Shown: positions 1 through 30,375 of the stretch, piece after piece | How positions within the stretch are numbered: the first letter of the stretch is position 1 | Layout: every line of letters begins with the position of its first letter | DNA from: a virus | Taxonomy: Duplodnaviria; Heunggongvirae; Uroviricota; Caudoviricetes | DNA: 30,375 nucleotides | IMG/VR virus record: IMGVR_UViG_3300044613_002694 | Span: 1-30,375 of that record | Strand: one strand, 5' to 3' | Made by a program: the position numbers and the translations under genes | The notes under the pieces: generated by a model | Seen by the model: only the letters and a program-made list of their open reading frames with translations | Database searches by the model: none | Told to the model about the DNA's origin: nothing

Positions 1-92
1 CCAACATGATGCGGATATCCATCCCATTGGCATCTGATCATCGAGATCCTGCCAGTAGCATGCTGCACAGCAATAGTACTCCTGGTCCCCAT
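1..92 (-). CDS. Partial phage protein (runs off left edge), MGTRSTIAVQHATGRISMIRCQWDGYPHHVG...
   Basis: Hand translation of the minus strand; MxTRSxI...WDGYP is a recurrent phage hypothetical-protein N-terminus; promoter 139-111 directly upstream. Confidence 0.75.
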   Translation of the reverse strand, partial: MGTRSTIAVQHATGRISMIRCQWDGYPHHV

Positions 93-110
93 ACTAGTAA
101 ATATTCTCAT

Positions 111-139
111 ATGATACAGCTAGCAATATCATTTGTCAA
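111..139 (-). promoter_or_regulatory. sigma70-type promoter TTGACA-N17-TATCAT
   Basis: Plus-strand TGTCAA 134-139 and ATGATA 111-116; the -35 contains the stop codon of the upstream gene. Confidence 0.7.
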
Positions 140-282
140 TACCTCTTTAATATATAACGATTAAAAGCCAACTCTTCTATCCTGGCATACACTGTCAGAT
201 GTTTGCCTATAGCATATACCAATCGCCCATCCACTGTATAACGCTCTCGTGCCCAGGTCATTATACGCTCATACCTACTCAT
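136..282 (-). CDS. 48-aa hypothetical protein MSRYERIMTWARERYTVDG...
   Basis: Hand translation (below ORF-track cutoff); AGGAGAG SD upstream, promoter 349-321. Confidence 0.7.
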   Translation of the reverse strand: MSRYERIMTWARERYTVDGRLVYAIGKHLTVYARIEELAFNRYILKRY

Positions 283-320
283 TCTACTCTCCTATCTTAT
301 CATTAAACAGTACAGCTAGC

Positions 321-349
321 ATTCTACCATATCCATATCATCCTGTCAA
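321..349 (-). promoter_or_regulatory. sigma70-type promoter TTGACA-N17-TAGAAT with TG extension
   Basis: Plus-strand TGTCAA 344-349 and ATTCTA 321-326. Confidence 0.75.
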
Positions 350-375
350 TAAGTTTTTAATCGTGAAGAAAAGGG

Positions 376-405
376 TTGACACCAAAGCGTAAAAAATGGT
401 ATAAT
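376..405 (+). promoter_or_regulatory. sigma70-type promoter TTGACA-N18-TATAAT with TG extension, firing into the minisatellite
   Basis: TTGACA 376-381, TG 397-398, TATAAT 400-405; back-to-back with the minus-strand promoter 349-321. Confidence 0.7.
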
Positions 406-440
406 ATAGAGTTATGCTAAAATTTTTGGCCATGCTAAAA

Positions 441-618
441 TACTATTGTATCGCTATTATAGTTTTTCGATATTATCTGTTGTTGATATTATCTGTTGTT
501 GATATTATAGTTTTTCGCTATTATCTGTTGTTGATATTATCTGTTGTTGATATTATCTGTTGTTGATACTATTGTATCGCTATTATAGTTTTTCGCTATT
601 ATCTGTTGTTGATATTAT
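441..618. repeat. Composite minisatellite, order C-B-A-A-B-A-A-A-C-B-A
   Basis: A=TATTATCTGTTGTTGA (16 bp, x6), B=TATTATAGTTTTTCGC/A (16 bp, x3), C=TACTATTGTATCGC (14 bp, x2), read directly. Confidence 0.95.
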
Positions 619-655
619 GTGTATATACACTATGTAAGGATATGTTATTGGACTG

Positions 656-704
656 TAGTATACACAGCTAGCAAAGTATAGGATATAGTATACACAGCTA
701 GCAA
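656..704. repeat. 19-bp direct repeat TAGTATACACAGCTAGCAA x2 (656-674, 686-704)
   Basis: Exact repeat with 30-bp period; core ACAGCTAGCA or CAGCTAGCA also near 116, 312 and 1011. Confidence 0.85.
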
Positions 705-706
705 TG

Positions 707-997
707 TTATGAATTGGATTGATATCCTGCGTTGTAGCCTTCAGTATACCCGTGTTCATCACCTTTATCGAATCCTTCGTCATAGCCTTCTTGAAAGCCT
801 TTTTCTTTACCGTGATTGAATCCATTAGAGTAACCTTCATCTTCGCCTAGTTTAAAACCCCATTGTTCGCCTTCGGTATGGCCTTCTGTGAATGCTGAAT
901 CATAGACTTTATTGAGTGCATCTTCGAGTAGTTGTTGAATATCATTACCTGGTTTATAGTGTTGTATGATGTGTTTTATTTGGGTATGTATAGTCAT
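707..997 (-). CDS. Hypothetical protein with GxxxG (FliH/Yae1-like) repeat helix
   Basis: GHTEGEQWGFKLGEDEGYSNGFNHGKEKGFQEGYDEG periodic glycines. Confidence 0.75.
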   Translation of the reverse strand: MTIHTQIKHIIQHYKPGNDIQQLLEDALNKVYDSAFTEGHTEGEQWGFKLGEDEGYSNGFNHGKEKGFQEGYDEGFDKGDEHGYTEGYNAGYQSNS

Positions 998-1012
998 AAG
1001 TTAATGTTGCAG

Positions 1013-1222
1013 CTAGCAATCGATGTTGATATTCCATGAGATAGATGGGAATGGAGTGATGATGAAGTCAGATGCATCATTAGTATTATTAAAGAGTTGG
1101 AAGTCTACTCTGGTATTATGTTGATCGATAGGTTTAATTTTCCAGCATCTAATTTCACCGTTATCGAGTTTAGTTACTTTAACGCTATGAGTATTGAAGT
1201 GCATTTCGAAAGATAGTTCCAT
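1013..1222 (-). CDS. 69-aa hypothetical protein
   Basis: AGGA SD 7 nt upstream; promoter 1284-1256 upstream. Confidence 0.7.
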   Translation of the reverse strand: MELSFEMHFNTHSVKVTKLDNGEIRCWKIKPIDQHNTRVDFQLFNNTNDASDFIITPFPSISWNINIDC

Positions 1223-1255
1223 AGTTGAATCCTATAAGATATTAAGTATTTACCT

Positions 1256-1284
1256 AGTGTACAATGTAAAGGAGTTTGTGTCAA
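1256..1284 (-). promoter_or_regulatory. sigma70-type promoter TTGACA-N17-TACACT
   Basis: Plus-strand TGTCAA 1279-1284 and AGTGTA 1256-1261. Confidence 0.65.
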
Positions 1285-1301
1285 GTGTTTTATGTATGAT
1301 A

Positions 1302-1331
1302 TTGACAGTAGTGGTTTTTGTATGATATAAT
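1302..1331 (+). promoter_or_regulatory. sigma70-type promoter TTGACA-N18-TATAAT with TG extension for the HNH gene
   Basis: TTGACA 1302-1307, TATAAT 1326-1331, AAGGAG SD 1342-1347. Confidence 0.75.
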
Positions 1332-1353
1332 GGATGGATTTAAGGAGAGATGA

Positions 1354-1998
1354 ATGGAAAAGAAGTGTAGTAAGTGTGGTGAGGTTAAGTTGGTTAGTTT
1401 ATTTCGAAAGGATCGGAACCAGTGTAAGGCATGTGTATCTGCATATAATAAGGAATATAATGAAGTTAACAATGACAAGATAAAGGAATATAAGAAGGAA
1501 TATCGTGAAACCAATCGAGATAAGATAAAGGAATATCAGAAGGTATATTATAATGAGGAATATAAGAAGGAATATTATGAAACTAATAAGGATAAGAGAA
1601 AGGAATATCAGAAGGAATATAGGAAATCTAATCGAGCTAGGTTAACCGAACAGGCTATAGTATACGATAAGAATCGTAGAAATTGTGATCCATTATATAG
1701 GTTAAGGCGTAATATACGTGCACGTATTCATAATTCTATAACTAGAATGGGTTATACAAAGAGTAGTAAGACTTATGAGATATTAGGATGTTCATATGAG
1801 GAGTTTAAGGTGTATATTGAAAGTCAGTTTGTTGAGGGTATGAGTTGGGATAATCGATCGGAGTGGCATTTAGATCATAAGATACCGGTATCGTATGGTA
1901 TGGATGAAATGGAGATTATAGCGTTGAATCATTACAGTAATTTTCAGCCGTTGTGGGCGGTAGATAATTTGAGTAAGGGCAATCGATATATGCATTAG
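1354..1998 (+). CDS. HNH / endonuclease VII-like nuclease with N-terminal CxxC zinc finger and KEY-rich repeats
   Basis: CSKC...CKAC; repeated KEYxKEY; C-terminal WHLDHKIP...NHYSNFQPLWAVDNLSK. Confidence 0.8.
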   Translation: MEKKCSKCGEVKLVSLFRKDRNQCKACVSAYNKEYNEVNNDKIKEYKKEYRETNRDKIKEYQKVYYNEEYKKEYYETNKDKRKEYQKEYRKSNRARLTEQAIVYDKNRRNCDPLYRLRRNIRARIHNSITRMGYTKSSKTYEILGCSYEEFKVYIESQFVEGMSWDNRSEWHLDHKIPVSYGMDEMEIIALNHYSNFQPLWAVDNLSKGNRYMH

Positions 1999-2002
1999 AG
2001 TT

Positions 2003-2031
2003 AACCCGGGTTTTACACCGGGTTTTGTATT
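2003..2031 (+). terminator. Probable intrinsic terminator after the HNH gene
   Basis: AACCCGG (2003-2009), loop GTTTTACA, CCGGGTT (2018-2024), then TTGTATT. Confidence 0.65.
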
Positions 2032-2058
2032 GACTGTGATAGTGAGATGTGGTAGTAT
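2030..2058 (+). promoter_or_regulatory. Array promoter TTGACT-N17-TAGTAT with TG extension
   Basis: TTGACT 2030-2035, TAGTAT 2053-2058, 25 nt before the first array ATG. Confidence 0.7.
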
Positions 2059-2069
2059 TGTGTTTTGGT

Positions 2070-2087
2070 ATATTGAGGTGATCATGA
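2070..2087 (+). promoter_or_regulatory. Non-coding leader copy of the array junction motif, serving as SD of unit 1
   Basis: ATATTGAGGTGATCATGA, 17/18 identical to junction ATATTGAGGTGGTCATGA; GAGGTGATC complements the 16S rRNA 3' end. Confidence 0.85.
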
Positions 2088-2266
2088 AGCGAGTAAAATT
2101 TAGTGCATCTACCTTCCGTAAATTCATGAATGAGACACAGGAGTTGAATTGGGTTGAGTCGTTTGAGTTACATGGGTTTAAGACGTATCGGTATGATTGT
2201 ACTAGTTATCCCAGGCATAGTTTGAGTGAAGAAGAGTATACCTGGTTTATATTGAGGTGGTCATGA
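2084..2266 (+). CDS. Array unit 1, class A
   Basis: Start after leader SD; ends WFILRWS. Confidence 0.85.
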   Translation: MKRVKFSASTFRKFMNETQELNWVESFELHGFKTYRYDCTSYPRHSLSEEEYTWFILRWS

Positions 2267-2487
2267 CATTTTGTATATTGTATGATGATTTACCTACATC
2301 AATAAAAAGCAATCTTGAGGAGCATTGTGGTTGGACTGCTGGTATTGATCCATCGATAGGTGACTTGTTATGTCAGCAAGTTGAGCGTAATGAGTTATTA
2401 AAATTTCATGCGACTATTTCTAACCATGATGTTATCGAATTTGAAAATGAAGCGTATTATACGTTATTTGTATTGAGGTGGTCATGA
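2263..2487 (+). CDS. Array unit 2, class D
   Basis: ATGA overlap; ends LFVLRWS. Confidence 0.85.
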   Translation: MTFCILYDDLPTSIKSNLEEHCGWTAGIDPSIGDLLCQQVERNELLKFHATISNHDVIEFENEAYYTLFVLRWS

Positions 2488-2672
2488 AGTATTTTAATTT
2501 ACTGGAGTTTCCGAAGTTTCTTGAAGAATATGAAAGTGACAGTGGTACTTGGTATGATAGTTTAAAAAGGGCTGGATATAGTTCAGTTGATCAGCATGGG
2601 CCGTTTGGACGTGAAAATTCGTATTCTATGAGTGATGAGCATTGGACTTGGTTTATATTGAGGTTTTTATGA
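2484..2672 (+). CDS. Array unit 3, class A
   Basis: ATGA overlap; ends WFILRFL. Confidence 0.85.
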   Translation: MKYFNLLEFPKFLEEYESDSGTWYDSLKRAGYSSVDQHGPFGRENSYSMSDEHWTWFILRFL

Positions 2673-2851
2673 TTTTTAATTTAATGGGGTTTCCGAAATT
2701 TCGTAGGTTTGCTGCTGGTGATGGGTATGATACATGGGAAGCTAGTTTACGTAATAATGGATTTCCATCTGCCAGGGTGCATGATTATAATGATTTAATA
2801 TATGAGATGGATGATATTGAGTATACTTGGTTTGTATTGAGGTGGTCATGA
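2669..2851 (+). CDS. Array unit 4, class A
   Basis: ATGA overlap; ends WFVLRWS. Confidence 0.85.
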   Translation: MIFNLMGFPKFRRFAAGDGYDTWEASLRNNGFPSARVHDYNDLIYEMDDIEYTWFVLRWS

Positions 2852-3036
2852 ATAGGGTATATTTTAATATTAAAGATTTTCCCAATTTTAGAAAAGAAGC
2901 ACTAAACTATTCAGGTACGCTCGATGATACGATGAGAAGAATGGGGTTTAAATCTGCAAAATTCAGACTTCAAGGTCCTAATGCATGGGGTTTAAGTGAA
3001 GAAGAATATACCTGGTTTGTGTTGAGGTTTTCATGA
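2848..3036 (+). CDS. Array unit 5, class A (5' half identical to unit 18)
   Basis: ATGA overlap; ends WFVLRFS. Confidence 0.85.
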   Translation: MNRVYFNIKDFPNFRKEALNYSGTLDDTMRRMGFKSAKFRLQGPNAWGLSEEEYTWFVLRFS

Positions 3037-3242
3037 AGCAGTTTCATATATCTGACTACCCAAATTTTTACTATTATGCAAAACGTATTGCTAAAGATGA
3101 ACTGGAGAGAACCGGTAAAAGACCCTTATATAGTGAGATAATGATACGTGAAGGATATAGATCTGCGATTATGGCTGAACCTGGGCAAGGTTGGTGTATG
3201 GATGATGTGGATTTTACTTGGTTTATATTGAGGTGGTCATGA
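3033..3242 (+). CDS. Array unit 6, class A
   Basis: ATGA overlap; ends WFILRWS. Confidence 0.85.
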   Translation: MKQFHISDYPNFYYYAKRIAKDELERTGKRPLYSEIMIREGYRSAIMAEPGQGWCMDDVDFTWFILRWS

Positions 3243-3448
3243 ATGTACTTACACTTACGTTATATAGGGAATCACGAGTGGGTCTTAACATTGTTAAGTT
3301 ATATATGGCATCTAGTTATTATAATTGGCCTGAGTTTATTAAAACACTTGATGATAATATAGTTGATGTTTTTGTTGCTCCCTTTTACACTGATATTACA
3401 TTTGAGAGTGAAGCACATAAGACTTGGTTCTTAATGAGGTATGCATGA
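3239..3448 (+). CDS. Array unit 7, class B
   Basis: ATGA overlap; ends WFLMRYA. Confidence 0.85.
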   Translation: MNVLTLTLYRESRVGLNIVKLYMASSYYNWPEFIKTLDDNIVDVFVAPFYTDITFESEAHKTWFLMRYA

Positions 3449-3693
3449 GTCAAAAATTAGGATGGAAAAAGAAATACCCGTTTAAAGCTACTATAAAAAG
3501 TGATAGTGTAGAAGCGTCAGCATGGTTAAGATCACAGTTTGGGCATGATTATTTAACACTATCGTCCGGTAGAAGGCTAGTACTCAATAGAAAAGACCGG
3601 GTATGGGCGTTTGAGAAATGGGAGTATACTGGTTCTACCTATGGATTTGGTAATGAAGAACATAAGACTTGGTTTTTATTGAGGTGGTCATGA
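3445..3693 (+). CDS. Array unit 8, class C-like
   Basis: ATGA overlap; ends WFLLRWS. Confidence 0.85.
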   Translation: MSQKLGWKKKYPFKATIKSDSVEASAWLRSQFGHDYLTLSSGRRLVLNRKDRVWAFEKWEYTGSTYGFGNEEHKTWFLLRWS

Positions 3694-3917
3694 GTCAATT
3701 AAAGGTAGTCACTTTCTCATCTATGGATCGTAATATCTATGCGGAATGGGAGTTATCAGAGAAATTTTATGGGTACGACATTTCTTGGACTGGGTATATA
3801 GAATCATTACCGCATGTTAAAGATGCAAAGTTTGTTTATGGGGATGGTGATTCATATACCTTGATCACATTTGATAGTGAAGAACATAAGACTTGGTTTA
3901 TATTGAGGTATTCATGA
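3690..3917 (+). CDS. Array unit 9, class B
   Basis: ATGA overlap; ends WFILRYS. Confidence 0.85.
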   Translation: MSQLKVVTFSSMDRNIYAEWELSEKFYGYDISWTGYIESLPHVKDAKFVYGDGDSYTLITFDSEEHKTWFILRYS

Positions 3918-4183
3918 AGAATATATTTACAGGCAATTGGCCTATTACATCAGATGGTTATTACATGGATCTTCCAGAAGGATGGGCTGGGGTATATACG
4001 GTTAAACAACTCAACTTACTTGGATTTGTTGCAGATTTGGAAGGTTATGCCGAGGTAGTAGACTGGATTCATAAAAACATCAAAAATGTTGATCGTAATG
4101 TATGGAGTAAGGGTTTTGGCAGTGCTCAATTTGCATTTAGAAAGAAATCGGATTATACTTGGTTTATATTGAGGTATTCATGA
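3914..4183 (+). CDS. Array unit 10, class C-like
   Basis: ATGA overlap; ends WFILRYS. Confidence 0.85.
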   Translation: MKNIFTGNWPITSDGYYMDLPEGWAGVYTVKQLNLLGFVADLEGYAEVVDWIHKNIKNVDRNVWSKGFGSAQFAFRKKSDYTWFILRYS

Positions 4184-4386
4184 TACAACTAAAAGTAAAA
4201 ATAAATTCAAGCATGGATCATAAATTACGTGAAGAATTCAACAACGTAGTTTGGGAAGACCTTATTATTGGGTATTATGGAATTATTGATGCCGAATATA
4301 TTCAATCAGGTAGTGAAACCGGTTGTACTACTATTGTATTTAAATCAGACGAATCTAAAACTTTTTTCTTAATAAAATACTCATGA
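4180..4386 (+). CDS. Array unit 11, class B
   Basis: ATGA overlap; ends FFLIKYS. Confidence 0.85.
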   Translation: MIQLKVKINSSMDHKLREEFNNVVWEDLIIGYYGIIDAEYIQSGSETGCTTIVFKSDESKTFFLIKYS

Positions 4387-4586
4387 TATATTATGTAGAT
4401 ATATTGCATACAACCACTTGGACAATTCAAGCGAGTGGTAGAGTTATGTTAACCTATGAAACTTCTGAATGGTTGAAAAAGAATTGTAAGGGTAGTTTCA
4501 TGTTAACCTGGGAAAACTGGCCATTTTATCGATTGGCGTTTAGTAATGAAGAAGATCGTAATTGGTTTGTATTGAGGTGGTCATGA
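4383..4586 (+). CDS. Array unit 12, class C
   Basis: ATGA overlap; ends WFVLRWS. Confidence 0.85.
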   Translation: MIYYVDILHTTTWTIQASGRVMLTYETSEWLKKNCKGSFMLTWENWPFYRLAFSNEEDRNWFVLRWS

Positions 4587-4777
4587 AAACAATTAAGATA
4601 AATGATTTTCCAAAATACACAACCGAGTTTCACAATGATGGATACGATACATGGGAAGATAGTATTAGGGCTAATGGATATAAAAGTGTAAAAGTTAATG
4701 CTGTCCATCCTTTTTTTGGCACGGTGTTAGATTTATCAGATGAAGATTATACTTGGTTCTTATTGAGGTGGTCATGA
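4583..4777 (+). CDS. Array unit 13, class A
   Basis: ATGA overlap; ends WFLLRWS. Confidence 0.85.
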   Translation: MKTIKINDFPKYTTEFHNDGYDTWEDSIRANGYKSVKVNAVHPFFGTVLDLSDEDYTWFLLRWS

Positions 4778-4989
4778 TAACCATCAAACCTTCACTGATG
4801 GATGAATGGTGGGTTAATTTTACCATGTCGTTATACGAGCAGGGATGGCTTGGAATGAGCTTTGAAAAACAATTGGTGGTACGCGAATCAGAATTAAATC
4901 GATACCATGTCACGTATGATATACATCAATATACCTTGACATTTGAGTCAGAAGCCTATTATAATTGGTTTATTTTGAGGTGGTCATGA
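4774..4989 (+). CDS. Array unit 14, class E body with D-type tail
   Basis: ATGA overlap; WWVNF motif; ends WFILRWS. Confidence 0.85.
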   Translation: MITIKPSLMDEWWVNFTMSLYEQGWLGMSFEKQLVVRESELNRYHVTYDIHQYTLTFESEAYYNWFILRWS

Positions 4990-5213
4990 GTTGTATGTTA
5001 CATATACCCTATGGTTCTGTTATGGACTATAAGTTAGAAGAGCAATGGTATATACCTGATTGTGCTGATGATATTCAATGGTCTAATTATTTATTATCGA
5101 TTAGTAAGGGTATAATTGATGTTCGTGCTGCAACAGTTAATGGGGTCAATGGTACTATAGTTAAATTCAACACAGAAGAACATAAGACTTGGTTTGTATT
5201 GAGGTGGTCATGA
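4986..5213 (+). CDS. Array unit 15, class B
   Basis: ATGA overlap; ends WFVLRWS. Confidence 0.85.
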   Translation: MSCMLHIPYGSVMDYKLEEQWYIPDCADDIQWSNYLLSISKGIIDVRAATVNGVNGTIVKFNTEEHKTWFVLRWS

Positions 5214-5404
5214 GTTGTATATTGGAGATACCAGTGATATCAACTTTAGAAGACAATATAGCCAAATATTATGGTACAATAGAGTGGCTGGATATAGCAA
5301 GGCATGAAGTTGGGATATCCAGTGTTTCATATAACAGATTTATTACCTACGTTGAGTTTGCAACTGAAGCACATAAGACTTGGTTTTTATTGAGGTGGTC
5401 ATGA
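5210..5404 (+). CDS. Array unit 16, class B
   Basis: ATGA overlap; ends WFLLRWS. Confidence 0.85.
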   Translation: MSCILEIPVISTLEDNIAKYYGTIEWLDIARHEVGISSVSYNRFITYVEFATEAHKTWFLLRWS

Positions 5405-5604
5405 GTCAATTAACGATAAAGAATAAATCTGCTTTGGAGAGAAAGTTATATGATGAATGGCGGAATAGTCCAGCTATAACATGGGTAGCCTTTATTAAGT
5501 CACTTGACAAGAATATTATTAGTGTTCGGTATGCTAATCCATACACTGATATTTGGTTTGATGATGATGCACGTAAGAATTGGTTTATATTGAGGTGGTC
5601 ATGA
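5401..5604 (+). CDS. Array unit 17, class B (close paralog of unit 24)
   Basis: ATGA overlap; ends WFILRWS. Confidence 0.85.
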   Translation: MSQLTIKNKSALERKLYDEWRNSPAITWVAFIKSLDKNIISVRYANPYTDIWFDDDARKNWFILRWS

Positions 5605-5792
5605 ATAGGGTATATTTTAATATTAAAGATTTTCCCAATTTTAGAAAAGAAGCACTAAACTATTCAGGTACGCTCGATGATACGATGAGAAGAATGGGTT
5701 ATAAAACTGCAACATTCAAAGCCAATGGTACTGTGAATGCATGGGGGTTGAGCGAAGAAGAATATACTTGGTTTGTATTGAGGTGGTCATGA
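5601..5792 (+). CDS. Array unit 18, class A
   Basis: ATGA overlap; ends WFVLRWS. Confidence 0.85.
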   Translation: MNRVYFNIKDFPNFRKEALNYSGTLDDTMRRMGYKTATFKANGTVNAWGLSEEEYTWFVLRWS

Positions 5793-6046
5793 TTAGATTA
5801 AGCATTTATAAACCAAGCATTATTGGTGCAACTGCTTGGGACAGTTGTACGAATGAATGGAAGACCATGGTGAGAGAACTGATGTCCAGGTATTCAGATT
5901 GGCCAGATCGTGATGATACCTGGTATCTAATTAATCAGGAATTACAGAAATATCATGGGAGTTTAGATAGGCTTGATAATGAGGTCAAAGAAATTATATT
6001 TGATAGTGCTGAAGGTAAGACTTGGTTTTTATTGAGGTATTCATGA
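5789..6046 (+). CDS. Array unit 19, class E-like
   Basis: ATGA overlap; ends WFLLRYS. Confidence 0.85.
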   Translation: MIRLSIYKPSIIGATAWDSCTNEWKTMVRELMSRYSDWPDRDDTWYLINQELQKYHGSLDRLDNEVKEIIFDSAEGKTWFLLRYS

Positions 6047-6249
6047 GTGAGTTATATTTAAAAGAGGGTACTGCGTTAGATCATAAACTGACTCGGCTAT
6101 TTTTTAGTAGTCAAACACGTGCTTGGTATAAGTTTGTTAAATCGCTTGATGAGAACATTATTGATGTCAGTGGTTTAACGGGTAGTATTACAAGAATCAC
6201 ATTTAACAGTGAAGCACATAAGACTTGGTTTATATTGAGGTATTCATGA
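6043..6249 (+). CDS. Array unit 20, class B
   Basis: ATGA overlap; ends WFILRYS. Confidence 0.85.
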   Translation: MSELYLKEGTALDHKLTRLFFSSQTRAWYKFVKSLDENIIDVSGLTGSITRITFNSEAHKTWFILRYS

Positions 6250-6461
6250 GTGTATTGTATATGGGTAATAATTTACCATTATATAAGAAACTGTCTGATT
6301 TATATTTGGCATCTAGTATTGTTGGGTGGTATAGTTTTATCAAATCGCTTGATGACAATATAGTTAGTGTTGACCGTGTTAAATTGGGTGGTGTTGAAGT
6401 TATGCAGATTGAATTTGATAATGAAGCACATAAGACTTGGTTTTTATTAAAATATTCATGA
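6246..6461 (+). CDS. Array unit 21, class B
   Basis: ATGA overlap; ends WFLLKYS. Confidence 0.85.
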   Translation: MSVLYMGNNLPLYKKLSDLYLASSIVGWYSFIKSLDDNIVSVDRVKLGGVEVMQIEFDNEAHKTWFLLKYS

Positions 6462-6691
6462 GTGAGTTAATTATAATGTCTAGTTCAACGATAGATGTTA
6501 ATCTTGAATCTGGGTGGGCTAGTGAATTTTATCAGATTGATGATTGGTTGGATTATTTGAAATCATTACCCACGGTCATTGATGCAACCTGGCATGAGCG
6601 TGAATGGAATGGTGGTGATAATCCATCATATACTTTGATCACATTTGAAAGTGAAGCACATAAGAATTGGTTTGTATTGAGGTGGTCATGA
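6458..6691 (+). CDS. Array unit 22, class B
   Basis: ATGA overlap; ends WFVLRWS. Confidence 0.85.
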   Translation: MSELIIMSSSTIDVNLESGWASEFYQIDDWLDYLKSLPTVIDATWHEREWNGGDNPSYTLITFESEAHKNWFVLRWS

Positions 6692-6909
6692 GTCAAGTAA
6701 AAGTACTTTTTAACTCAGCAATGGATTAAAATCTTGAAGAGTATGTACGTAGTGGCGTGAATAATGATTGGGAAGAAGTTATAAAATCATTACCCTATGT
6801 TAAAGATGCGAAATGGATTACTATTGGTTCGTCGATAGGTGGGTCCTATACTTTAATTACATTTGAAAATGAAGCACATAAGAATTGGTTTATAATGAGG
6901 TGGTCATGA
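6688..6909 (+). pseudogene. Array unit 23, class B, in-frame TAA at 6727-6729
   Basis: MSQVKVLFNSAMD*NLEEY...ITFENEAHKNWFIMRWS in one frame; could be an assembly error. Confidence 0.85.
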
Positions 6910-7109
6910 GTCAATTAACGATAAAGAATAATTCTACAATAGAGTGGAAGTTATACGATGCATGGAGAAATGCTGGAGTTTCATCATGGGAAATATTTAT
7001 TAAGTCACTTGACAAGAATATTATCAGGGTTCGTTACGATACCCCATATACAAATGTTTGGTTCAAGGATGACGCACACACAACTTGGTTTATTTTGAGG
7101 TGGTCATGA
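6906..7109 (+). CDS. Array unit 24, class B
   Basis: ATGA overlap; ends WFILRWS. Confidence 0.85.
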   Translation: MSQLTIKNNSTIEWKLYDAWRNAGVSSWEIFIKSLDKNIIRVRYDTPYTNVWFKDDAHTTWFILRWS

Positions 7110-7327
7110 GTGAATTAAAAGTACCCTCACCATCTACTATGGATAGTAATATCGAAGCGGAATGGGAATCATCAGAATCATATGGGTTCGATACTTGGAC
7201 AAGGTATATAGAATCATTACCTCACGTTAAATCAGCAAGGCTTGTTTTTAGAGCTGGTGATAATCATACCTTGATCACATTTGAAAATGAAGCGCATAAG
7301 AATTGGTTTATATTGAGGTATTCATGA
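7106..7327 (+). CDS. Array unit 25, class B
   Basis: ATGA overlap; ends WFILRYS. Confidence 0.85.
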   Translation: MSELKVPSPSTMDSNIEAEWESSESYGFDTWTRYIESLPHVKSARLVFRAGDNHTLITFENEAHKNWFILRYS

Positions 7328-7551
7328 TTTTTGATCCCCATACTATTAAGCTGACTGGTACTTTATATGATAATTGCATCTATGAAAATAGATTGTCAGA
7401 TGAAGTATGGGAGTGGTTATTTGACCATTGTAGTGGCCCTAATACTGATCGTTTTTATTATTATACTGGATACACGCCTGGAAGGGATACCCATTATATT
7501 CGGTTTGATTATAGGGAACATAGTAATTGGTTCTTATTGAGATGGAGTTAA
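7324..7551 (+). CDS. Array unit 26, class C
   Basis: ATGA overlap; ends WFLLRWS. Confidence 0.85.
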   Translation: MIFDPHTIKLTGTLYDNCIYENRLSDEVWEWLFDHCSGPNTDRFYYYTGYTPGRDTHYIRFDYREHSNWFLLRWS

Positions 7552-7552
7552 G

Positions 7553-7633
7553 ATGTCAATAAAAATTAATGAGTGTTCTATTGAATTCGACAATGAATCC
7601 TGTTATAATTGGGTTTTAGTGAGGTGGTCTTGA
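7553..7633 (+). CDS. Array unit 27, 26-aa mini-unit MSIKINECSIEFDNESCYNWVLVRWS
   Basis: Hand translation; N-terminus joined directly to the tail motif. Confidence 0.7.
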   Translation: MSIKINECSIEFDNESCYNWVLVRWS

Positions 7634-7848
7634 TTGATTTTATTTTATATGATGGTAGCCCACTTGATGTAAAATTAATGGCTATGTGGGAGGATGACCA
7701 CTACTCTGACCGGCTAAATTATGAAATTTTTGTTGGCTCATTAGATCCGCACATTGTCAATGCAAAAGCAGATGAAAATTATGCGTCAATTACCCTAACA
7801 TTTGAAAACGAAAAATATTTAACCTGGTTTATATTAAAATGGTCATAG
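7630..7848 (+). CDS. Array unit 28, class B-like, TTG start
   Basis: TTGA overlap after GAGG; ends WFILKWS. Confidence 0.8.
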   Translation: MIDFILYDGSPLDVKLMAMWEDDHYSDRLNYEIFVGSLDPHIVNAKADENYASITLTFENEKYLTWFILKWS

Positions 7849-8051
7849 AAAAAGAACAGTATCCGTATTCGATTAATACTTCCTGTATTAGACGTGCATT
7901 TAGGCAAGACATATGGGAGTGGTGCAATCATGTGTTCGGCCCTTATCAAGGTAATGATAAATGGTCATGGGGTGATGATATAGTTAAGTTTAGCACAATC
8001 CATTGTGCCGAGTTTTTTGCATGGAGGTGGTATGGATACGACGTGGACTGA
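7839..8051 (+). CDS. Array unit 29, class C, degenerate tail
   Basis: ATG from AAA-TGG of unit 28; ends FFAWRWYGYDVD. Confidence 0.75.
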   Translation: MVIEKEQYPYSINTSCIRRAFRQDIWEWCNHVFGPYQGNDKWSWGDDIVKFSTIHCAEFFAWRWYGYDVD

Positions 8052-8238
8052 GTTAACACGCACGATGTATCGGGAAATGGCACGTGACGCTCGTAGACAA
8101 GGTTACATTTTCAATAGTGATTTCATCCGCGCAGAAAATATTGGGGATTATTATCCACGAATTCGGAATTACGAATTTGGTGCGATTAAATTTAGAACCC
8201 CAGAATTAAAAACGTTTTATTTATTGAGGTGGTCATGA
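8032..8238 (+). CDS. Array unit 30, unclassified
   Basis: GGAGGTGG SD; ends FYLLRWS. Confidence 0.8.
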   Translation: MDTTWTELTRTMYREMARDARRQGYIFNSDFIRAENIGDYYPRIRNYEFGAIKFRTPELKTFYLLRWS

Positions 8239-8447
8239 AACAGGTTAAGATAGGGTTTGAGAATTTTTATTTAGAGGGTTTACTATTTAAACTTACCCCA
8301 GCAGTTACGAATTGGCTTATTGCACATAAAGTGGAAGATTACCGGGTAAGACATGAACATTTATATGATAGACCTGCTCTGGAAATAGAGTTCGGCGATA
8401 ATGTACCAGATGAAATAATCAATTGGTTTATTTTGAGATGGTTATGA
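8235..8447 (+). CDS. Array unit 31, class C-like
   Basis: ATGA overlap; ends WFILRWL. Confidence 0.85.
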   Translation: MKQVKIGFENFYLEGLLFKLTPAVTNWLIAHKVEDYRVRHEHLYDRPALEIEFGDNVPDEIINWFILRWL

Positions 8448-8644
8448 AAACATTTAATATTAGCGATTTTCCTCGATTTTTAGATGAGTGGATTTTATAC
8501 CCAGATTTTTCTAGTTATCACCACGCTGCTGCTGATTATTATATGAGACAGGTTGGATTCAAATCAGCAAGGTTTGTTAATATTGAGGTTGGTTGGGGCT
8601 TGAGTGATGAAGAATATACATGGTTTTTAATAAGGTATTCATGA
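8444..8644 (+). CDS. Array unit 32, class A
   Basis: ATGA overlap; ends WFLIRYS. Confidence 0.85.
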   Translation: MKTFNISDFPRFLDEWILYPDFSSYHHAAADYYMRQVGFKSARFVNIEVGWGLSDEEYTWFLIRYS

Positions 8645-8838
8645 AAAACATTGACATCTATAAATTTAAAAAATTCATTGCTGCATGGCAATCTGAGCCT
8701 TATTCTCGGTTAAAGGGTGATGAATGTATGCGACGAATGGGTTTTAAATCGGCAATGTATGTAATTTTTTCAAAAGATAATAAATCATGGCAATTAAGTG
8801 AAGAAGAATATACTTGGTTTGTCTTGAGGTGGTCATGA
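8641..8838 (+). CDS. Array unit 33, class A
   Basis: ATGA overlap; ends WFVLRWS. Confidence 0.85.
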   Translation: MKNIDIYKFKKFIAAWQSEPYSRLKGDECMRRMGFKSAMYVIFSKDNKSWQLSEEEYTWFVLRWS

Positions 8839-9035
8839 AGTCGATCTCATTAGAGTCAGCACCGTGTTTAGCCATGCGTGAATATTACTCGTTGAATGTA
8901 TGGGAGCCTGGGTGTACTATAATTTATTTAGATTGGGTGTTTAATGAATATCGTGCAACATTTGATAAAGAAAATTGGACATATGTATTTGAACATGATG
9001 AAGAATATACTTGGTTTTTATTGAGGTGGTCATGA
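8835..9035 (+). CDS. Array unit 34, unclassified
   Basis: ATGA overlap; ends WFLLRWS. Confidence 0.85.
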   Translation: MKSISLESAPCLAMREYYSLNVWEPGCTIIYLDWVFNEYRATFDKENWTYVFEHDEEYTWFLLRWS

Positions 9036-9295
9036 GTGAGTTATATTTAAAAGAGGGTACTGCGTTATATCATAAACTGACTCGGCTATTTTTTAGTAGT
9101 CAAACTTATACCTGGTATAAGGATGAATGGGAATTATCAGAATTTTATGAATTCAGTCATTGGACAAGGTATATAGAATCATTACCTCACGTTAAATCTG
9201 CACAGTTTGTTGCTAGTAAACCTGGTAAAGAATATACCTTGATCACATTTGATAGTGAAGAACATAAGACTTGGTTTATATTGAGGTATTCATGA
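9032..9295 (+). CDS. Array unit 35, class B chimera of unit 20-, 25- and 9-like segments
   Basis: ATGA overlap; ends WFILRYS. Confidence 0.85.
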   Translation: MSELYLKEGTALYHKLTRLFFSSQTYTWYKDEWELSEFYEFSHWTRYIESLPHVKSAQFVASKPGKEYTLITFDSEEHKTWFILRYS

Positions 9296-9477
9296 AAATA
9301 CTCGATTTATATTATTTTCCAAAATACAAAACAGAATTTATAAACGATGGATACAGTACATGGGAAGCTAGTGTTAGGGCTAATGGATTTAAAAGTGCAG
9401 TTACTTGTTCAGCGTTTGGTGAAAGATTATGGATATCAGATGAAGAGTATACTTGGTTCTTATTGAGGTGGTCATGA
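9292..9477 (+). CDS. Array unit 36, class A
   Basis: ATGA overlap; ends WFLLRWS. Confidence 0.85.
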   Translation: MKILDLYYFPKYKTEFINDGYSTWEASVRANGFKSAVTCSAFGERLWISDEEYTWFLLRWS

Positions 9478-9683
9478 CTATAAAAATTGATTCGAAGATA
9501 GTCCCAAAGGTTGTTTTAAAAAATTTACACGATCAATGTAGCCATATGGTTGGCACAGGCAAATATTGGGCAACGATAAATGATGAGTTGAATAAATTTG
9601 GTGCGAAATATGATCATTCTAAATCATGTTTTCATTTTAACGATGAAGCTATGTATCATTGGTTCTTATTGAGGTGGTCATAA
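9474..9683 (+). CDS. Array unit 37, class D
   Basis: ATGA overlap; ends WFLLRWS. Confidence 0.85.
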   Translation: MTIKIDSKIVPKVVLKNLHDQCSHMVGTGKYWATINDELNKFGAKYDHSKSCFHFNDEAMYHWFLLRWS

Positions 9684-9928
9684 TGCATCGATTAGAAATA
9701 CCAGGATGTATCTTCGAATCTACCCCAATCTGGTGGCAAAACTTTATCCATGATTGCCGATTAAAATACCCAAATGATTTTGGAAGTGATTTTCGGCGGG
9801 TAACTACTAAAATTCTTAAAGAAGAGTATCATGCATCAAAGATTTATGATAGACGTATTAATGATATAGAAGCCTTGGCATTTGACAAAGAAGAATATAA
9901 GACTTGGTTTGTATTGAGGTGGTCATGA
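9683..9928 (+). CDS. Array unit 38, class E
   Basis: TAATG overlap; PIWWQNF; ends WFVLRWS. Confidence 0.85.
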   Translation: MHRLEIPGCIFESTPIWWQNFIHDCRLKYPNDFGSDFRRVTTKILKEEYHASKIYDRRINDIEALAFDKEEYKTWFVLRWS

Positions 9929-10146
9929 GTTTTACAATTAATTATAAGATGTTACCTAAAAATGTAAAAAAAAATTTTGAAGATTTTTGCTTGTGGGAAC
10001 ATAAACAACTCGATTATGAGATGTGTATACGAAACGAAGCAGTTGAACTTGCCAAATTTAATGCAATACACGATAAATCTAACAATGATTTGTTTGTTTT
10101 TGAAAACGAAGCCTGTTATAATTGGTTTGTATTGAGGTGGTCATGA
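9925..10146 (+). CDS. Array unit 39, class D
   Basis: ATGA overlap; ends WFVLRWS. Confidence 0.85.
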   Translation: MSFTINYKMLPKNVKKNFEDFCLWEHKQLDYEMCIRNEAVELAKFNAIHDKSNNDLFVFENEACYNWFVLRWS

Positions 10147-10337
10147 GTTTTACTATTGAATGGCCATCTATACCATACGATGTTCGACGGAAATTTTGTG
10201 CTGCATATCCTGTTCCTATTAATATGAATATTTTTAAAGCAGAATTAGCAAAGTTTCATTGTGAGTATACCAGTGATAATCTAGCCATTTTTGAAAGCGA
10301 AGCACATTATAATTGGTTTTTGTTGAGATGGAGTTAG
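10143..10337 (+). CDS. Array unit 40, class D
   Basis: ATGA overlap; ends WFLLRWS. Confidence 0.85.
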   Translation: MSFTIEWPSIPYDVRRKFCAAYPVPINMNIFKAELAKFHCEYTSDNLAIFESEAHYNWFLLRWS

Positions 10338-10338
10338 T

Positions 10339-10521
10339 ATGATATTTGATGTGACAGATTTTCCTAAATTTGTGAGTTATGCTGGAGGAAACTTTCCCAA
10401 TTCGGTGCTAATGTCTGATAGTCTAATAGCTGCCGGGTATAAATCAACCAAGTTTAGATCTTATGGTTCTTGGTATATGGATGATGAAGAATACACTTGG
10501 TTTGTATTGAGGTGGTCATGA
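10339..10521 (+). CDS. Array unit 41, class A
   Basis: 1-nt gap; ends WFVLRWS. Confidence 0.85.
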   Translation: MIFDVTDFPKFVSYAGGNFPNSVLMSDSLIAAGYKSTKFRSYGSWYMDDEEYTWFVLRWS

Positions 10522-10715
10522 GTTTTACTATCGATTGGATAGAAATACCGTTCAACCCTCGAAAAAACTTTTGTGACAAATATGTTCATCCCTATGACGA
10601 TCTCAGTGTTTTTAGAGCAGAATTGGCAAAGTTTCATTGTGAGTATACCAGTGATAATCTAGCCATTTTTGAAAGCGAAGCACATTACACTTGGTTTGTA
10701 TTGAGGTGGTCATGA
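10518..10715 (+). CDS. Array unit 42, class D (62 nt identical to unit 40)
   Basis: ATGA overlap; ends WFVLRWS. Confidence 0.85.
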   Translation: MSFTIDWIEIPFNPRKNFCDKYVHPYDDLSVFRAELAKFHCEYTSDNLAIFESEAHYTWFVLRWS

Positions 10716-10930
10716 TACAATTAAGAATACCTTCACCATCTAATATAGATGAAAATCTTGAAGCAGAATGGGAAGCAGAAGATATTAATATAGATGAATG
10801 GTTACGTTATTTGAAATCATTAACTTATGTTAAGGATGCAGAATGGATTGATAGGTTGCTGAATCCCTATACACTTATTACATTTGAAAGTGAAGCACAT
10901 AAGAACTGGTTTATTTTGAGGTGGTCATGA
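10712..10930 (+). CDS. Array unit 43, class B
   Basis: ATGA overlap; ends WFILRWS. Confidence 0.85.
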   Translation: MIQLRIPSPSNIDENLEAEWEAEDINIDEWLRYLKSLTYVKDAEWIDRLLNPYTLITFESEAHKNWFILRWS

Positions 10931-11367
10931 ACCGGAGTTTACGTATTATTAATAAAGGATTTAAAGCAGAAATCACAAACCGGGATAACGAATATAAGTT
11001 TATGGATCAGGTTAGGTGGTGCTACGAACATAAAAGTAAGATAAGGTTCTTATGGTTTTTTGAACGTGATGCTAAATTTGAATGTATGAGTTTAGTTAAT
11101 ACCAATACGTTTTATTTTGAAAAAGAATCAGATCGTAATTGGTTTCTAATTAGGTGGTCATGCATGATACATTTAAAAGTATTCACTTTCTCAGCCATGG
11201 ATGATAATCTCTCCAAGGAATGGGATCGTTTAGATTCGTGGATACCGTGGATACAATATATAAAATCATTACCACATGTTATAGAGGCGGAATGGAACAC
11301 TACCTATACACGTATTACATTTAAAAATGAAGCACATAAGAATTGGTTTGTATTGAGGTGGTCATGA
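10927..11367 (+). CDS. Array unit 44, in-frame fusion of a class C and a class B unit
   Basis: Internal WFLIRWS-C-MIHL; CATGCATG at 11159-11166; ends WFVLRWS. Confidence 0.85.
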   Translation: MNRSLRIINKGFKAEITNRDNEYKFMDQVRWCYEHKSKIRFLWFFERDAKFECMSLVNTNTFYFEKESDRNWFLIRWSCMIHLKVFTFSAMDDNLSKEWDRLDSWIPWIQYIKSLPHVIEAEWNTTYTRITFKNEAHKNWFVLRWS

Positions 11368-11558
11368 AAACGATTAAGATAACTAATTTCCCAAAATATA
11401 AAAAAGAGTGTCAAAATGATGAATATGATACCTGGGAAGAAAGTGTTAGAGCTAATGGATATAAAAGTGCAATTGCTGATCCTAACGATAATTATTTTGG
11501 TACTTATATACGTATGTCGGATGAAGATTACACGTGGTTCGTTTTAAAATGGTCATGA
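11364..11558 (+). CDS. Array unit 45, class A
   Basis: ATGA overlap; ends WFVLKWS. Confidence 0.85.
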   Translation: MKTIKITNFPKYKKECQNDEYDTWEESVRANGYKSAIADPNDNYFGTYIRMSDEDYTWFVLKWS

Positions 11559-11758
11559 CGTATTCAGTAAGATTCTTTGACATACCATATCGTGTCAGGT
11601 ATAATTACATCAAAGAATACAAACTTGTTGAGACAGTCGAGGGTTATGAAGAATTGATGAGCAAGTATCGATTTAAAAGAGTTATGCGTGATCACCTGTT
11701 GTATTACGAGTTTGAATCCGAAAAATATTACACTTGGTTTTTATTAAGATTTTCATGA
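11555..11758 (+). CDS. Array unit 46, class D-like
   Basis: ATGA overlap; ends WFLLRFS. Confidence 0.85.
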   Translation: MTYSVRFFDIPYRVRYNYIKEYKLVETVEGYEELMSKYRFKRVMRDHLLYYEFESEKYYTWFLLRFS

Positions 11759-12012
11759 ATACAGAAATAGAATTAACATCTTTTTTAGAAGATTGTCCAG
11801 CAGTTTGGCGTAAATTCAGTCAGATTGAAATAGAGTCTACCGATATTTACGAATTACCAGTAGCTGATGCAATAACCAGATTAAATGAGTTATTAAAAAA
11901 ATATCATGCTGAATATACCCATGCATACAGTGTAAATGGAAATGTTTGTCGTCGATATTTAAAATTCGAAAGTGAAGCGCATAAGAATTGGTTTATTATC
12001 AAATGGTCATAA
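11755..12012 (+). CDS. Array unit 47, class E-like
   Basis: ATGA overlap; ends WFIIKWS. Confidence 0.85.
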   Translation: MNTEIELTSFLEDCPAVWRKFSQIEIESTDIYELPVADAITRLNELLKKYHAEYTHAYSVNGNVCRRYLKFESEAHKNWFIIKWS

Positions 12013-12230
12013 TTCATTTCAGTAAAAAAAATTATAATCAGCTAAATGCATGTGAACCATGGTGGTTTAATTTTGTTGATTATTACTCAGATATAATAGA
12101 ACCATGGTATGGCTTTGATTCAATCAATCAGATATTGAAAGAATATGATGCGGTGGTTAATCCCTCCAACAACACTGTTATTTTTAATGATGATGCAAAA
12201 GCTACTTGGTTTCTATTAAAATGGGCTTAA
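12003..12230 (+). CDS. Array unit 48, class E
   Basis: ATG from AAA-TGG; PWWFNF; ends WFLLKWA. Confidence 0.8.
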   Translation: MVIIHFSKKNYNQLNACEPWWFNFVDYYSDIIEPWYGFDSINQILKEYDAVVNPSNNTVIFNDDAKATWFLLKWA

Positions 12231-12448
12231 TCAATCATATTACTCAAACTAGATTTGAAGCAAACGGCGAGGTATTCTATTACCATGTCGTTCATATTTC
12301 TAGTATCATGAATGCCGAAATTTGTGAATGGTGTTTGTCAAACTTTGATCGTAGTAATGATCTTGATAGATGGTTTACCGATCATTGGGGTAAGTATTTT
12401 TTTAGACATGAAGATGATAAGAATTGGTTTGTATTGAGGTGGTCATGA
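12221..12448 (+). CDS. Array unit 49, class C
   Basis: ATG from AAA-TGG; ends WFVLRWS. Confidence 0.8.
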   Translation: MGLINHITQTRFEANGEVFYYHVVHISSIMNAEICEWCLSNFDRSNDLDRWFTDHWGKYFFRHEDDKNWFVLRWS

Positions 12449-12702
12449 AAATACTACATTTAAGAGTTGGTTCTATAGCAGATCAAGCTGGTTGGTGGGT
12501 TAATTTCATAAAGGATTGTGATGAACGAGGTGGTTGGGATACGTATTCCCGAGATTCCGAACGGGTTGATTTCATCATAAATGAAGTCCGCAAGGCAGGT
12601 GCTGAACCAATTTTAAGAAGCTCGAACGTTCCAGGATCAATCATTGGTATGACTTTCGAAAATGAAGCTAAAGCCAATTGGTTCTTATTGAGGTGGTCAT
12701 GA
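12445..12702 (+). CDS. Array unit 50, class E
   Basis: ATGA overlap; WWVNF; ends WFLLRWS. Confidence 0.85.
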   Translation: MKILHLRVGSIADQAGWWVNFIKDCDERGGWDTYSRDSERVDFIINEVRKAGAEPILRSSNVPGSIIGMTFENEAKANWFLLRWS

Positions 12703-12884
12703 GAATAATCAACATATTAGATTTTGAAAAGTTCACCGATTATTATTCGGAGAAATGGCAATTTAATACCTGGGATGAATGTTTACGAGATACCGGTATT
12801 AAACAAATTGCTTGGATTGATGATACCTTTCAGATAGAGATCACTGATGCAGAATACACCTGGTTTGTGTTGAGGTGGGCATAA
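12699..12884 (+). CDS. Array unit 51, class A
   Basis: ATGA overlap; ends WFVLRWA. Confidence 0.85.
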   Translation: MRIINILDFEKFTDYYSEKWQFNTWDECLRDTGIKQIAWIDDTFQIEITDAEYTWFVLRWA

Positions 12885-13090
12885 TGAAATCATACACTGA
12901 TACCGACATTTATGTTGTAGAAATAGAGGAAAATGATGAGCAGTATATAGAGGACTACCTTGATTGGTGTGAAGAGACATTTGAAGAAGATAAATGGATT
13001 ATTGCTGCTAGTGAATTGTTGTTCGAAAATACTAGGATTCTGTTTATGACAGAACAAGATCGTAATTGGTTTATGATGAGGTGGGGATGA
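12884..13090 (+). CDS. Array unit 52, class C
   Basis: TAATG overlap; ends WFMMRWG. Confidence 0.85.
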   Translation: MKSYTDTDIYVVEIEENDEQYIEDYLDWCEETFEEDKWIIAASELLFENTRILFMTEQDRNWFMMRWG

Positions 13091-13329
13091 AAAAAGTATT
13101 TTTCACGACTGAGGTTGCATTAAAGTTTTACACCGTACAAATCAAAGAAGATATTGGCTGGAATTCATTTATTGATGCCAAAGAGGAATGGTGCGATAAT
13201 CATAAAAGTAAGGTCAAATTCTTTTGGTTTTTTGAACGTGATGCACGATATGTTTACAGTTATTATTATTCAACCTGGTATTTTGAAAAAGAAGTTGACC
13301 GTAATTGGTTTATGATGAGGTGGGGATGA
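13087..13329 (+). CDS. Array unit 53, class C
   Basis: ATGA overlap; ends WFMMRWG. Confidence 0.85.
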   Translation: MKKVFFTTEVALKFYTVQIKEDIGWNSFIDAKEEWCDNHKSKVKFFWFFERDARYVYSYYYSTWYFEKEVDRNWFMMRWG

Positions 13330-13571
13330 TCGTTTGTGATGTAACTCTTAAAAACAATAGCCCATTCGATATTAGTGCATGGTGTGGAAAACAATTTGGT
13401 CCAGGTGGATACTCGTACACCCCATCAGACAACTATCGATGGACTATGTACATTTATACCGGTAGTGGTATCAAAAGACACCCAGCCCGAATTAGATTAT
13501 CATTTTTAAATGATCAAGATTATAACTGGTTTTGCTTGAGGTTCGAATGTCAAACAACGAAGATAAGTTAA
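13326..13571 (+). CDS. Array unit 54, class C, extended tail
   Basis: ATGA overlap; ends WFCLRFECQTTKIS. Confidence 0.85.
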   Translation: MIVCDVTLKNNSPFDISAWCGKQFGPGGYSYTPSDNYRWTMYIYTGSGIKRHPARIRLSFLNDQDYNWFCLRFECQTTKIS

Positions 13572-13762
13572 TACTTAAACCCTATCGTATCACTGCGTCT
13601 AATGTACCAAACTCAATAAGAAACAAATTAGGGTATGATACGGCAAGTTGGCGAGATGTAATTGAAGAATGCCATGGTATTATATACAGGACTACGTTTG
13701 ATTATGTTCTTGAATTTGAAAGTCTTGCCCAGTATAATTGGTTCTTAATAAGGTATAGTTAA
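13547..13762 (+). CDS. Array unit 55, class D-like
   Basis: GAGG SD in unit 54 tail; ends WFLIRYS. Confidence 0.8.
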   Translation: MSNNEDKLILKPYRITASNVPNSIRNKLGYDTASWRDVIEECHGIIYRTTFDYVLEFESLAQYNWFLIRYS

Positions 13763-14013
13763 TGATCTCTGCGGAAGGTAGATTAGAGGGTCTTAAAGCA
13801 CGTTATTATATTGCATCCCTACCCATGTCTAATGACTTGTTAGAACAATACAATTGGTGTGTTGGCCATAATAGTTGCGTTAAGTCATGGTGGTTTTTTA
13901 CAAGGCCAGCTCGATTTTTCTGGGACCCTACTAGATTTAATAATACGTTTTATTTTGAAAAAGAATCAGATCGCAATTGGTTTATAATGAGGTGGGGCTA
14001 TGACAGAAACTGA
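13762..14013 (+). CDS. Array unit 56, class C
   Basis: TAATG overlap; ends WFIMRWGYDRN. Confidence 0.85.
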   Translation: MISAEGRLEGLKARYYIASLPMSNDLLEQYNWCVGHNSCVKSWWFFTRPARFFWDPTRFNNTFYFEKESDRNWFIMRWGYDRN

Positions 14014-14257
14014 TGGGTTGTTTTATTACGCACCCTATAATCCATTTGGGGTACCCTACAAAACCACCAGAAAGCTTACCGACGTAGATGGTATATGGTA
14101 TACTGTAATTACTATGAAACATGAAGTGGACGATTGGATAGTTGAACTACCTATGGGTAGTTGGCGTTACTCTGCCAATAGAAGAATGGTAGACCTGTTC
14201 AGTGGGTTCGATTTACGTGAAGATGTCTACCAGTGGTTTTTATTGAGGTGGTCATGA
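14000..14257 (+). CDS. Array unit 57, related to unit 67
   Basis: GAGG SD in unit 56 tail; ends WFLLRWS. Confidence 0.85.
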   Translation: MTETDGLFYYAPYNPFGVPYKTTRKLTDVDGIWYTVITMKHEVDDWIVELPMGSWRYSANRRMVDLFSGFDLREDVYQWFLLRWS

Positions 14258-14460
14258 CGTTTGTAATAAGTGAGCACAATTTACCCATTAACTATAGACG
14301 GTTTAACGACCATTGTAACAAGAATGAAAACGGTACAAGATATTGGGTTAACGTTCGTCAAGAACTAGAAAAATTCAAAGCAACCTATAATAACATAACA
14401 AATCAACTTGTGTTTGAATCAGAAGCCCATTATAATTGGTTTGTATTGAGGTGGTCATGA
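14254..14460 (+). CDS. Array unit 58, class D
   Basis: ATGA overlap; ends WFVLRWS. Confidence 0.85.
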   Translation: MTFVISEHNLPINYRRFNDHCNKNENGTRYWVNVRQELEKFKATYNNITNQLVFESEAHYNWFVLRWS

Positions 14461-14684
14461 CATTTGAAGTTAAGTTTAAAAACATACCAGACATAACTAG
14501 AGAGAATTTTCTAACAGCATGTGGTAAATATGATGATTTTGTATCCAAGTATGATTTCGACACAAGACGAAATCATGAATTAGCGAAGTGTAAAGGTAAC
14601 CGGGTTAGTAATGGTCTAGGTGAACTGGTATACGAATTTGAAAGTGAAGCCCATTATAATTGGTTTGTAGTGAGGTGGTCATGA
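14457..14684 (+). CDS. Array unit 59, class D
   Basis: ATGA overlap; ends WFVVRWS. Confidence 0.85.
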   Translation: MTFEVKFKNIPDITRENFLTACGKYDDFVSKYDFDTRRNHELAKCKGNRVSNGLGELVYEFESEAHYNWFVVRWS

Positions 14685-14905
14685 CTTTTGAAATTTATTT
14701 TGAAAACATACCACAAATTGTTAAAACGAATTTCCTTATAGATTGTGATAATTATCACCAGAGTGGTGTAAATCACATTAACGAAACAATTAATAAAGAA
14801 TTAGCGAAGTTCAAGGGTAAACGGTTTAAGAATTGCCATGACAAGCTGGTATACGAATTTGAAAGTGAAGCCCATTATAATTGGTTTGTATTGAGGTATT
14901 CGTAA
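14681..14905 (+). CDS. Array unit 60, class D
   Basis: ATGA overlap; ends WFVLRYS. Confidence 0.85.
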   Translation: MTFEIYFENIPQIVKTNFLIDCDNYHQSGVNHINETINKELAKFKGKRFKNCHDKLVYEFESEAHYNWFVLRYS

Positions 14906-15129
14906 TGTATAAAGTAACCATCCCATTTGATCCAGAATGGCCTGATGAAAACTGTAAGGTACTATTGGCAAAAGAATGGTGTCACCAAACGTTTGGTAGC
15001 CGTCGATGCCCAATTACGTTAAAGTATCGTTGGATGACTAGATATACGTGGACCGGTAATAGATATATAATATATTTCTTTTTTGAAAAAGAAGAACATG
15101 CAACGTAGTTCAAATTACAATGGGCATGA
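14905..15129 (+). pseudogene. Array unit 61, class C, motif Trp codon replaced by TAG at 15106-15108
   Basis: ...EKEEHAT*FKLQWA* in frame; only the tail motif is lost. Confidence 0.75.
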
Positions 15130-15368
15130 AATTTAAGACATTTGATAGTAGGGCTGATCTCGATCACCCATATGGTGTATGTTTAGAAGTGTTTGGCGAT
15201 ACTTATGAGATAACCTTTACCAAAATAGAAATTGATAATTGGTGCCTAGAACAGTTTGGTCCCGATGGGGATAAATGGGCAGGGGTAATGTATGTTGGTG
15301 AAAACTACATAAGGGTATATTTCAAATCTATTGATGATCGTAATTGGTTTTTATTGAGATGGACATGA
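15126..15368 (+). CDS. Array unit 62, class C
   Basis: ATGA overlap with the relic stop of unit 61; ends WFLLRWT. Confidence 0.85.
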   Translation: MKFKTFDSRADLDHPYGVCLEVFGDTYEITFTKIEIDNWCLEQFGPDGDKWAGVMYVGENYIRVYFKSIDDRNWFLLRWT

Positions 15369-15577
15369 TATCAATTAATATAACACATAAACAATGGAAC
15401 AAATTAGCATTCTATCGTGATGAGTCCGATTCTAGTATTGTGAATATGCGTTCATCACGAGAAATGAAACAATATATCAAAGATACCTATCATGGAAATT
15501 ATGATCAACTAAAAGGTTTTGGAACCATCACATTTGAACATGAACATCTTCTAACTTGGTTTTTATTAAATGTATGA
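15365..15577 (+). CDS. Array unit 63, unclassified
   Basis: ATGA overlap; ends WFLLNV. Confidence 0.85.
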   Translation: MISINITHKQWNKLAFYRDESDSSIVNMRSSREMKQYIKDTYHGNYDQLKGFGTITFEHEHLLTWFLLNV

Positions 15578-15794
15578 AATACAAATTAACACACGATAAT
15601 TGGAAAGATCTTGATAGCAAGTTTGACGCAAAAGCTGGCAGGTCGCTCGTTAGAAGTGATCGGATATGTTATGGAAGGAATCGATTATGCAGGAGTATAA
15701 ATTAGATTATGAAGAAGATTACACGAATAGTCGAGACCATGGCACTGTTTCCGGTGAAGCACATCGTATAACTTGGTTTCTATTAAACATATGA
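15574..15794 (+). pseudogene. Array unit 64, frameshifted relative of unit 63
   Basis: MKYKLTHDNWKDL... in one frame and DMLWKES...GEAHRITWFLLNI in another; the shift lies after ~15657. Confidence 0.75.
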
Positions 15795-16039
15795 TATTAC
15801 ATTTGGTAGACGGCGGGTTTTTAACACAACCCTCATGGTGGCAGAATTTCATAAACGATATCGATGATAGATTTCCAGATGCATTTCACTACTACGAAGA
15901 TGAAGAACGTGAACAGTTAATTAAAGTTGAATTTGCAAAGGTTGGTGCTATTCTTATAGATGATGAGTATGACGGTATACTGGGAGTTGAATTCCATGAT
16001 GATGCAAAAGCTACTTGGTTTATAATGAGGTGGTCATAA
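15791..16039 (+). CDS. Array unit 65, class E
   Basis: ATGA overlap; PSWWQNF; ends WFIMRWS. Confidence 0.85.
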   Translation: MILHLVDGGFLTQPSWWQNFINDIDDRFPDAFHYYEDEEREQLIKVEFAKVGAILIDDEYDGILGVEFHDDAKATWFIMRWS

Positions 16040-16240
16040 TTGAATAATATATTAAAAATACCATTGTTTTCAAAAATGGAAGATAATATATCAGCATTTT
16101 ATGGGACCAATCGCTGGATGAGTTCTGCATTGCTGGAAACTGGGATAGTCTCATGTCGGTTTACATCTGAGTCGTGTGAAACCATAATTACATTTGAAAC
16201 CGACGCTCATAAGAATTGGTTTATAATAAGGTGGTCATGA
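16040..16240 (+). CDS. Array unit 66, class B, TTG start
   Basis: Abuts previous TAA; ends WFIIRWS. Confidence 0.8.
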   Translation: MNNILKIPLFSKMEDNISAFYGTNRWMSSALLETGIVSCRFTSESCETIITFETDAHKNWFIIRWS

Positions 16241-16461
16241 GTTTACCTAGAAATGGTGCATATGAGCTATTCATCAATAATGGTTTTGTATATTGTTTTG
16301 AATTATCATCAAACCCATTATTACTGGAGTCCGACGAATTACACAATTGGATTAGACAACAACCCAAAGAATTATGGCATGGTATGAATCCACCATATCA
16401 CAAAACGGCATATTATTTAAAACCTGAACTATATAATTGGTTCAAATTGAGGTGGTCATGA
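16237..16461 (+). CDS. Array unit 67, related to unit 57
   Basis: ATGA overlap; ends WFKLRWS. Confidence 0.85.
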   Translation: MSLPRNGAYELFINNGFVYCFELSSNPLLLESDELHNWIRQQPKELWHGMNPPYHKTAYYLKPELYNWFKLRWS

Positions 16462-16688
16462 AACTTGTAACAAGTAAAGAAATTGGTGTTCAACTACACA
16501 ACGTTCTTGCCGAACATAAGGCATTAATCGAGGAATACTCCGATGTTAATTTAAAAATTGACTTTCTAGAAAAACTTTGTAAATTCAGAGTTGTTGGTGA
16601 GTATAAGTCAATCACGCATTTTAAGGTAAAGTATGCAATTTTTGAACGAGAAGAAGATTTTACCTGGTTTATATTAAAATGGTCTTAA
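16458..16688 (+). CDS. Array unit 68, unclassified
   Basis: ATGA overlap; ends WFILKWS. Confidence 0.85.
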   Translation: MKLVTSKEIGVQLHNVLAEHKALIEEYSDVNLKIDFLEKLCKFRVVGEYKSITHFKVKYAIFEREEDFTWFILKWS

Positions 16689-16957
16689 CAAAAGCAAAAT
16701 CAAATCCATTATATCACTTCATTAATGTTATATGCACTGATGAAGAATTTATAGAATGCACTAGATGGTGTACTAAATCATTTGGGCATGCTGGTGATCG
16801 ATCATGGAACATGGAGTTATTGACAGACAATTTAGATGTTGCAAATAAATTGTTGTTGATTCAACGTAAACTGGTTAATCCAGTTGACCATAACTATCGG
16901 TTTAGATTTGCAAAAATTGAACATCGTGATTGGTTTGTGTTAAAATGGTCTTCATAG
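16679..16957 (+). CDS. Array unit 69, class C
   Basis: ATG from AAA-TGG; ends WFVLKWSS. Confidence 0.8.
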   Translation: MVLTKAKSNPLYHFINVICTDEEFIECTRWCTKSFGHAGDRSWNMELLTDNLDVANKLLLIQRKLVNPVDHNYRFRFAKIEHRDWFVLKWSS

Positions 16958-17163
16958 TAAAGTGGTGTGACATACCCGATAATGTCATAGAAAAATTGTG
17001 TTATGAGTGTGGCAGTGTTGACTTAAGTATTACTGCGGTAAAATATGTTGAGAATGTTGAAGCAGAATTCAATAAGTATGGCGGTTCAGGCAGGATATAC
17101 CGTACTATTTACTTTAACAATGAAGCGTGTTATACTTGGTTTTTATTAAGGTGGAGCCAATGA
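16945..17163 (+). CDS. Array unit 70, class D
   Basis: ATG from AAA-TGG; MVFIVKW aligns with MSFIVKW of unit 73; ends WFLLRWSQ. Confidence 0.85.
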   Translation: MVFIVKWCDIPDNVIEKLCYECGSVDLSITAVKYVENVEAEFNKYGGSGRIYRTIYFNNEACYTWFLLRWSQ

Positions 17164-17423
17164 GATTAGAAATTCCAGGTGAAAATTTTTATGAAACCCC
17201 ATTATGGTGGCAAAACTTTATCGACCATCATGAAAAAATCTTTGTGAAAACACATGGTGATTTAACTGTTAATTTTATGATATACACTTCAAATATTTTG
17301 CAATCTGAATACGGTGCTGTTAAAATTTATGAGCAAAATCCAAAAACTGGAAGAGACGAACTAACAGCATTAGAGTTTAATAAAGAAGAAACTCAAACTT
17401 GGTTTTTATTAAAATGGTCATAA
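17160..17423 (+). CDS. Array unit 71, class E (paralog of unit 38)
   Basis: ATGA overlap; ends WFLLKWS. Confidence 0.85.
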   Translation: MRLEIPGENFYETPLWWQNFIDHHEKIFVKTHGDLTVNFMIYTSNILQSEYGAVKIYEQNPKTGRDELTALEFNKEETQTWFLLKWS

Positions 17424-17821
17424 ACCAATTATCTAGAAGATTAAATGCAGTTGGGTTATCATTACAAGAGGATTTTGATTCATTATATAGGAATGGAAGT
17501 TGCTCTTGTCATTGGCACCCACCTTGTAGTTATTGTACACATCCAGGTAATCCATTAAATTTAGAAGAATCAGACGATGTATGGGAAACCGGTATGATAT
17601 GTGAAACTGTAGAAAGCAATCAGCATGATTTTAAATATATGGTTGGATATTTCTTACCATCAGAGATGAAAGAAATGATAGCGTGGTTGACAGAAACATT
17701 TGGTCCATATTCTCATGGTTGGAAGTTTATAGATAATACCAGATGGTATTGTGGCAATAGTCATTTTGTTTTTAAAACAGAAGCTGATCGTAATTGGTTT
17801 GTAATGAGGTGGAGTTCATGA
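17414..17821 (+). CDS. Array unit 72, Cys/His-rich N-terminal domain fused to a class C unit
   Basis: CSCHWHPPCSYC motif; ends WFVMRWSS. Confidence 0.8.
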   Translation: MVINQLSRRLNAVGLSLQEDFDSLYRNGSCSCHWHPPCSYCTHPGNPLNLEESDDVWETGMICETVESNQHDFKYMVGYFLPSEMKEMIAWLTETFGPYSHGWKFIDNTRWYCGNSHFVFKTEADRNWFVMRWSS

Positions 17822-18060
17822 GTTTTATTGTTAAATGGTCCGATATATCTGACCAAGTATGTGAAAATTTTACAAGAGCTTGTGGGTCGATGGATGATTC
17901 TATATCTGCTGACGAATATCTTGATAATATGGAAGATGCATTTGCCCAATTTAAAGCCTATGAATTATATGATGATGAATCACTCAGAGAAATAGAGTTT
18001 GATAGAGTCGTATTTGAAAATGAAGCTTATTACACTTGGTTTGTAATGAGGTTTTCATGA
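17818..18060 (+). CDS. Array unit 73, class D
   Basis: ATGA overlap; ends WFVMRFS. Confidence 0.85.
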   Translation: MSFIVKWSDISDQVCENFTRACGSMDDSISADEYLDNMEDAFAQFKAYELYDDESLREIEFDRVVFENEAYYTWFVMRFS

Positions 18061-18299
18061 CTGTTACTATATTGTGGGATGATATTCCTGATCCGGCACG
18101 AGAAAACTTTCTTGTAGAATGTGGTGCTCTTAATAGTGATTTGAATCTAGATGAATATCACAAGAATATGGCAAAGCTGTTTGCGGAATGCAAAGCTTAT
18201 GAATTTCATGAAAATCCAGCACATAAATACAACCGATTTGACAAAATAATATTTGAAAACGTAGCATGCTATAATTGGTTCTTAATGAGGTTTTTATGA
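18057..18299 (+). CDS. Array unit 74, class D
   Basis: ATGA overlap; ends WFLMRFL. Confidence 0.85.
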   Translation: MTVTILWDDIPDPARENFLVECGALNSDLNLDEYHKNMAKLFAECKAYEFHENPAHKYNRFDKIIFENVACYNWFLMRFL

Positions 18300-18499
18300 A
18301 AGTCAAGATTTATGAAATGGACCTATATGACAAAGCGTTATCAGTATATCCAGAATATGAATGGATGGCAATTGATGAGTTTATCAGGAAGTTAGGATTT
18401 AAAAGTTGCAATTTCATTAGTAAAATACCTGGTACAGAGTCATATTGGGAAATGGATGAAGTTGAATTTACTTGGTTTGCATTAAAGTATAGTGGGTAA
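18296..18499 (+). CDS. Array unit 75, class A
   Basis: ATGA overlap; ends WFALKYSG. Confidence 0.85.
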   Translation: MKVKIYEMDLYDKALSVYPEYEWMAIDEFIRKLGFKSCNFISKIPGTESYWEMDEVEFTWFALKYSG

Positions 18500-18501
18500 C
18501 T

Positions 18502-18690
18502 ATGAAATATTTTCATGGATGGTGGGTTTGTCACACCACTATAGATAATTTCGATGATTTCAACTGGTGTTGTGAACAATTCGGAAAACCAGAAATGAAC
18601 CGAAGATGGTTCTATAATCATGTTGAACGAAAATTTTATTTTGGACGAGAGGAAGATGCAATGTGGTATACTTTAAGGTGGTCAGCGTGA
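18502..18690 (+). CDS. Array unit 76, class C
   Basis: 2-nt gap; ends WYTLRWSA. Confidence 0.85.
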   Translation: MKYFHGWWVCHTTIDNFDDFNWCCEQFGKPEMNRRWFYNHVERKFYFGREEDAMWYTLRWSA

Positions 18691-18938
18691 TTCAATTACC
18701 AACACCTAGAGCATACAAAGCTATAAAATGGTTTGATGCCAATGCTAGTACTGTCATGTTATCGATGCAGAGGACTTCTGGAATTATAAGTTGGGGAGAA
18801 TACCTTGAAAAATATGATGAGAAATTTAGTAAAGAGTTTCATTGTAAGTTAGTCCGTAATGAAAAGTTACATTATATCGAATATTTAGAGTTCGAAGATG
18901 ACAAATATATGACTTGGTTTCTTTTGAATTGGTCATGA
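18687..18938 (+). CDS. Array unit 77, unclassified, GTG start
   Basis: GTGA overlap; ends WFLLNWS. Confidence 0.8.
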   Translation: MIQLPTPRAYKAIKWFDANASTVMLSMQRTSGIISWGEYLEKYDEKFSKEFHCKLVRNEKLHYIEYLEFEDDKYMTWFLLNWS

Positions 18939-19147
18939 TTAAGCATTCATTAAGCAGATCTGAAATAGCTAACATAGTTAATTATTCAATAGCACATGAA
19001 ATATCAATAGAATCATGTATTAAAGAATGGGGTGGTCAATACGATAACGCAACGCATATTAGAAATCCACATCACCCAGATTATTGGGGGATTGTCAAAT
19101 TTGAAACAGAAGCACTGCGAACTTGGTTTATATTAAGGTGGTCATGA
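18935..19147 (+). CDS. Array unit 78, unclassified
   Basis: ATGA overlap; ends WFILRWS. Confidence 0.85.
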   Translation: MIKHSLSRSEIANIVNYSIAHEISIESCIKEWGGQYDNATHIRNPHHPDYWGIVKFETEALRTWFILRWS

Positions 19148-19413
19148 GAATAGAAGATGAACGGTTACGTTACAAAGTCATCATTGATGATTTAGCGGAT
19201 CTCAGAAAACATGCAGGGGAATTACCACCAGAATACAGTGATACTGATTATGATGAAATAGTCAGGGTCATGTGTGACTGGTGTGAACATCAATTTGGTA
19301 AGAAGAAAGTAAAATGGAATTATTGGCTAGATAGCGCTTATGATCCGCCTGAAGATAATTTCAGTTTTCAAGAAGAACATCATAGAACACTTTTTATATT
19401 GAGATGGTCATGA
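19144..19413 (+). CDS. Array unit 79, class C
   Basis: ATGA overlap; ends LFILRWS. Confidence 0.85.
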   Translation: MRIEDERLRYKVIIDDLADLRKHAGELPPEYSDTDYDEIVRVMCDWCEHQFGKKKVKWNYWLDSAYDPPEDNFSFQEEHHRTLFILRWS

Positions 19414-19601
19414 AACAGTTTAAGATATCTAATTTTCCAAAGTTTGTTGAGTATGCTTACTCCAATCCAGAACTAAATAATTTGAATCAATGGGATGAGA
19501 TATTAGCAGCTGCCGGTTTCAAAACAGCAATATATAATGGCATTAATTCCTGGTGCATGGATGATGAAGAATATACTTGGTTTGTGTTGAGGTGGTCATG
19601 A
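19410..19601 (+). CDS. Array unit 80, class A
   Basis: ATGA overlap; ends WFVLRWS. Confidence 0.85.
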   Translation: MKQFKISNFPKFVEYAYSNPELNNLNQWDEILAAAGFKTAIYNGINSWCMDDEEYTWFVLRWS

Positions 19602-19804
19602 GAGTAATCACCTGCCGTGGCACAGACAATTACCCATACGGAGTTATCATCAGAGAACCATCATCTGATAGAAGCATGATTACACAATGGTGTGTAGATC
19701 AATTTGGAAGTCAATACGAGTCTGATCGATATAGATATGCTGGGAATTTAATATATTTTTCAAATCAAGATGACCGAAATTGGTTTATATTAAGGTGGTC
19801 ATGA
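19598..19804 (+). CDS. Array unit 81, class C
   Basis: ATGA overlap; ends WFILRWS. Confidence 0.85.
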   Translation: MRVITCRGTDNYPYGVIIREPSSDRSMITQWCVDQFGSQYESDRYRYAGNLIYFSNQDDRNWFILRWS

Positions 19805-20091
19805 ATATTTTTAAAAGAATTTACAATTATGTGTTAATTAAGTTTCGACCACCCTATGTTTTGTTATCACGCAAAGATACAGATCTCTTATGGAAGAAAT
19901 ATTGCAACTGCAAATTTAATGGGGGGAAGTATAAGTTTATCAGGGATTTTATCAAAGATGAATTTAAAGGCATTTCAGCTGTTGAGTGGACTACTACTGC
20001 TACTGATGAACCATTTGACCAATTAAAATTGACATTCGAAAAAGAACAATACAAAACATGGTTTTTACTAAATTGGGAATATCATGACTAA
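19801..20091 (+). CDS. Array unit 82, unclassified
   Basis: ATGA overlap; ends WFLLNWEYHD. Confidence 0.85.
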   Translation: MNIFKRIYNYVLIKFRPPYVLLSRKDTDLLWKKYCNCKFNGGKYKFIRDFIKDEFKGISAVEWTTTATDEPFDQLKLTFEKEQYKTWFLLNWEYHD

Positions 20092-20290
20092 AGAATTCAA
20101 AATTAGCATATACCATTTACCATCTAGCATGCGTGATAAGTTAGGTGATGAATTCCATACGTGGAATTCATCAAAATTGTATGAAGAATTGGCCACATTC
20201 AATGGCAGATTAGCATTAGTTAATGATTGGCGGTATCTTATATTTCAAAGTGAAGCACACTTTCAATGGTTTTCTATGAAATGGCTATAA
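20084..20290 (+). CDS. Array unit 83, class D-like
   Basis: 8-nt overlap; ends WFSMKWL. Confidence 0.85.
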   Translation: MTKEFKISIYHLPSSMRDKLGDEFHTWNSSKLYEELATFNGRLALVNDWRYLIFQSEAHFQWFSMKWL

Positions 20291-20493
20291 TTAAGCGATG
20301 CTATGGGTTCATACCTTATTCCAATGCCTATGATTATTATTTGGCAAATCTCAAAGACGGTGATAAGGTTAGAAGCATAATTGAAGAGGAGTATCATTGC
20401 AAATTTATATATCGTGATATGACAATTTCAGGTATATGTATGCAATTTGACAATGATGAAGATTACACTTGGTTTGTATTAAAATGGTCATGA
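20281..20493 (+). CDS. Array unit 84, unclassified
   Basis: ATG from AAA-TGG; ends WFVLKWS. Confidence 0.8.
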   Translation: MAIIKRCYGFIPYSNAYDYYLANLKDGDKVRSIIEEEYHCKFIYRDMTISGICMQFDNDEDYTWFVLKWS

Positions 20494-20747
20494 AACCTAA
20501 AAGAATAATTATGTATGGATGGCCGGATTGTCCTGTCTATTGGCAGGATTTTCTAATGTCACTACTTCCTATACTTGCTACATTACCTGATAGACCAGCA
20601 AGAATTGATTATGTCAATGACATACTAAAGAAATATCATGGCACATACACCGAGAATATATTTCATGAGGAGTCACTAGTGAATGTATTACTATTTGAAG
20701 ATGAATCATATTACAATTGGTTTGTAATACAATGGGGATCTAAATGA
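20490..20747 (+). CDS. Array unit 85, class E
   Basis: ATGA overlap; CPVYWQDF; ends WFVIQWGSK. Confidence 0.85.
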   Translation: MKPKRIIMYGWPDCPVYWQDFLMSLLPILATLPDRPARIDYVNDILKKYHGTYTENIFHEESLVNVLLFEDESYYNWFVIQWGSK

Positions 20748-20962
20748 CATCCAATGAAAAATATATTGTTAATAATATTCCACCTAATATAGAGAAGAAT
20801 ATAGATGAGATTACTGGATATAATGATCGATCTGTCCCATTCGAGAGTTGGGTAGAAGCAGAAAGACAATTATTAGCAGATTATGGATGTGAACTGAGTG
20901 ATGCAGGTTATGAATTCGAGAGTGAAGCACATTACACTTGGTTAATATTAAAATTTTCTTGA
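20744..20962 (+). CDS. Array unit 86 (last), class D-like
   Basis: ATGA overlap; ends WLILKFS; SD lost; stop lies inside the next -35. Confidence 0.85.
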   Translation: MTSNEKYIVNNIPPNIEKNIDEITGYNDRSVPFESWVEAERQLLADYGCELSDAGYEFESEAHYTWLILKFS

Positions 20963-20987
20963 CATTGAATTTGTTTTAAAGTATAAT
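20959..20987 (+). promoter_or_regulatory. Perfect-consensus sigma70 promoter TTGACA-N17-TATAAT
   Basis: TTGACA 20959-20964, TATAAT 20982-20987. Confidence 0.85.
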
Positions 20988-20993
20988 AACATC

Positions 20994-21480
20994 AAATAGG
21001 CAAAATTTAGACATAGTAAAGGCAATAAAACTTCAGATAATACTAGCACCGGTAAAATGGATTAAGGTGCCCCGAGATACGGAATGTGCTTCGCGTAGAG
21101 GGAAACAGCTGAGCTGATGCAGTGACTTTTTCGACTACTCACACCTAGTGTTGTGAATGATGATTGGATACGCCTTCAGTACAACCAATTTCGAAAATTT
21201 GAACAAATAAACAAAGGCTAAAAGAGTGGAGAGAAACCACACGGATATGAATGCGCTGATATGTATTCATACTCCCGCCGTCAGAATAAAGACAGCACTT
21301 CGAGGTACCGGCTGACCGCCTCTGTAATAGTGTAATATCAGATATGAAGTCAACTCAGTTGAAATATTTTTTTGCCCCCTTGATGGGGCAAAATATAATC
21401 GTAATCTAGTTGAATAGGTAGGATAGAAAAATGTGATGAGCGATAGCGAAGAACAGGAGAACGGAGTTCTCCTTTAGTAA
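20994..21480 (+). ncRNA. Candidate structured non-coding RNA (family not recognised)
   Basis: Strong promoter, no ORF of 60 aa or more until 21543, visibly higher GC, stems at 21046-21070, 21246-21271, 21302-21321, 21370-21393 and 21455-21473. Confidence 0.45.
21455..21475 (+). terminator. Hairpin AGGAGAAC-GGA-GTTCTCCT plus short T run, possible 3' end of the ncRNA
   Basis: 8-bp perfect stem; U-tract is weak. Confidence 0.4.
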
Positions 21481-21542
21481 TACCTAATACCTTTGACAAA
21501 GATAACGAAAAACGTTAAATAGTAATATTACGGAATAATATT

Positions 21543-22274
21543 ATGAATTTAAGAGAATTATTTGAGGCACGTAGAACATTGCCTAATGAAAATAGTAATG
21601 GTAAACCTATTGCCTATAATGATACTGCATTAGCTAATTTTTGGGCATGGTTCAAAGGTAGTAAAGTAGTAGATGAGCACAAAAGACCATTGGTTATGTA
21701 TCATGGAACCAATGCAGATTTTACAAGATTCAGTTATGAACATGCTAGTGTTGGTGCAGCTGAGTATGGTACTGGATTTTACTTCACTAATTACCCATCA
21801 ACTGCATCAGGTTATGCTAACCCAGATGCCGATGCACCTAATGTCATCCCAGTATATCTATCCATCAAAAAACCCATGCCAGCTAATTCTAAAAAATTAC
21901 TTACCGGCATGCAAGTAAAACAATTTATTCTTAACTCACCTAATATTGATGAATATTTAAGAGATAACTACGATGTTCCTTATTCAATGAATAAAAATGA
22001 AGCATTACGGGATGTTATTGATTTATATAGAAATAATGATTCACTATTACGTCAATTAAACACTATATCCTATGACCTGTATAAAAACCAAGATGAGGCA
22101 TTCCTCCAAAATAGCATAGCAATTACCAAATATGATGGATTGGTATTCAAACATCAATCAGGTGAATATTTCTACGTAGCATGGAATGCTAGCCAAATTG
22201 CATCAGCTGTTGGAGCCAGCGGTAGTTATTCAGGAACCGATCTGATTAACGAATACATCAAGGATGATAAATGA
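21543..22274 (+). CDS. ADP-ribosyltransferase-like protein (ART-PolyVal-like), putative internal head protein
   Basis: PLVMYHGT...GTGFYFT...ASGYA...VIPVYLSIKKP; N-terminus MNLRELFEA. Confidence 0.7.
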   Translation: MNLRELFEARRTLPNENSNGKPIAYNDTALANFWAWFKGSKVVDEHKRPLVMYHGTNADFTRFSYEHASVGAAEYGTGFYFTNYPSTASGYANPDADAPNVIPVYLSIKKPMPANSKKLLTGMQVKQFILNSPNIDEYLRDNYDVPYSMNKNEALRDVIDLYRNNDSLLRQLNTISYDLYKNQDEAFLQNSIAITKYDGLVFKHQSGEYFYVAWNASQIASAVGASGSYSGTDLINEYIKDDK

Positions 22275-23113
22275 AAGTAACAGAAATTATAACAGAAGCC
22301 CCAATCACAGATTATGAGCCATTAGGTGATTTTAAAAAACCTGGTTCTTTTAATGATCAACGCGATAAGAACTTAATACAGAATCAAAAGTATGAACAAA
22401 AGCTTTATAAATTCTTTGCAAAAACTGGTGCTGATTTCAGAATCTTCCCTGTTAATTACCCAGGATTACGTAAATTTCAAGAACGAGGTGAAGTAACACC
22501 ACAATTTATTCAACAAACATTTGCCAAACATCCAGAAATTGCTGAAAAAATATTATCTGACGTGGATAGTGATGCAATTACTATTGTATATGTATCAAAT
22601 ACCGGTACTAACAAAGTTGTAATGACACCCTGGATCATGGCACATCGATTTGGACATGCTATTGTTGCAAGTCGTGGTAATGCAGCACATGATGCTGCAT
22701 GGAAATATGTAGAAAATTATTTCTTTGGAACTATTCATGAAATTTTATCTACCATATATCGTGTGAACATCCAATCTGAAGGATATGATCGTCGGTATGA
22801 CCAATATTATACCGGATTATTTCATGCAATTGGTACACAACGTAGTAGCAGACGAGGATTATTACAAAGACCATATGAATTTTTATATGAATTATTTGCA
22901 CAATTTTTGAAAACTGGTAAAATAAAATTAAACATGTTGCCAAGCAATATACCCTATGGATCTTCAAACTGGGGACGTAAGAAATCGATGAATGCTAATC
23001 CCGATGTTCCAGAAGATGATGTTAATGATGGCATCCAAGGATTAATGAATACCATGCCATTCATGTTTGAAGATGTGTTAAGTGCATGCATGAATCATAT
23101 CTTTGTAATGTAG
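22271..23113 (+). CDS. Putative internal head protein with zincin-like HRxGH motif
   Basis: MKVTEIITEA N-terminus; TPWIMAHRFGHAI and downstream YEFLYELFAQ. Confidence 0.5.
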   Translation: MKVTEIITEAPITDYEPLGDFKKPGSFNDQRDKNLIQNQKYEQKLYKFFAKTGADFRIFPVNYPGLRKFQERGEVTPQFIQQTFAKHPEIAEKILSDVDSDAITIVYVSNTGTNKVVMTPWIMAHRFGHAIVASRGNAAHDAAWKYVENYFFGTIHEILSTIYRVNIQSEGYDRRYDQYYTGLFHAIGTQRSSRRGLLQRPYEFLYELFAQFLKTGKIKLNMLPSNIPYGSSNWGRKKSMNANPDVPEDDVNDGIQGLMNTMPFMFEDVLSACMNHIFVM

Positions 23114-23121
23114 GACAACTA

Positions 23122-23715
23122 ATGAAAGTAAGAGAAATTATACTAGAAGAAATAATTCAACCATCTACACAACCTGGAACTATGAGTTTATGGCATGGCG
23201 GCAACCTTGATGCAGTAGTGAAATATTCAACTGGCAGATCAGAATATGGTCCTGGATTATACCTGATTACTAACTATGAATCAGTTAAGAAATATGCTAA
23301 AGGTAGTAGAAAACTTTATATGATCACTATTGCCCAAGGTAGATCAGCAAACGAAGTTACTATTCCTTTACCAGATGTATTAAATTTTGTTAAATTATAT
23401 GTAGTAGCAGCTAAACGTAAAGATGTAACAGCAAGAATGACCAATCTTGCTAAAGATGGTAATAACATACTAGCAGAACATTTCATTAATGTTATTGTTA
23501 ATGAAGAGGCAATAAGACCAGGTAATAAAGCAGTTGAACGAGAATTCCTAGTTCAACATGGATGTGACTATCTAGTGGTTAATAATCCATTTGGCTGGGG
23601 TAATGCTACTATGATCGTATTATTCAATATGAATAAAATAGTTAATACTCAAGTGGTAAAACCAAAAGATACCATTGCACACTATGATTTACCAGCTGGA
23701 TTTGTACAAGGATAA
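23122..23715 (+). CDS. Second ADP-ribosyltransferase-like protein, putative internal head protein
   Basis: Start revised to MKVREIILEE (AGGA SD); LWHGG...YGPGLYLIT...KKYA. Confidence 0.55.
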   Translation: MKVREIILEEIIQPSTQPGTMSLWHGGNLDAVVKYSTGRSEYGPGLYLITNYESVKKYAKGSRKLYMITIAQGRSANEVTIPLPDVLNFVKLYVVAAKRKDVTARMTNLAKDGNNILAEHFINVIVNEEAIRPGNKAVEREFLVQHGCDYLVVNNPFGWGNATMIVLFNMNKIVNTQVVKPKDTIAHYDLPAGFVQG

Positions 23716-23719
23716 GTGA

Positions 23720-26700
23720 ATGAAGTTAAGACAATTATTTAATGAGGCATTGAATGACAACCAAAAGAAATATGTCGATGACCTTATAAAAAACATGGAA
23801 TATAACCCAGCACAATGGGATCATATATTTGGGAATGAATCACGTATATACCTACCTATGTCAGGTACTGCTGATCCAAGTCCAGAAGTTGTTAATACAT
23901 TAGCACTACTCGGCTATAAAATTCTAGATTATATTGCTGGTACTGCTATTAGTTCAACCCCAAGACAATATACTGCTAATGTTGTATTCGGACGTAATCC
24001 TGACATATATCAAGCATGGGAAAGTGATCCACATAGAACTGATCCAAAAGCATTGCCTAATAAATCTGTTATGGATGCATTGGCAACTATGCAATATGAT
24101 GTAATGGATTATGCTAAAGGAATCTTCGTCAAACCACCAAAACCTGAAAGTATTGGTAAAATCTTTGATGCATATAAAGTTGATAGAAGTATTGCTAATA
24201 AGTTTGAAGTAGAACATTCTGAAGATTTCAACACCAGTAATCAAGTAATTGTGATCACTCGTGACAAATACGAAGTAGCTGAAGTAAGTACCAATAAGAA
24301 ATGGAGTAGTTGTTTAAATCTTGGCGGTGGCTGGACTGGTCTTGATGAGTTGGGTAAAGCACAAGGTGAGAATGCCCAACCTGCGGTAAGGGATGTAGCA
24401 ATTGGATCTATCGCTGCCTATCTAGTTAAAAAAGATGATATGAATTTGGATGATCCTGTTGCACGTGTTTCAATGAAACCATTTATCAGTGATACCACCC
24501 ATCAGATTGCTTTAGGTGTGCATGATAAGGTATATGGTCGAGGTGCTGGCGTTCCAGCTGAATTCCGTGAAAAGGTTAAAGAATGGGCGGATGCTGTTAA
24601 TGCATCACAAGAATTAGATGGGTTATTTAGATTACATCCACATGCATATAATTACAATGAATTTTCATATCAAAATACAACCCAAACCCATGGTAATTAT
24701 GAAACCGATAAACAAACCTATAGTACATATCAAAATGCAGTAACCAAAGTTCCACCTGAGTTATTGACTATTGGTTATTTGAAAATGGTATTAGCAAATG
24801 ATCCAACCAACTATCCAACTGTGGTATCAAGAGCTCAAACTGCTAAAGCAGCAATGGAACTCACTAAAACTTTTATTAAGAATTCAGTAACGGGTGATAT
24901 CTCAACATTTCCACCGAGATTTATTGATGAGGCACCTAAAGAATTCTTTGAGCTGCTTACAGAAATATATCAAATAACACCTGGGGTTATTAATTTCCTT
25001 CCAGAGGGGTTATATGAAAATTATAGAACTGAGCTATTAAGATTTTATCAAATGATCGTGGACAAATATAATGATGGTTTAAGACATGTCATTAAAGGAT
25101 CTACTGATATTCAAGAATTGTATGATATTCTTAAATTAAAGGTTGGTACTAGTACATTGAATATAATTACTAGAAAGTTGATTAGAATGGCTGATCCAAG
25201 AGATGAATTAGTTGATAAGGATGCGTTCTTGACTATCTTATCAAATCCAAATTGTGATGCAGATACCATGAATAGAATTTTTGATTATGCTCAAGATGAA
25301 TACCAACATGGTAATTCAATGGATTTCTATAATAATCTTGATGATAAAATGCGAGTGGTTATTAAAAATCTTGCAACCGATATTAAGAATGCATCTAACT
25401 CAGACGAATTGGCTGATGTTGTTAATGCGGTTAATCGTTTGAATTCTATGTATACTATTGATCCAAAAATATATGGATTAATAGCTAACAATGAACATAT
25501 AAATGACCAGATTGTCATTAAACTAATGGCATCAGCTGATTCTGATGTAATATTTAATTTGATTAAAAATGACATCATACCAAACAGTATTTTGAGTGAT
25601 ATTGATTCATATACTAATTTAAGTGATGATAAGGTATGGGAAGCAGTACATAATTTATGGGTTAAACGTGTTAAAGAAGATCGAATAGATACTAGTGAGG
25701 TTGCTAAATTCTGTAAAGATCTATCGGTTATAAATTGGATGGTTAAATCTGATAAAATGAAAGGTAGTGATGCTGCGGGTGTCATTGTTAACATTTTAAA
25801 AGGTGAATATGCCGATTATGGTAAAAGTAGTGAAGATGAATGCTTATATACTATCTTAAAACATCACAAATTATCACCAAAGATTTTATTCTATATTAAA
25901 TCTAGGCTTCCTGAAAATTATTACATTGAAGATTCATACAAAATTGATAAACTAATTAGTAACATATTAACACATATCTGTGAAACTGGACCTGAGAGTG
26001 AACTACGAGATTTGGTGTATAACTATGATAGCGATGACTCCAATCTTACAAAGAAAATTATAGCAGCGGCTATCAAACATGATTCTATCAATGTGTTTCA
26101 TGATTTATATGTTAGACTTGATGATGTTTCCACTCTTGATAAAGTATTTCCAACAGTAATGGATAATCAAACAAATGCCAGATTCTCAGATCTTGAATAT
26201 ATTTACAGTAAAGGATCAGAAGAAGTAAAAGAATCAATTATTAAAAACTCGGTAATCAGAGTAAGGGATCTGCTTGATACTGACGGTGATGATGAACGCA
26301 TTAAAGAAATAAAACATAAAAGATTGTTGAATATGGCAAAACATAATAAAACACCTGTGATTGATACCCAATTATATAATGACATGGGTATATTACCACC
26401 TGATGTGTTTGTTGCATATGCTAAACGTATTAACTTGGCTGATGATATGATAGGTTTGACATATAGAACAACCGATAATCCAGAGCTGAGAAAAGCAATA
26501 AAAAAGAATTTTACTAGTACTGAACTACCATCTGAACTACCATCTGATGAACCCAACTCATCAACTGTTACTGATGTAATGAAGGCGTTACTTGCGAAAG
26601 GAAAAGAACAAGGTACTTTGACTAATGAAGAACTGGATGCCGCATTACAGAAAGTTGCACAGATCAGGGGTGAAGAATTTGATGATGAACAACGTGAAGA

Positions 26701-26743
26701 CATCATAACAATGCTAAATGATATGGGTATTCAAGTAGTTTGA
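23720..26743 (+). CDS. 1007-aa putative internal head protein with C-terminal sigma70 region 1.1 domain
   Basis: MKLRQLFNEA N-terminus; C-terminal KGKEQGTLTNEE...EQREDIITMLNDMGIQVV matches RpoD region 1.1. Confidence 0.75.
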   Translation: MKLRQLFNEALNDNQKKYVDDLIKNMEYNPAQWDHIFGNESRIYLPMSGTADPSPEVVNTLALLGYKILDYIAGTAISSTPRQYTANVVFGRNPDIYQAWESDPHRTDPKALPNKSVMDALATMQYDVMDYAKGIFVKPPKPESIGKIFDAYKVDRSIANKFEVEHSEDFNTSNQVIVITRDKYEVAEVSTNKKWSSCLNLGGGWTGLDELGKAQGENAQPAVRDVAIGSIAAYLVKKDDMNLDDPVARVSMKPFISDTTHQIALGVHDKVYGRGAGVPAEFREKVKEWADAVNASQELDGLFRLHPHAYNYNEFSYQNTTQTHGNYETDKQTYSTYQNAVTKVPPELLTIGYLKMVLANDPTNYPTVVSRAQTAKAAMELTKTFIKNSVTGDISTFPPRFIDEAPKEFFELLTEIYQITPGVINFLPEGLYENYRTELLRFYQMIVDKYNDGLRHVIKGSTDIQELYDILKLKVGTSTLNIITRKLIRMADPRDELVDKDAFLTILSNPNCDADTMNRIFDYAQDEYQHGNSMDFYNNLDDKMRVVIKNLATDIKNASNSDELADVVNAVNRLNSMYTIDPKIYGLIANNEHINDQIVIKLMASADSDVIFNLIKNDIIPNSILSDIDSYTNLSDDKVWEAVHNLWVKRVKEDRIDTSEVAKFCKDLSVINWMVKSDKMKGSDAAGVIVNILKGEYADYGKSSEDECLYTILKHHKLSPKILFYIKSRLPENYYIEDSYKIDKLISNILTHICETGPESELRDLVYNYDSDDSNLTKKIIAAAIKHDSINVFHDLYVRLDDVSTLDKVFPTVMDNQTNARFSDLEYIYSKGSEEVKESIIKNSVIRVRDLLDTDGDDERIKEIKHKRLLNMAKHNKTPVIDTQLYNDMGILPPDVFVAYAKRINLADDMIGLTYRTTDNPELRKAIKKNFTSTELPSELPSDEPNSSTVTDVMKALLAKGKEQGTLTNEELDAALQKVAQIRGEEFDDEQREDIITMLNDMGIQVV

Positions 26744-26768
26744 CAATAACGAAAGATCGTGATATAAT
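26740..26768 (+). promoter_or_regulatory. Perfect-consensus sigma70 promoter TTGACA-N17-TATAAT with TG extension
   Basis: TTGACA 26740-26745 (contains the stop TGA), TATAAT 26763-26768. Confidence 0.85.
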
Positions 26769-26794
26769 GTCCAAAAATAACAAAGGTGGATACA

Positions 26795-26977
26795 ATGGCA
26801 TATGATAAAAAAGCAATAGATGAGATGATTAATGAATCTCTTAACAATACAGATATGTTGAATTCTATTCCTCATTCTGATGTATCATCTGCACAAAAAC
26901 AAGAATCTTACAATAAAATTCTTAAATTGGCAGACAAGTTACATATTATAGCCAAGAAAGTTGAAAATAATGCGTGA
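26795..26977 (+). CDS. 60-aa hypothetical protein
   Basis: AAAGGTGGA SD; start revised to MAYDKKA. Confidence 0.7.
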   Translation: MAYDKKAIDEMINESLNNTDMLNSIPHSDVSSAQKQESYNKILKLADKLHIIAKKVENNA

Positions 26978-27287
26978 TTTAATTAATTTAATAGAGCAGT
27001 TGGATGAAATCACCGTATCTTCAACTGATGAATTTTTAGATAAAATTGTGAATCCTGATCTTGCACATGTGATATATGGTGTAATCAGTGATTACACCAT
27101 TATTACGGATGATTTCAAAAAACCCGCAATCCTTACATTTGACTCTAATCTTCTTCAAGAAATTTCTGAAATAGTGGTTGAAATTCATGATGAGGTGATA
27201 GAATCATATGGGAATGAAAGGCAGATAGTTAGGTTAACTACGTTTTTATATAATTATTTTATTAATGGTGAGACTTACAATGAATAA
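26970..27287 (+). CDS. Hypothetical protein with MRDLINLIE N-terminus
   Basis: ORF track; overlaps previous stop; N-terminus resembles the L/I-x-E motif of the 21.5-23.7 kb genes. Confidence 0.7.
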   Translation: MRDLINLIEQLDEITVSSTDEFLDKIVNPDLAHVIYGVISDYTIITDDFKKPAILTFDSNLLQEISEIVVEIHDEVIESYGNERQIVRLTTFLYNYFINGETYNE

Positions 27288-27777
27288 CATAACAATAGCA
27301 ATTGACGTTGATGATTGCGTAGCAGATTGGATGGGATATGCTAGAGAATTTTTCAATCATAAACTTCCAGAAGGTGAAAGATTGCCAGATGGTGAATGGA
27401 GCAAGTTGACTAATAATCAACGCATGTACCGTGACCTACCATTAAAAAATGGTGCAAATGAATTAGTAGAATGGTGTGAGAATTATTGTAATAAACACAA
27501 TGGTAAAATAGGATTTTTAACTGCAATACCACGTCAGAATAATTTTCCATATGCTATCCAAGATAAGGTGCATTGGTGCAATAAATATTTTCCTGGAATA
27601 GATGTGTTATTTGGACCATATTCATGGGACAAGGCTTCACATTGTAATGGTCATAATAGCATCTTAATTGATGATCGTAAATCTAACTGTGATGATTGGA
27701 TCGCGGCTGGTGGTCGAGCACATCAATATAAAAATTGGGAAGATTGTAAGGTATGGTTAGAGCAGGAATTATTGTAA
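27280..27777 (+). CDS. 5'(3')-deoxyribonucleotidase, HAD superfamily (NT5C-like)
   Basis: IAIDVDDCVADW motif I, FLTA motif II, LIDD motif IV. Confidence 0.85.
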   Translation: MNNITIAIDVDDCVADWMGYAREFFNHKLPEGERLPDGEWSKLTNNQRMYRDLPLKNGANELVEWCENYCNKHNGKIGFLTAIPRQNNFPYAIQDKVHWCNKYFPGIDVLFGPYSWDKASHCNGHNSILIDDRKSNCDDWIAAGGRAHQYKNWEDCKVWLEQELL

Positions 27778-27911
27778 TATTACTTGGGATAACTGGATGT
27801 ACGGTACATCCAGTTAGATATCAATATCATGATTATGTTGGTCCACCTGCACCTCCTGTGGTTATTCACGTTCATCCACATCGTCAACGTATTCATAGAC
27901 ATTTGCACTAA
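27753..27911 (+). CDS. 52-aa predicted lipoprotein MVRAGIIVILLGITG-CTVHPV...PPAPPVVIHVHPHRQRIHRHLH
   Basis: Hand translation; basic residue, hydrophobic core and ITGC lipobox; Pro/His-rich tail. Confidence 0.7.
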   Translation: MVRAGIIVILLGITGCTVHPVRYQYHDYVGPPAPPVVIHVHPHRQRIHRHLH

Positions 27912-27930
27912 CTTTAATAGGTAAAAAATA

Positions 27931-28602
27931 ATGGCAGCAGTTGTAAAATCAAACAAAACAGATACATTGGAAGATTATCATTTTTTCTCTTCTCCGATAT
28001 ACAAAATTAACAAACTTGAGTTTTTGGATACTGTAAAATCAGTTTCTGATGAGTCTGTTCAAGAATTAAAAAGTGAAATTGAACTAGATGAATTATATCC
28101 AGTATACATGTCACAAGACTTAACTATGGACCCACGAATGCAGGAATTTACAGAATATGTATTGACTACTGCATGGAATATACTTAATGCACAAGGGTAT
28201 GCAATGGAATTATATAACGTATATCCTTCTGCAATGTGGTTACAGGAACATCATAAATTATCAGGAATGGAACAACATGTCCATTCAGAAGGTTCGCAAT
28301 TAATTGCATTTTACTTTACTGAAGTTCCAGTTGATAGTTCTAAATTTATCATTCATGATCCAAGACCTGGTAAAGTACAATTAGATTTAATACAAAAAAA
28401 TAGAGTTGATCTTAATGAATCAAGCAAACTGGTAGTTATTACTCCTGAAGTAGGTGATCTTTTCTTTACTAATGCATATTTACCGCATTCATTTAGCAAA
28501 AATGCGTCTGACTCACCGGTAAAATTCATTCATATTAATATCGGTTCTGCAAGAAAACCACCAGAACAATGTGGTATTGATGGTAAACCAGAGATTATTT
28601 AA
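27931..28602 (+). CDS. 2OG-Fe(II) oxygenase (TIGR02466-like)
   Basis: MEQHVH, HDPRPG, PEVGDLFFTNAYLPHS motifs. Confidence 0.8.
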   Translation: MAAVVKSNKTDTLEDYHFFSSPIYKINKLEFLDTVKSVSDESVQELKSEIELDELYPVYMSQDLTMDPRMQEFTEYVLTTAWNILNAQGYAMELYNVYPSAMWLQEHHKLSGMEQHVHSEGSQLIAFYFTEVPVDSSKFIIHDPRPGKVQLDLIQKNRVDLNESSKLVVITPEVGDLFFTNAYLPHSFSKNASDSPVKFIHINIGSARKPPEQCGIDGKPEII

Positions 28603-28829
28603 TGAATCATTATTTGATACGTTTTAACAAATCTCGTGGGCAGCCAGGTAGAGGAACACTTGAACACGTATGGAGAGTTTTTGAAAATGACAAAGAATAT
28701 CTATTTAAACATGTTCAACTAAATGTTCCATCATATAGTGAACAAACTGGTGAAGATTGGAATATTGCATGTGAAGGTGTATTAGAAATTGACAGAATAA
28801 ACTCTATAGCAATAATTAACAAGGAATGA
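28602..28829 (+). CDS. 75-aa phage hypothetical protein
   Basis: ORF track; TAATG coupling; RFNKSRGQPGRGT...HVWRVFE. Confidence 0.8.
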   Translation: MNHYLIRFNKSRGQPGRGTLEHVWRVFENDKEYLFKHVQLNVPSYSEQTGEDWNIACEGVLEIDRINSIAIINKE

Positions 28830-28837
28830 TATAAATA
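28830..28837 (+). promoter_or_regulatory. T4-type late promoter TATAAATA
   Basis: Exact T4 late consensus 21 nt before a structural-type gene. Confidence 0.6.
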
Positions 28838-28858
28838 TGATATCAACAAGGAATAAGT

Positions 28859-29872
28859 ATGGCATTAAATGCTAGTGGAACAATAAGTATGGGTGGTCCA
28901 ACCGTAGGACAATCTATTGAATTGGAATTGGGTATGAGTGGTACTGCACAAGCCAGTTTGAATGATAGTAATTTTAGAGGTCTGGCAGGAATTGCGTCTG
29001 GGCAAATTAGTTTAAGTAATTTTTATGGTAAATCTTCTGGCCCAGCTACTGGAATATTTTATGGTGGGACTTCGGGTGTTTATATAAATACTGTTACTCG
29101 CATAAATGCGTGTGGATCATTAATCGGTTCAGAAAGTACTGTTGGTACTGCACGAGCTGGCTTAACTGGAGCATCGGTTGGGGCAAACGGGTTATTTTAT
29201 GGTGGGTTTTTGGGTGCTATTTTTAAAAACACTGTTACTCGTATAAATGCGTGTGGATCATTAGTTGGGGAAACAACAAATCCCACTGCCATATATATTG
29301 CTTATTCAGGTGGAGCAAATGTAGGTTCAAATGGATTATTTTATGGTGGAAATAATGCTAATAATCGCAATGCAGTCACTCGTATAAATGCATGTGGGTC
29401 TTGGGTCGGTACACAGGTGTTTCTTGGTACAGCAAGGACGCAGTTAGCTGGGGCCTTGGTCGGGTCAAATGGATTATTTTATGGTGGAAATCTAGTAACT
29501 CGTATAAATTCTTGTGCAGCAATGGTTGGTTCAGAAACTACTGTTGGGACAACATACAGAAGGAGACTAGGTGGTGCACCAGTCGGGTCAAATGGGTTAT
29601 TCTATGCTGGTTGTGACGGATGTAGTAATCTTGGAATAGTAACTCGTATAAATGAGTGTGGAGTATTAGTTGGTTCAGAACCAAGTGTTGGTACACCAAG
29701 AAGATTTATATCTGGCGCGAGGGTGGGGTCAAATGGTATGTTTTATGGGGGGGTAAATGATACTACTGGTACTAGCAACACTGTTACTCGTATAAATGCA
29801 TGTGGATCATTAGTTGGTTCAGAAACATCGGTTGGTACTATAAGAATAAGTTCTGGTGGTGCATCTATTTAA
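28859..29872 (+). CDS. Putative virion accessory/fibre protein with six kelch-like repeats
   Basis: N-terminal MALNASGTIS...ISLSNFYGKS module; six GxFYGG...VTRINxCG...VG repeats. Confidence 0.7.
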   Translation: MALNASGTISMGGPTVGQSIELELGMSGTAQASLNDSNFRGLAGIASGQISLSNFYGKSSGPATGIFYGGTSGVYINTVTRINACGSLIGSESTVGTARAGLTGASVGANGLFYGGFLGAIFKNTVTRINACGSLVGETTNPTAIYIAYSGGANVGSNGLFYGGNNANNRNAVTRINACGSWVGTQVFLGTARTQLAGALVGSNGLFYGGNLVTRINSCAAMVGSETTVGTTYRRRLGGAPVGSNGLFYAGCDGCSNLGIVTRINECGVLVGSEPSVGTPRRFISGARVGSNGMFYGGVNDTTGTSNTVTRINACGSLVGSETSVGTIRISSGGASI

Positions 29873-29892
29873 AAATATTATAAAGGGATATC

Positions 29893-30375
29893 ATGGGAAG
29901 ATTGAATCATAATGCAAATTACATCTTCGATGTAGAAGGGGAAACTGTATGGGAGAAGCTGAGAGTAATTAGAGGAATATTACTAGAACGCCAAACAGCA
30001 TTGGCTTTAGCTAAATTAAATATAGAATATATTGAAAACGGGGATAAAACCACGATTAAATATAAAAGATTTTTAATCGAACAACCTCAACAAATTAAAA
30101 CAATTAATAGTTGCGAAGAAGAAATTAAATTTTTACGAGAATACGAACAATTTCTAGCTACTGAAGCAGAAAAAACTAGAATTCCTGGTAAATCAGATGA
30201 TGAAATGTATGAAATTAATTTTTATGATGAATTAAAAATTAAACTAACTAGAAAAGCACAAGCTCAAATGATTTCTTACGGTAGGTTGCAAGATGATTTA
30301 ATGTATCGGTTATTAAAACATGAAGATGCATTAAAGTTATGTATCAGTGAAGGAATTTTATCACAGGAAGTATTA
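29893..30375 (+). CDS. Partial hypothetical protein (runs off right edge) MGRLNHNANYIFDVEGETVWEKLR...
   Basis: 161 open codons by hand translation; AAGGGA SD. Confidence 0.8.
   Translation, partial: MGRLNHNANYIFDVEGETVWEKLRVIRGILLERQTALALAKLNIEYIENGDKTTIKYKRFLIEQPQQIKTINSCEEEIKFLREYEQFLATEAEKTRIPGKSDDEMYEINFYDELKIKLTRKAQAQMISYGRLQDDLMYRLLKHEDALKLCISEGILSQEVL

Follow-up and report, generated by a model that had tools for sequence, protein, structure and literature searches.

In the presumed early region of an uncultured jumbo phage from fresh water, a single mini-protein family specific to phages has probably undergone an extreme tandem expansion, which occupies the plus strand between positions 2084 and 20962 of a 94-kb contig. 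The analysed window is a stretch of 30,375 nucleotides of this contig. The scale is that of about 87 back-to-back copies of a single unnamed family of ~70 residues. We found 83 intact ATG-started open reading frames (ORFs) of 54 to 146 aa (median 71), corresponding to 84 domains since the ORF at 10927-11367 is a fusion of two units. With four additional broken units, the array comprises ~88 domain units, in agreement with the ~87 plus-strand units counted in a first-pass annotation. The units are ORFs of 180-440 nt, the coding density of the array is 98.5% and the GC content of the DNA is 34%. Among the 82 unit-to-unit junctions, 58 are 4-nt ATGA overlaps, seven are 10-nt overlaps and four are TAATG. 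Gaps of at most 2 nt had been described previously; this holds for most junctions, but not at the broken units or at three junctions with spacers of 11, 36 and 65 nt.

We define the family by a C-terminal motif, of the form F-x-F-x-x-E-x-x-x-x-W-F-x-L-[RK]-W, located no more than a few residues from the stop codon of a protein of 50-160 aa. Its strict version, W[FY]xx[RKNQ][WFY] followed by 0-8 residues, closes 75 of the 83 ORFs, and the exact C-terminal 15-mer TTGAGGTGGTCATGA is found in 30 of them. At the DNA level, a degenerate junction pattern gave 41 forward matches and one reverse match in the contig, and each of two controls gave 0. These data support the general picture of a very large set of small genes, all on one strand and without gaps, that combine a variable N-terminal part with a constant C-terminal module.

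The order of elements proposed earlier (terminator, promoter, leader motif copy, array, degenerate last junction) was confirmed by a consensus scan and by reading of the sequence. On the plus strand, a terminator-like GC hairpin with a T tail (2003-2024) closes the upstream HNH-endonuclease gene (1354-1998). It is followed by a promoter-like site (2030-2058; TTGACT, 17-nt spacer, TAGTAT; 9/12 matches) with an extended -10, TG preceding the hexamer. A leader copy of the junction motif without a preceding gene (2069-2086, repeat family D16) then carries GAGGTGATC ahead of the first ATG. At the opposite end, the last array junction has neither a Shine-Dalgarno (SD) site nor an ATG, and the stop codon of the last unit is overlapped by the -35 hexamer of a perfect sigma70 consensus promoter (20959-20993, +). 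The assumption of a single promoter was too simple, as perfect 12/12 sigma70 sites are also present inside the array on the plus strand, at 4936-4965 (TTGACA, 18-nt spacer, TATAAT; within unit 4774-4989) and at 11577-11605 (17-nt spacer; within unit 11555-11758). In the contig, 18 such perfect sites were observed versus 0.1 per strand in shuffled sequences. Host sigma70 RNA polymerase would transcribe the array early in infection, using the site at 2030 as well as the two internal ones (4936 and 11577). It is the promoter consensus that suggests this early timing, which had been proposed before and which we rate as plausible. Contigs from RNA libraries cover scattered pieces of the array, with DNA carry-over as a possible source.

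The last five codons of the units, TTG-AGG-TGG-TCA-TGA, spell a 9-nt SD site together with the next start codon. The SD match GAGGTGGTC is located 0-5 nt upstream of the ATG that overlaps the TGA. These five codons are constrained at the nucleotide level. The arginine of the motif is encoded by AGG in 58 of 63 cases (92%), compared with 6% in the large ORFs of the contig and 15% in unit bodies, and the leucine by TTG in 45 of 60 cases, compared with 18% in large ORFs. TCA-TGA is present in 54 of the 77 motif-bearing units, and in each of the five classes of units the last 12 codons show fewer synonymous differences than the bodies. Assuming the host 16S tail, the predicted SD duplex reaches -14 kcal/mol at most junctions versus a mean of -4.9 kcal/mol in other genes. 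The leader copy, although free of coding constraint, still pairs with the 16S 3' tail over 9 nt without a mismatch (-14.7 kcal/mol, for an assumed tail). Altogether, the sequence suggests translational coupling from unit to unit. A ribosome terminating on one unit would re-initiate at the next, so that a spacer-free polycistronic mRNA could be translated serially. Approximately one quarter of the junctions, mainly distal ones, have no good SD site, and coupling therefore cannot be uniform.

The same values could mean that the RNA itself matters, with a long mRNA of ~50 very strong SD sites sequestering host 30S subunits and the peptides being of secondary importance. The difference in duplex strength from other phage genes and the RNA-level selection visible in the leader copy would suit such sequestration. 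We nevertheless consider it very improbable: the whole C-terminal module is kept at the protein level, with other codons used outside tight arrays, the folds are confident, pN/pS is below 1 and, in other phages, members of the family occur on their own by the thousands. An expansion of a protein family accounts better for these observations.

AlphaFold2 modelling covered class D and class B units. In the models, the constant tail F-x-F-x-x-E-x-x-x-x-W-F-x-L-R-W-S makes up the hairpin and helix that conclude a compact alpha/beta domain of ~70 residues. The predicted topologies are strand-strand-helix-strand-strand-helix for class D (pLDDT 91.4) and strand-helix-helix-strand-strand-helix for class B (pLDDT 94.3), both ending in strand-strand-helix. 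The ESM Atlas model of a class A unit (pLDDT 0.81) is closest, among annotated structures, to ferredoxin-like subdomains (acyltransferase small domain, PurS). For the C-terminal helix, shared docking or a shared fold had been suggested; the models lend no support to a docking tag, as they make it the last helix of the compact domain, and the spacing of the conserved tail aromatics (i, i+1, i+4, i+5) fits a buried face. HMM-HMM comparison revealed that body classes A, B, C and E have no mutual similarity, that D, F and G are related, and that the last ~20 residues are common to all classes. The N-terminal halves can therefore be assigned, at the sequence level, to at least five unrelated classes. 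Their order along the array (2084-20962, +) is ACAAAABDB.b.A.b.BA.BBBBB.BD..AA.BACECCACBDBACcEDEADDD.D.CCCDD.E...DCEDCC.D..DAD..... and the pI of the units ranges from 4 to 10 within every class. No hydrophobic stretches were found in the units. In the longest single unit (17414-17821, +; 135 aa), a D-type domain follows ~70 additional residues that include a Cys/His cluster (CSC-H-x-H-PPC-x-x-C); a Pfam search with this unit gave no match.

The fold, a two-layer alpha/beta sandwich, has weak structural neighbours that are oligomeric, namely BMC shell proteins, DCoH, ACT and the ArgR C-domain (Z 4.8-5.7), and translational coupling is a usual feature of genes that encode subunits of a complex. 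Coupled units made in fixed proportions might then co-assemble through their shared module into a hetero-oligomer or lattice. Such a mixed assembly seems distinctly unlikely, given that structural matches with Z below 6 are generic, that unit number varies between relatives, which an obligate assembly would tolerate poorly, and that many phages hold only 1-3 members. We favour instead products that would be soluble binding proteins of the cytoplasm, diversified at the surface around a fixed core.

The family had not been recognised in the first-pass annotation, and database scans show it to be unannotated. None of the 83 units matched a Pfam-A or PHROGs family significantly; the best E-values (0.008 and 0.007, respectively) each concerned a single member and are at chance level for 83 queries. 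No match to known anti-defence, toxin, immunity or regulator families was found among the units. A search of metagenomes with profile A2 (E<=1e-3) retrieved 3,360 cluster representatives of 48-158 aa, in which the domain is always C-terminal. The junction pattern was detected in at least 113 IMG/VR contigs, while 596 Gb of cellular genomes contained four occurrences, which is about the chance expectation. The WFxLRW family is thus phage-only, and unnamed in Pfam and PHROGs. It is not limited to the array, as ~29 further members lie elsewhere on the same contig.

Several units of the array, all on the plus strand, are broken, fused or mosaic. A class B unit (6688-6909) has a TAA at codon 14, and its remainder, still in frame, ends with WFIMRWS. 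A 5'-truncated remnant (7552-7630) retains only ...FDNESCYNWVLVRWS, and the unit after it has TTG in place of the ATG of the ATGA overlap. A D-type unit (14905-15119) is cut by a TGG to TAG change right ahead of the C-terminal motif and another unit (15574-15794) is frameshifted; in the relative L150 (93-97% identity), their counterparts are intact genes of 74 and 73 aa, respectively. Loss of a stop codon created the in-frame fusion of a D/G-type and a B-type unit at 10927-11367 (TCATGCATGA), a locus where L150 has five different units. Maximal exact matches identified a three-way mosaic unit (9032-9295): it agrees with unit 6043 over its 5' 76 nt except at one position, positions 9160-9198 equal 7195-7233 and the last 65 nt equal 3854-3918.

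Contigs from JGI, ENA and Logan, originating from at least 12 lake samples, are collinear with the array at 98-100% identity. These independent assemblies dispel the concern that the array could be an assembly artefact. Whether unit order is static had been raised as a check, and the answer depends on the distance. Among strains at 98-100% identity the order is static and the array almost invariant, and turnover is seen only at greater distance: L150 differs from the window by +5, +2 and -1 units and by a tandem duplication of unit 10712. In strain L135, one local unit is replaced. The near-invariance among close strains agrees less readily with a fast arms race. The two-unit insertion of L150 is bounded by the junction motif. 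At 14457-14905 (+), where the window has two adjacent class C paralogs with a common 45-nt exact stretch in their 3' module, L150 has one hybrid unit, resembling unit 14457 in its 5' part and unit 14681 in its last ~60 nt and joined inside the identical stretch, as expected from unequal crossing-over. More generally, the conserved 3' module provides 27-45 nt of exact identity between units. The earlier proposal of a recombining array with changing unit number is borne out by the mosaic unit, the L135 swap and the L150 gains, losses and hybrid, with break points in the conserved module. Homologous recombination at this module accounts for the gain, loss, fusion and mosaicism of units. Related fragments each contain 13-41 members, which makes the array a lineage trait.

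Recombination of this type could also produce a largely neutral or dosage-driven accordion, in which units are amplified by unequal crossing-over and most have no individual function. Local single-class runs (AAAA, BBBBB), gene-conversion tracts, mosaic units and the four broken units would be in line with it, as would a constraint weaker than that of flanking genes (between-strain pN/pS of 0.33, from 26 non-synonymous and 18 synonymous differences, versus 0.14). However, the paralogs are old (dS above 1) and yet 83 of 87 frames are open. The bodies diverged to unrelated classes while both modelled classes are still confidently compact, the same units are kept at 98-100% identity over many lake samples, and related phages retain dozens of members. 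We therefore regard it as unlikely and prefer an expansion of functional units. The paralog dN/dS of 0.6-0.75 is unreliable because dS is saturated, and hence offers no basis for diversifying selection.

The first-pass annotation drew a parallel with integron and CRISPR arrays. In a cassette system of that kind, the ~24-nt repeat would be the site at which a dedicated recombinase or processing enzyme inserts, excises or processes units. The regular alternation of repeat and variable unit behind a promoter, the leader repeat copy and whole-unit indels between relatives with edges in the repeat point in this direction. Against it, the repeat is coding, and the SD site and start codon account for its choice of synonymous codons. 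No attC site follows the units, the repeat being the ORF's own 3' end, and the overlapping junctions and coding density leave no non-coding spacer for one. The units are ORFs rather than 25-50 nt CRISPR-type spacers. As already noted in the annotation, the fully scanned window has no integrase, Cas or reverse transcriptase among its larger ORFs, nor is there an IntI-type tyrosine recombinase among those that flank the array. Finally, one recombination event maps to the 45-nt identical stretch within paralog bodies, like an ordinary homologous exchange. A cassette system in this sense is hence highly improbable, and the repeat is better read as the 3' coding part of genes in a tandem paralog family, which changes by ordinary homologous recombination between its members.

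For such a family, early host interaction would be the most likely role. The products could jointly form a repertoire against variable host targets, for host takeover or counter-defence. The larger ORFs flanking the array encode HNH/endonuclease VII-like, ART-PolyVal, sigma70 r1.1-tailed, NT5C and 2OG oxygenase proteins. Two of them are of a host-modifying type, the ART-PolyVal ADP-ribosyltransferase and a 1007-aa protein with sigma70 region 1.1 at its end.

Among known systems, integron arrays share with the present one the one-directional, small, promoterless units behind a leader promoter and the promoter-proximal to distal gradient; here, units are homologous, exchanged by homologous recombination and devoid of attC, IntI and non-coding spacer. 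T4-type phages have hyperplastic regions with PeSL (promoter-early stem-loop) cassettes (Arbiol et al. 2010, PMC2839356; PMC4122927). These also consist of small, mostly ORFan early genes with sigma70-like promoters, and a short, repeated regulatory motif in the intergenic spaces provides homology for whole-gene insertion, deletion or replacement in close relatives (PMC2839356; PMC4122927). Comparable events with end points in the repeat were found here (L150 two-unit insertion and hybrid unit, L135 replacement). The repeated element is, however, a coding 3' end with the next SD site and start codon, not an intergenic promoter and terminator, and no stem-loop accompanies any of the three perfect promoters, two of which lie inside the array and one at its end. 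All genes are moreover paralogs of one family instead of unrelated ORFans, and the array is far larger (~87 units, 19 kb).

Large eukaryotic DNA viruses carry tandem paralog arrays or genomic accordions, such as poxvirus gene arrays (PMC6115191, PMC9973261). There too, copy number varies by unequal recombination, as between L150 and the window, and gene conversion homogenises the copies; these arrays are linked to host range and immune evasion. The multigene families of ASFV are another viral example of tandem paralogs. The present array differs in belonging to a bacteriophage with apparently translationally coupled mini-genes, and in the ancient origin of its paralogs (dS saturated), which are not recent amplifications.

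Copies of gp23 residues 94-139, or fragments of tail-fibre or virion proteins, occur in the N-terminal part of some WFxLRW members, among them one at contig positions 75388-75741 and many from metagenomes. The gp23 segment recalls the Gol region of this T4-type capsid protein, involved in Gol/Lit/EF-Tu exclusion (review PMC3014915). The array differs from these Gol-carrying mini-proteins in that all 83 units lack a recognisable fragment of another protein.

In coupled bacterial and phage operons, ATGA or TAATG overlaps with an SD site inside the upstream ORF are expected to lead to termination followed by re-initiation. The array has the same stop/start overlap with an SD site embedded at the end of the upstream ORF, but repeats this dual-coding solution ~60 times in a row and fixes it to the conserved structural motif L-R-W-S, so that the protein C-terminus and the translation signal would constrain each other. 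The last five codons common to the units would combine three roles: binding the ribosome, overlapping the stop with the next start, and providing a joint for recombination.

The array extends from position 2084 to 20962 on the plus strand, where 83 intact ATG-started ORFs with a median length of 71 aa are tiled without gaps, with ATGA overlaps at 58 of the 82 junctions. The strict terminal motif W[FY]xx[RKNQ][WFY] is present in 75 of the 83 ORFs and an identical terminal 15-mer, TTGAGGTGGTCATGA, in 30 of them, confirming the first-pass annotation of this region as a gapless, one-strand run of small genes ending in a common motif. The degenerate DNA pattern of the junctions (the 3' end of a unit plus the start of the next) has 41 forward matches in the contig and none in either control. 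Also on the plus strand are an in-frame fusion of two units (10927-11367) and units broken by a nonsense codon (6688-6909), truncated to a remnant (7552-7630), interrupted by a TGG to TAG change (14905-15119) or frameshifted (15574-15794). The terminator, promoter and leader copy of the motif previously described ahead of the first unit are all present on that strand, as a terminator-like hairpin at 2003-2024, a promoter-like site at 2030-2058 (9/12 matches, with TG) and a copy of the junction without a gene at 2069-2086. About 29 further family members are found elsewhere on the contig, on both strands. The total comes to about 113 members in 94 kb, and with 87 packed into a single unbroken 19-kb run, this would rank, as far as known, among the largest tandem paralog expansions in phages. 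One unit (17414-17821, plus strand) carries an N-terminal extension of about 70 residues with a Cys/His cluster, a possible zinc knuckle; the unit has no Pfam match and is 98.5% conserved in L150, a related viral contig.

The conserved junction DNA forms the end of the coding sequence of each unit. The Arg of the motif is encoded by AGG in 58 of 63 Arg codons, compared with 6% in the 45 large ORFs of the contig and 15% in the unit bodies. For the Leu before it, TTG is used 45 times out of 60 (18% in the large ORFs), and Ser-stop is written TCA-TGA in 54 of 77. Together, these codon choices spell GAGGTGGTC, which can pair over nine bases with the universal 16S 3' tail, one of the pairs being G-U, and is followed by an ATG whose last two bases start the TGA stop. 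The non-coding leader copy reads GAGGTGATC, a perfect match to the 16S 3' tail. The predicted Shine-Dalgarno duplex energy is -14 kcal/mol at most junctions; the mean for 35 other genes of the contig is -4.9. Outside tight arrays, members of the family retain the motif at the amino-acid level with the codons AAA, AGA or CGG, so the peptide and the RNA signal are two separate constraints acting on the same bases. The strength of the Shine-Dalgarno signal declines along the array, GAGGTG being found in 59-65% of first-half junctions versus 14% in the last quarter (Spearman rho 0.33, p 0.002). The parallel drawn earlier with integron cassettes and CRISPR arrays therefore does not apply: the "repeat" is the coding end of the units, combined with a Shine-Dalgarno sequence and a stop/start overlap. 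The locus is a clear case of a protein motif locked to a translation signal, with the same element driving gene birth and death.

The contig contains 18 perfect TTGACA-N16-18-TATAAT sites (14 on the plus strand and four on the minus strand), compared with 0.1 per strand in composition-matched shuffles. Examples in the window are located at 376, 1302, 4936, 11577, 20959 and 26740. The phage thus evidently uses host sigma70 promoters and relies on them heavily. Such promoters are a mark of early genes in T4-type phages. The sites at 4936 and 11577 lie inside the array, which is consequently not behind one promoter as had been proposed, and the site at 20959 overlaps the last stop codon.

In describing turnover, units are named here by their start coordinates, with A-G denoting classes of their variable N-terminal bodies. 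Unit 9032-9295 combines parts of units 6043, 7106 and 3690 in a three-way mosaic (exact matches of 37-65 nt), units 2848 and 5601 have 111 identical nt in common, and many junctions share 27-43 nt. In the related contig L135, 98% identical on both sides, a class E-like unit takes the place of unit 18057 (class C), the neighbours being only about 57% identical. L150 is syntenic, with 93-97% identity over the shared parts, and differs in several units. It has five units at the place of the fused pair 10927-11367, a tandem duplication of unit 10712, two additional units between 12445 and 12699 whose edges fall exactly at the junction motif, and a single hybrid unit in place of 14457 and 14681, joined inside their 45-nt identical stretch. 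It also carries intact versions of two units broken in the window. Taken together, the mosaic, the swap in L135 and the differences in L150 indicate that homologous recombination in the conserved module alters both the number and the content of the units. Between 13 and 41 members are found on each of five related fragments. The idea of an expandable, recombining repertoire thus holds for gain, loss, exchange and hybridization of units between relatives, but not among strains at 98-100% identity, in which the order is static and nearly SNP-free. Between strains, pN/pS is 0.33 in the array versus 0.14 in flanking genes, both from small counts. Paralogs are saturated at synonymous sites, so the expansion is old and paralog dN/dS is unusable.

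An assembly artefact, a possibility raised in the first-pass annotation, is not borne out by independent data, all from short-read assemblies. Contigs with exactly the same unit proteins were found in JGI, ENA and Logan assemblies of many samples, and 12 of them are collinear with positions 1-27904 of the window at 98-100% identity. Moreover, 14 lake-water runs contain 76-96% of the sampled 31-mers of 2084-12000, and their contigs match the array without differences. Logan contigs of one sequencing run (X2) contain joints, for example from 3244 to 4202 and from 4588 to 5657, at a depth of 7 versus about 42. They are a hint that a variant with fewer units may co-occur, but were not counted because of their short sides, their position at repeats and their alignment at 90% likeness. 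RNA-library contigs on the array are scattered pieces of 150-400 nt, without power for transcription, transcript ends or strand.

By BLAST, the bodies fall into groups of 18, 15, 12, 9, 6, 5 and 5 units and many singletons. In profile-profile comparisons of bodies from which the last ~16 residues had been removed, classes A, B, C and E showed no similarity among themselves or to D, whereas D, F and G were related; with the tail kept, all classes match over the last ~20 residues. AlphaFold2 modelled the D type, from a 60-sequence alignment, as a strand-strand-helix-strand-strand-helix domain (pLDDT 91.4) and class B as strand-helix-helix-strand-strand-helix (pLDDT 94.3). In both models, the conserved tail closes a single compact domain as its last hairpin and helix, and the near-invariant W, F, R and W occupy helix positions i, i+1, i+4 and i+5, which would suit a buried face. 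The division into a variable body and a constant C-terminal helix had been anticipated and stands, except that in these models the body is the N-terminal half of the same small domain, not a separate one, and the helix is the domain's own last helix. Hydrophobic segments are absent from the units, aromatic residues make up about 18%, and the pI ranges from 4 to 10 within each class, which suggests soluble proteins with diversified surfaces. The same pI range rules out the uniform acidity of DNA mimics. A homodimer prediction for unit 19598, run without controls, scored 0.00 and was given no weight for or against dimers.

None of the 83 units has a match beyond chance in Pfam or PHROGs, in line with the first-pass annotation, in which the family was not recognised. 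A sequence profile search of PDB gave Skp1 as best match (E 0.26), taken as noise, and Foldseek against PDB returned nothing at E<=0.001. VIA-align (best Z 5.7) retrieved generic two-layer alpha/beta folds, rejected as specific relatives. BFVD, AlphaFold DB and ESM Atlas returned only uncharacterised proteins of uncultured phages. Among 1.84 billion cluster representatives, a D-type profile retrieved 3,360 at E<=1e-3, all 48-158 aa long with the family domain at the C-terminus and all named "hypothetical protein" at source. A family of at least 3,360 clusters at 50% identity, unnamed in Pfam and PHROGs, would therefore constitute a large block of phage dark matter that could be defined from the array locus. 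At least 113 IMG/VR contigs (GC 32-54%) carry the junction pattern. In 596 Gb of cellular genomes, it has four matches, about the chance expectation; two of these are true members, located on MAG contigs of possible phage origin. The D type has a wide distribution, and body classes A, B, C and E were found in this phage lineage only. Against cultured phages, megablast with positions 1-12000 gave no match, nor did tblastn with units of classes A, B, C, D and E or with a 117-aa member located elsewhere on the contig. The only match in a cultured phage, Sinorhizobium phage Phosso (XYS97730.1), was obtained with a D-type member of another contig, L012; it is weak (E 0.09), with the motif present.

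Regarding the genome setting, CheckV estimates a completeness of about 40% for the 94,375-nt contig, whose first 30,375 nt make up the window; this implies a phage of jumbo size. GC is 32-36%, and GC skew is strongly positive along the array. The remaining contig encodes AAA-type ATPases, NAD-salvage enzymes, virion proteins, a homing endonuclease and a transposase. Immediately upstream of the array lies an HNH/endonuclease VII-like gene (1354-1998, plus strand; phrog_1035, E 4e-25), with a lysine/glutamate/tyrosine-rich repeat region (KEYxKEY...) and its own perfect promoter at 1302. Downstream of the array, the 580-nt non-coding stretch 20963-21542 contains a match to the Rfam family RF01718 (Polynucleobacter-1 RNA) at 21041-21200 (plus strand; 57.3 bits for a gathering score of 37, E 1.6e-11); the perfect sigma70 promoter 20959-20993 lies about 50 nt upstream of this match, which was absent from a whole-window run at the gathering threshold. 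The match may hint at a Polynucleobacter-like host or a phage-borne sRNA. The bin 20756-21400 has the deepest coverage by RNA-library contigs, from two freshwater metatranscriptome runs. Further downstream, two ART-PolyVal-like genes (21543-22274 and, more weakly, 23086-23715) just precede a gene for a 1007-aa protein (23720-26743, plus strand). The last ~55 residues of this protein match Sigma70_r1_1 (PF03979, 47 bits), and residues ~80-340 are similar to hypothetical proteins of many jumbo phages (RsoM2USA, Atu_ph07, Lu11, and Erwinia and Dickeya phages). A search for related loci with a neighbouring ART gene found only distant relatives (29-35% identity). Past 27904, the otherwise near-identical strains L133 and L150 share no similarity with the window: they carry a PF05268 (GP38 adhesin-like) gene, and the window has unannotated ORFs and a 2OG-Fe(II) oxygenase-like gene (27931-28602) in its place, a difference suggestive of replacement at the strain level, possibly in a host-range region.

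We infer that the array has a putative function as an early host-interaction repertoire, on the basis of the sigma70 promoters, the adjoining ART-PolyVal and sigma70-region-1.1 proteins, the fixed core with variable surfaces, the turnover between relatives and the restriction to phages. Members outside the array also bear on function. One of them (contig positions 75388-75741, minus strand; L124:5388-5741) has an N-terminal copy, about 45 aa long, of the stretch that is best conserved in the T4-type major capsid protein; members on L014, L066, L051, L038 and L091 and many metagenomic members have such a copy too. The copies match PF07068 positions 2-51 with 30 to 49.5 bits and align to residues 94-139 of Tequatrovirus gp23, in which the Gol peptide probably spans residues 93-122. 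The best-conserved portion of gp23 includes this peptide, which both binds EF-Tu and activates the Lit protease (PMC3014915). In still other members, the fragment comes from a tail-fibre or virion protein or from a LamG domain. When unit bodies were compared with all larger ORFs of the contig (about 40% of the genome), only family matches were obtained, and thus no mimicry of the phage's own proteins was detected.

A more specific proposal, to which we give only a small chance, sees the array as a natural display library. In it, a constant strand-strand-helix half-domain would be encoded in one ~45-nt element serving as fold core, ribosome-binding site, stop/start overlap and recombination joint, letting the phage graft and shuffle unrelated N-terminal halves. 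The ~85 co-expressed mini-proteins would then bind variable targets of host defence or takeover, or serve as decoys for them, a use that the relatives with capsid Gol region or tail-fibre fragments would fit. If the units do bind host targets, they would provide dozens of small, well-folded probes for defence and takeover targets in freshwater bacteria. In its evolutionary mechanics, the array resembles the hyperplastic regions of T4, with their PeSL-mediated shuffling (PMC2839356), and the tandem multigene families, or accordions, of viruses (PMC6115191), and its expression is similar to that of any ATGA-coupled operon. What is new here is the scale, the unnamed family, and a single short element that combines the fold core with the ribosome-binding site, the stop/start overlap and the recombination joint.

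What the first reader, a model, noticed from the sequence alone, without database searches (positions are those of the whole stretch)
2084..20962. Junction repeats decay with distance from the promoter (array polarity)
Seen (hand count): the exact 15-mer TTGAGGTGGTCATGA ends 24 of the first 45 units (2084-11367) but only 6 of the last 42 (11364-20962). A second exact allele, TTGAGGTATTCATGA, ends six units (9, 10, 19, 20, 25, 35), all in the first half. The long exact matches between non-adjacent units that I found (5/18, 20/35, 9/35, 40/42) are also in the first half, and the last junction has lost the SD. Known: CRISPR arrays and integrons show younger units at the leader end. Inference: polarised growth or homogenisation near the promoter.
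Basis: partly seen in the sequence, partly recalled or inferred. Interest (0 to 1): 0.8.

Follow-up and report, generated by a model that had tools for sequence, protein, structure and literature searches.

The report
Two-zone small-gene cassette array in phage
In this uncultured phage's chain of 86 tiny related genes, the stop/start signal between genes is well kept in the first ~50 genes and degraded in the last ~36, but this is a step between an actively recombining block and a quiet, diverged block, not a gradual fade away from the promoter.

Summary
The exact 15-mer TTGAGGTGGTCATGA ends 24 of the first 45 units and 6 of the last 41. The second allele ends units 9, 10, 19, 20, 25 and 35. 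The trend survives block permutation (p about 0.002).

The junction is the family's C-terminal codons (L-R-W-S-stop). These also form the Shine-Dalgarno site and the ATGA stop/start overlap of the next gene.

- The pattern is a step, best after unit 44-50 (support interval units 39-61), with no trend inside either block.
- An internal perfect sigma-70 promoter at 11577-11605 lies in that interval.
- Most of the decay is at peptide level: variant C-termini, weaker SD and fewer ATGA overlaps.
- The proximal block holds two expanded, interleaved subfamilies and most exact repeats of 30 nt or more; none lies beyond 14.9 kb.
- It also holds every clean whole-cassette difference among near-identical strains, after units 1, 14 and 22.
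- The distal block is mostly singleton paralogs.
- Cassette differences are not confined to the leader, and 18 arrays of the family in other phages show no general polarity (9 positive, 9 negative).

Most likely this is junction-mediated homologous recombination in a younger block plus selection on a dual-use junction, not CRISPR- or integron-like polar acquisition. This scan has noted similar junction-bounded cassette arrays in other phages.

The parts
1354..1998 (+). Gene just upstream of the array, with an N-terminal zinc-ribbon-like part and a C-terminal endonuclease VII-like part. It is a possible nuclease, noted only as a lead.
   Evidence: It matches phrog_1035 'endonuclease VII' at E = 4e-25 and phrog_2340 'endonuclease'. 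There is no Pfam, NCBIfam or PDB sequence match.
2003..2024 (+). Terminator-like hairpin that ends the upstream gene
   Evidence: Pattern scan: 7-pair stem with 5 G-C pairs, followed by a T run.
2030..2058 (+). Leader promoter-like site (TTGACT, 17 nt, TAGTAT, with TG before the -10 hexamer), matching 9 of 12 positions
   Evidence: Found by the promoter scan and conserved in the strains that cover it. It is weaker than the 12/12 promoters this genome uses elsewhere.
2066..2087 (+). Non-coding copy of the junction in the leader (…TATTGAGGTGATCATGA), giving the SD and start of unit 1
   Evidence: Read directly from the sequence.
2084..12702 (+). Block A, units 1-50. Junctions are well kept: 52% exact 15-mer and about 80% within 2 mismatches. 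It is dominated by two interleaved expanded subfamilies and holds most of the long exact repeats and chimeras.
2243..2266 (+). Junction after unit 1. Strains L291 and L293 carry one extra, novel cassette here, flanked by the same 24-nt junction.
4936..4965 (+). Perfect 12/12 sigma-70 consensus match inside unit 14. It overlaps the conserved L-T-F-E-S-E-A-Y-Y-N coding motif, so it may be fortuitous.
4966..4989 (+). Junction after unit 14, a hotspot with three alternative states. The window joins unit 14 to 15; L291 has two extra cassettes; the contig behind L279 has a different cassette before unit 15.
6668..6693 (+). Junction after unit 22. Strain L290 has one extra novel cassette here.
6688..6909 (+). 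Unit 23, with an in-frame TAA at 6727-6729. It looks like a pseudogene or restarts internally.
11577..11605 (+). Internal perfect sigma-70 promoter (TTGACA, 17 nt, TATAAT) inside unit 46. It lies within the change-point interval, and its sequence just after the -10 hexamer resembles that of the promoter at 20959.
   Evidence: Found and identical in 16 strain loci. Unit 46 is not called as a gene in some strains.
12699..20962 (+). Block B, units 51-86. Only 11% of junctions are exact. C-termini vary (LKWS, MRWG, MRFS, or one extra residue), the SD is weaker and ATGA overlaps are fewer. Most units are singleton paralogs, and no exact repeat of 30 nt or more lies beyond 14897.
15574..15794 (+). 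Frameshifted unit, a pseudogene-like remnant that ends …TWFLLNI
20959..20987 (+). Perfect sigma-70 promoter directly after the last unit, followed by about 550 nt with no + strand ORF of 40 aa or more
   Evidence: Rfam gives no match.

Best explanation
The array is a translationally coupled chain of 86 genes of one phage-only small-protein family.

**The junction has three roles.**
- It encodes the end of the conserved C-terminal helix (W-F-x-L-R-W-S).
- Through forced codon choice (TTG AGG TGG TCA TGA) it gives a 9-nt Shine-Dalgarno match.
- It gives the ATGA stop/start overlap for the next gene.
Selection on these roles sets the family-wide optimum sequence.

**The positional contrast is two blocks of different history.**
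- In block A (units 1 to about 45-50) two subfamilies have expanded and been interleaved cassette by cassette.
- There the 24-40-nt identical junctions serve as homology for ectopic or unequal homologous recombination.
- That recombination makes single-cassette copies, chimeras, and cassette gains or losses, and in turn keeps the junctions alike.
- Block B (about units 46/51 to 86), which probably has its own promoter at 11577, consists of older, mostly unique paralogs.
- In block B the C-termini, SD and overlaps have drifted and now offer too little homology for such exchange.

**Shown and inferred.** Shown: the step, the codon constraint, the cassette polymorphisms bounded by junctions, the subfamily distribution, and the lack of general polarity in other arrays. 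Inferred: that recombination at junctions is the cause, and that the promoters are active.
For: - **Step, not gradient.** The change point is best at unit 50 for exact junctions (support units 43-61) and at unit 44 for junctions within 2 mismatches (support 39-51). The permutation p for the step statistic is 0.001, and there is no trend inside either block.
- **Decay at peptide level.** The strict peptide WF[ILV]LRWS ends 25 of the first 45 units and 7 of the last 41. Among units with the strict peptide, the exact 15-mer is used in 22 of 25 and 5 of 7.
- **Coupling weakens distally.** ATGA overlaps fall from 41 of 45 to 25 of 40 junctions, and the SD duplex energy weakens (rho 0.30, p = 0.006).
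- **Codon constraint at the junction.** AGG is 55 of 61 Arg codons against 16% in unit bodies. TTG is 47 of 60 Leu codons against 17%. TCA is 58 of 66 Ser codons against 29%. P values are 1e-37 to 5e-23.
- **Selected optimum.** The same 15-mer and LRWS ending occur in arrays of distant phages whose unit bodies are unrelated at the DNA level.
- **Recency of exchange.** The longest exact in-register junction match falls from about 37 nt in units 1-20 to about 10-13 nt in units 61-86 (rho -0.52, p = 4e-7). All exact repeats of 30 nt or more lie in 2822-14897.
- **Subfamilies.** SF1 has 13 of 15 members and SF2 11 of 12 members in units 1-50, interleaved. Singletons are 16 of 50 there against 23 of 36 in units 51-86 (p = 0.004).
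- **Single-cassette copying.** Nearest paralogs are rarely neighbours; the median distance is 19.5 units.
- **Strain differences.** In 37 records at about 8-10x depth, five clean cassette-level differences at three junctions all lie in the first 22 units. Each is flanked by the identical 24-nt junction, and the extra cassettes are novel family members. The distal part has none (Fisher p = 0.02-0.05).
- **Promoters.** Perfect promoters are a real feature of this genome: 14 on the + strand of 94 kb against 0.03 expected per 30 kb. One lies at 11577.
Against: - The change-point interval is wide (units 39-61), so its coincidence with the promoter at 11577 may be chance.
- The length of the longest exact junction match looks more like a gradient than a step.
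- Strain records are not independent and were fetched by exact-protein look-ups. Distal coverage is therefore biased towards close strains, and when all structural events are counted the contrast is 5 against 2 (p = 0.26).
- SNP density within single records shows no consistent difference between the blocks.
- Promoter activity and recombination at junctions are inferred, not observed.
- Two other clusters in the same genome (56933-58474 and 31957-34193) do show junctions that are good at the 5' end and poor at the 3' end. This hints at some directional process.
Confidence: 0.55

Rival explanations
1. New cassettes enter at, or are homogenised from, the leader or promoter end, as in CRISPR arrays or at an integron attI site. 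Age would then increase with distance from the leader.
For: - One polymorphic cassette sits directly behind unit 1 in two strains.
- The leader holds a non-coding copy of the junction.
- The longest exact junction matches are in units 1-20.
- Some other arrays have good junctions at the 5' end and poor ones at the 3' end: own genome 56933-58474 (Hamming 1, 1, 1, 5, 10, 10, 11), G006 (rho 0.55, p = 0.016) and L331 (rho 0.9).
Against: - There is no trend within units 1-50 (rho 0.09).
- Cassette differences also lie after units 14 and 22.
- No integrase, Cas or other site-specific recombinase was found among the window's genes.
- The 18 other arrays split 9 positive to 9 negative, with median rho 0.035. 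Several have both edges degraded (G010, G008).
- Duplicated pairs are scattered (5/18, 13/45, 9/25), not stacked at the leader.
Confidence: 0.12
2. This rival is a selection gradient from expression polarity. A damaged junction uncouples translation and may cause Rho-dependent termination, which lowers expression of every downstream gene. Purifying selection on junctions would therefore be strongest upstream and weakest downstream, and arrays would erode from the 3' end.
For: - SD strength and ATGA overlaps decline distally.
- The last junction of every array is free of constraint.
- Several arrays and two other clusters of this genome degrade towards the 3' end.
- Pseudogene-like units exist.
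Against: - It predicts a smooth decline from each promoter, but the pattern is flat inside both blocks. The junctions right after the 11577 promoter (units 46-48) are among the poorest.
- With promoters at 2030 and 11577, junction quality does not correlate with distance to the nearest upstream promoter (rho 0.06, p = 0.59).
- There is no general polarity in 18 other arrays.
- It does not explain why duplicates, chimeras and cassette indels are also proximal.
Confidence: 0.15
3. This rival is historical accident. The array is a fusion of two arrays, or simply a run of subfamilies with different C-termini. The contrast would reflect ancestry alone, with no continuing process.
For: - The pattern is step-like and matches the subfamily composition.
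- The related phage G005 has a 12-unit array in a different genomic context. Its units best match window units in the order 41, 17, 8, 49, 49, 57, 75, 63, 79, 67, so a coarse order is kept.
Against: - Continuing processes are visible: cassette-level polymorphism among strains about 99.8% identical, and chimeric units with 65-111-nt exact segments, all in block A.
- The codon-level constraint shows active selection on the junction.
Confidence: 0.15

Closest known systems
PeSL (promoter-early stem-loop) mobile regulatory cassettes in the hyperplastic regions of T4-type phages (Arbiol et al. 2010, PMC2839356; Comeau et al. 2014, PMC4122927)
   Same: A short repeated regulatory sequence at the boundaries of small non-essential early genes serves as homology for recombination. 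That recombination inserts, deletes and replaces single genes between very close relatives. Here the strain differences are bounded exactly by the repeat.
   Different: The repeat here is not a promoter plus terminator. It is the coding end of the gene fused to the SD and ATGA overlap of the next gene. All cassettes belong to one protein family, and the array is one long coupled chain of 86 genes. Mini-circles were not examined.
Integron cassette arrays (attI, attC, the IntI integrase and the Pc promoter)
   Same: A co-oriented array of promoterless cassettes lies behind a leader promoter, and cassettes are gained and lost as units.
   Different: There is no integrase nearby, and no folded attC-type site was seen. 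Cassette differences are not restricted to the first position, and the cassettes are paralogs rather than unrelated genes.
CRISPR arrays with leader-proximal spacer acquisition
   Same: Identical short repeats separate unique units, and the repeat degenerates at the far end of the array.
   Different: The units are protein-coding genes. There is no Cas machinery, no graded age from the leader, and polymorphism lies at internal junctions.
Recombination-driven segmental amplification in viruses ('genomic accordions'): T4 tifA (Srikant et al. 2022, PMC9391042), SegB-driven amplification in T6 (Chihara et al. 2026, PMC13096335) and poxvirus K3L
   Same: Tandem copy-number change arises by recombination between short homologies in accessory early genes, probably under host-defence pressure. 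A nuclease-like gene sits beside the array, as segB does beside its amplified segment.
   Different: Accordion copies are near-identical and transient. Here the unit bodies are mostly unalignable at the DNA level and only the junction is shared. No link to the neighbouring nuclease-like gene was tested.
Concerted evolution of tandem repeats by unequal crossing-over, with diverged units at array edges (rDNA, satellites; from general knowledge)
   Same: Homogeneity is kept by exchange between repeats and lost where exchange is rare. Some arrays of this family (G010, G008) do have both edges degraded.
   Different: In this array only the 3' part is degraded. The 5' edge is homogeneous right up to unit 1.

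Membership tests
CRISPR-like polar array | New units are added only at the leader-proximal end | tested here: not met
   Cassette-level differences among near-identical strains lie after units 1, 14 and 22. Junction quality shows no trend within units 1-50.
CRISPR-like polar array | Adaptation machinery (cas1/cas2) is present at the locus | tested here: not met
   PHROG, Pfam and NCBIfam scans of the window's larger genes show none. Only the window's genes were scanned.
Integron | A tyrosine-recombinase integrase gene lies next to the first cassette | tested here: not met
   The upstream gene 1354-1998 matches only endonuclease-type PHROGs, and no integrase was found in the window.
Integron | attC sites (imperfect inverted repeats that fold as single strands) lie at cassette ends | not tested
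   The junction was not folded. By eye its only palindrome is TCATGA.
Integron | Cassettes are inserted preferentially at attI, next to the promoter | tested here: inconclusive
   One of three polymorphic sites is the first junction. The sample is too small, and the direction of each event (gain or loss) is unknown.
PeSL-type junction-mediated cassette shuffling | Insertions, deletions and replacements between close relatives are bounded by the repeated motif | tested here: met
   Extra cassettes in L291, L293 and L290 are flanked on both sides by the identical 24-nt junction. A third allele is present before unit 15 in L279.
PeSL-type junction-mediated cassette shuffling | The motif is a strong sigma-70 promoter plus a stem-loop terminator | tested here: not met
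   The junction is coding sequence plus SD plus ATGA. Only two internal consensus promoters lie within the array itself.
Genomic accordion or recent segmental amplification | Tandem copies are near-identical | tested here: not met
   Most unit bodies have no detectable DNA similarity to any other unit. The best pairs are 77-93% identical and are not adjacent.
Genomic accordion or recent segmental amplification | Copy number is polymorphic between close strains | tested here: met
   Strains differ by one or two whole cassettes at three junctions.
Translationally coupled operon | Stop/start overlaps with an SD inside the upstream gene | tested here: met
   Sixty-six of 85 junctions are ATGA overlaps, and the SD duplex averages about -11 kcal/mol in units 1-40. 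Actual coupling was not measured.

The most novel reading that the evidence does not exclude
The junction repeat may be the recombination site of an integrase-free, integron-like cassette platform. Single small-protein cassettes would be copied, swapped and exchanged between arrays and between phages at the 24-nt SD/stop-start junction. A hot zone would lie next to the leader, perhaps fed by breaks made by the neighbouring endonuclease-like gene. Under this reading, the translation signal of an operon would double as the portable joint of a diversity-generating gene library.
Probability: 0.15. Interest if true: 0.8.

Novelty: new variant of a known kind. Interest (0 to 1): 0.45.

Why it matters
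Large uncultured phages repeatedly carry long chains of tiny related genes whose function and dynamics are unknown. This case shows three things with numbers:
- One short sequence is at once the protein end, the ribosome-binding site and the stop/start overlap.
- Where it stays identical, whole genes are gained, lost and recombined between strains that are otherwise about 99.8% identical.
- Where it has drifted, the array is static.

This gives a testable rule for where such arrays evolve: junction identity of about 24 nt or more. It also argues against reading every positional contrast as CRISPR-like polarity. If the proteins are counter-defence or host-takeover factors, the active block is where new specificities would appear.

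Tried and rejected
- Megablast and tblastn against the phage collection found no close relative of the flanks or of a unit.
- Relatives found through the two flanking proteins in IMG/VR (about 40-45% identity) had no family array within 10 kb. They could not serve for a synteny test.
Read-level joints and expression could therefore not be examined, and read laying was not used.
- PHROG, Pfam and NCBIfam gave no family for the units.
- The AlphaFold model of unit 13 is confident (pLDDT 90.5; strand, two helices, two strands, helix). It has no significant match in PDB or BFVD, only weak winged-helix-like rows with TM about 0.35.
- Rfam gave no match in the window.
- The SNP-divergence gradient between strains was rejected as evidence. 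The pooled per-unit divergence (rho -0.23) is driven by which strains each look-up returned. Within single records there is no consistent difference between the blocks.
- Distance to the nearest upstream consensus promoter does not explain junction quality once the 11577 promoter is counted.
- Multi-unit block duplications (higher-order repeats) were looked for and not seen. Similar pairs are single units.

Full report
**What is there**

From 2084 to 20962 the + strand is tiled by 86 small genes by my count, mostly 60-90 codons. A profile built from them finds 117 family members in the 94-kb contig. Further clusters lie at 32-34, 37-40, 51 and 57-58.5 kb on the + strand and at about 67-76.5 kb on the - strand.

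- The family has no Pfam, PHROG or NCBIfam model.
- It has 437 clusters at 50% identity among 1.84 billion representatives, all small stand-alone proteins.
- It gives a confident AlphaFold model (pLDDT 90.5; strand, two helices, two strands, helix) with no significant structural match.

**The junction**

Each protein ends in W-F-(I/L/V)-L-R-W-S. The codons TTG AGG TGG TCA TGA contain GAGGTGGTC, which pairs with the 3' end of 16S rRNA, and the ATGA overlap that starts the next gene.

Codon choice at the junction is strongly forced:

| Codon | At the junction | In unit bodies | p |
|---|---|---|---|
| AGG (Arg) | 55 of 61 | 16% | 1e-37 |
| TTG (Leu) | 47 of 60 | 17% | 3e-25 |
| TCA (Ser) | 58 of 66 | 29% | 5e-23 |

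The same 15-mer and LRWS ending are found in arrays of distant phage contigs whose unit bodies are unrelated at the DNA level. The exact junction is therefore a selected optimum of the whole family. It is not only the product of local homogenisation.

**Check of the observation**

All counts are confirmed.
- The exact 15-mer has 30 hits, 24 ending at or before 11367 and 6 beyond.
- The second allele has 6 hits, at units 9, 10, 19, 20, 25 and 35.
- Fisher p = 2e-4. The Hamming distance to the consensus against unit index gives rho 0.43, p = 4e-5.
- Block permutations, which allow for autocorrelation, give p = 0.0015-0.003.
- The nearest-paralog trend is weak (rho -0.23 to -0.28).

**Shape of the signal**

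The signal is a step rather than a fade.
- A two-rate model puts the change after unit 50 for exact junctions (52% against 11%) and after unit 44 for junctions within 2 mismatches (80% against 36%).
- The support intervals are units 43-61 and 39-51. The permutation p for the step statistic is 0.001.
- Inside units 1-50 rho is 0.09, and inside units 51-86 it is 0.01.
- The decay is mainly at peptide level. The strict C-terminal peptide ends 25 of the first 45 units and 7 of the last 41. Given that peptide, the exact DNA 15-mer is used in 22 of 25 and 5 of 7.
- Distal units end in LKWS, MRWG or MRFS, or carry one extra residue. The SD duplex is weaker (rho 0.30, p = 0.006), and ATGA overlaps fall from 41 of 45 to 25 of 40.

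**Promoters**

This genome uses perfect TTGACA-N16-18-TATAAT promoters. There are 14 on the + strand of 94 kb against 0.03 expected per 30 kb.
- Two lie inside the array. The one at 4936-4965 overlaps a conserved coding motif and may be fortuitous. The one at 11577-11605 lies in unit 46.
- A third follows the last unit at 20959.
- The leader site at 2030-2058 matches only 9 of 12 positions.
- The 11577 site lies within the change-point interval. Counting it, junction quality is unrelated to distance from the nearest upstream promoter (rho 0.06).

'Distance from the promoter' is therefore a doubtful axis. Promoter activity itself is inferred from the consensus match only.

**Where the array is dynamic**

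- **Exact junction matches.** The longest exact in-register match between junctions averages 37 nt in units 1-20 and 10-13 nt in units 61-86 (rho -0.52, p = 4e-7).
- **Long exact repeats.** Every exact repeat of 30 nt or more lies between 2822 and 14897.
- **Subfamilies.** Clustering of unit bodies gives two expanded subfamilies. One has 13 of 15 members and the other 11 of 12 members within units 1-50, interleaved rather than in blocks. Singletons are 16 of 50 there against 23 of 36 in units 51-86 (p = 0.004).
- **Copying unit by unit.** Nearest paralogs are a median of 19.5 units apart, so copying is cassette by cassette and not simple neighbour duplication.

**Near-identical strains**

Exact-protein look-ups returned 37 distinct records at about 8-10x depth over the whole array. 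Most are 99.4-100% identical to the window.

Clean whole-cassette differences:
- After unit 1, one extra cassette in L291 and L293.
- After unit 14, two extra cassettes in L291 and a different preceding cassette in L279.
- After unit 22, one extra cassette in L290.

Each difference is bounded on both sides by the identical 24-nt junction. The extra cassettes are novel family members, at most 73% identical in DNA to any window unit. Whether each difference arose as a gain or a loss is not known.

The distal part shows none of these in 354 junction-strain pairs, against 5 in 316 proximal pairs (Fisher p = 0.023, or 0.049 if the L279 case is left out). The strains are not independent. One strain (L281) has a distal IS605/TnpB-associated replacement and a block of diverged units. 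Counting these, the contrast is 5 against 2 (p = 0.26). SNP density within single records shows no consistent difference between blocks.

**Other arrays**

- Within this genome, the clusters at 56933-58474 (Hamming 1, 1, 1, 5, 10, 10, 11) and 31957-34193 (rho 0.66) go the same way. Three others do not.
- In 18 distinct arrays of 6-22 units from other phage contigs, 9 have positive and 9 negative rho, with median 0.035 (Wilcoxon p = 0.36).
- Some mirror this window (G006: 19 units, rho 0.55, p = 0.016). Others have both edges degraded (G010, G008), as unequal crossing-over would predict.
- Polarity is therefore not a general property of the family's arrays.
- A moderately related phage (G005) has a 12-unit array in a different genomic context. 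Its flanks resemble 74-80 kb of this contig. Its units best match window units 41, 17, 8 (92% aa), 49, 49, 57, 75, 63 (87%), 79 and 67, in that order. Cassettes move between loci, but a coarse order is kept.

**Conclusion**

The best reading (confidence about 0.55) has three parts:
- a dual-use junction kept by selection;
- a younger proximal block where identical junctions drive cassette-level homologous recombination and are in turn kept alike by it;
- an older distal block, probably separately transcribed, where the junction has drifted below useful homology.

The rivals each explain part of the data and are not excluded: CRISPR- or integron-like polar acquisition at 0.12, a selection gradient from expression polarity at 0.15, and pure ancestry at 0.15.

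The closest known system is PeSL-mediated shuffling in T4-type phages (PMC2839356, PMC4122927). This array differs in that its repeat is a coding-plus-translation signal.

Recombination-driven amplification of phage accessory genes is documented in PMC9391042 and PMC13096335. The second paper makes the endonuclease-like gene at 1354-1998, directly upstream of the array, a lead worth testing. Nothing here links it to the array.

Noticed in passing
window 20959-21543: A perfect sigma-70 promoter directly after the last unit is followed by about 550 nt with no + strand ORF of 40 aa or more. It may be a non-coding RNA or a long leader for the ADP-ribosyltransferase gene. Rfam gives no match.
   Followed up: partly
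L281:5540-6890, and own contig 68190-69492: One near-identical strain carries an IS605-family OrfB/TnpB element inside the array, replacing window 15696-16844. It is 90% identical to an element at 68.2-69.5 kb of this phage contig, so the phage lineage carries a mobile TnpB element.
   Followed up: partly
window 21543-22274 and 23720-26743: Downstream of the array lie an ART-PolyVal ADP-ribosyltransferase (Pfam E = 6e-23) and a 1007-aa protein. That protein's last 54 residues match sigma-70 region 1.1 (Pfam E = 2.5e-12).
   Followed up: no
window 4966-4989: The junction after unit 14 has three alternative states among near-identical strains: no insert, two extra cassettes, or a different preceding cassette. 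It is a cassette hotspot.
   Followed up: partly
window 6688-6909, 7548-7633, 15574-15794: These units look like pseudogenes: an in-frame TAA at 6727-6729, a 28-codon remnant, and a frameshifted unit. Unit 46 (11555-11758), which holds the internal promoter, is not called as a gene in several strains.
   Followed up: partly
L292, aligned to window 2084: In one strain the start codon of unit 1 reads CTG instead of ATG. Small 6- and 9-nt in-frame indels separate strains in units 2, 5, 18 and 82.
   Followed up: no
L315 / L085 (record G005), about 91.5-95 kb of that contig: A related phage has a 12-unit array of the family in another genomic context. It includes close orthologs of window units 8 (92% aa) and 63 (87% aa), which lie 12 kb apart in this window.
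   Followed up: partly
own contig, whole length: The contig has at least 14 perfect TTGACA-N16-18-TATAAT promoters on the + strand and 4 on the - strand. Several share sequence just downstream of the -10 hexamer (…ACATCAAA… at 11577 and 20959; …ACAC/ACAA… at others).
   Followed up: no

Follow-up and report, generated by a model that had tools for sequence, protein, structure and literature searches.

The window analyzed here, by which we mean the whole stretch of 30,375 nt, is the first part of a 94,375-nt IMG/VR virus contig from an uncultured jumbo phage. The contig has a completeness estimate of about 40%, near-identical strains are represented by contigs of 299 kb and others reaching 367 kb, and the larger proteins of the phage have remote matches only, all in jumbo phages. 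Much smaller genes follow one another on the plus strand of the window in a gap-free array, and nearly all of them encode proteins with the C-terminal pattern F-x-x-E-x-x-x-x-W-F-[ILV]-L-[RK]-[WYF]-S. The end of this pattern, W-F-x-L-[RK]-[WYF]-[S], is present in 78 of the array genes, and at 61 of these 78 the gene is closed by an ATGA overlap with its follower. We refer to each gene as a unit and to the sequence of about 24 nt at its boundary as the joint. The features on which the argument depends first are as follows.

2084 to 20962, plus strand: the small-gene array, about 85 genes head-to-tail, each of 60-90 codons.
2003 to 2087, plus strand: the array head, with a hairpin terminator (2003-2024) and a promoter-like TTGACT-17-TAGTAT (2030-2058).
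2084 to 2266, plus strand: unit 1, a 60-aa family member; in its AF2 model a strand (residues 45-48) precedes a terminal helix (49-59) that is the conserved motif.
2240 to 2266, plus strand: the end of unit 1, its last eight codons and stop (T-W-F-I-L-R-W-S-stop), ACC TGG TTT ATA TTG AGG TGG TCA TGA.
2263 to 2487, plus strand: unit 2, 74 aa, with its putative ribosome-binding site inside the tail of unit 1 and the same joint at its own end.
4936 to 4989, plus strand: a perfect promoter, TTGACA-18-TATAAT, inside unit 15, its -10 box formed by the Y-Y-N codons just before W-F.
20744 to 20962, plus strand: the last array unit, which ends TTA AAA TTT TCT TGA, with no Shine-Dalgarno (SD) sequence, no ATG and no gene behind.

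Where units 1 and 2 meet, the codons TTG AGG TGG TCA TGA (2252-2266) encode L-R-W-S-stop and contain the SD-like sequence GAGGTGGTC at 2254-2262, followed by the ATG of unit 2 at 2263-2265, which overlaps the TGA stop of unit 1 at 2264-2266. The initial annotation of this DNA had pointed out that the L-R-W-S codons also hold a GAGGTG SD and an ATGA overlap, and both are indeed there. The arrangement recurs along the array: GAGGTGGTCATGA with at most one mismatch has 40 copies in the window, all on the plus strand, where shuffled sequences lead one to expect 0.06.

A motif scan of the 94-kb contig detected 103 members of the family, of which 10 lie on the minus strand. The array and one member gave no match in a phage collection (megablast, tblastn), four family members had no match in Pfam, and nothing was found in the window with Rfam. 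The minus-strand members, at about 66.8-76.6 kb of the contig, represent a second, looser joint style elsewhere in the genome: the basic position of the motif is encoded by AAA in five, AGA in three, AAG in one, CGG in one and AGG in none, six of the ten end in ...W-G (TGG GGN), and half have extra tail residues.

The codons at the joint depart sharply from the usage of the rest of the genome. Over the whole contig the motif arginine (n = 77 among the 103 members) is encoded by AGG in 63 cases, AGA in 13 and CGG in one; the 78 motif-bearing units of the window have 63 Arg (AGG 57, AGA 6, CGN 0) and 13 Lys, close to an earlier hand count of about 62 AGG, 6 AGA and 0 CGN in 68. AGG accounts for 6.2% of Arg codons in 45 long ORFs and for 12.9% in the small-gene bodies, with CGN at about 54%, and the excess at the motif has a binomial P of about 1e-42; an equal preference for AGG across the genome, against which the initial annotation had proposed to check its reading, is thus not what the counts give. 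The same document described the preceding Leu as mostly TTG, and this holds as well, with the preceding residue in the window being Leu-TTG in 47 units, Leu-TTA in 14 and Met-ATG in 10, and TTG making up 57/80 of the Leu codons at this position on the contig against a background of 18-20%. The motif Ser is TCA in 64/82 (background 32-37%), and the stop codon is TGA in 82/103 (background 8/45).

In a codon-by-codon profile of the last 17 positions, the strongest deviations fall on Leu (P 4e-40), Arg (P 2e-67) and Ser (P 5e-18), so that the constraint on synonymous sites that had been proposed from the sequence does exist and is strongest at the Leu, Arg, Ser and stop codons, as an SD plus an ATGA overlap require. 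Weaker synonymous skews extend further upstream, with Lys at -2 being AAG in 22/24 and Thr at -1 being ACT in 37/50, and a further 3'-end skew is seen for GAA (50/51). Part of the nucleotide identity is therefore inherited or homogenised, and codon bias alone is no proof of selection on an RNA signal. A tRNA search of the 94-kb contig with aragorn found none, and the use of AGG can therefore not be linked to a phage tRNA-Arg(CCU).

The relation of the favored codons to the ribosome is more specific. Against the canonical 16S tail GAUCACCUC, GAGGTGGTC forms nine pairs, one of them G.U, and the duplex with GAUCACCUCCUUA has an energy of -14.1 kcal/mol, a value that, like all SD energies given here, assumes the canonical tail, from which that of the host may differ. 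Replacing the G of the G.U pair by A would create TGA, a stop in the upstream frame. The median duplex energy is -14.1 kcal/mol at the 63 AGG joints, compared with -5.1 kcal/mol for 45 ordinary genes of the phage and -4.2 kcal/mol for synonymous recodings, which encode the same peptides with the phage's own codon usage. The ordinary genes have normal AGGA, GGAG or GAGG sites upstream of their starts, and the host therefore uses SDs. We infer that the joint SD would likewise be used by the host ribosome.

The placement of the starts is equally regular. At 55 AGG joints that have the ATGA overlap, a spacer of 5 nt lies between GAGG and the ATG, inside the range of about 4-9 nt that separates an SD core from an ATG or GTG opening a real gene, and each of these ATGs opens an ORF of at least 40 aa of the same family. 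Among the 103 members the first downstream ATG lies at -4 in 68, at -10 in 13 and at -1 in seven, and seven of the 13 with an ATG at -10 also have an in-frame ATGA start at -4; stop and start on the same strand thus overlap or stand a few nt apart, which is the geometry of termination-reinitiation. The predicted accessibility of the 12-mer from SD to ATG is no higher than the array average.

In joints that deviate from the standard form, the choice of one codon varies with that of another. The Leu codon is TTG or TTA in a ratio of 47:3 beside AGG and of 3:11, equal to background, beside Lys-AAA (P 1.5e-7). More generally, a codon ending in G precedes AGG in 57/63 joints and precedes K, N or Q in 5/26 (P 1e-10). 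The Ser codon AGT, which turns TGGAGT into a GGAG, is found at 0/68 ATGA joints and at 6/18 joints whose start lies at or beyond the stop (P 4e-5). In the related phage L008 (8001-12700), four joints have TCG TGA, and each thereby acquires GTGA, a GTG start overlapping the stop. Three joints of the window illustrate the main departures.

10323 to 10341, plus strand: a relocated SD, TTG AGA TGG AGT TAG T ATG, in which Ser is AGT and GGAG lies 5 nt before a start placed after the stop.
13986 to 14013, plus strand: an extended tail, M-R-W-G-Y-D-R-N-stop; the next start (14000) is right behind GAGGTGGGG and makes a 14-nt overlap with the upstream gene.
7828 to 7848, plus strand: an SD-less joint in the Lys state, TTA AAA TGG TCA TAG, with the next ATG (7839) across the Lys-Trp codons.

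In the unit with the extended tail, the start stays behind GAGGTGGGG and its position therefore tracks the SD, not the stop. Residues beyond the motif are present in 3/63 AGG members and in 14/40 others (P 9e-5), and the SD therefore also sets the protein end. About 20 joints, or about a quarter, are in the Lys state; they have no SD (median -3.3 kcal/mol) and keep overlapping starts, which are either ATGA or an ATG across AAA TGG 10 nt upstream in the same frame. The start at 7839 is of the second kind, being 10 nt before the end of the stop and in the frame that an ATGA start would have. The SD is thus apparently dispensable at some joints, and the overlapping starts that persist there hint that reinitiation in this array can work without one.

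Taken together, these patterns make it likely, in our judgment, that the last codons of each unit are dual-purpose, encoding a C-terminal helix and at the same time an extended SD and start for the next gene, with selection fixing the synonymous sites. As protein, the codons would complete the amphipathic helix W-F-x-L-[R/K]-[W/Y/F]-[S]. As RNA, xxG AGG TGG TCA TGA would spell GAGGTGGTC, ending directly at the next ATG, so that the GAGG core would stand 5 nt before an ATG that overlaps the TGA stop. Selection for the ribosome-binding site would fix Leu as TTG, Arg as AGG, Ser as TCA and the stop as TGA; it would also choose among residues that the protein tolerates, with Arg over Lys and Met-ATG as an alternative to Leu, and it would set the end point of the protein. 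On completing one unit, a ribosome would therefore be positioned on the next start, and 30S subunits could also bind the joint de novo. The stop/start geometry leads us to infer that translation of the units would be coupled by termination-reinitiation.

An SD inside the upstream gene beside an ATGA overlap is a textbook mechanism, and Eyre-Walker reportedly described in 1996 that codon use at gene ends is adapted to the SD of the next gene. In published tests, ATGA pairs were usually strictly coupled, and when the SD was removed, reinitiation fell by 60-90% or ceased in four of five E. coli pairs (Huber et al. 2019, PMC6728339). The phage joints resemble those ATGA/TGATG pairs in the 4-nt overlap, in the SD within the 3' codons of the upstream gene and in the existence of SD-less overlaps too, and the same mechanism would be expected for them; they differ in that one joint is repeated about 100 times within a family, known here from sequence alone, and in that the SD, of unusual length (9 pairs, -14 kcal/mol), lies inside a conserved structural helix. 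A skew of 3' codons and stop codons caused by the downstream ribosome-binding site has been reported as a genome-wide trend (Palleja et al. 2009, PMC2784483), whereas the effect in the phage is nearly deterministic and comes with internal controls, namely the Lys state, the AGT Ser codon and GTGA.

Comparison of strains shows that the joint has a second property. Over the array, L002-L004 match the window at 99.8-100% identity, and strain L001 shares blocks of 97-99% identity interrupted by whole-unit differences. In the comparison of the window with L001, each of the four internal block ends is no more than 2 nt from the stop of a unit (4989, 6693, 9035 and 10931; chance about 3e-7). Of the five block starts, three are located 29-38 nt ahead of a stop, within the conserved 3' motif, and insertions of a single unit (218 nt) and of a pair of units (406 nt) lie exactly in the joint. 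The joint is therefore also a site where recombination resolves. The suggestion in the initial annotation that units are plug-and-play accordingly stands at the level of the DNA, where strains differ by the gain, loss or replacement of entire units and the breakpoints coincide with the joint.

The best-surviving alternative takes these breakpoints as primary and holds that the identity of the joint is kept mainly as a cassette recombination joint, its resemblance to an SD being secondary. A short homology at every boundary would allow units to be duplicated, deleted and swapped, the L001 block ends, block starts and insertions are where this explanation places them, and the synonymous biases upstream of the SD fit homogenisation. 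We consider it unlikely all the same, since it gives no reason why the fixed bases should be precisely the nine able to pair with the 16S tail and correctly spaced from an ATG, it does not explain why the Leu codon goes back from TTG to TTA where AGG has been lost or why AGT Ser occurs solely with later starts, and the Phe codon inside the repeat has only a slight excess of TTT. The weakness applies to recombination solely as a single cause: a recombination role is compatible with that of a ribosome-binding site and may add to the nucleotide conservation. A more tentative extension of the dual-purpose reading, which we regard as possible but somewhat doubtful, is that the joint of about 24 nt is a bifunctional standard part, supplying both the ribosome-binding site for whichever unit follows and the homology for inserting, deleting and swapping units. 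The phage could then turn over about 100 small host-directed proteins without losing the expression of their neighbors, in an integrase-free, translation-level counterpart of a cassette array.

It is very unlikely that the shared codons are merely inherited, whether through recent expansion of the family or through 3'-end gene conversion, with no selection on the RNA. Common descent would account for the skews at the other 3'-end synonymous sites (the AAG, ACT and GAA codons above), but the gene bodies have a median of 42% amino-acid identity or are not alignable, and yet AGG ranks first among the Arg codons in 18 of the 26 clusters built from the bodies only (P 6e-11). Nor would inheritance be expected to produce the conditional and compensatory choices of codon, and the pattern is present in four distinct phages. 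The Lys state occurs inside at least nine body-defined clusters that also contain AGG members. In three further phage contigs, related at about 80-84% nucleotide identity over short HSPs, AGG is used at 15/18, 31/36 and 19/20 joints. Among L005, L006 and L008 there was no distant relative with other motif codons, all having 32-35% G+C and the same joint; one array-terminal unit of L006 retains GAGGTGGAG with no gene behind it.

That the codons also serve the protein is indicated by structure prediction. The AF2 models of a 75-aa member and of the 60-aa unit 1 have pLDDT values of 94.1 and 90.5, respectively, and in both the motif comprises the last strand and the terminal helix (residues 64-74 in the 75-aa protein and 49-59 in unit 1), so the motif is confidently predicted to be the terminal amphipathic helix of a compact alpha/beta fold. 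A Foldseek search of the PDB with the 75-aa model gave a best match of E 0.07. An RRM or ferredoxin-like assignment for this model was considered and rejected, as VIA-align Z reached 5.0 at most, with small alpha/beta domains tied and below the noise of the tool.

Sequence conservation adds to the structural picture. Position 5 of the motif is R or K in 100/103 members (K in 23), an aromatic residue (W, Y or F) occupies position 6 in 103/103, and joints whose SD is destroyed show conservative residue changes only (R to K; W to Y or F). The conserved block reaches F-x-x-E, 15 residues upstream of the SD, and among 481 metagenomic matches (E <= 1e-3) the motif is kept in 144/144 retrieved representatives, of which 136 end at it. 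The last residue is by comparison loosely specified (S, A, G, L or T) and nearly always has an NNA codon at ATGA joints. The initial annotation had supposed that the RNA signal might in part have given rise to the L-R-W-S peptide as a by-product; this view is not borne out, because the peptide forms a helix in a confidently predicted fold and because R/K and W/Y/F exchanges persist where the SD is lost. In its strongest form, with L-R-W-S having no protein role at all, the idea is scarcely credible, for although the loose last residue and the protein end exactly two codons past Arg, far commoner with an SD, speak for it, the basic and aromatic residues that stay where the SD is lost, the conserved block up to F-x-x-E, the helix in both models and the motif in all retrieved representatives among the matches listed speak against it. 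The idea seems to survive narrowly, in that the RNA signal picks Arg-AGG over Lys, Leu-TTG or Met-ATG, the NNA last codon and the position of the C-terminus.

Set beside known gene arrays, the dual-purpose joint has partial parallels. Arbiol, Comeau and Krisch are said to have described, in 2010, PeSL (promoter-early stem-loop) cassettes in the hyperplastic regions of T4-type phages. The phage array shares with these the small early genes of unassigned function and whole-gene swaps at short conserved boundaries, the latter seen directly in the breakpoints between the window and L001. Its boundary, in contrast, is coding sequence plus a ribosome-binding site and not an intergenic promoter with a stem-loop: the array has no intergenic spacers that could hold an early promoter and stem-loop between ORFs, and no hairpins were found at the joints, with an MFE of -6.8 for joint-centered 60-mers against -7.8 mid-gene. 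Integron gene cassettes are similar in that their exchangeable units, bounded by a repeated element, form an array next to a promoter; the phage joints, however, have no attC-like hairpin, no integrase is seen near the array, and each unit supplies the translation signals of its neighbor, so that the likeness is one of analogy only.

What is new here is the scale and the regularity, one conserved helix supplying an identical and very strong putative ribosome-binding site about 100 times, together with the natural variants that serve as controls and the fact that the same sequence marks recombination breakpoints. No new mechanism of translation is revealed. The case for dual coding is nevertheless unusually clean, in that the fold would set the basic and aromatic residues and the helix, and the RNA would set the codons, the choice of Arg over Lys and the protein end, with the Lys-state, AGT and GTGA variants as built-in controls. 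It would account for how about 100 tiny genes are kept expressed in gap-free arrays despite shuffling from strain to strain, and the joint could be a ready-made compact part for polycistronic designs.

Downstream of the promoter-like site that ends at 2058, the joint recurs as non-coding sequence (TGGTATATTGAGGTGATC), which at 2075-2083 matches the anti-SD perfectly over 9 nt; the first ATG is at 2084. Such a non-coding copy leads the first gene of arrays, and in the window and L008 it is just 3' of a promoter-like site. A candidate rule, that the leader always relaxes to the perfect GAGGTGATC, is true for the window and strain L002 and was rejected, the sequence being absent from the leaders of L005, L006 and L008.

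Perfect TTGACA-N17/18-TATAAT promoters are present on the coding strand inside or at the end of the array at 4936-4965, 11577-11605 and 20959-20987. Three compare with 0.024 expected, and the probability of three or more is 2e-6, which makes it improbable that the array is an operon with a single promoter. Promoter-like sites overall are not enriched (118 against 108 +/- 9), and only these three are perfect. The predicted start of the transcript from the promoter in unit 15 is a few nt 5' of the joint SD (4977-4985), behind which comes the ATG at 4986, and the joint would therefore serve there as a free-standing 5' leader. In RNA-library contigs from two freshwater runs of one sample, matches of 100% bridge joints at 12816-13212 and 8723-9086; such assembled contigs give presence and bridging, not strand, transcript ends or translation, and DNA carry-over is possible.

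Several minor observations concern the array and its flanks. A broken unit at 6688-6909 has an intact joint followed by a 13-codon ORF, with the remainder of the unit resuming before the joint at 6897-6909. Directly upstream of the array, a 214-aa gene (1354-1998) is shared with strain L002 and replaced by other genes in L001; its C-terminus is HNH-like by eye, and Pfam returns a sub-threshold match to a scaffold protein only. On the 3' side, 21543-26743 encodes an ART-PolyVal ADP-ribosyltransferase domain (E 6e-23) and a weaker second one, and the last 54 residues of a 1007-aa protein within this region match sigma-70 region 1.1 (E 2.5e-12). Between the array and the ADP-ribosyltransferase-like gene lie 580 nt (20963-21542) of higher G+C, with no long plus-strand ORF and no Rfam match. 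These 580 nt could encode a non-coding RNA or be a variable element. In both freshwater RNA-library runs, contig depth is higher here than anywhere else in the stretch examined; contigs have loose ends at 21020 and at 21222/21229, and 75 nt are skipped between 21222 and 21298.

Follow-up and report, generated by a model that had tools for sequence, protein, structure and literature searches.

An intact mosaic gene in a translationally coupled array of phage paralogues, probably built by several non-reciprocal recombination events

RESULTS

In an array of translationally coupled paralogues in a virus genome, we found one gene (9032-9295; plus strand, 264 nt, 87 aa) that is probably a genuine, intact mosaic built, as proposed below, by several non-reciprocal recombination events. 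A sequence-only reading of the same DNA had taken this gene for a three-way chimera of distant array members. The three matching tracts that it named are present, but three donors do not serve as a whole account, since ~27% of the gene has no donor in the window (the 30,375-nt stretch of DNA analyzed here, at its full length). A better description is a resident unit that has kept two private segments, received a 5' graft, and shares two conversion tracts.

The array and its genomic context

The window comprises bases 1 to 30,375 of an IMG/VR virus record of 94,375 bases, which is estimated to be ~40% complete. An unbroken plus-strand array of roughly 80 to 86 small genes, of 50 to 95 codons each, takes up ~19 kb of it (~2,084-20,962). 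Nearly every array gene has a WFxLRWS-type motif at its end, and the last codons also contain a ribosome-binding site of the GAGG type and overlap the next gene through TCATGA, which combines stop and start. In the mosaic gene, the C-terminal motif of this WFxLRWS small-protein family lies at 9271-9295, where it overlaps the ribosome-binding site and start of the following gene. An intact frame, an ATG, and an upstream GAGG-type motif were found in all three units with which the mosaic gene shares sequence (its partners) and in nearly all array units. Searches of Pfam and PHROG assigned no family to the mosaic unit (9032-9295) or to any of the three partners. Since its frame, start codon, and coupling motif are intact, the mosaic gene is, judging from its sequence, probably functional.

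Some individual units are described here in their own right. In the unit at 10927-11367, the junction at 11157-11166 reads TCATGCATGA in place of TCATGA; a 4-nt CATG duplication at this site abolishes the stop codon, and the two units are thereby read in frame as one 146-aa protein with two domains. The unit at 6688-6909 has an in-frame TAA at codon 14; either it is a pseudogene, or translation restarts at GTG 6757 and gives a product that lacks the original N terminus. At 111 nt, the array's longest exact repeat (2835-2945 = 5588-5698) spans a junction and the 5' half of two units, the 3' parts of which then diverge. A 62-nt exact interior repeat (10248-10309 = 10626-10687) is found in two units that have one unit between them; these two have common 3' halves and differing 5' halves, and the repeat is a candidate conversion tract. 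A subset of array units ends in R-Y-S (GAGGTAT) rather than R-W-S (GAGGTGG), and the mosaic gene (9280-9295) and all three partners (3902-3917, 6234-6249, and 7312-7327) are of that type; the GAGGTAT ending weakens the ribosome-binding match for the next gene.

Downstream of the array are genes for ART-PolyVal domain proteins and for a 1007-aa protein whose distant matches come from phages of 250 to 640 kb; they point to an uncultured jumbo phage as the source of this DNA. Of the three genes that immediately follow the array (21543-23715), the first encodes an ART-PolyVal ADP-ribosyltransferase domain (E 6e-23), which the third matches weakly. The array is immediately preceded by an HNH/endonuclease VII-like gene (1354-1998; PHROG 1035, E 4e-25) that carries internal 72/117-nt tandem repeats. 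That this nuclease gene, adjoining a recombining array, might be a source of breaks is pure speculation. A RecA-family search of the 94-kb contig found no recombinase, a negative result that is uninformative because the contig holds only ~40% of the genome.

Composition of the mosaic gene

The mosaic gene could be divided into five segments, three of which have a partner tract elsewhere in the array (Table 1). A match to unit 20 over the first ~74 nt with one mismatch, identity of a middle tract to unit 25, and identity of the last 65 nt to the end of unit 9 had been claimed earlier, and an exact-match search of the window bore out all three. At the 5' end, 9030-9067 is identical to 6041-6078 and 9069-9105 to 6080-6116; the sole mismatch to unit 6043 in the first 74 nt from the ATG at 9032 (76 nt if counted from 9030) is at 9068, where T replaces G and codon 13 specifies Tyr instead of Asp. 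The middle tract was exact over 39 nt (the earlier count was 38), and the last tract was exact over its full 65 nt. The longest exact repeats of at least 20 nt in 2000-21000 measure 111, 65, 62, 45, 43, 40, 39, 38, and 37 nt, and the mosaic unit is involved in four of these nine. When the conserved junctions were masked, just 10 interior exact repeats of at least 20 nt were left in the 19 kb, and among all array units only the mosaic unit had three different interior-repeat partners.

Table 1. Positions in the window of the parts of the mosaic gene, its upstream junction, and its partner tracts
Feature	Positions	Strand	Description
Upstream junction	9011-9031	+	3' end of the preceding unit (8835-9035); Shine-Dalgarno-like GAGGTGG and TCATGA overlap
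Segment A	9032-9121	+	30 codons of the unit-20 lineage (6043-6132); strand 1, helix 1, and start of unit 20's helix 2
Segment B	9122-9159	+	Private, with no match of at least 12 nt in the window; a version of the segment already supplied by the end of A
Segment C	9160-9198	+	39 nt identical to 7195-7233; encodes the conserved Trp, helix 2, and start of strand 2
Segment D	9199-9231	+	Private (no match of 12 nt or more in the window); hairpin of strands 2 and 3, with its loop
Segment E	9232-9296	+	65 nt identical to 3854-3918; strand 3, C-terminal helix, stop, and start of the next gene
Partner 1	6043-6132	+	5' 30 codons of unit 6043-6249 (unit 20 of the sequence-only reading); donor lineage of segment A
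Partner 2	7195-7233	+	Tract in unit 7106-7327 (unit 25 of that reading), identical to segment C
Partner 3	3854-3918	+	3' end of unit 3690-3917 (unit 9 of that reading), identical to segment E

The 5' graft and the out-of-register join

Homology to unit 6043 extends beyond the near-identical 74 nt: 84 of 90 positions are identical between 9032-9121 and 6043-6132 (93% by BLAST), and five clustered mismatches to the window's unit 20 fall at 9106-9112. On a relative of 367,267 nt, the unit-20 allele (P0030) has the same residues as the mosaic protein across this stretch. P0030 agrees in all of its first 30 aa with P0001, a form of the mosaic protein on an ENA contig that still has Asp13, and with the window's mosaic protein at 29 of these 30 positions. 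Because P0030 matches P0001 perfectly, the five mismatches are allelic and the graft comprises 30 codons (90 nt); the match of ~74 nt noted earlier thus stands, with its extent refined. Because P0001 keeps Asp13, the change from Asp13 to Tyr is a later one that marks the window allele. At 6115-6123, the window's own unit 20 departs from both the mosaic gene and P0030 by five changes within eight bases, affecting two adjacent residues. This clustered patch looks like a putative micro-conversion; no donor for it was found in the window.

In an alignment of 31 proteins, the mosaic protein has a 13-residue insert relative to all 30 relatives. The piece derived from unit 20 extends through its conserved Trp (W28-Y-K, 9113-9121). 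After 9121 comes the other subfamily's version of the homologous segment, up to its own conserved Trp (W44-T-R, 9161-9169). The insert, together with the two versions of the conserved Trp segment, shows that the out-of-register join is real, and the earlier explanation of the gene's extra length as a 5' piece joined out of register therefore holds. The alignment also shows that the N terminus encoded by segment A is native to the subfamily of unit 20, so that the transfer ran from unit 20 to the mosaic unit.

The two edges of the graft differ in kind. The left edge of identity (9030) lies inside the junction repeat, whereas the right edge (9121/9122) has no visible homology. Within the upstream junction, 9011-9027 is identical to 6022-6038 and to many further junctions, and 9028-9029 is unlike the junction upstream of 6043 (GG versus AT). 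The junction at 9011-9031 is the probable homologous left anchor of the graft. The unit preceding the mosaic gene is the 8835 unit, not the unit found upstream of 6043.

Private segments and a probable parent allele

Segments B and D together account for 71 of the 264 nt (~27%), and nothing else in the window matches either of them over 12 nt or more, which leaves part of the unit unexplained by the three donors. A search of 5.8 billion protein clusters yielded only 13 relatives. Among those clusters, the protein encoded by segment B was found as residues 18 to 30 of P0002 and in no other cluster, and segment D was found in no protein outside the mosaic protein's own 90% cluster. P0002 is a normal-length protein of 73 aa encoded on the 367-kb relative; the mosaic gene is 42 nt longer and, in the window, ends 1,968 nt beyond the end of the 7106 unit. 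Its best matches on the window's contig are the 7106 unit (81%) and the mosaic protein (72%). The relative carries no member of the mosaic protein's 90% cluster; it carries P0002 and its own allele of the 7106 unit, P0024, and these two proteins have exactly their last 33 residues in common. Both neighbors of the mosaic gene (units 8835 and 9292) have exact copies on this relative and were found on 26 and 21 contigs, respectively. The simplest reading of this protein-cluster bookkeeping is that P0002 and the mosaic protein would be alleles of one locus, with P0002 probably the unrearranged one.

Megablast against GenBank phages gave no match to the window. Scans of IMG/VR and JGI metagenome contigs with exact junction patterns and with protein guidance found nothing near, just two distant arrays (L009 and L010); near relatives apparently lie outside these collections.

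Tests for mosaic structure

From 9121 onward, the mosaic gene was aligned with units 3690 and 7106, to each of which it is ~82% identical, as they are to each other. Identity was far from even along this alignment (Table 2): the near-identical tracts (39/39 and 65/65) are bordered by far more diverged sequence (27-28/39 and ~20/30). The 74-nt near-identity at the 5' end is to a unit of another subfamily.

Table 2. Identical positions in pairwise comparisons of the mosaic gene with units 7106 and 3690
Positions	Mosaic/7106	Mosaic/3690	3690/7106
9121-9159	27/39	28/39	32/39
9160-9198	39/39	33/39	33/39
9199-9231	20/30	19/30	21/30
9232-9296	57/65	65/65	57/65

Recombination detection, which had been named earlier as a check across the array, came out in favor of exchange for the three units and their subfamily, both by site clustering and by tract permutation. 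The 26 sites at which the mosaic gene agrees with only one of the two partners (A or B) fall in the order B AAA BBBBBBB AAA BBBB AAAAAAAA, which makes six runs; so few were obtained in 0.11% of 100,000 shuffles (p = 0.0011). A GENECONV-style permutation used 70 polymorphic sites in six subfamily members and gave P values for each of 15 pairs. The longest agreeing run was 20 sites for the mosaic gene and 7106 (p = 0.002, uncorrected) and 19 sites for the mosaic gene and 3690 (p = 0.02, uncorrected, which fails correction for 15 pairs). For 3690 and 7106 it was six sites (p = 0.94), so that long tracts occurred only in pairs with the mosaic gene. The tract P values are modest.

The character of the shared sites adds to these results. 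Synonymous positions are identical within the tracts, and segment C has three synonymous states in common with 7106 that are absent from 3690. In both 3' tracts the shared states, synonymous positions included, are derived relative to four other subfamily members, which makes the mosaic unit the common party to two separate exchanges. Segment E starts 2 nt upstream of a 19-nt block that is identical in the mosaic, 3690, and 7106 units (9234-9252 = 7266-7284). Several units conserve the last ~34 nt of segment E for reasons of coupling, which leaves only ~30 nt of it informative.

Segment combinations in other strains

The exact mosaic protein was present on 23 contigs from NCBI, JGI/IMG, ENA, and MetaClust, a number that may include the same assemblies deposited in more than one archive; the one-residue variant P0001 (Asp13) was on a separate ENA contig. 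For comparison, the neighbors were counted on 21 to 26 contigs and P0002 on 2. Even allowing for duplicate deposits, the mosaic form is the common (majority) allele among the sampled contigs.

Related proteins carried other combinations of the same parts. P0003 and P0006 are of the 7106 type in their 5' half and of the 3690 type in their 3' half. P0017 and P0018 belong to the 3690 type apart from a patch of two residues, which is of the 7106 type, and P0008 combines further variants. Within the mosaic gene, segment C matches the same-strain allele of the 7106 unit, whereas the two alleles of the relative (P0024 and P0002) differ from C and from each other. Segment E has the Tyr codon of the same-strain 3690 allele, whereas the relative's allele (P0017) has His. 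By sequence comparison, these same-strain matches of segments C and E bear the apparent signature of homogenization within a genome lineage. The earlier proposal of recent intragenic recombination or gene conversion from segments was upheld as regards segment-level exchange, on the evidence of site clustering, tracts, and strain combinations. "Recent" applies only in a relative sense, because the mosaic form is the majority allele among the sampled contigs.

Predicted structure of the mosaic protein

An AlphaFold2 model of P0002 made with the family alignment had a pLDDT of 93.3 and comprised a strand (residues 2 to 7), a helix (11 to 21), a short helix (24 to 28), a helix (31 to 37), two strands (41 to 47 and 54 to 59), and a helix (62 to 72). 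The predicted core of the family is strand-helix-helix-strand-strand-helix. The model of the mosaic protein (pLDDT 84.0) had the same core elements in the same order as P0002: a strand (2 to 7), two helices (11 to 23 and 37 to 50), two strands (54 to 61 and 67 to 73), and a helix (76 to 86). Confidence in this model fell over residues 21 to 40 (block means of 64 and 53), chiefly in a linker at residues 24 to 36. In the model, the 13 added residues thus appear as a low-confidence linker (24 to 36) in an otherwise intact predicted fold. In the predicted fold, one join follows helix 1, one precedes the conserved Trp, one falls where strand 2 begins (after helix 2), and one precedes strand 3. Foldseek searches of the PDB (best E, 0.25) and VIA-align against 48,161 chains (best Z, 5.2) returned only weak, generic alpha/beta-sandwich matches, which were ferredoxin-like or RRM-like.

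Alternative explanations and a proposed history

It is hardly credible that the gene is an assembly artifact produced by a short-read assembler that jumped between paralogues within shared repeats. The contig does come from a metagenome assembly, the region is repeat-rich, and the shared repeats of 37 to 65 nt equal or exceed small k-mer sizes. However, each join (9121/9122, 9159/9160, 9198/9199, and 9231/9232) lies next to sequence that occurs only once in the window, which means that there must be reads that contain it, and a jump within an exact repeat alters what comes after the repeat rather than the content of a unit. The recovery of an identical protein on 23 contigs from four sources, with a variant on a separate ENA contig, also contradicts chimeric assembly, which had been named earlier as the scenario that would overturn the claim. 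It is improbable, too, that the 3' two-thirds arose without recombination, as a third old paralogue of 3690 and 7106 whose patches of identity reflect uneven purifying selection. The overall identity of ~82% among all three units fits such an origin, as does the conservation, for protein and coupling reasons, of the C-terminal ~34 nt and of two 19-nt blocks. Yet selection at the protein level leaves the identity at synonymous sites unexplained, the sites favoring each partner are spatially separated (p = 0.001), long tracts occur only in pairs that include the mosaic gene, and other strains carry other segment combinations.

For the 5' end, a different route to the same sequence is conceivable but unlikely: a copy of unit 20 might have been inserted beside the resident unit (a cassette move), after which an in-frame deletion fused its 30 codons to codon ~18 of the resident. 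The final sequence is equally compatible with this route, and both whole-unit fusions (the CATG duplication at 11157-11166, with its 146-aa protein) and whole-unit duplicates (2835-2945 = 5588-5698) exist in the array. Against it, two events are needed, of which the deletion must happen to keep the frame; no intermediate, with a unit-20 copy beside a P0002-like unit, was seen among the protein clusters; and the left edge of identity coincides with the junction, as a homology-anchored patch predicts. Simple unequal crossover of the Lepore type was rejected. It needs a deletion or duplication between the parents; partner units 3690, 6043, and 7106 are intact, and the ~14 units between 6249 and 9032 are all present once. 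This arrangement indicates patches rather than a simple unequal crossover. A diversity-generating retroelement was likewise rejected: the differences between partners are block-wise rather than adenine-specific, and no template/variable repeat pair was found.

The gene is best read as a product of interlocus gene conversion or of ectopic repair between tandem paralogues. Such a process is already known, and its outcome is to be expected in tandem repeats. Under this reading, the locus would at first have held a normal-length unit of the 3690/7106 subfamily, of which 9122-9159 and 9199-9231 would be private remnants. In a first event, the first ~17 codons of this resident would have been replaced by the first 30 codons of unit 20, with a left end in the conserved junction repeat (homologous) and an out-of-register right end with little or no homology. 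Such an outcome could arise if a break invaded an ectopic junction, 90 nt were copied, and the end was then rejoined illegitimately; one structural segment would thereby come to be present in two versions and the protein would be ~13 residues longer. In a second event and later ones, short conversion tracts would have provided the 39 nt identical to 7106 and the last 65 nt identical to 3690, the latter beginning at the 19-nt block common to all three units and ending at the gene junction. The point change from Asp13 to Tyr in the window allele would have come later. We infer how the break was repaired, in what order the events came, and which way each 3' tract was copied, as we do the status of P0002 as the unrearranged allele.

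DISCUSSION

The mosaic gene indicates that diversification of the array is not confined to the gain, loss, and swapping of whole genes: pieces of 40 to 90 nt move between sister genes, and an out-of-register join can add a segment with the predicted fold not destroyed. The breakpoints map the interchangeable parts of an unannotated fold, which will help in the design of chimeras once a target or phenotype is known. Such mosaics also confound orthology calls and strain comparisons in metagenomic phage genomes and merit a check at the level of reads, although the one at 9032-9295 passes assembly scrutiny.

A bolder idea, which we hold tentatively and think doubtful, is that the array is a self-shuffling library in which the invariant gene junctions and two or three conserved blocks within each unit act as standard crossover points. 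If so, segments of about one secondary-structure element each would be continually recombined among ~86 expressed paralogues, and exchange would also take place between co-infecting strains. Even out-of-register joins would then give foldable, retained proteins, and the architecture would be one favored by selection in conflict with the host. The array would be a phage counterpart of the segmental conversion seen in antigenic variation, with every cassette expressed. The case would gain in wider import only if the array turns out to be under selection for segment shuffling.

In Neisseria pilE/pilS, Borrelia vlsE, and the mosaic VSGs of trypanosomes, variants are made from short segments of several paralogous donors, and conserved framework blocks guide the exchange. 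In these antigenic-variation systems a single site is expressed, the cassettes are silent, and initiation has its own dedicated mechanisms. The array differs from them in that every unit has its own start signal and an intact frame, and nothing indicates a programmed process. A programmed silent-cassette system was rejected on these grounds, since none of the partners, and hardly any unit, lacks an intact frame, an ATG, or a GAGG-type motif.

Tract lengths in interlocus gene conversion have been reviewed (PMC3924818). In the lpl cluster of Staphylococcus aureus, a conserved block in each open reading frame (ORF) shuffles two variable halves between strains (Tsuru and Kobayashi 2008, PMC2568036). 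As in that cluster, the genes studied here are tandem paralogues in which short conserved blocks inside the ORFs probably serve for crossover, the history of the 5' part of an ORF disagrees with that of its 3' part, the combinations of variable segments vary by strain, and conservation of a gene's end goes together with that of the following start (PMC2568036). Unlike the lpl cluster, this is a phage array of ~86 genes of ~70 codons, with TCATGA overlaps and no intergenic DNA, and here one out-of-register join lengthens the protein. In the gp38 adhesins of T2/T6-type phages, hypervariable segments alternate with glycine-rich motifs that are conserved (Trojet et al. 2011, PMC3157838). These adhesins resemble the present case in combining conserved structural blocks with interchangeable variable segments, which in gp38 are exchanged between alleles (PMC3157838). 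However, gp38 is a single-copy virion adhesin with a known receptor role, whereas the partners described here are paralogues within one array.

In T4-type phages, PeSL-mediated modular shuffling has been described for hyperplastic regions (Arbiol et al. 2010, PMC2839356; Comeau et al. 2014, PMC4122927). Both that system and the array have short repeated motifs at gene boundaries as recombination points, in the PeSL case in variable early-gene regions of large myoviruses (PMC2839356, PMC4122927). A PeSL, however, is an intergenic promoter plus stem-loop, and whole genes are moved. We rejected PeSL shuffling as the process at work here: the TCATGA overlaps leave no intergenic DNA, and four of the joins lie inside the ORF. 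Large tandem arrays have also been reported in jumbo phages G and 121Q (2017, PMC5646251), a similar case of a jumbo phage genome expanded by tandem duplication of one small gene; that paper describes arrays but neither mosaic members nor the sub-genic exchange seen here. Particular to the mosaic case are the scale and compactness of the array, the exchange of pieces smaller than a gene, and the presence of an out-of-register join as the majority allele.

Follow-up and report, generated by a model that had tools for sequence, protein, structure and literature searches.

Phages are known to redirect host RNA polymerase either with small proteins that they have invented themselves, such as Gp2, AsiA, and Ocr, or with packaged enzymes such as T4 Alt. 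A gene of an uncultured freshwater jumbo phage, which is T4-like or Rak2-like, raises the question whether a phage protein can also carry a piece of the host transcription machinery itself and, if so, what this piece might be good for. The window, i.e., the whole stretch of DNA analysed (30,375 nucleotides), belongs to a 94-kb contig that represents about 40% of the phage genome. In an earlier note, made from the letters alone, the end of one large open reading frame (ORF) was read as region 1.1 of sigma70 and the product was proposed to be an injected effector of RNA polymerase. Here we describe the domain architecture of this protein, its relatives, and its gene neighbourhood, and we weigh the functions that these suggest.

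Gene and protein architecture

The ORF list and the translation give a product of 1007 amino acids, designated P0001, with a computed mass of 114 kDa and a pI of 5.0. Its C-terminal end reads ...MKALLAKGKEQGTLTNEELDAALQKVAQIRGEEFDDEQREDIITMLNDMGIQVV, and both the length of the ORF and this end agree with the earlier description. On the best reading, P0001 is composed of four parts (Table 1): a short, presumably cleavable leader, a phage-specific N-terminal domain (N-domain), a rapidly evolving helical arm, and a compact C-terminal core corresponding to sigma70 region 1.1. Besides Sigma70_r1_1, Pfam returned nothing for P0001 at E <= 1, and residues 340-950 gave zero sequence matches in the PDB. 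The middle presumably consists of helical repeats, as judged from relatives: DUF4116 or HEAT repeats occupy the corresponding position in other members of the N-domain family (Pfam, 86 members). The linker contains the tandem repeat that had been noticed before, an exact 12-nt duplication (GAACTACCATCT twice, positions 26522-26545) which codes for ELPSELPS (residues 935-942). Since the homologue P0003, which is 88% identical, has a single GAACTACCATCT copy, this stretch is prone to slippage.

Table 1 Features of the P0001 gene and its surroundings (positions in the window)
Feature	Position	Strand	Basis
ART-PolyVal ADP-ribosyltransferase, first gene of the cluster, leader MNLRELFE-A	21543..22274	+	PF18760, E 5.7e-23, 82.7 bits
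280-aa protein, leader MKVTEIITE-A, without family match	22271..23113	+	84% identical to L006 11276-12118
197-aa protein, leader MKVREIILE-E, weak ART-PolyVal match	23122..23715	+	PF18760 E 0.005, below cut-off
P0001 gene	23720..26743	+	ORF list, translation, full-length homologues P0003-P0012
Capsid-targeting-like leader, codons 1-9 (MKLRQLFNE), F-x-E end, Ala next	23720..23746	+	Sequence and family leader statistics
N-terminal domain, conserved core, residues ~105-320	24032..24679	+	Family search, model, remote fold matches
Fast-evolving middle, residues ~346-934, without family match	24755..26521	+	Pfam, PDB, homologue identity
Linker, residues 935-953, with GAACTACCATCT twice	26522..26578	+	Sequence; comparison with P0003
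Sigma70 region 1.1 domain, residues 954-1007	26579..26740	+	PF03979, six-frame match, RpoD alignment
Stop codon of the P0001 gene	26741-26743	+	
Perfect extended sigma70 promoter TTGACA-17-TATAAT, TG before -10, overlapping the P0001 stop codon	26740..26768	+	Promoter scan

Identity of the C-terminal domain

On the evidence of its sequence, the C-terminal domain is truly homologous to region 1.1 of sigma70. The profile PF03979 (Sigma70_r1_1; gathering cut-off 22.5 bits) matched the whole of P0001 with 47 bits (E 2.5e-12) and the last 78 amino acids with 51.2 bits (E 1.3e-13), residues 954-1007 corresponding to positions 7-54 of the 81 profile positions. A six-frame search of the 94-kb contig returned a single Sigma70_r1_1 site, located at 26579-26752 (52.9 bits, E 2.6e-15). 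In a sequence search of the PDB, 19 of the 20 matches listed were N-termini of RpoD or SigA, and residues 9-55 of E. coli sigma70 aligned to the phage domain. A reverse profile constructed from eight phage C-terminal domains recognized only the N-terminus of RpoD in the E. coli chromosome (66 bits, E 1.5e-17; the runner-up had 14 bits and E 0.22) and matched 399 of 401 sampled Pseudomonadota genomes, in which the best matches were RpoD proteins of 610-640 aa, this length being a rough guide only. The profile search proposed in the earlier note and the assignment made there are thus borne out by Pfam, PDB, and the reverse profile alike.

The domain is 46-57% identical to bacterial RpoD, the values for residues about 9-56 of gammaproteobacterial RpoD being 46-55%. 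It retains the hallmark residues (L..L..KGKE.G..T..EL ... ED I I.M.NDMGIQV), and when it is aligned to the RpoD proteins of E. coli, Dasania, and Oceanicoccus, both signature blocks, L..L...GKE.G.LT..E and EDII.MINDMGI.V, are seen. Over 63 residues it carries a net charge of -7. The P0001 clade has an insertion of seven residues relative to RpoD region 1.1, at a site that we assign to the loop preceding the final helix of the region 1.1 structure. In the complex co-fold run described below, the domain was predicted with a pLDDT of 74, a value obtained without a fold comparison. Sigma70_r1_2, r2, r3, and r4 were not detected in P0001 by Pfam at E <= 1, which together with the empty PDB search of the middle upholds the previous statement that other sigma regions are absent. 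By its domain content, P0001 is not a sigma factor.

N-terminal domain, leader, and virion association

The N-terminal 350 residues of P0001 belong to a large unnamed phage family with 1333 representatives at E <= 1e-3 (50% identity representatives), the relatives being uncharacterised viral proteins. The family motif ISRHPYDIAGMSTxRGWTSCMNL has the form ITRDKYEVAEVSTNKKWSSCLNL in P0001. A model of the N-domain based on a 136-sequence alignment reached a pLDDT of 92.8, as compared to 64 for an earlier model from 11 sequences, and this good model had zero confident structural neighbours of known function. In the comparison with GNAT proteins, the top 50 VIA rows were all GNAT or GNAT-type-domain proteins with Z scores of 4-6, which is below the noise level of the tool; the best Foldseek E-value against the PDB was 0.03, and a GNAT match in Pfam was found neither in P0001 nor in the family members searched. 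PcfJ (PF14284) recurred among the remote rows in AFDB, BFVD, and Atlas, and a Pfam match to PcfJ was absent from 86 family members at E <= 0.001.

A leader of the type [LIVMF]-x-E, with the glutamate mostly at position 8-10, is present in 109 of 157 family members (about 70%) as against 15 of 300 control ORFs. In the leader of P0001, MKLRQLFNE-A, positions 7-9 are F-N-E, which fits the prohead protease site L/I-x-E loosely; most relatives of P0001 have L-F-E-A. The capsid targeting sequence of T4 comprises 10 residues and is cleaved after a glutamate (PMC9026906); the resemblance of the family leader to this sequence counts for capsid targeting. The capsid-targeting-like N-terminus that had been remarked on for P0001 alone is therefore a family-wide trait.

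Two members of the N-domain family have been found in virions. Atu_ph07 gp394 (P0014; 1455 bp, 55.10 kDa) was identified in purified virions by mass spectrometry with 18 unique peptides and 41% coverage (PMC6102473, Table S5), and RsoM2USA ORF132 (P0013; 76.64 kDa) was among the ten most abundant virion bands analysed by mass spectrometry (PMC8504454). From these virion-associated relatives we infer that P0001 may likewise be packaged and injected. The prohead protease PF03420 was not seen in the 94-kb fragment nor in any of 14 control genomes, in a search without a positive control. With the leader and the two proteomic records, a very large unannotated phage family gains a likely location as capsid cargo, and candidate injected proteins of jumbo phages could be predicted from sequence.

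Conservation and origin of the fusion

Eight of the 11 full-length homologues, the most distant of these eight at about 31% identity and all on independent metagenome contigs, have kept the C-terminal region 1.1 domain. The other three (P0009-P0011) are without it, which indicates that the domain is dispensable for the core role of the family. Among the homologues, identity amounts to 30-57% in the domain versus about 20% in the middle, and in distant homologues the N-domain is about 52% identical versus, again, about 20% for the middle. The whole gene is under purifying selection, with dN/dS ratios of 0.11 in the N-domain and 0.21 in the middle. For the C-terminal domain dN/dS was not measurable, since over its last quarter the gene matches the sole relative with available DNA at 98-100% identity; this near-identity is a recombination mosaic. 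A scan of IMG/VR for relatives returned one distant locus only.

The nearest region 1.1 sequences are proteobacterial, the named ones nearly all gammaproteobacterial. This makes the proteobacterial host put forward in the earlier note plausible, as an assignment based on a domain of 50 residues whose matches mostly come from unnamed taxa. Short matches resembling stand-alone region 1.1 proteins came from bacterial rpoD genes, frameshifted or incomplete, of dnaG-rpoD operons, and all ten GenBank phage records with region 1.1 were traced to host rpoD, either on prophage flanks or as contamination. Neither GenBank phages nor the searchable literature yielded a precedent for the fusion. As rpoD fragments do contaminate phage records and sets of short proteins, the fusion might be an assembly artefact, a chimera of phage DNA with a fragment of bacterial rpoD. 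This explanation was rejected and retains a negligible probability, since several samples yielded independent contigs with this architecture, at 31-88% identity. Moreover, the domain is C-terminal rather than N-terminal, neither dnaG nor other sigma regions lie nearby, and neither the composition of the region nor the phage promoter downstream shows a break with the rest.

Gene neighbourhood and promoters

P0001 is encoded by the last gene of a cluster (Table 1) that is conserved on the contigs of P0003 and P0004. The 197-aa protein shows weak similarity to the ADP-ribosyltransferase at the start of the cluster and is also called with 197 aa in L049; in P0001 itself, an ART domain was not found by Pfam. 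The gene of the 280-aa protein adjoins the region 1.1 gene also in distant relatives, where the latter directly follows an array of mini-genes and a small-RNA gene, an early-looking position away from structural genes.

The contig contains 18 perfect (12/12) TTGACA-N16-18-TATAAT sites, from which it follows that the phage relies on the sigma70 holoenzyme of its host. The cluster 21543-26743 is served by none of these 18, which fits non-early genes. The promoter overlapping the stop codon of P0001 is one of the 18 and starts the next early-type unit. The late-type motif TAAATA occurs upstream of 4 of 40 ORFs as compared to 1.15 expected, a weak enrichment.

Possible mode of action and alternative explanations

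In the holoenzyme, region 1.1 serves as an acidic DNA placeholder in the downstream-DNA channel of RNA polymerase, where it is held largely by its tether and by charge. Our leading proposal, to which we give slightly less than an even chance, is that P0001 is packaged, probably injected, and docks on host RNA polymerase via its borrowed region 1.1 module. P0001 would be targeted to the capsid and then probably delivered into the cell alongside the phage DNA, where the module would most likely bring it to the polymerase. A free copy of region 1.1 should enter the channel most easily when this is empty, i.e., in the core enzyme or in alternative-sigma holoenzymes lacking region 1.1, and the sigma70 holoenzyme that reads the many consensus early promoters of the phage would be spared. 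The direction of the effect on RNA polymerase is one that we infer.

Several lines of evidence argue for docking. The retention of the signatures GKEQG and NDMGIQV at 46-57% identity suggests that the original partner surface still matters, and the ADP-ribosyltransferase neighbours with the same type of leader provide a parallel to T4 Alt. Against docking speak the extent of the domain, which covers profile positions 7-54 of 81 and hence is without the acidic linker of region 1.1, and its attachment by the N-terminus rather than the C-terminus, which would give it another geometry in the channel than sigma70 has. In addition, a copy acting in trans may bind weakly, because region 1.1 depends on tether and charge. 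On the side of docking, isolated region 1.1 was shown to act in trans on RNA polymerase that is without it, namely on E-sigma70 deleted for R1.1 and on E-sigma38 (James et al. 2012, PMC3778932), and this effect required molar excess (PMC3778932). A co-fold of the phage domain with E. coli beta lobe 140-460, beta' clamp 1-345, and beta' jaw 1131-1375 gave a score of 0.00 in a run without controls, which counts neither for nor against binding. A more specific version of the docking proposal seems improbable at present: here, an injected free region 1.1 on a long arm would plug the DNA channel of the core enzyme and of alternative-sigma holoenzymes and leave the sigma70 holoenzyme untouched, so that transcription is funnelled to the consensus sigma70 early promoters of the phage. 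If true, this would amount to a novel principle by which a host is taken over, the selective blocking of a channel with a stolen host part, and to the first instance in nature of a region 1.1 that works in trans.

Three other explanations take up parts of the same evidence. P0001 might act on RNA polymerase through its region 1.1 domain solely inside the cell, as a middle or late factor for host shutoff or sigma competition which is not injected, the virion association of the relatives reflecting another role of the N-domain. The identity and conservation of the domain, the early-looking gene position in distant relatives away from structural genes, and the fact that neither a prohead protease nor head genes lie nearby are in line with this view; the leader as a hallmark of the family, the two homologues in virions, and the cluster being without a consensus early promoter on a contig that has 18 of them make us consider it unlikely. 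We likewise see a rather small chance for a structural or internal virion protein whose acidic, presumably three-helix module is used apart from RNA polymerase, be it in assembly of the head core, in contacts with packaged DNA or internal proteins, or in oligomerisation. Such a role would agree with the abundance of the N-domain family in virions, with the existence of relatives that have no region 1.1 and the prevalence among members of repeat arms (DUF4116, HEAT) instead of the sigma domain, and with the circumstance that binding of P0001 to RNA polymerase is a prediction; the 46-57% identity to RpoD including GKEQG and NDMGIQV would be hard to explain, however, and the neighbouring ADP-ribosyltransferases point to modification of the host.

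Quite improbable, in our view, is that the domain is a decoy or DNA mimic directed at a target other than RNA polymerase, either as bait for a factor of the host or a rival phage that recognizes region 1.1 or as a blocker of a defence enzyme in the manner of T7 Ocr. We know of no cellular factor that targets free region 1.1, the domain is small and does not have the DNA-like shape of Ocr or ArdA, and zero defence-related neighbours were seen. In favour of a decoy are the acidity of the domain, the frequency of anti-defence factors among injected phage proteins (PMC5512222), and the binding of restriction enzymes as well as RNA polymerase by Ocr (PMC7064336).

P0001 is a candidate, open to experimental test, for a novel means of controlling transcription in the host. 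A protein of a virion family that carries a piece of host sigma would add to the two established routes a third one, mimicry by capture, and its domain would be a natural reagent for the old question of which role region 1.1 plays apart from sigma.

Comparison with known systems

The domain of P0001 resembles region 1.1 of RpoD and SigA in sequence, profile, signature blocks, and a similar negative charge. It differs in being located at the C-terminus of a phage protein that is not a sigma factor and is without regions 1.2-4, and its end corresponds to the start of the acidic linker in RpoD.

T7 Gp2 binds the beta' jaw and misuses sigma region 1.1, and T7 Ocr is a DNA mimic. The site proposed for P0001, the downstream-DNA channel, and the logic of an acidic DNA placeholder would be shared with these proteins (PMC3778932; PMC7064336), to neither of which P0001 is homologous. 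Moreover, Gp2 and Ocr are small phage inventions that are synthesised after infection, whereas P0001 has a host-derived domain on a 114-kDa protein of a virion-associated family.

Polyvalent proteins, which phages and conjugative elements deliver along with their invading DNA, have several domains, and ART-PolyVal belongs to the repertoire (Iyer et al. 2017, PMC5512222). In the N-domain family, a fusion to ART-PolyVal occurs in at least one member, whereas P0001 is without a recognised enzymatic polyvalent domain; the word sigma is absent from the text of the polyvalent survey (Iyer et al. 2017, PMC5512222).

T4 packages and ejects the ADP-ribosyltransferase Alt, by which RNA polymerase is modified (PMC9026906, PMC5512222). 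With Alt and the T4 internal proteins, P0001 shares a short leader ending in [L/I/F]-x-E and relatives in virions, its ADP-ribosyltransferase neighbours carry the same leader, and the presumed target is RNA polymerase in both cases. Unlike Alt, P0001 has no ART domain; it has no sequence similarity to Alt or the internal proteins, and its cleavage and ejection are putative. Whereas Alt has an enzyme active site, the targeting device of P0001 would be a captured piece of sigma.

Identity of the C-terminal domain

P0001, the 1007-residue protein under study, is encoded on a 94-kb contig which has a G+C content of 34 % and a completeness of about 40 % (CheckV) and of which the window forms the initial 30 kb. 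Its C-terminal end as quoted in the earlier note agrees exactly with the translation, and the 12-nt duplication described there (GAACTACCATCT x2) is present. The assignment of this end to sigma70 region 1.1 (Sigma70_r1_1, PF03979; here sigma-1.1), for which a Pfam HMM search had been requested, held: residues 954-1007 match profile positions 7-54 of 81 with 47 bits, and the isolated tail reaches 51 bits, at a curated cut-off of 22.5. Among the matches listed in a PDB sequence search, 19 of 20 are N-termini of RpoD/SigA; residues 9-55 of E. coli sigma70 align to the domain, and Firmicute SigA scores far lower. In the reverse direction, a profile based solely on the C-terminal domains of eight phage homologues was run over a complete E. 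coli chromosome. Its only convincing match there is the start of rpoD (66 bits, E = 1.5e-17); of the sampled Pseudomonadota genomes, it matches 399 of 401. The absence of other sigma regions was likewise borne out, as none was detected in P0001 by the Pfam and PDB sequence searches, and P0001 is therefore not a sigma factor.

The domain has a net charge of -7 across 63 residues and, when aligned with RpoD, ends at the point where the acidic linker of RpoD starts. In the P0001 clade, a 7-residue insertion separates two blocks of the domain, which we take to be the second and third helices of the sigma-1.1 structure. The distant homologues P0005-P0009 and P0012 contain, directly before sigma-1.1, an extra conserved block, DEWP...YGE...ISRGxNGKY (columns ~1100-1170 of the homologue alignment), which the P0001 clade has lost; this block may be another small domain.

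The best named matches of the domain are the RpoD proteins of Oceanicoccus and Dasania (50-52 % identity), and fragment matches include Aeromonas, Pseudomonadales, Oceanospirillaceae, and Sedimenticola. Of the earlier suggestion of a proteobacterial host, the part concerning the domain stood, the named best matches being almost all gammaproteobacterial RpoD; as to the host itself, the domain matches suggest Pseudomonadota (GTDB sense), and so do the consensus promoters and the Polynucleobacter-1 RNA of the phage.

Retention of the fusion

Ten more full-length relatives, each on independent metagenome contigs, have identities from 88 % down to ~31 %. Sigma-1.1 is located at the C-terminal end in 8 of the 11 proteins (P0001 counted); of the remaining three, two end differently and one is truncated. 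Identity to distant relatives is ~52 % in the N-terminal 350 residues and ~20 % in the middle part, and 30-57 % within sigma-1.1 where the domain is retained. Against the closest relative with available DNA, the N-domain has a dN/dS of 0.11 and the middle one of 0.21; these are the two parts covered, as the last quarter of the gene is 98-100 % identical to that relative. On this sequence evidence, we regard the fusion as real and under selection. To the related contig L049, codons 751-1007 and the adjoining downstream stretch of at least 300 nt show 98-100 % identity, as against 80-92 % for the part of the gene before codon 751, a pattern that marks a recombination mosaic. In GenBank phages, the sigma-1.1 domain is absent, save on contaminating host rpoD. 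Short proteins consisting of sigma-1.1 only, taken from a large protein collection, turned out to be broken bacterial rpoD genes.

N-terminal domain family and probable capsid targeting

The region spanning residues ~105-320 is shared by a very large family without a name. A library clustered at 50 % identity contains 1333 representatives of it at E <= 1e-3, and jumbo phages with members include RsoM2USA, Atu_ph07, Lu11, Yoloswag, and the Dickeya JA phages. The domain is mostly N-terminal and followed by variable arms, namely DUF4116 repeats in 23 of 86 members, HEAT repeats in some, and an ADP-ribosyltransferase of the ART-PolyVal family (PF18760) in one. Its model, based on a 136-sequence alignment, is confident (pLDDT 92.8), and neither the PDB nor predicted-structure libraries yielded an informative structural neighbour: Foldseek gave no PDB match with E below 0.03, an exhaustive structural aligner listed GNAT-fold proteins only, almost all acetyltransferases, with Z 4-6, below the tool's own noise level, and the predicted-structure libraries returned uncharacterised viral proteins and, remotely, recurring PcfJ-like proteins.

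Proteins of the family start with a conserved leader, M-K/R-x-x-E/Q-L/I/F-x-x-E-A-L in form, and the capsid-targeting-like N-terminus noticed earlier for P0001 proved to be a family trait. The motif [LIVMF]-x-E plus a small residue near the N-terminus, with the glutamate mostly at position 8-10, occurs in 109 of 157 members versus 15 of 300 ORFs taken as controls from the P0001 contig. In phage T4, the initial 10 residues of IPIII suffice for loading proteins into the prohead and are taken off by the prohead protease, which cuts after glutamate; a comparable short propeptide is carried by Alt, a packaged ADP-ribosyltransferase that modifies RNA polymerase once ejected (PMC9026906). Family members have been found in virions: Atu_ph07 gp394 (1455-bp CDS, 55.10 kDa, matched by tblastn) was detected in purified particles with 18 unique peptides and 41 % coverage (PMC6102473, Table S5), and RsoM2USA ORF132 (76.64 kDa; computed mass of the family match 76.62 kDa) is among the ten most abundant virion bands (PMC8504454). 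A sigma domain is absent from both proteins, and proteomics thus backs packaging at the level of the family rather than for P0001.

Gene cluster and expression

Four consecutive genes, of which that of P0001 comes last, share this leader type (see table). The first and third may encode ADP-ribosyltransferases that are packaged in the manner of T4 Alt. The cluster is kept in the two nearest relatives; in distant ones, only the gene of the 280-aa protein still adjoins the sigma-1.1 protein gene. This neighbour shows 84 % identity where the sigma-1.1 proteins of the compared phages share ~33 %, so P0001 evolves unusually fast. The array of small genes directly upstream holds its position in relatives, and in one of them a transposon gene is inserted among small genes. 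The place corresponding to the glycine-rich protein gene is occupied in relatives by a GP38 (PF05268) adhesin-family gene.

Table Features in the window and in related phage contigs (L006, L008, L049)
Feature	Position	Strand	Remarks
Long array of translationally coupled small genes	~3400-20960	+	60-90 codons each; L006 and L008 1-7000
Perfect sigma70 promoter	20959-20987		Precedes Polynucleobacter-1 RNA
Polynucleobacter-1 RNA (RF01718)	21041-21200	+	57-70 bits across loci, cut-off 37
Same RNA, relatives	L006 7205-7363; L008 7208-7366; L049 326-482
Hairpin	21456-21472		Pairing kept in L006 by compensatory change
ART-PolyVal ADP-ribosyltransferase	21543-22274	+	First of cluster; E 5.7e-23; T4 CTS-like leader
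280-aa protein	22271-23113	+	CTS-like leader; contains WIMAHRFGHAIV; without family match
Weak ART-PolyVal match	23122-23715	+	Third of cluster; T4 CTS-like leader
P0001	23720-26743	+	1007 residues
12-nt duplication	26522-26545
Near-identity to L049	~25970-27040
Exact TATAAATA	28830		T4 late-promoter sequence; precedes next gene
Glycine-rich protein	28859-29872	+	337 aa
IS605 OrfB/TnpB-type gene (PF01385, PF07282)	L008 16813-17889	-

The 94-kb contig contains 18 perfect (12/12) TTGACA-N16-18-TATAAT promoters, 14 of them on the plus strand; window positions include 376, 1302, 4936, 11577, 20959, and 26740, the last overlapping the P0001 stop codon. Allowing up to one mismatch raises the count to 24 sites on one strand and 8 on the other, versus ~4 per strand in shuffles. 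This set of consensus host-type promoters is unusually pure, and the perfect promoters together with the excess of near-perfect sites indicate that many phage genes rely on the host sigma70 holoenzyme. No perfect consensus promoter serving the four-gene cluster was found in the promoter scan of the contig; the cluster comes after a small-RNA gene and a hairpin. Both points fit non-early expression. A candidate late-promoter motif is weakly enriched. Behind the Polynucleobacter-1 RNA, conserved non-coding sequence continues for ~250 nt and ends in the hairpin. In three related contigs, too, this RNA precedes the gene of the sigma-1.1 protein or the cluster to which that gene belongs; the motif may be phage-borne.

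Possible function of P0001

In free sigma70 holoenzyme, the negatively charged region 1.1 occupies the downstream-DNA channel in place of DNA, and it has to leave this channel for open-complex formation. Isolated region 1.1 supplied in trans acts on polymerase without region 1.1, E-sigma38 included (PMC3778932). Given this position and activity, the captured copy on a virion protein would most simply serve as an RNA polymerase address label. Its target would mainly be core enzyme or alternative holoenzymes, since the phage needs the sigma70 holoenzyme, whose channel is filled by its own tethered region 1.1.

Virion-borne targeting of RNA polymerase by P0001 is the reading we favour, tentatively and at somewhat less than even confidence. 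There is genuine cause for doubt: the tether is reversed, the acidic linker is missing, and region 1.1 has a weak intrinsic affinity. Set beside the leader and the packaged relatives, targeting of the polymerase without injection seems unlikely; a structural role in which the polymerase is not involved, to be weighed with virion relatives lacking a sigma domain and with the retained fusion, has no better prospects, and a decoy or anti-defence role is quite improbable.

In the polyvalent-protein survey of Iyer et al. (2017), the word sigma occurs nowhere in the text, and literature searches for region 1.1 in phage or virion proteins yielded work on Gp2, Ocr, and TraR only. The main interest of the finding lies in its direct testability using a 60-residue domain. 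By class, P0001 would belong with the known phage effectors aimed at host RNA polymerase.
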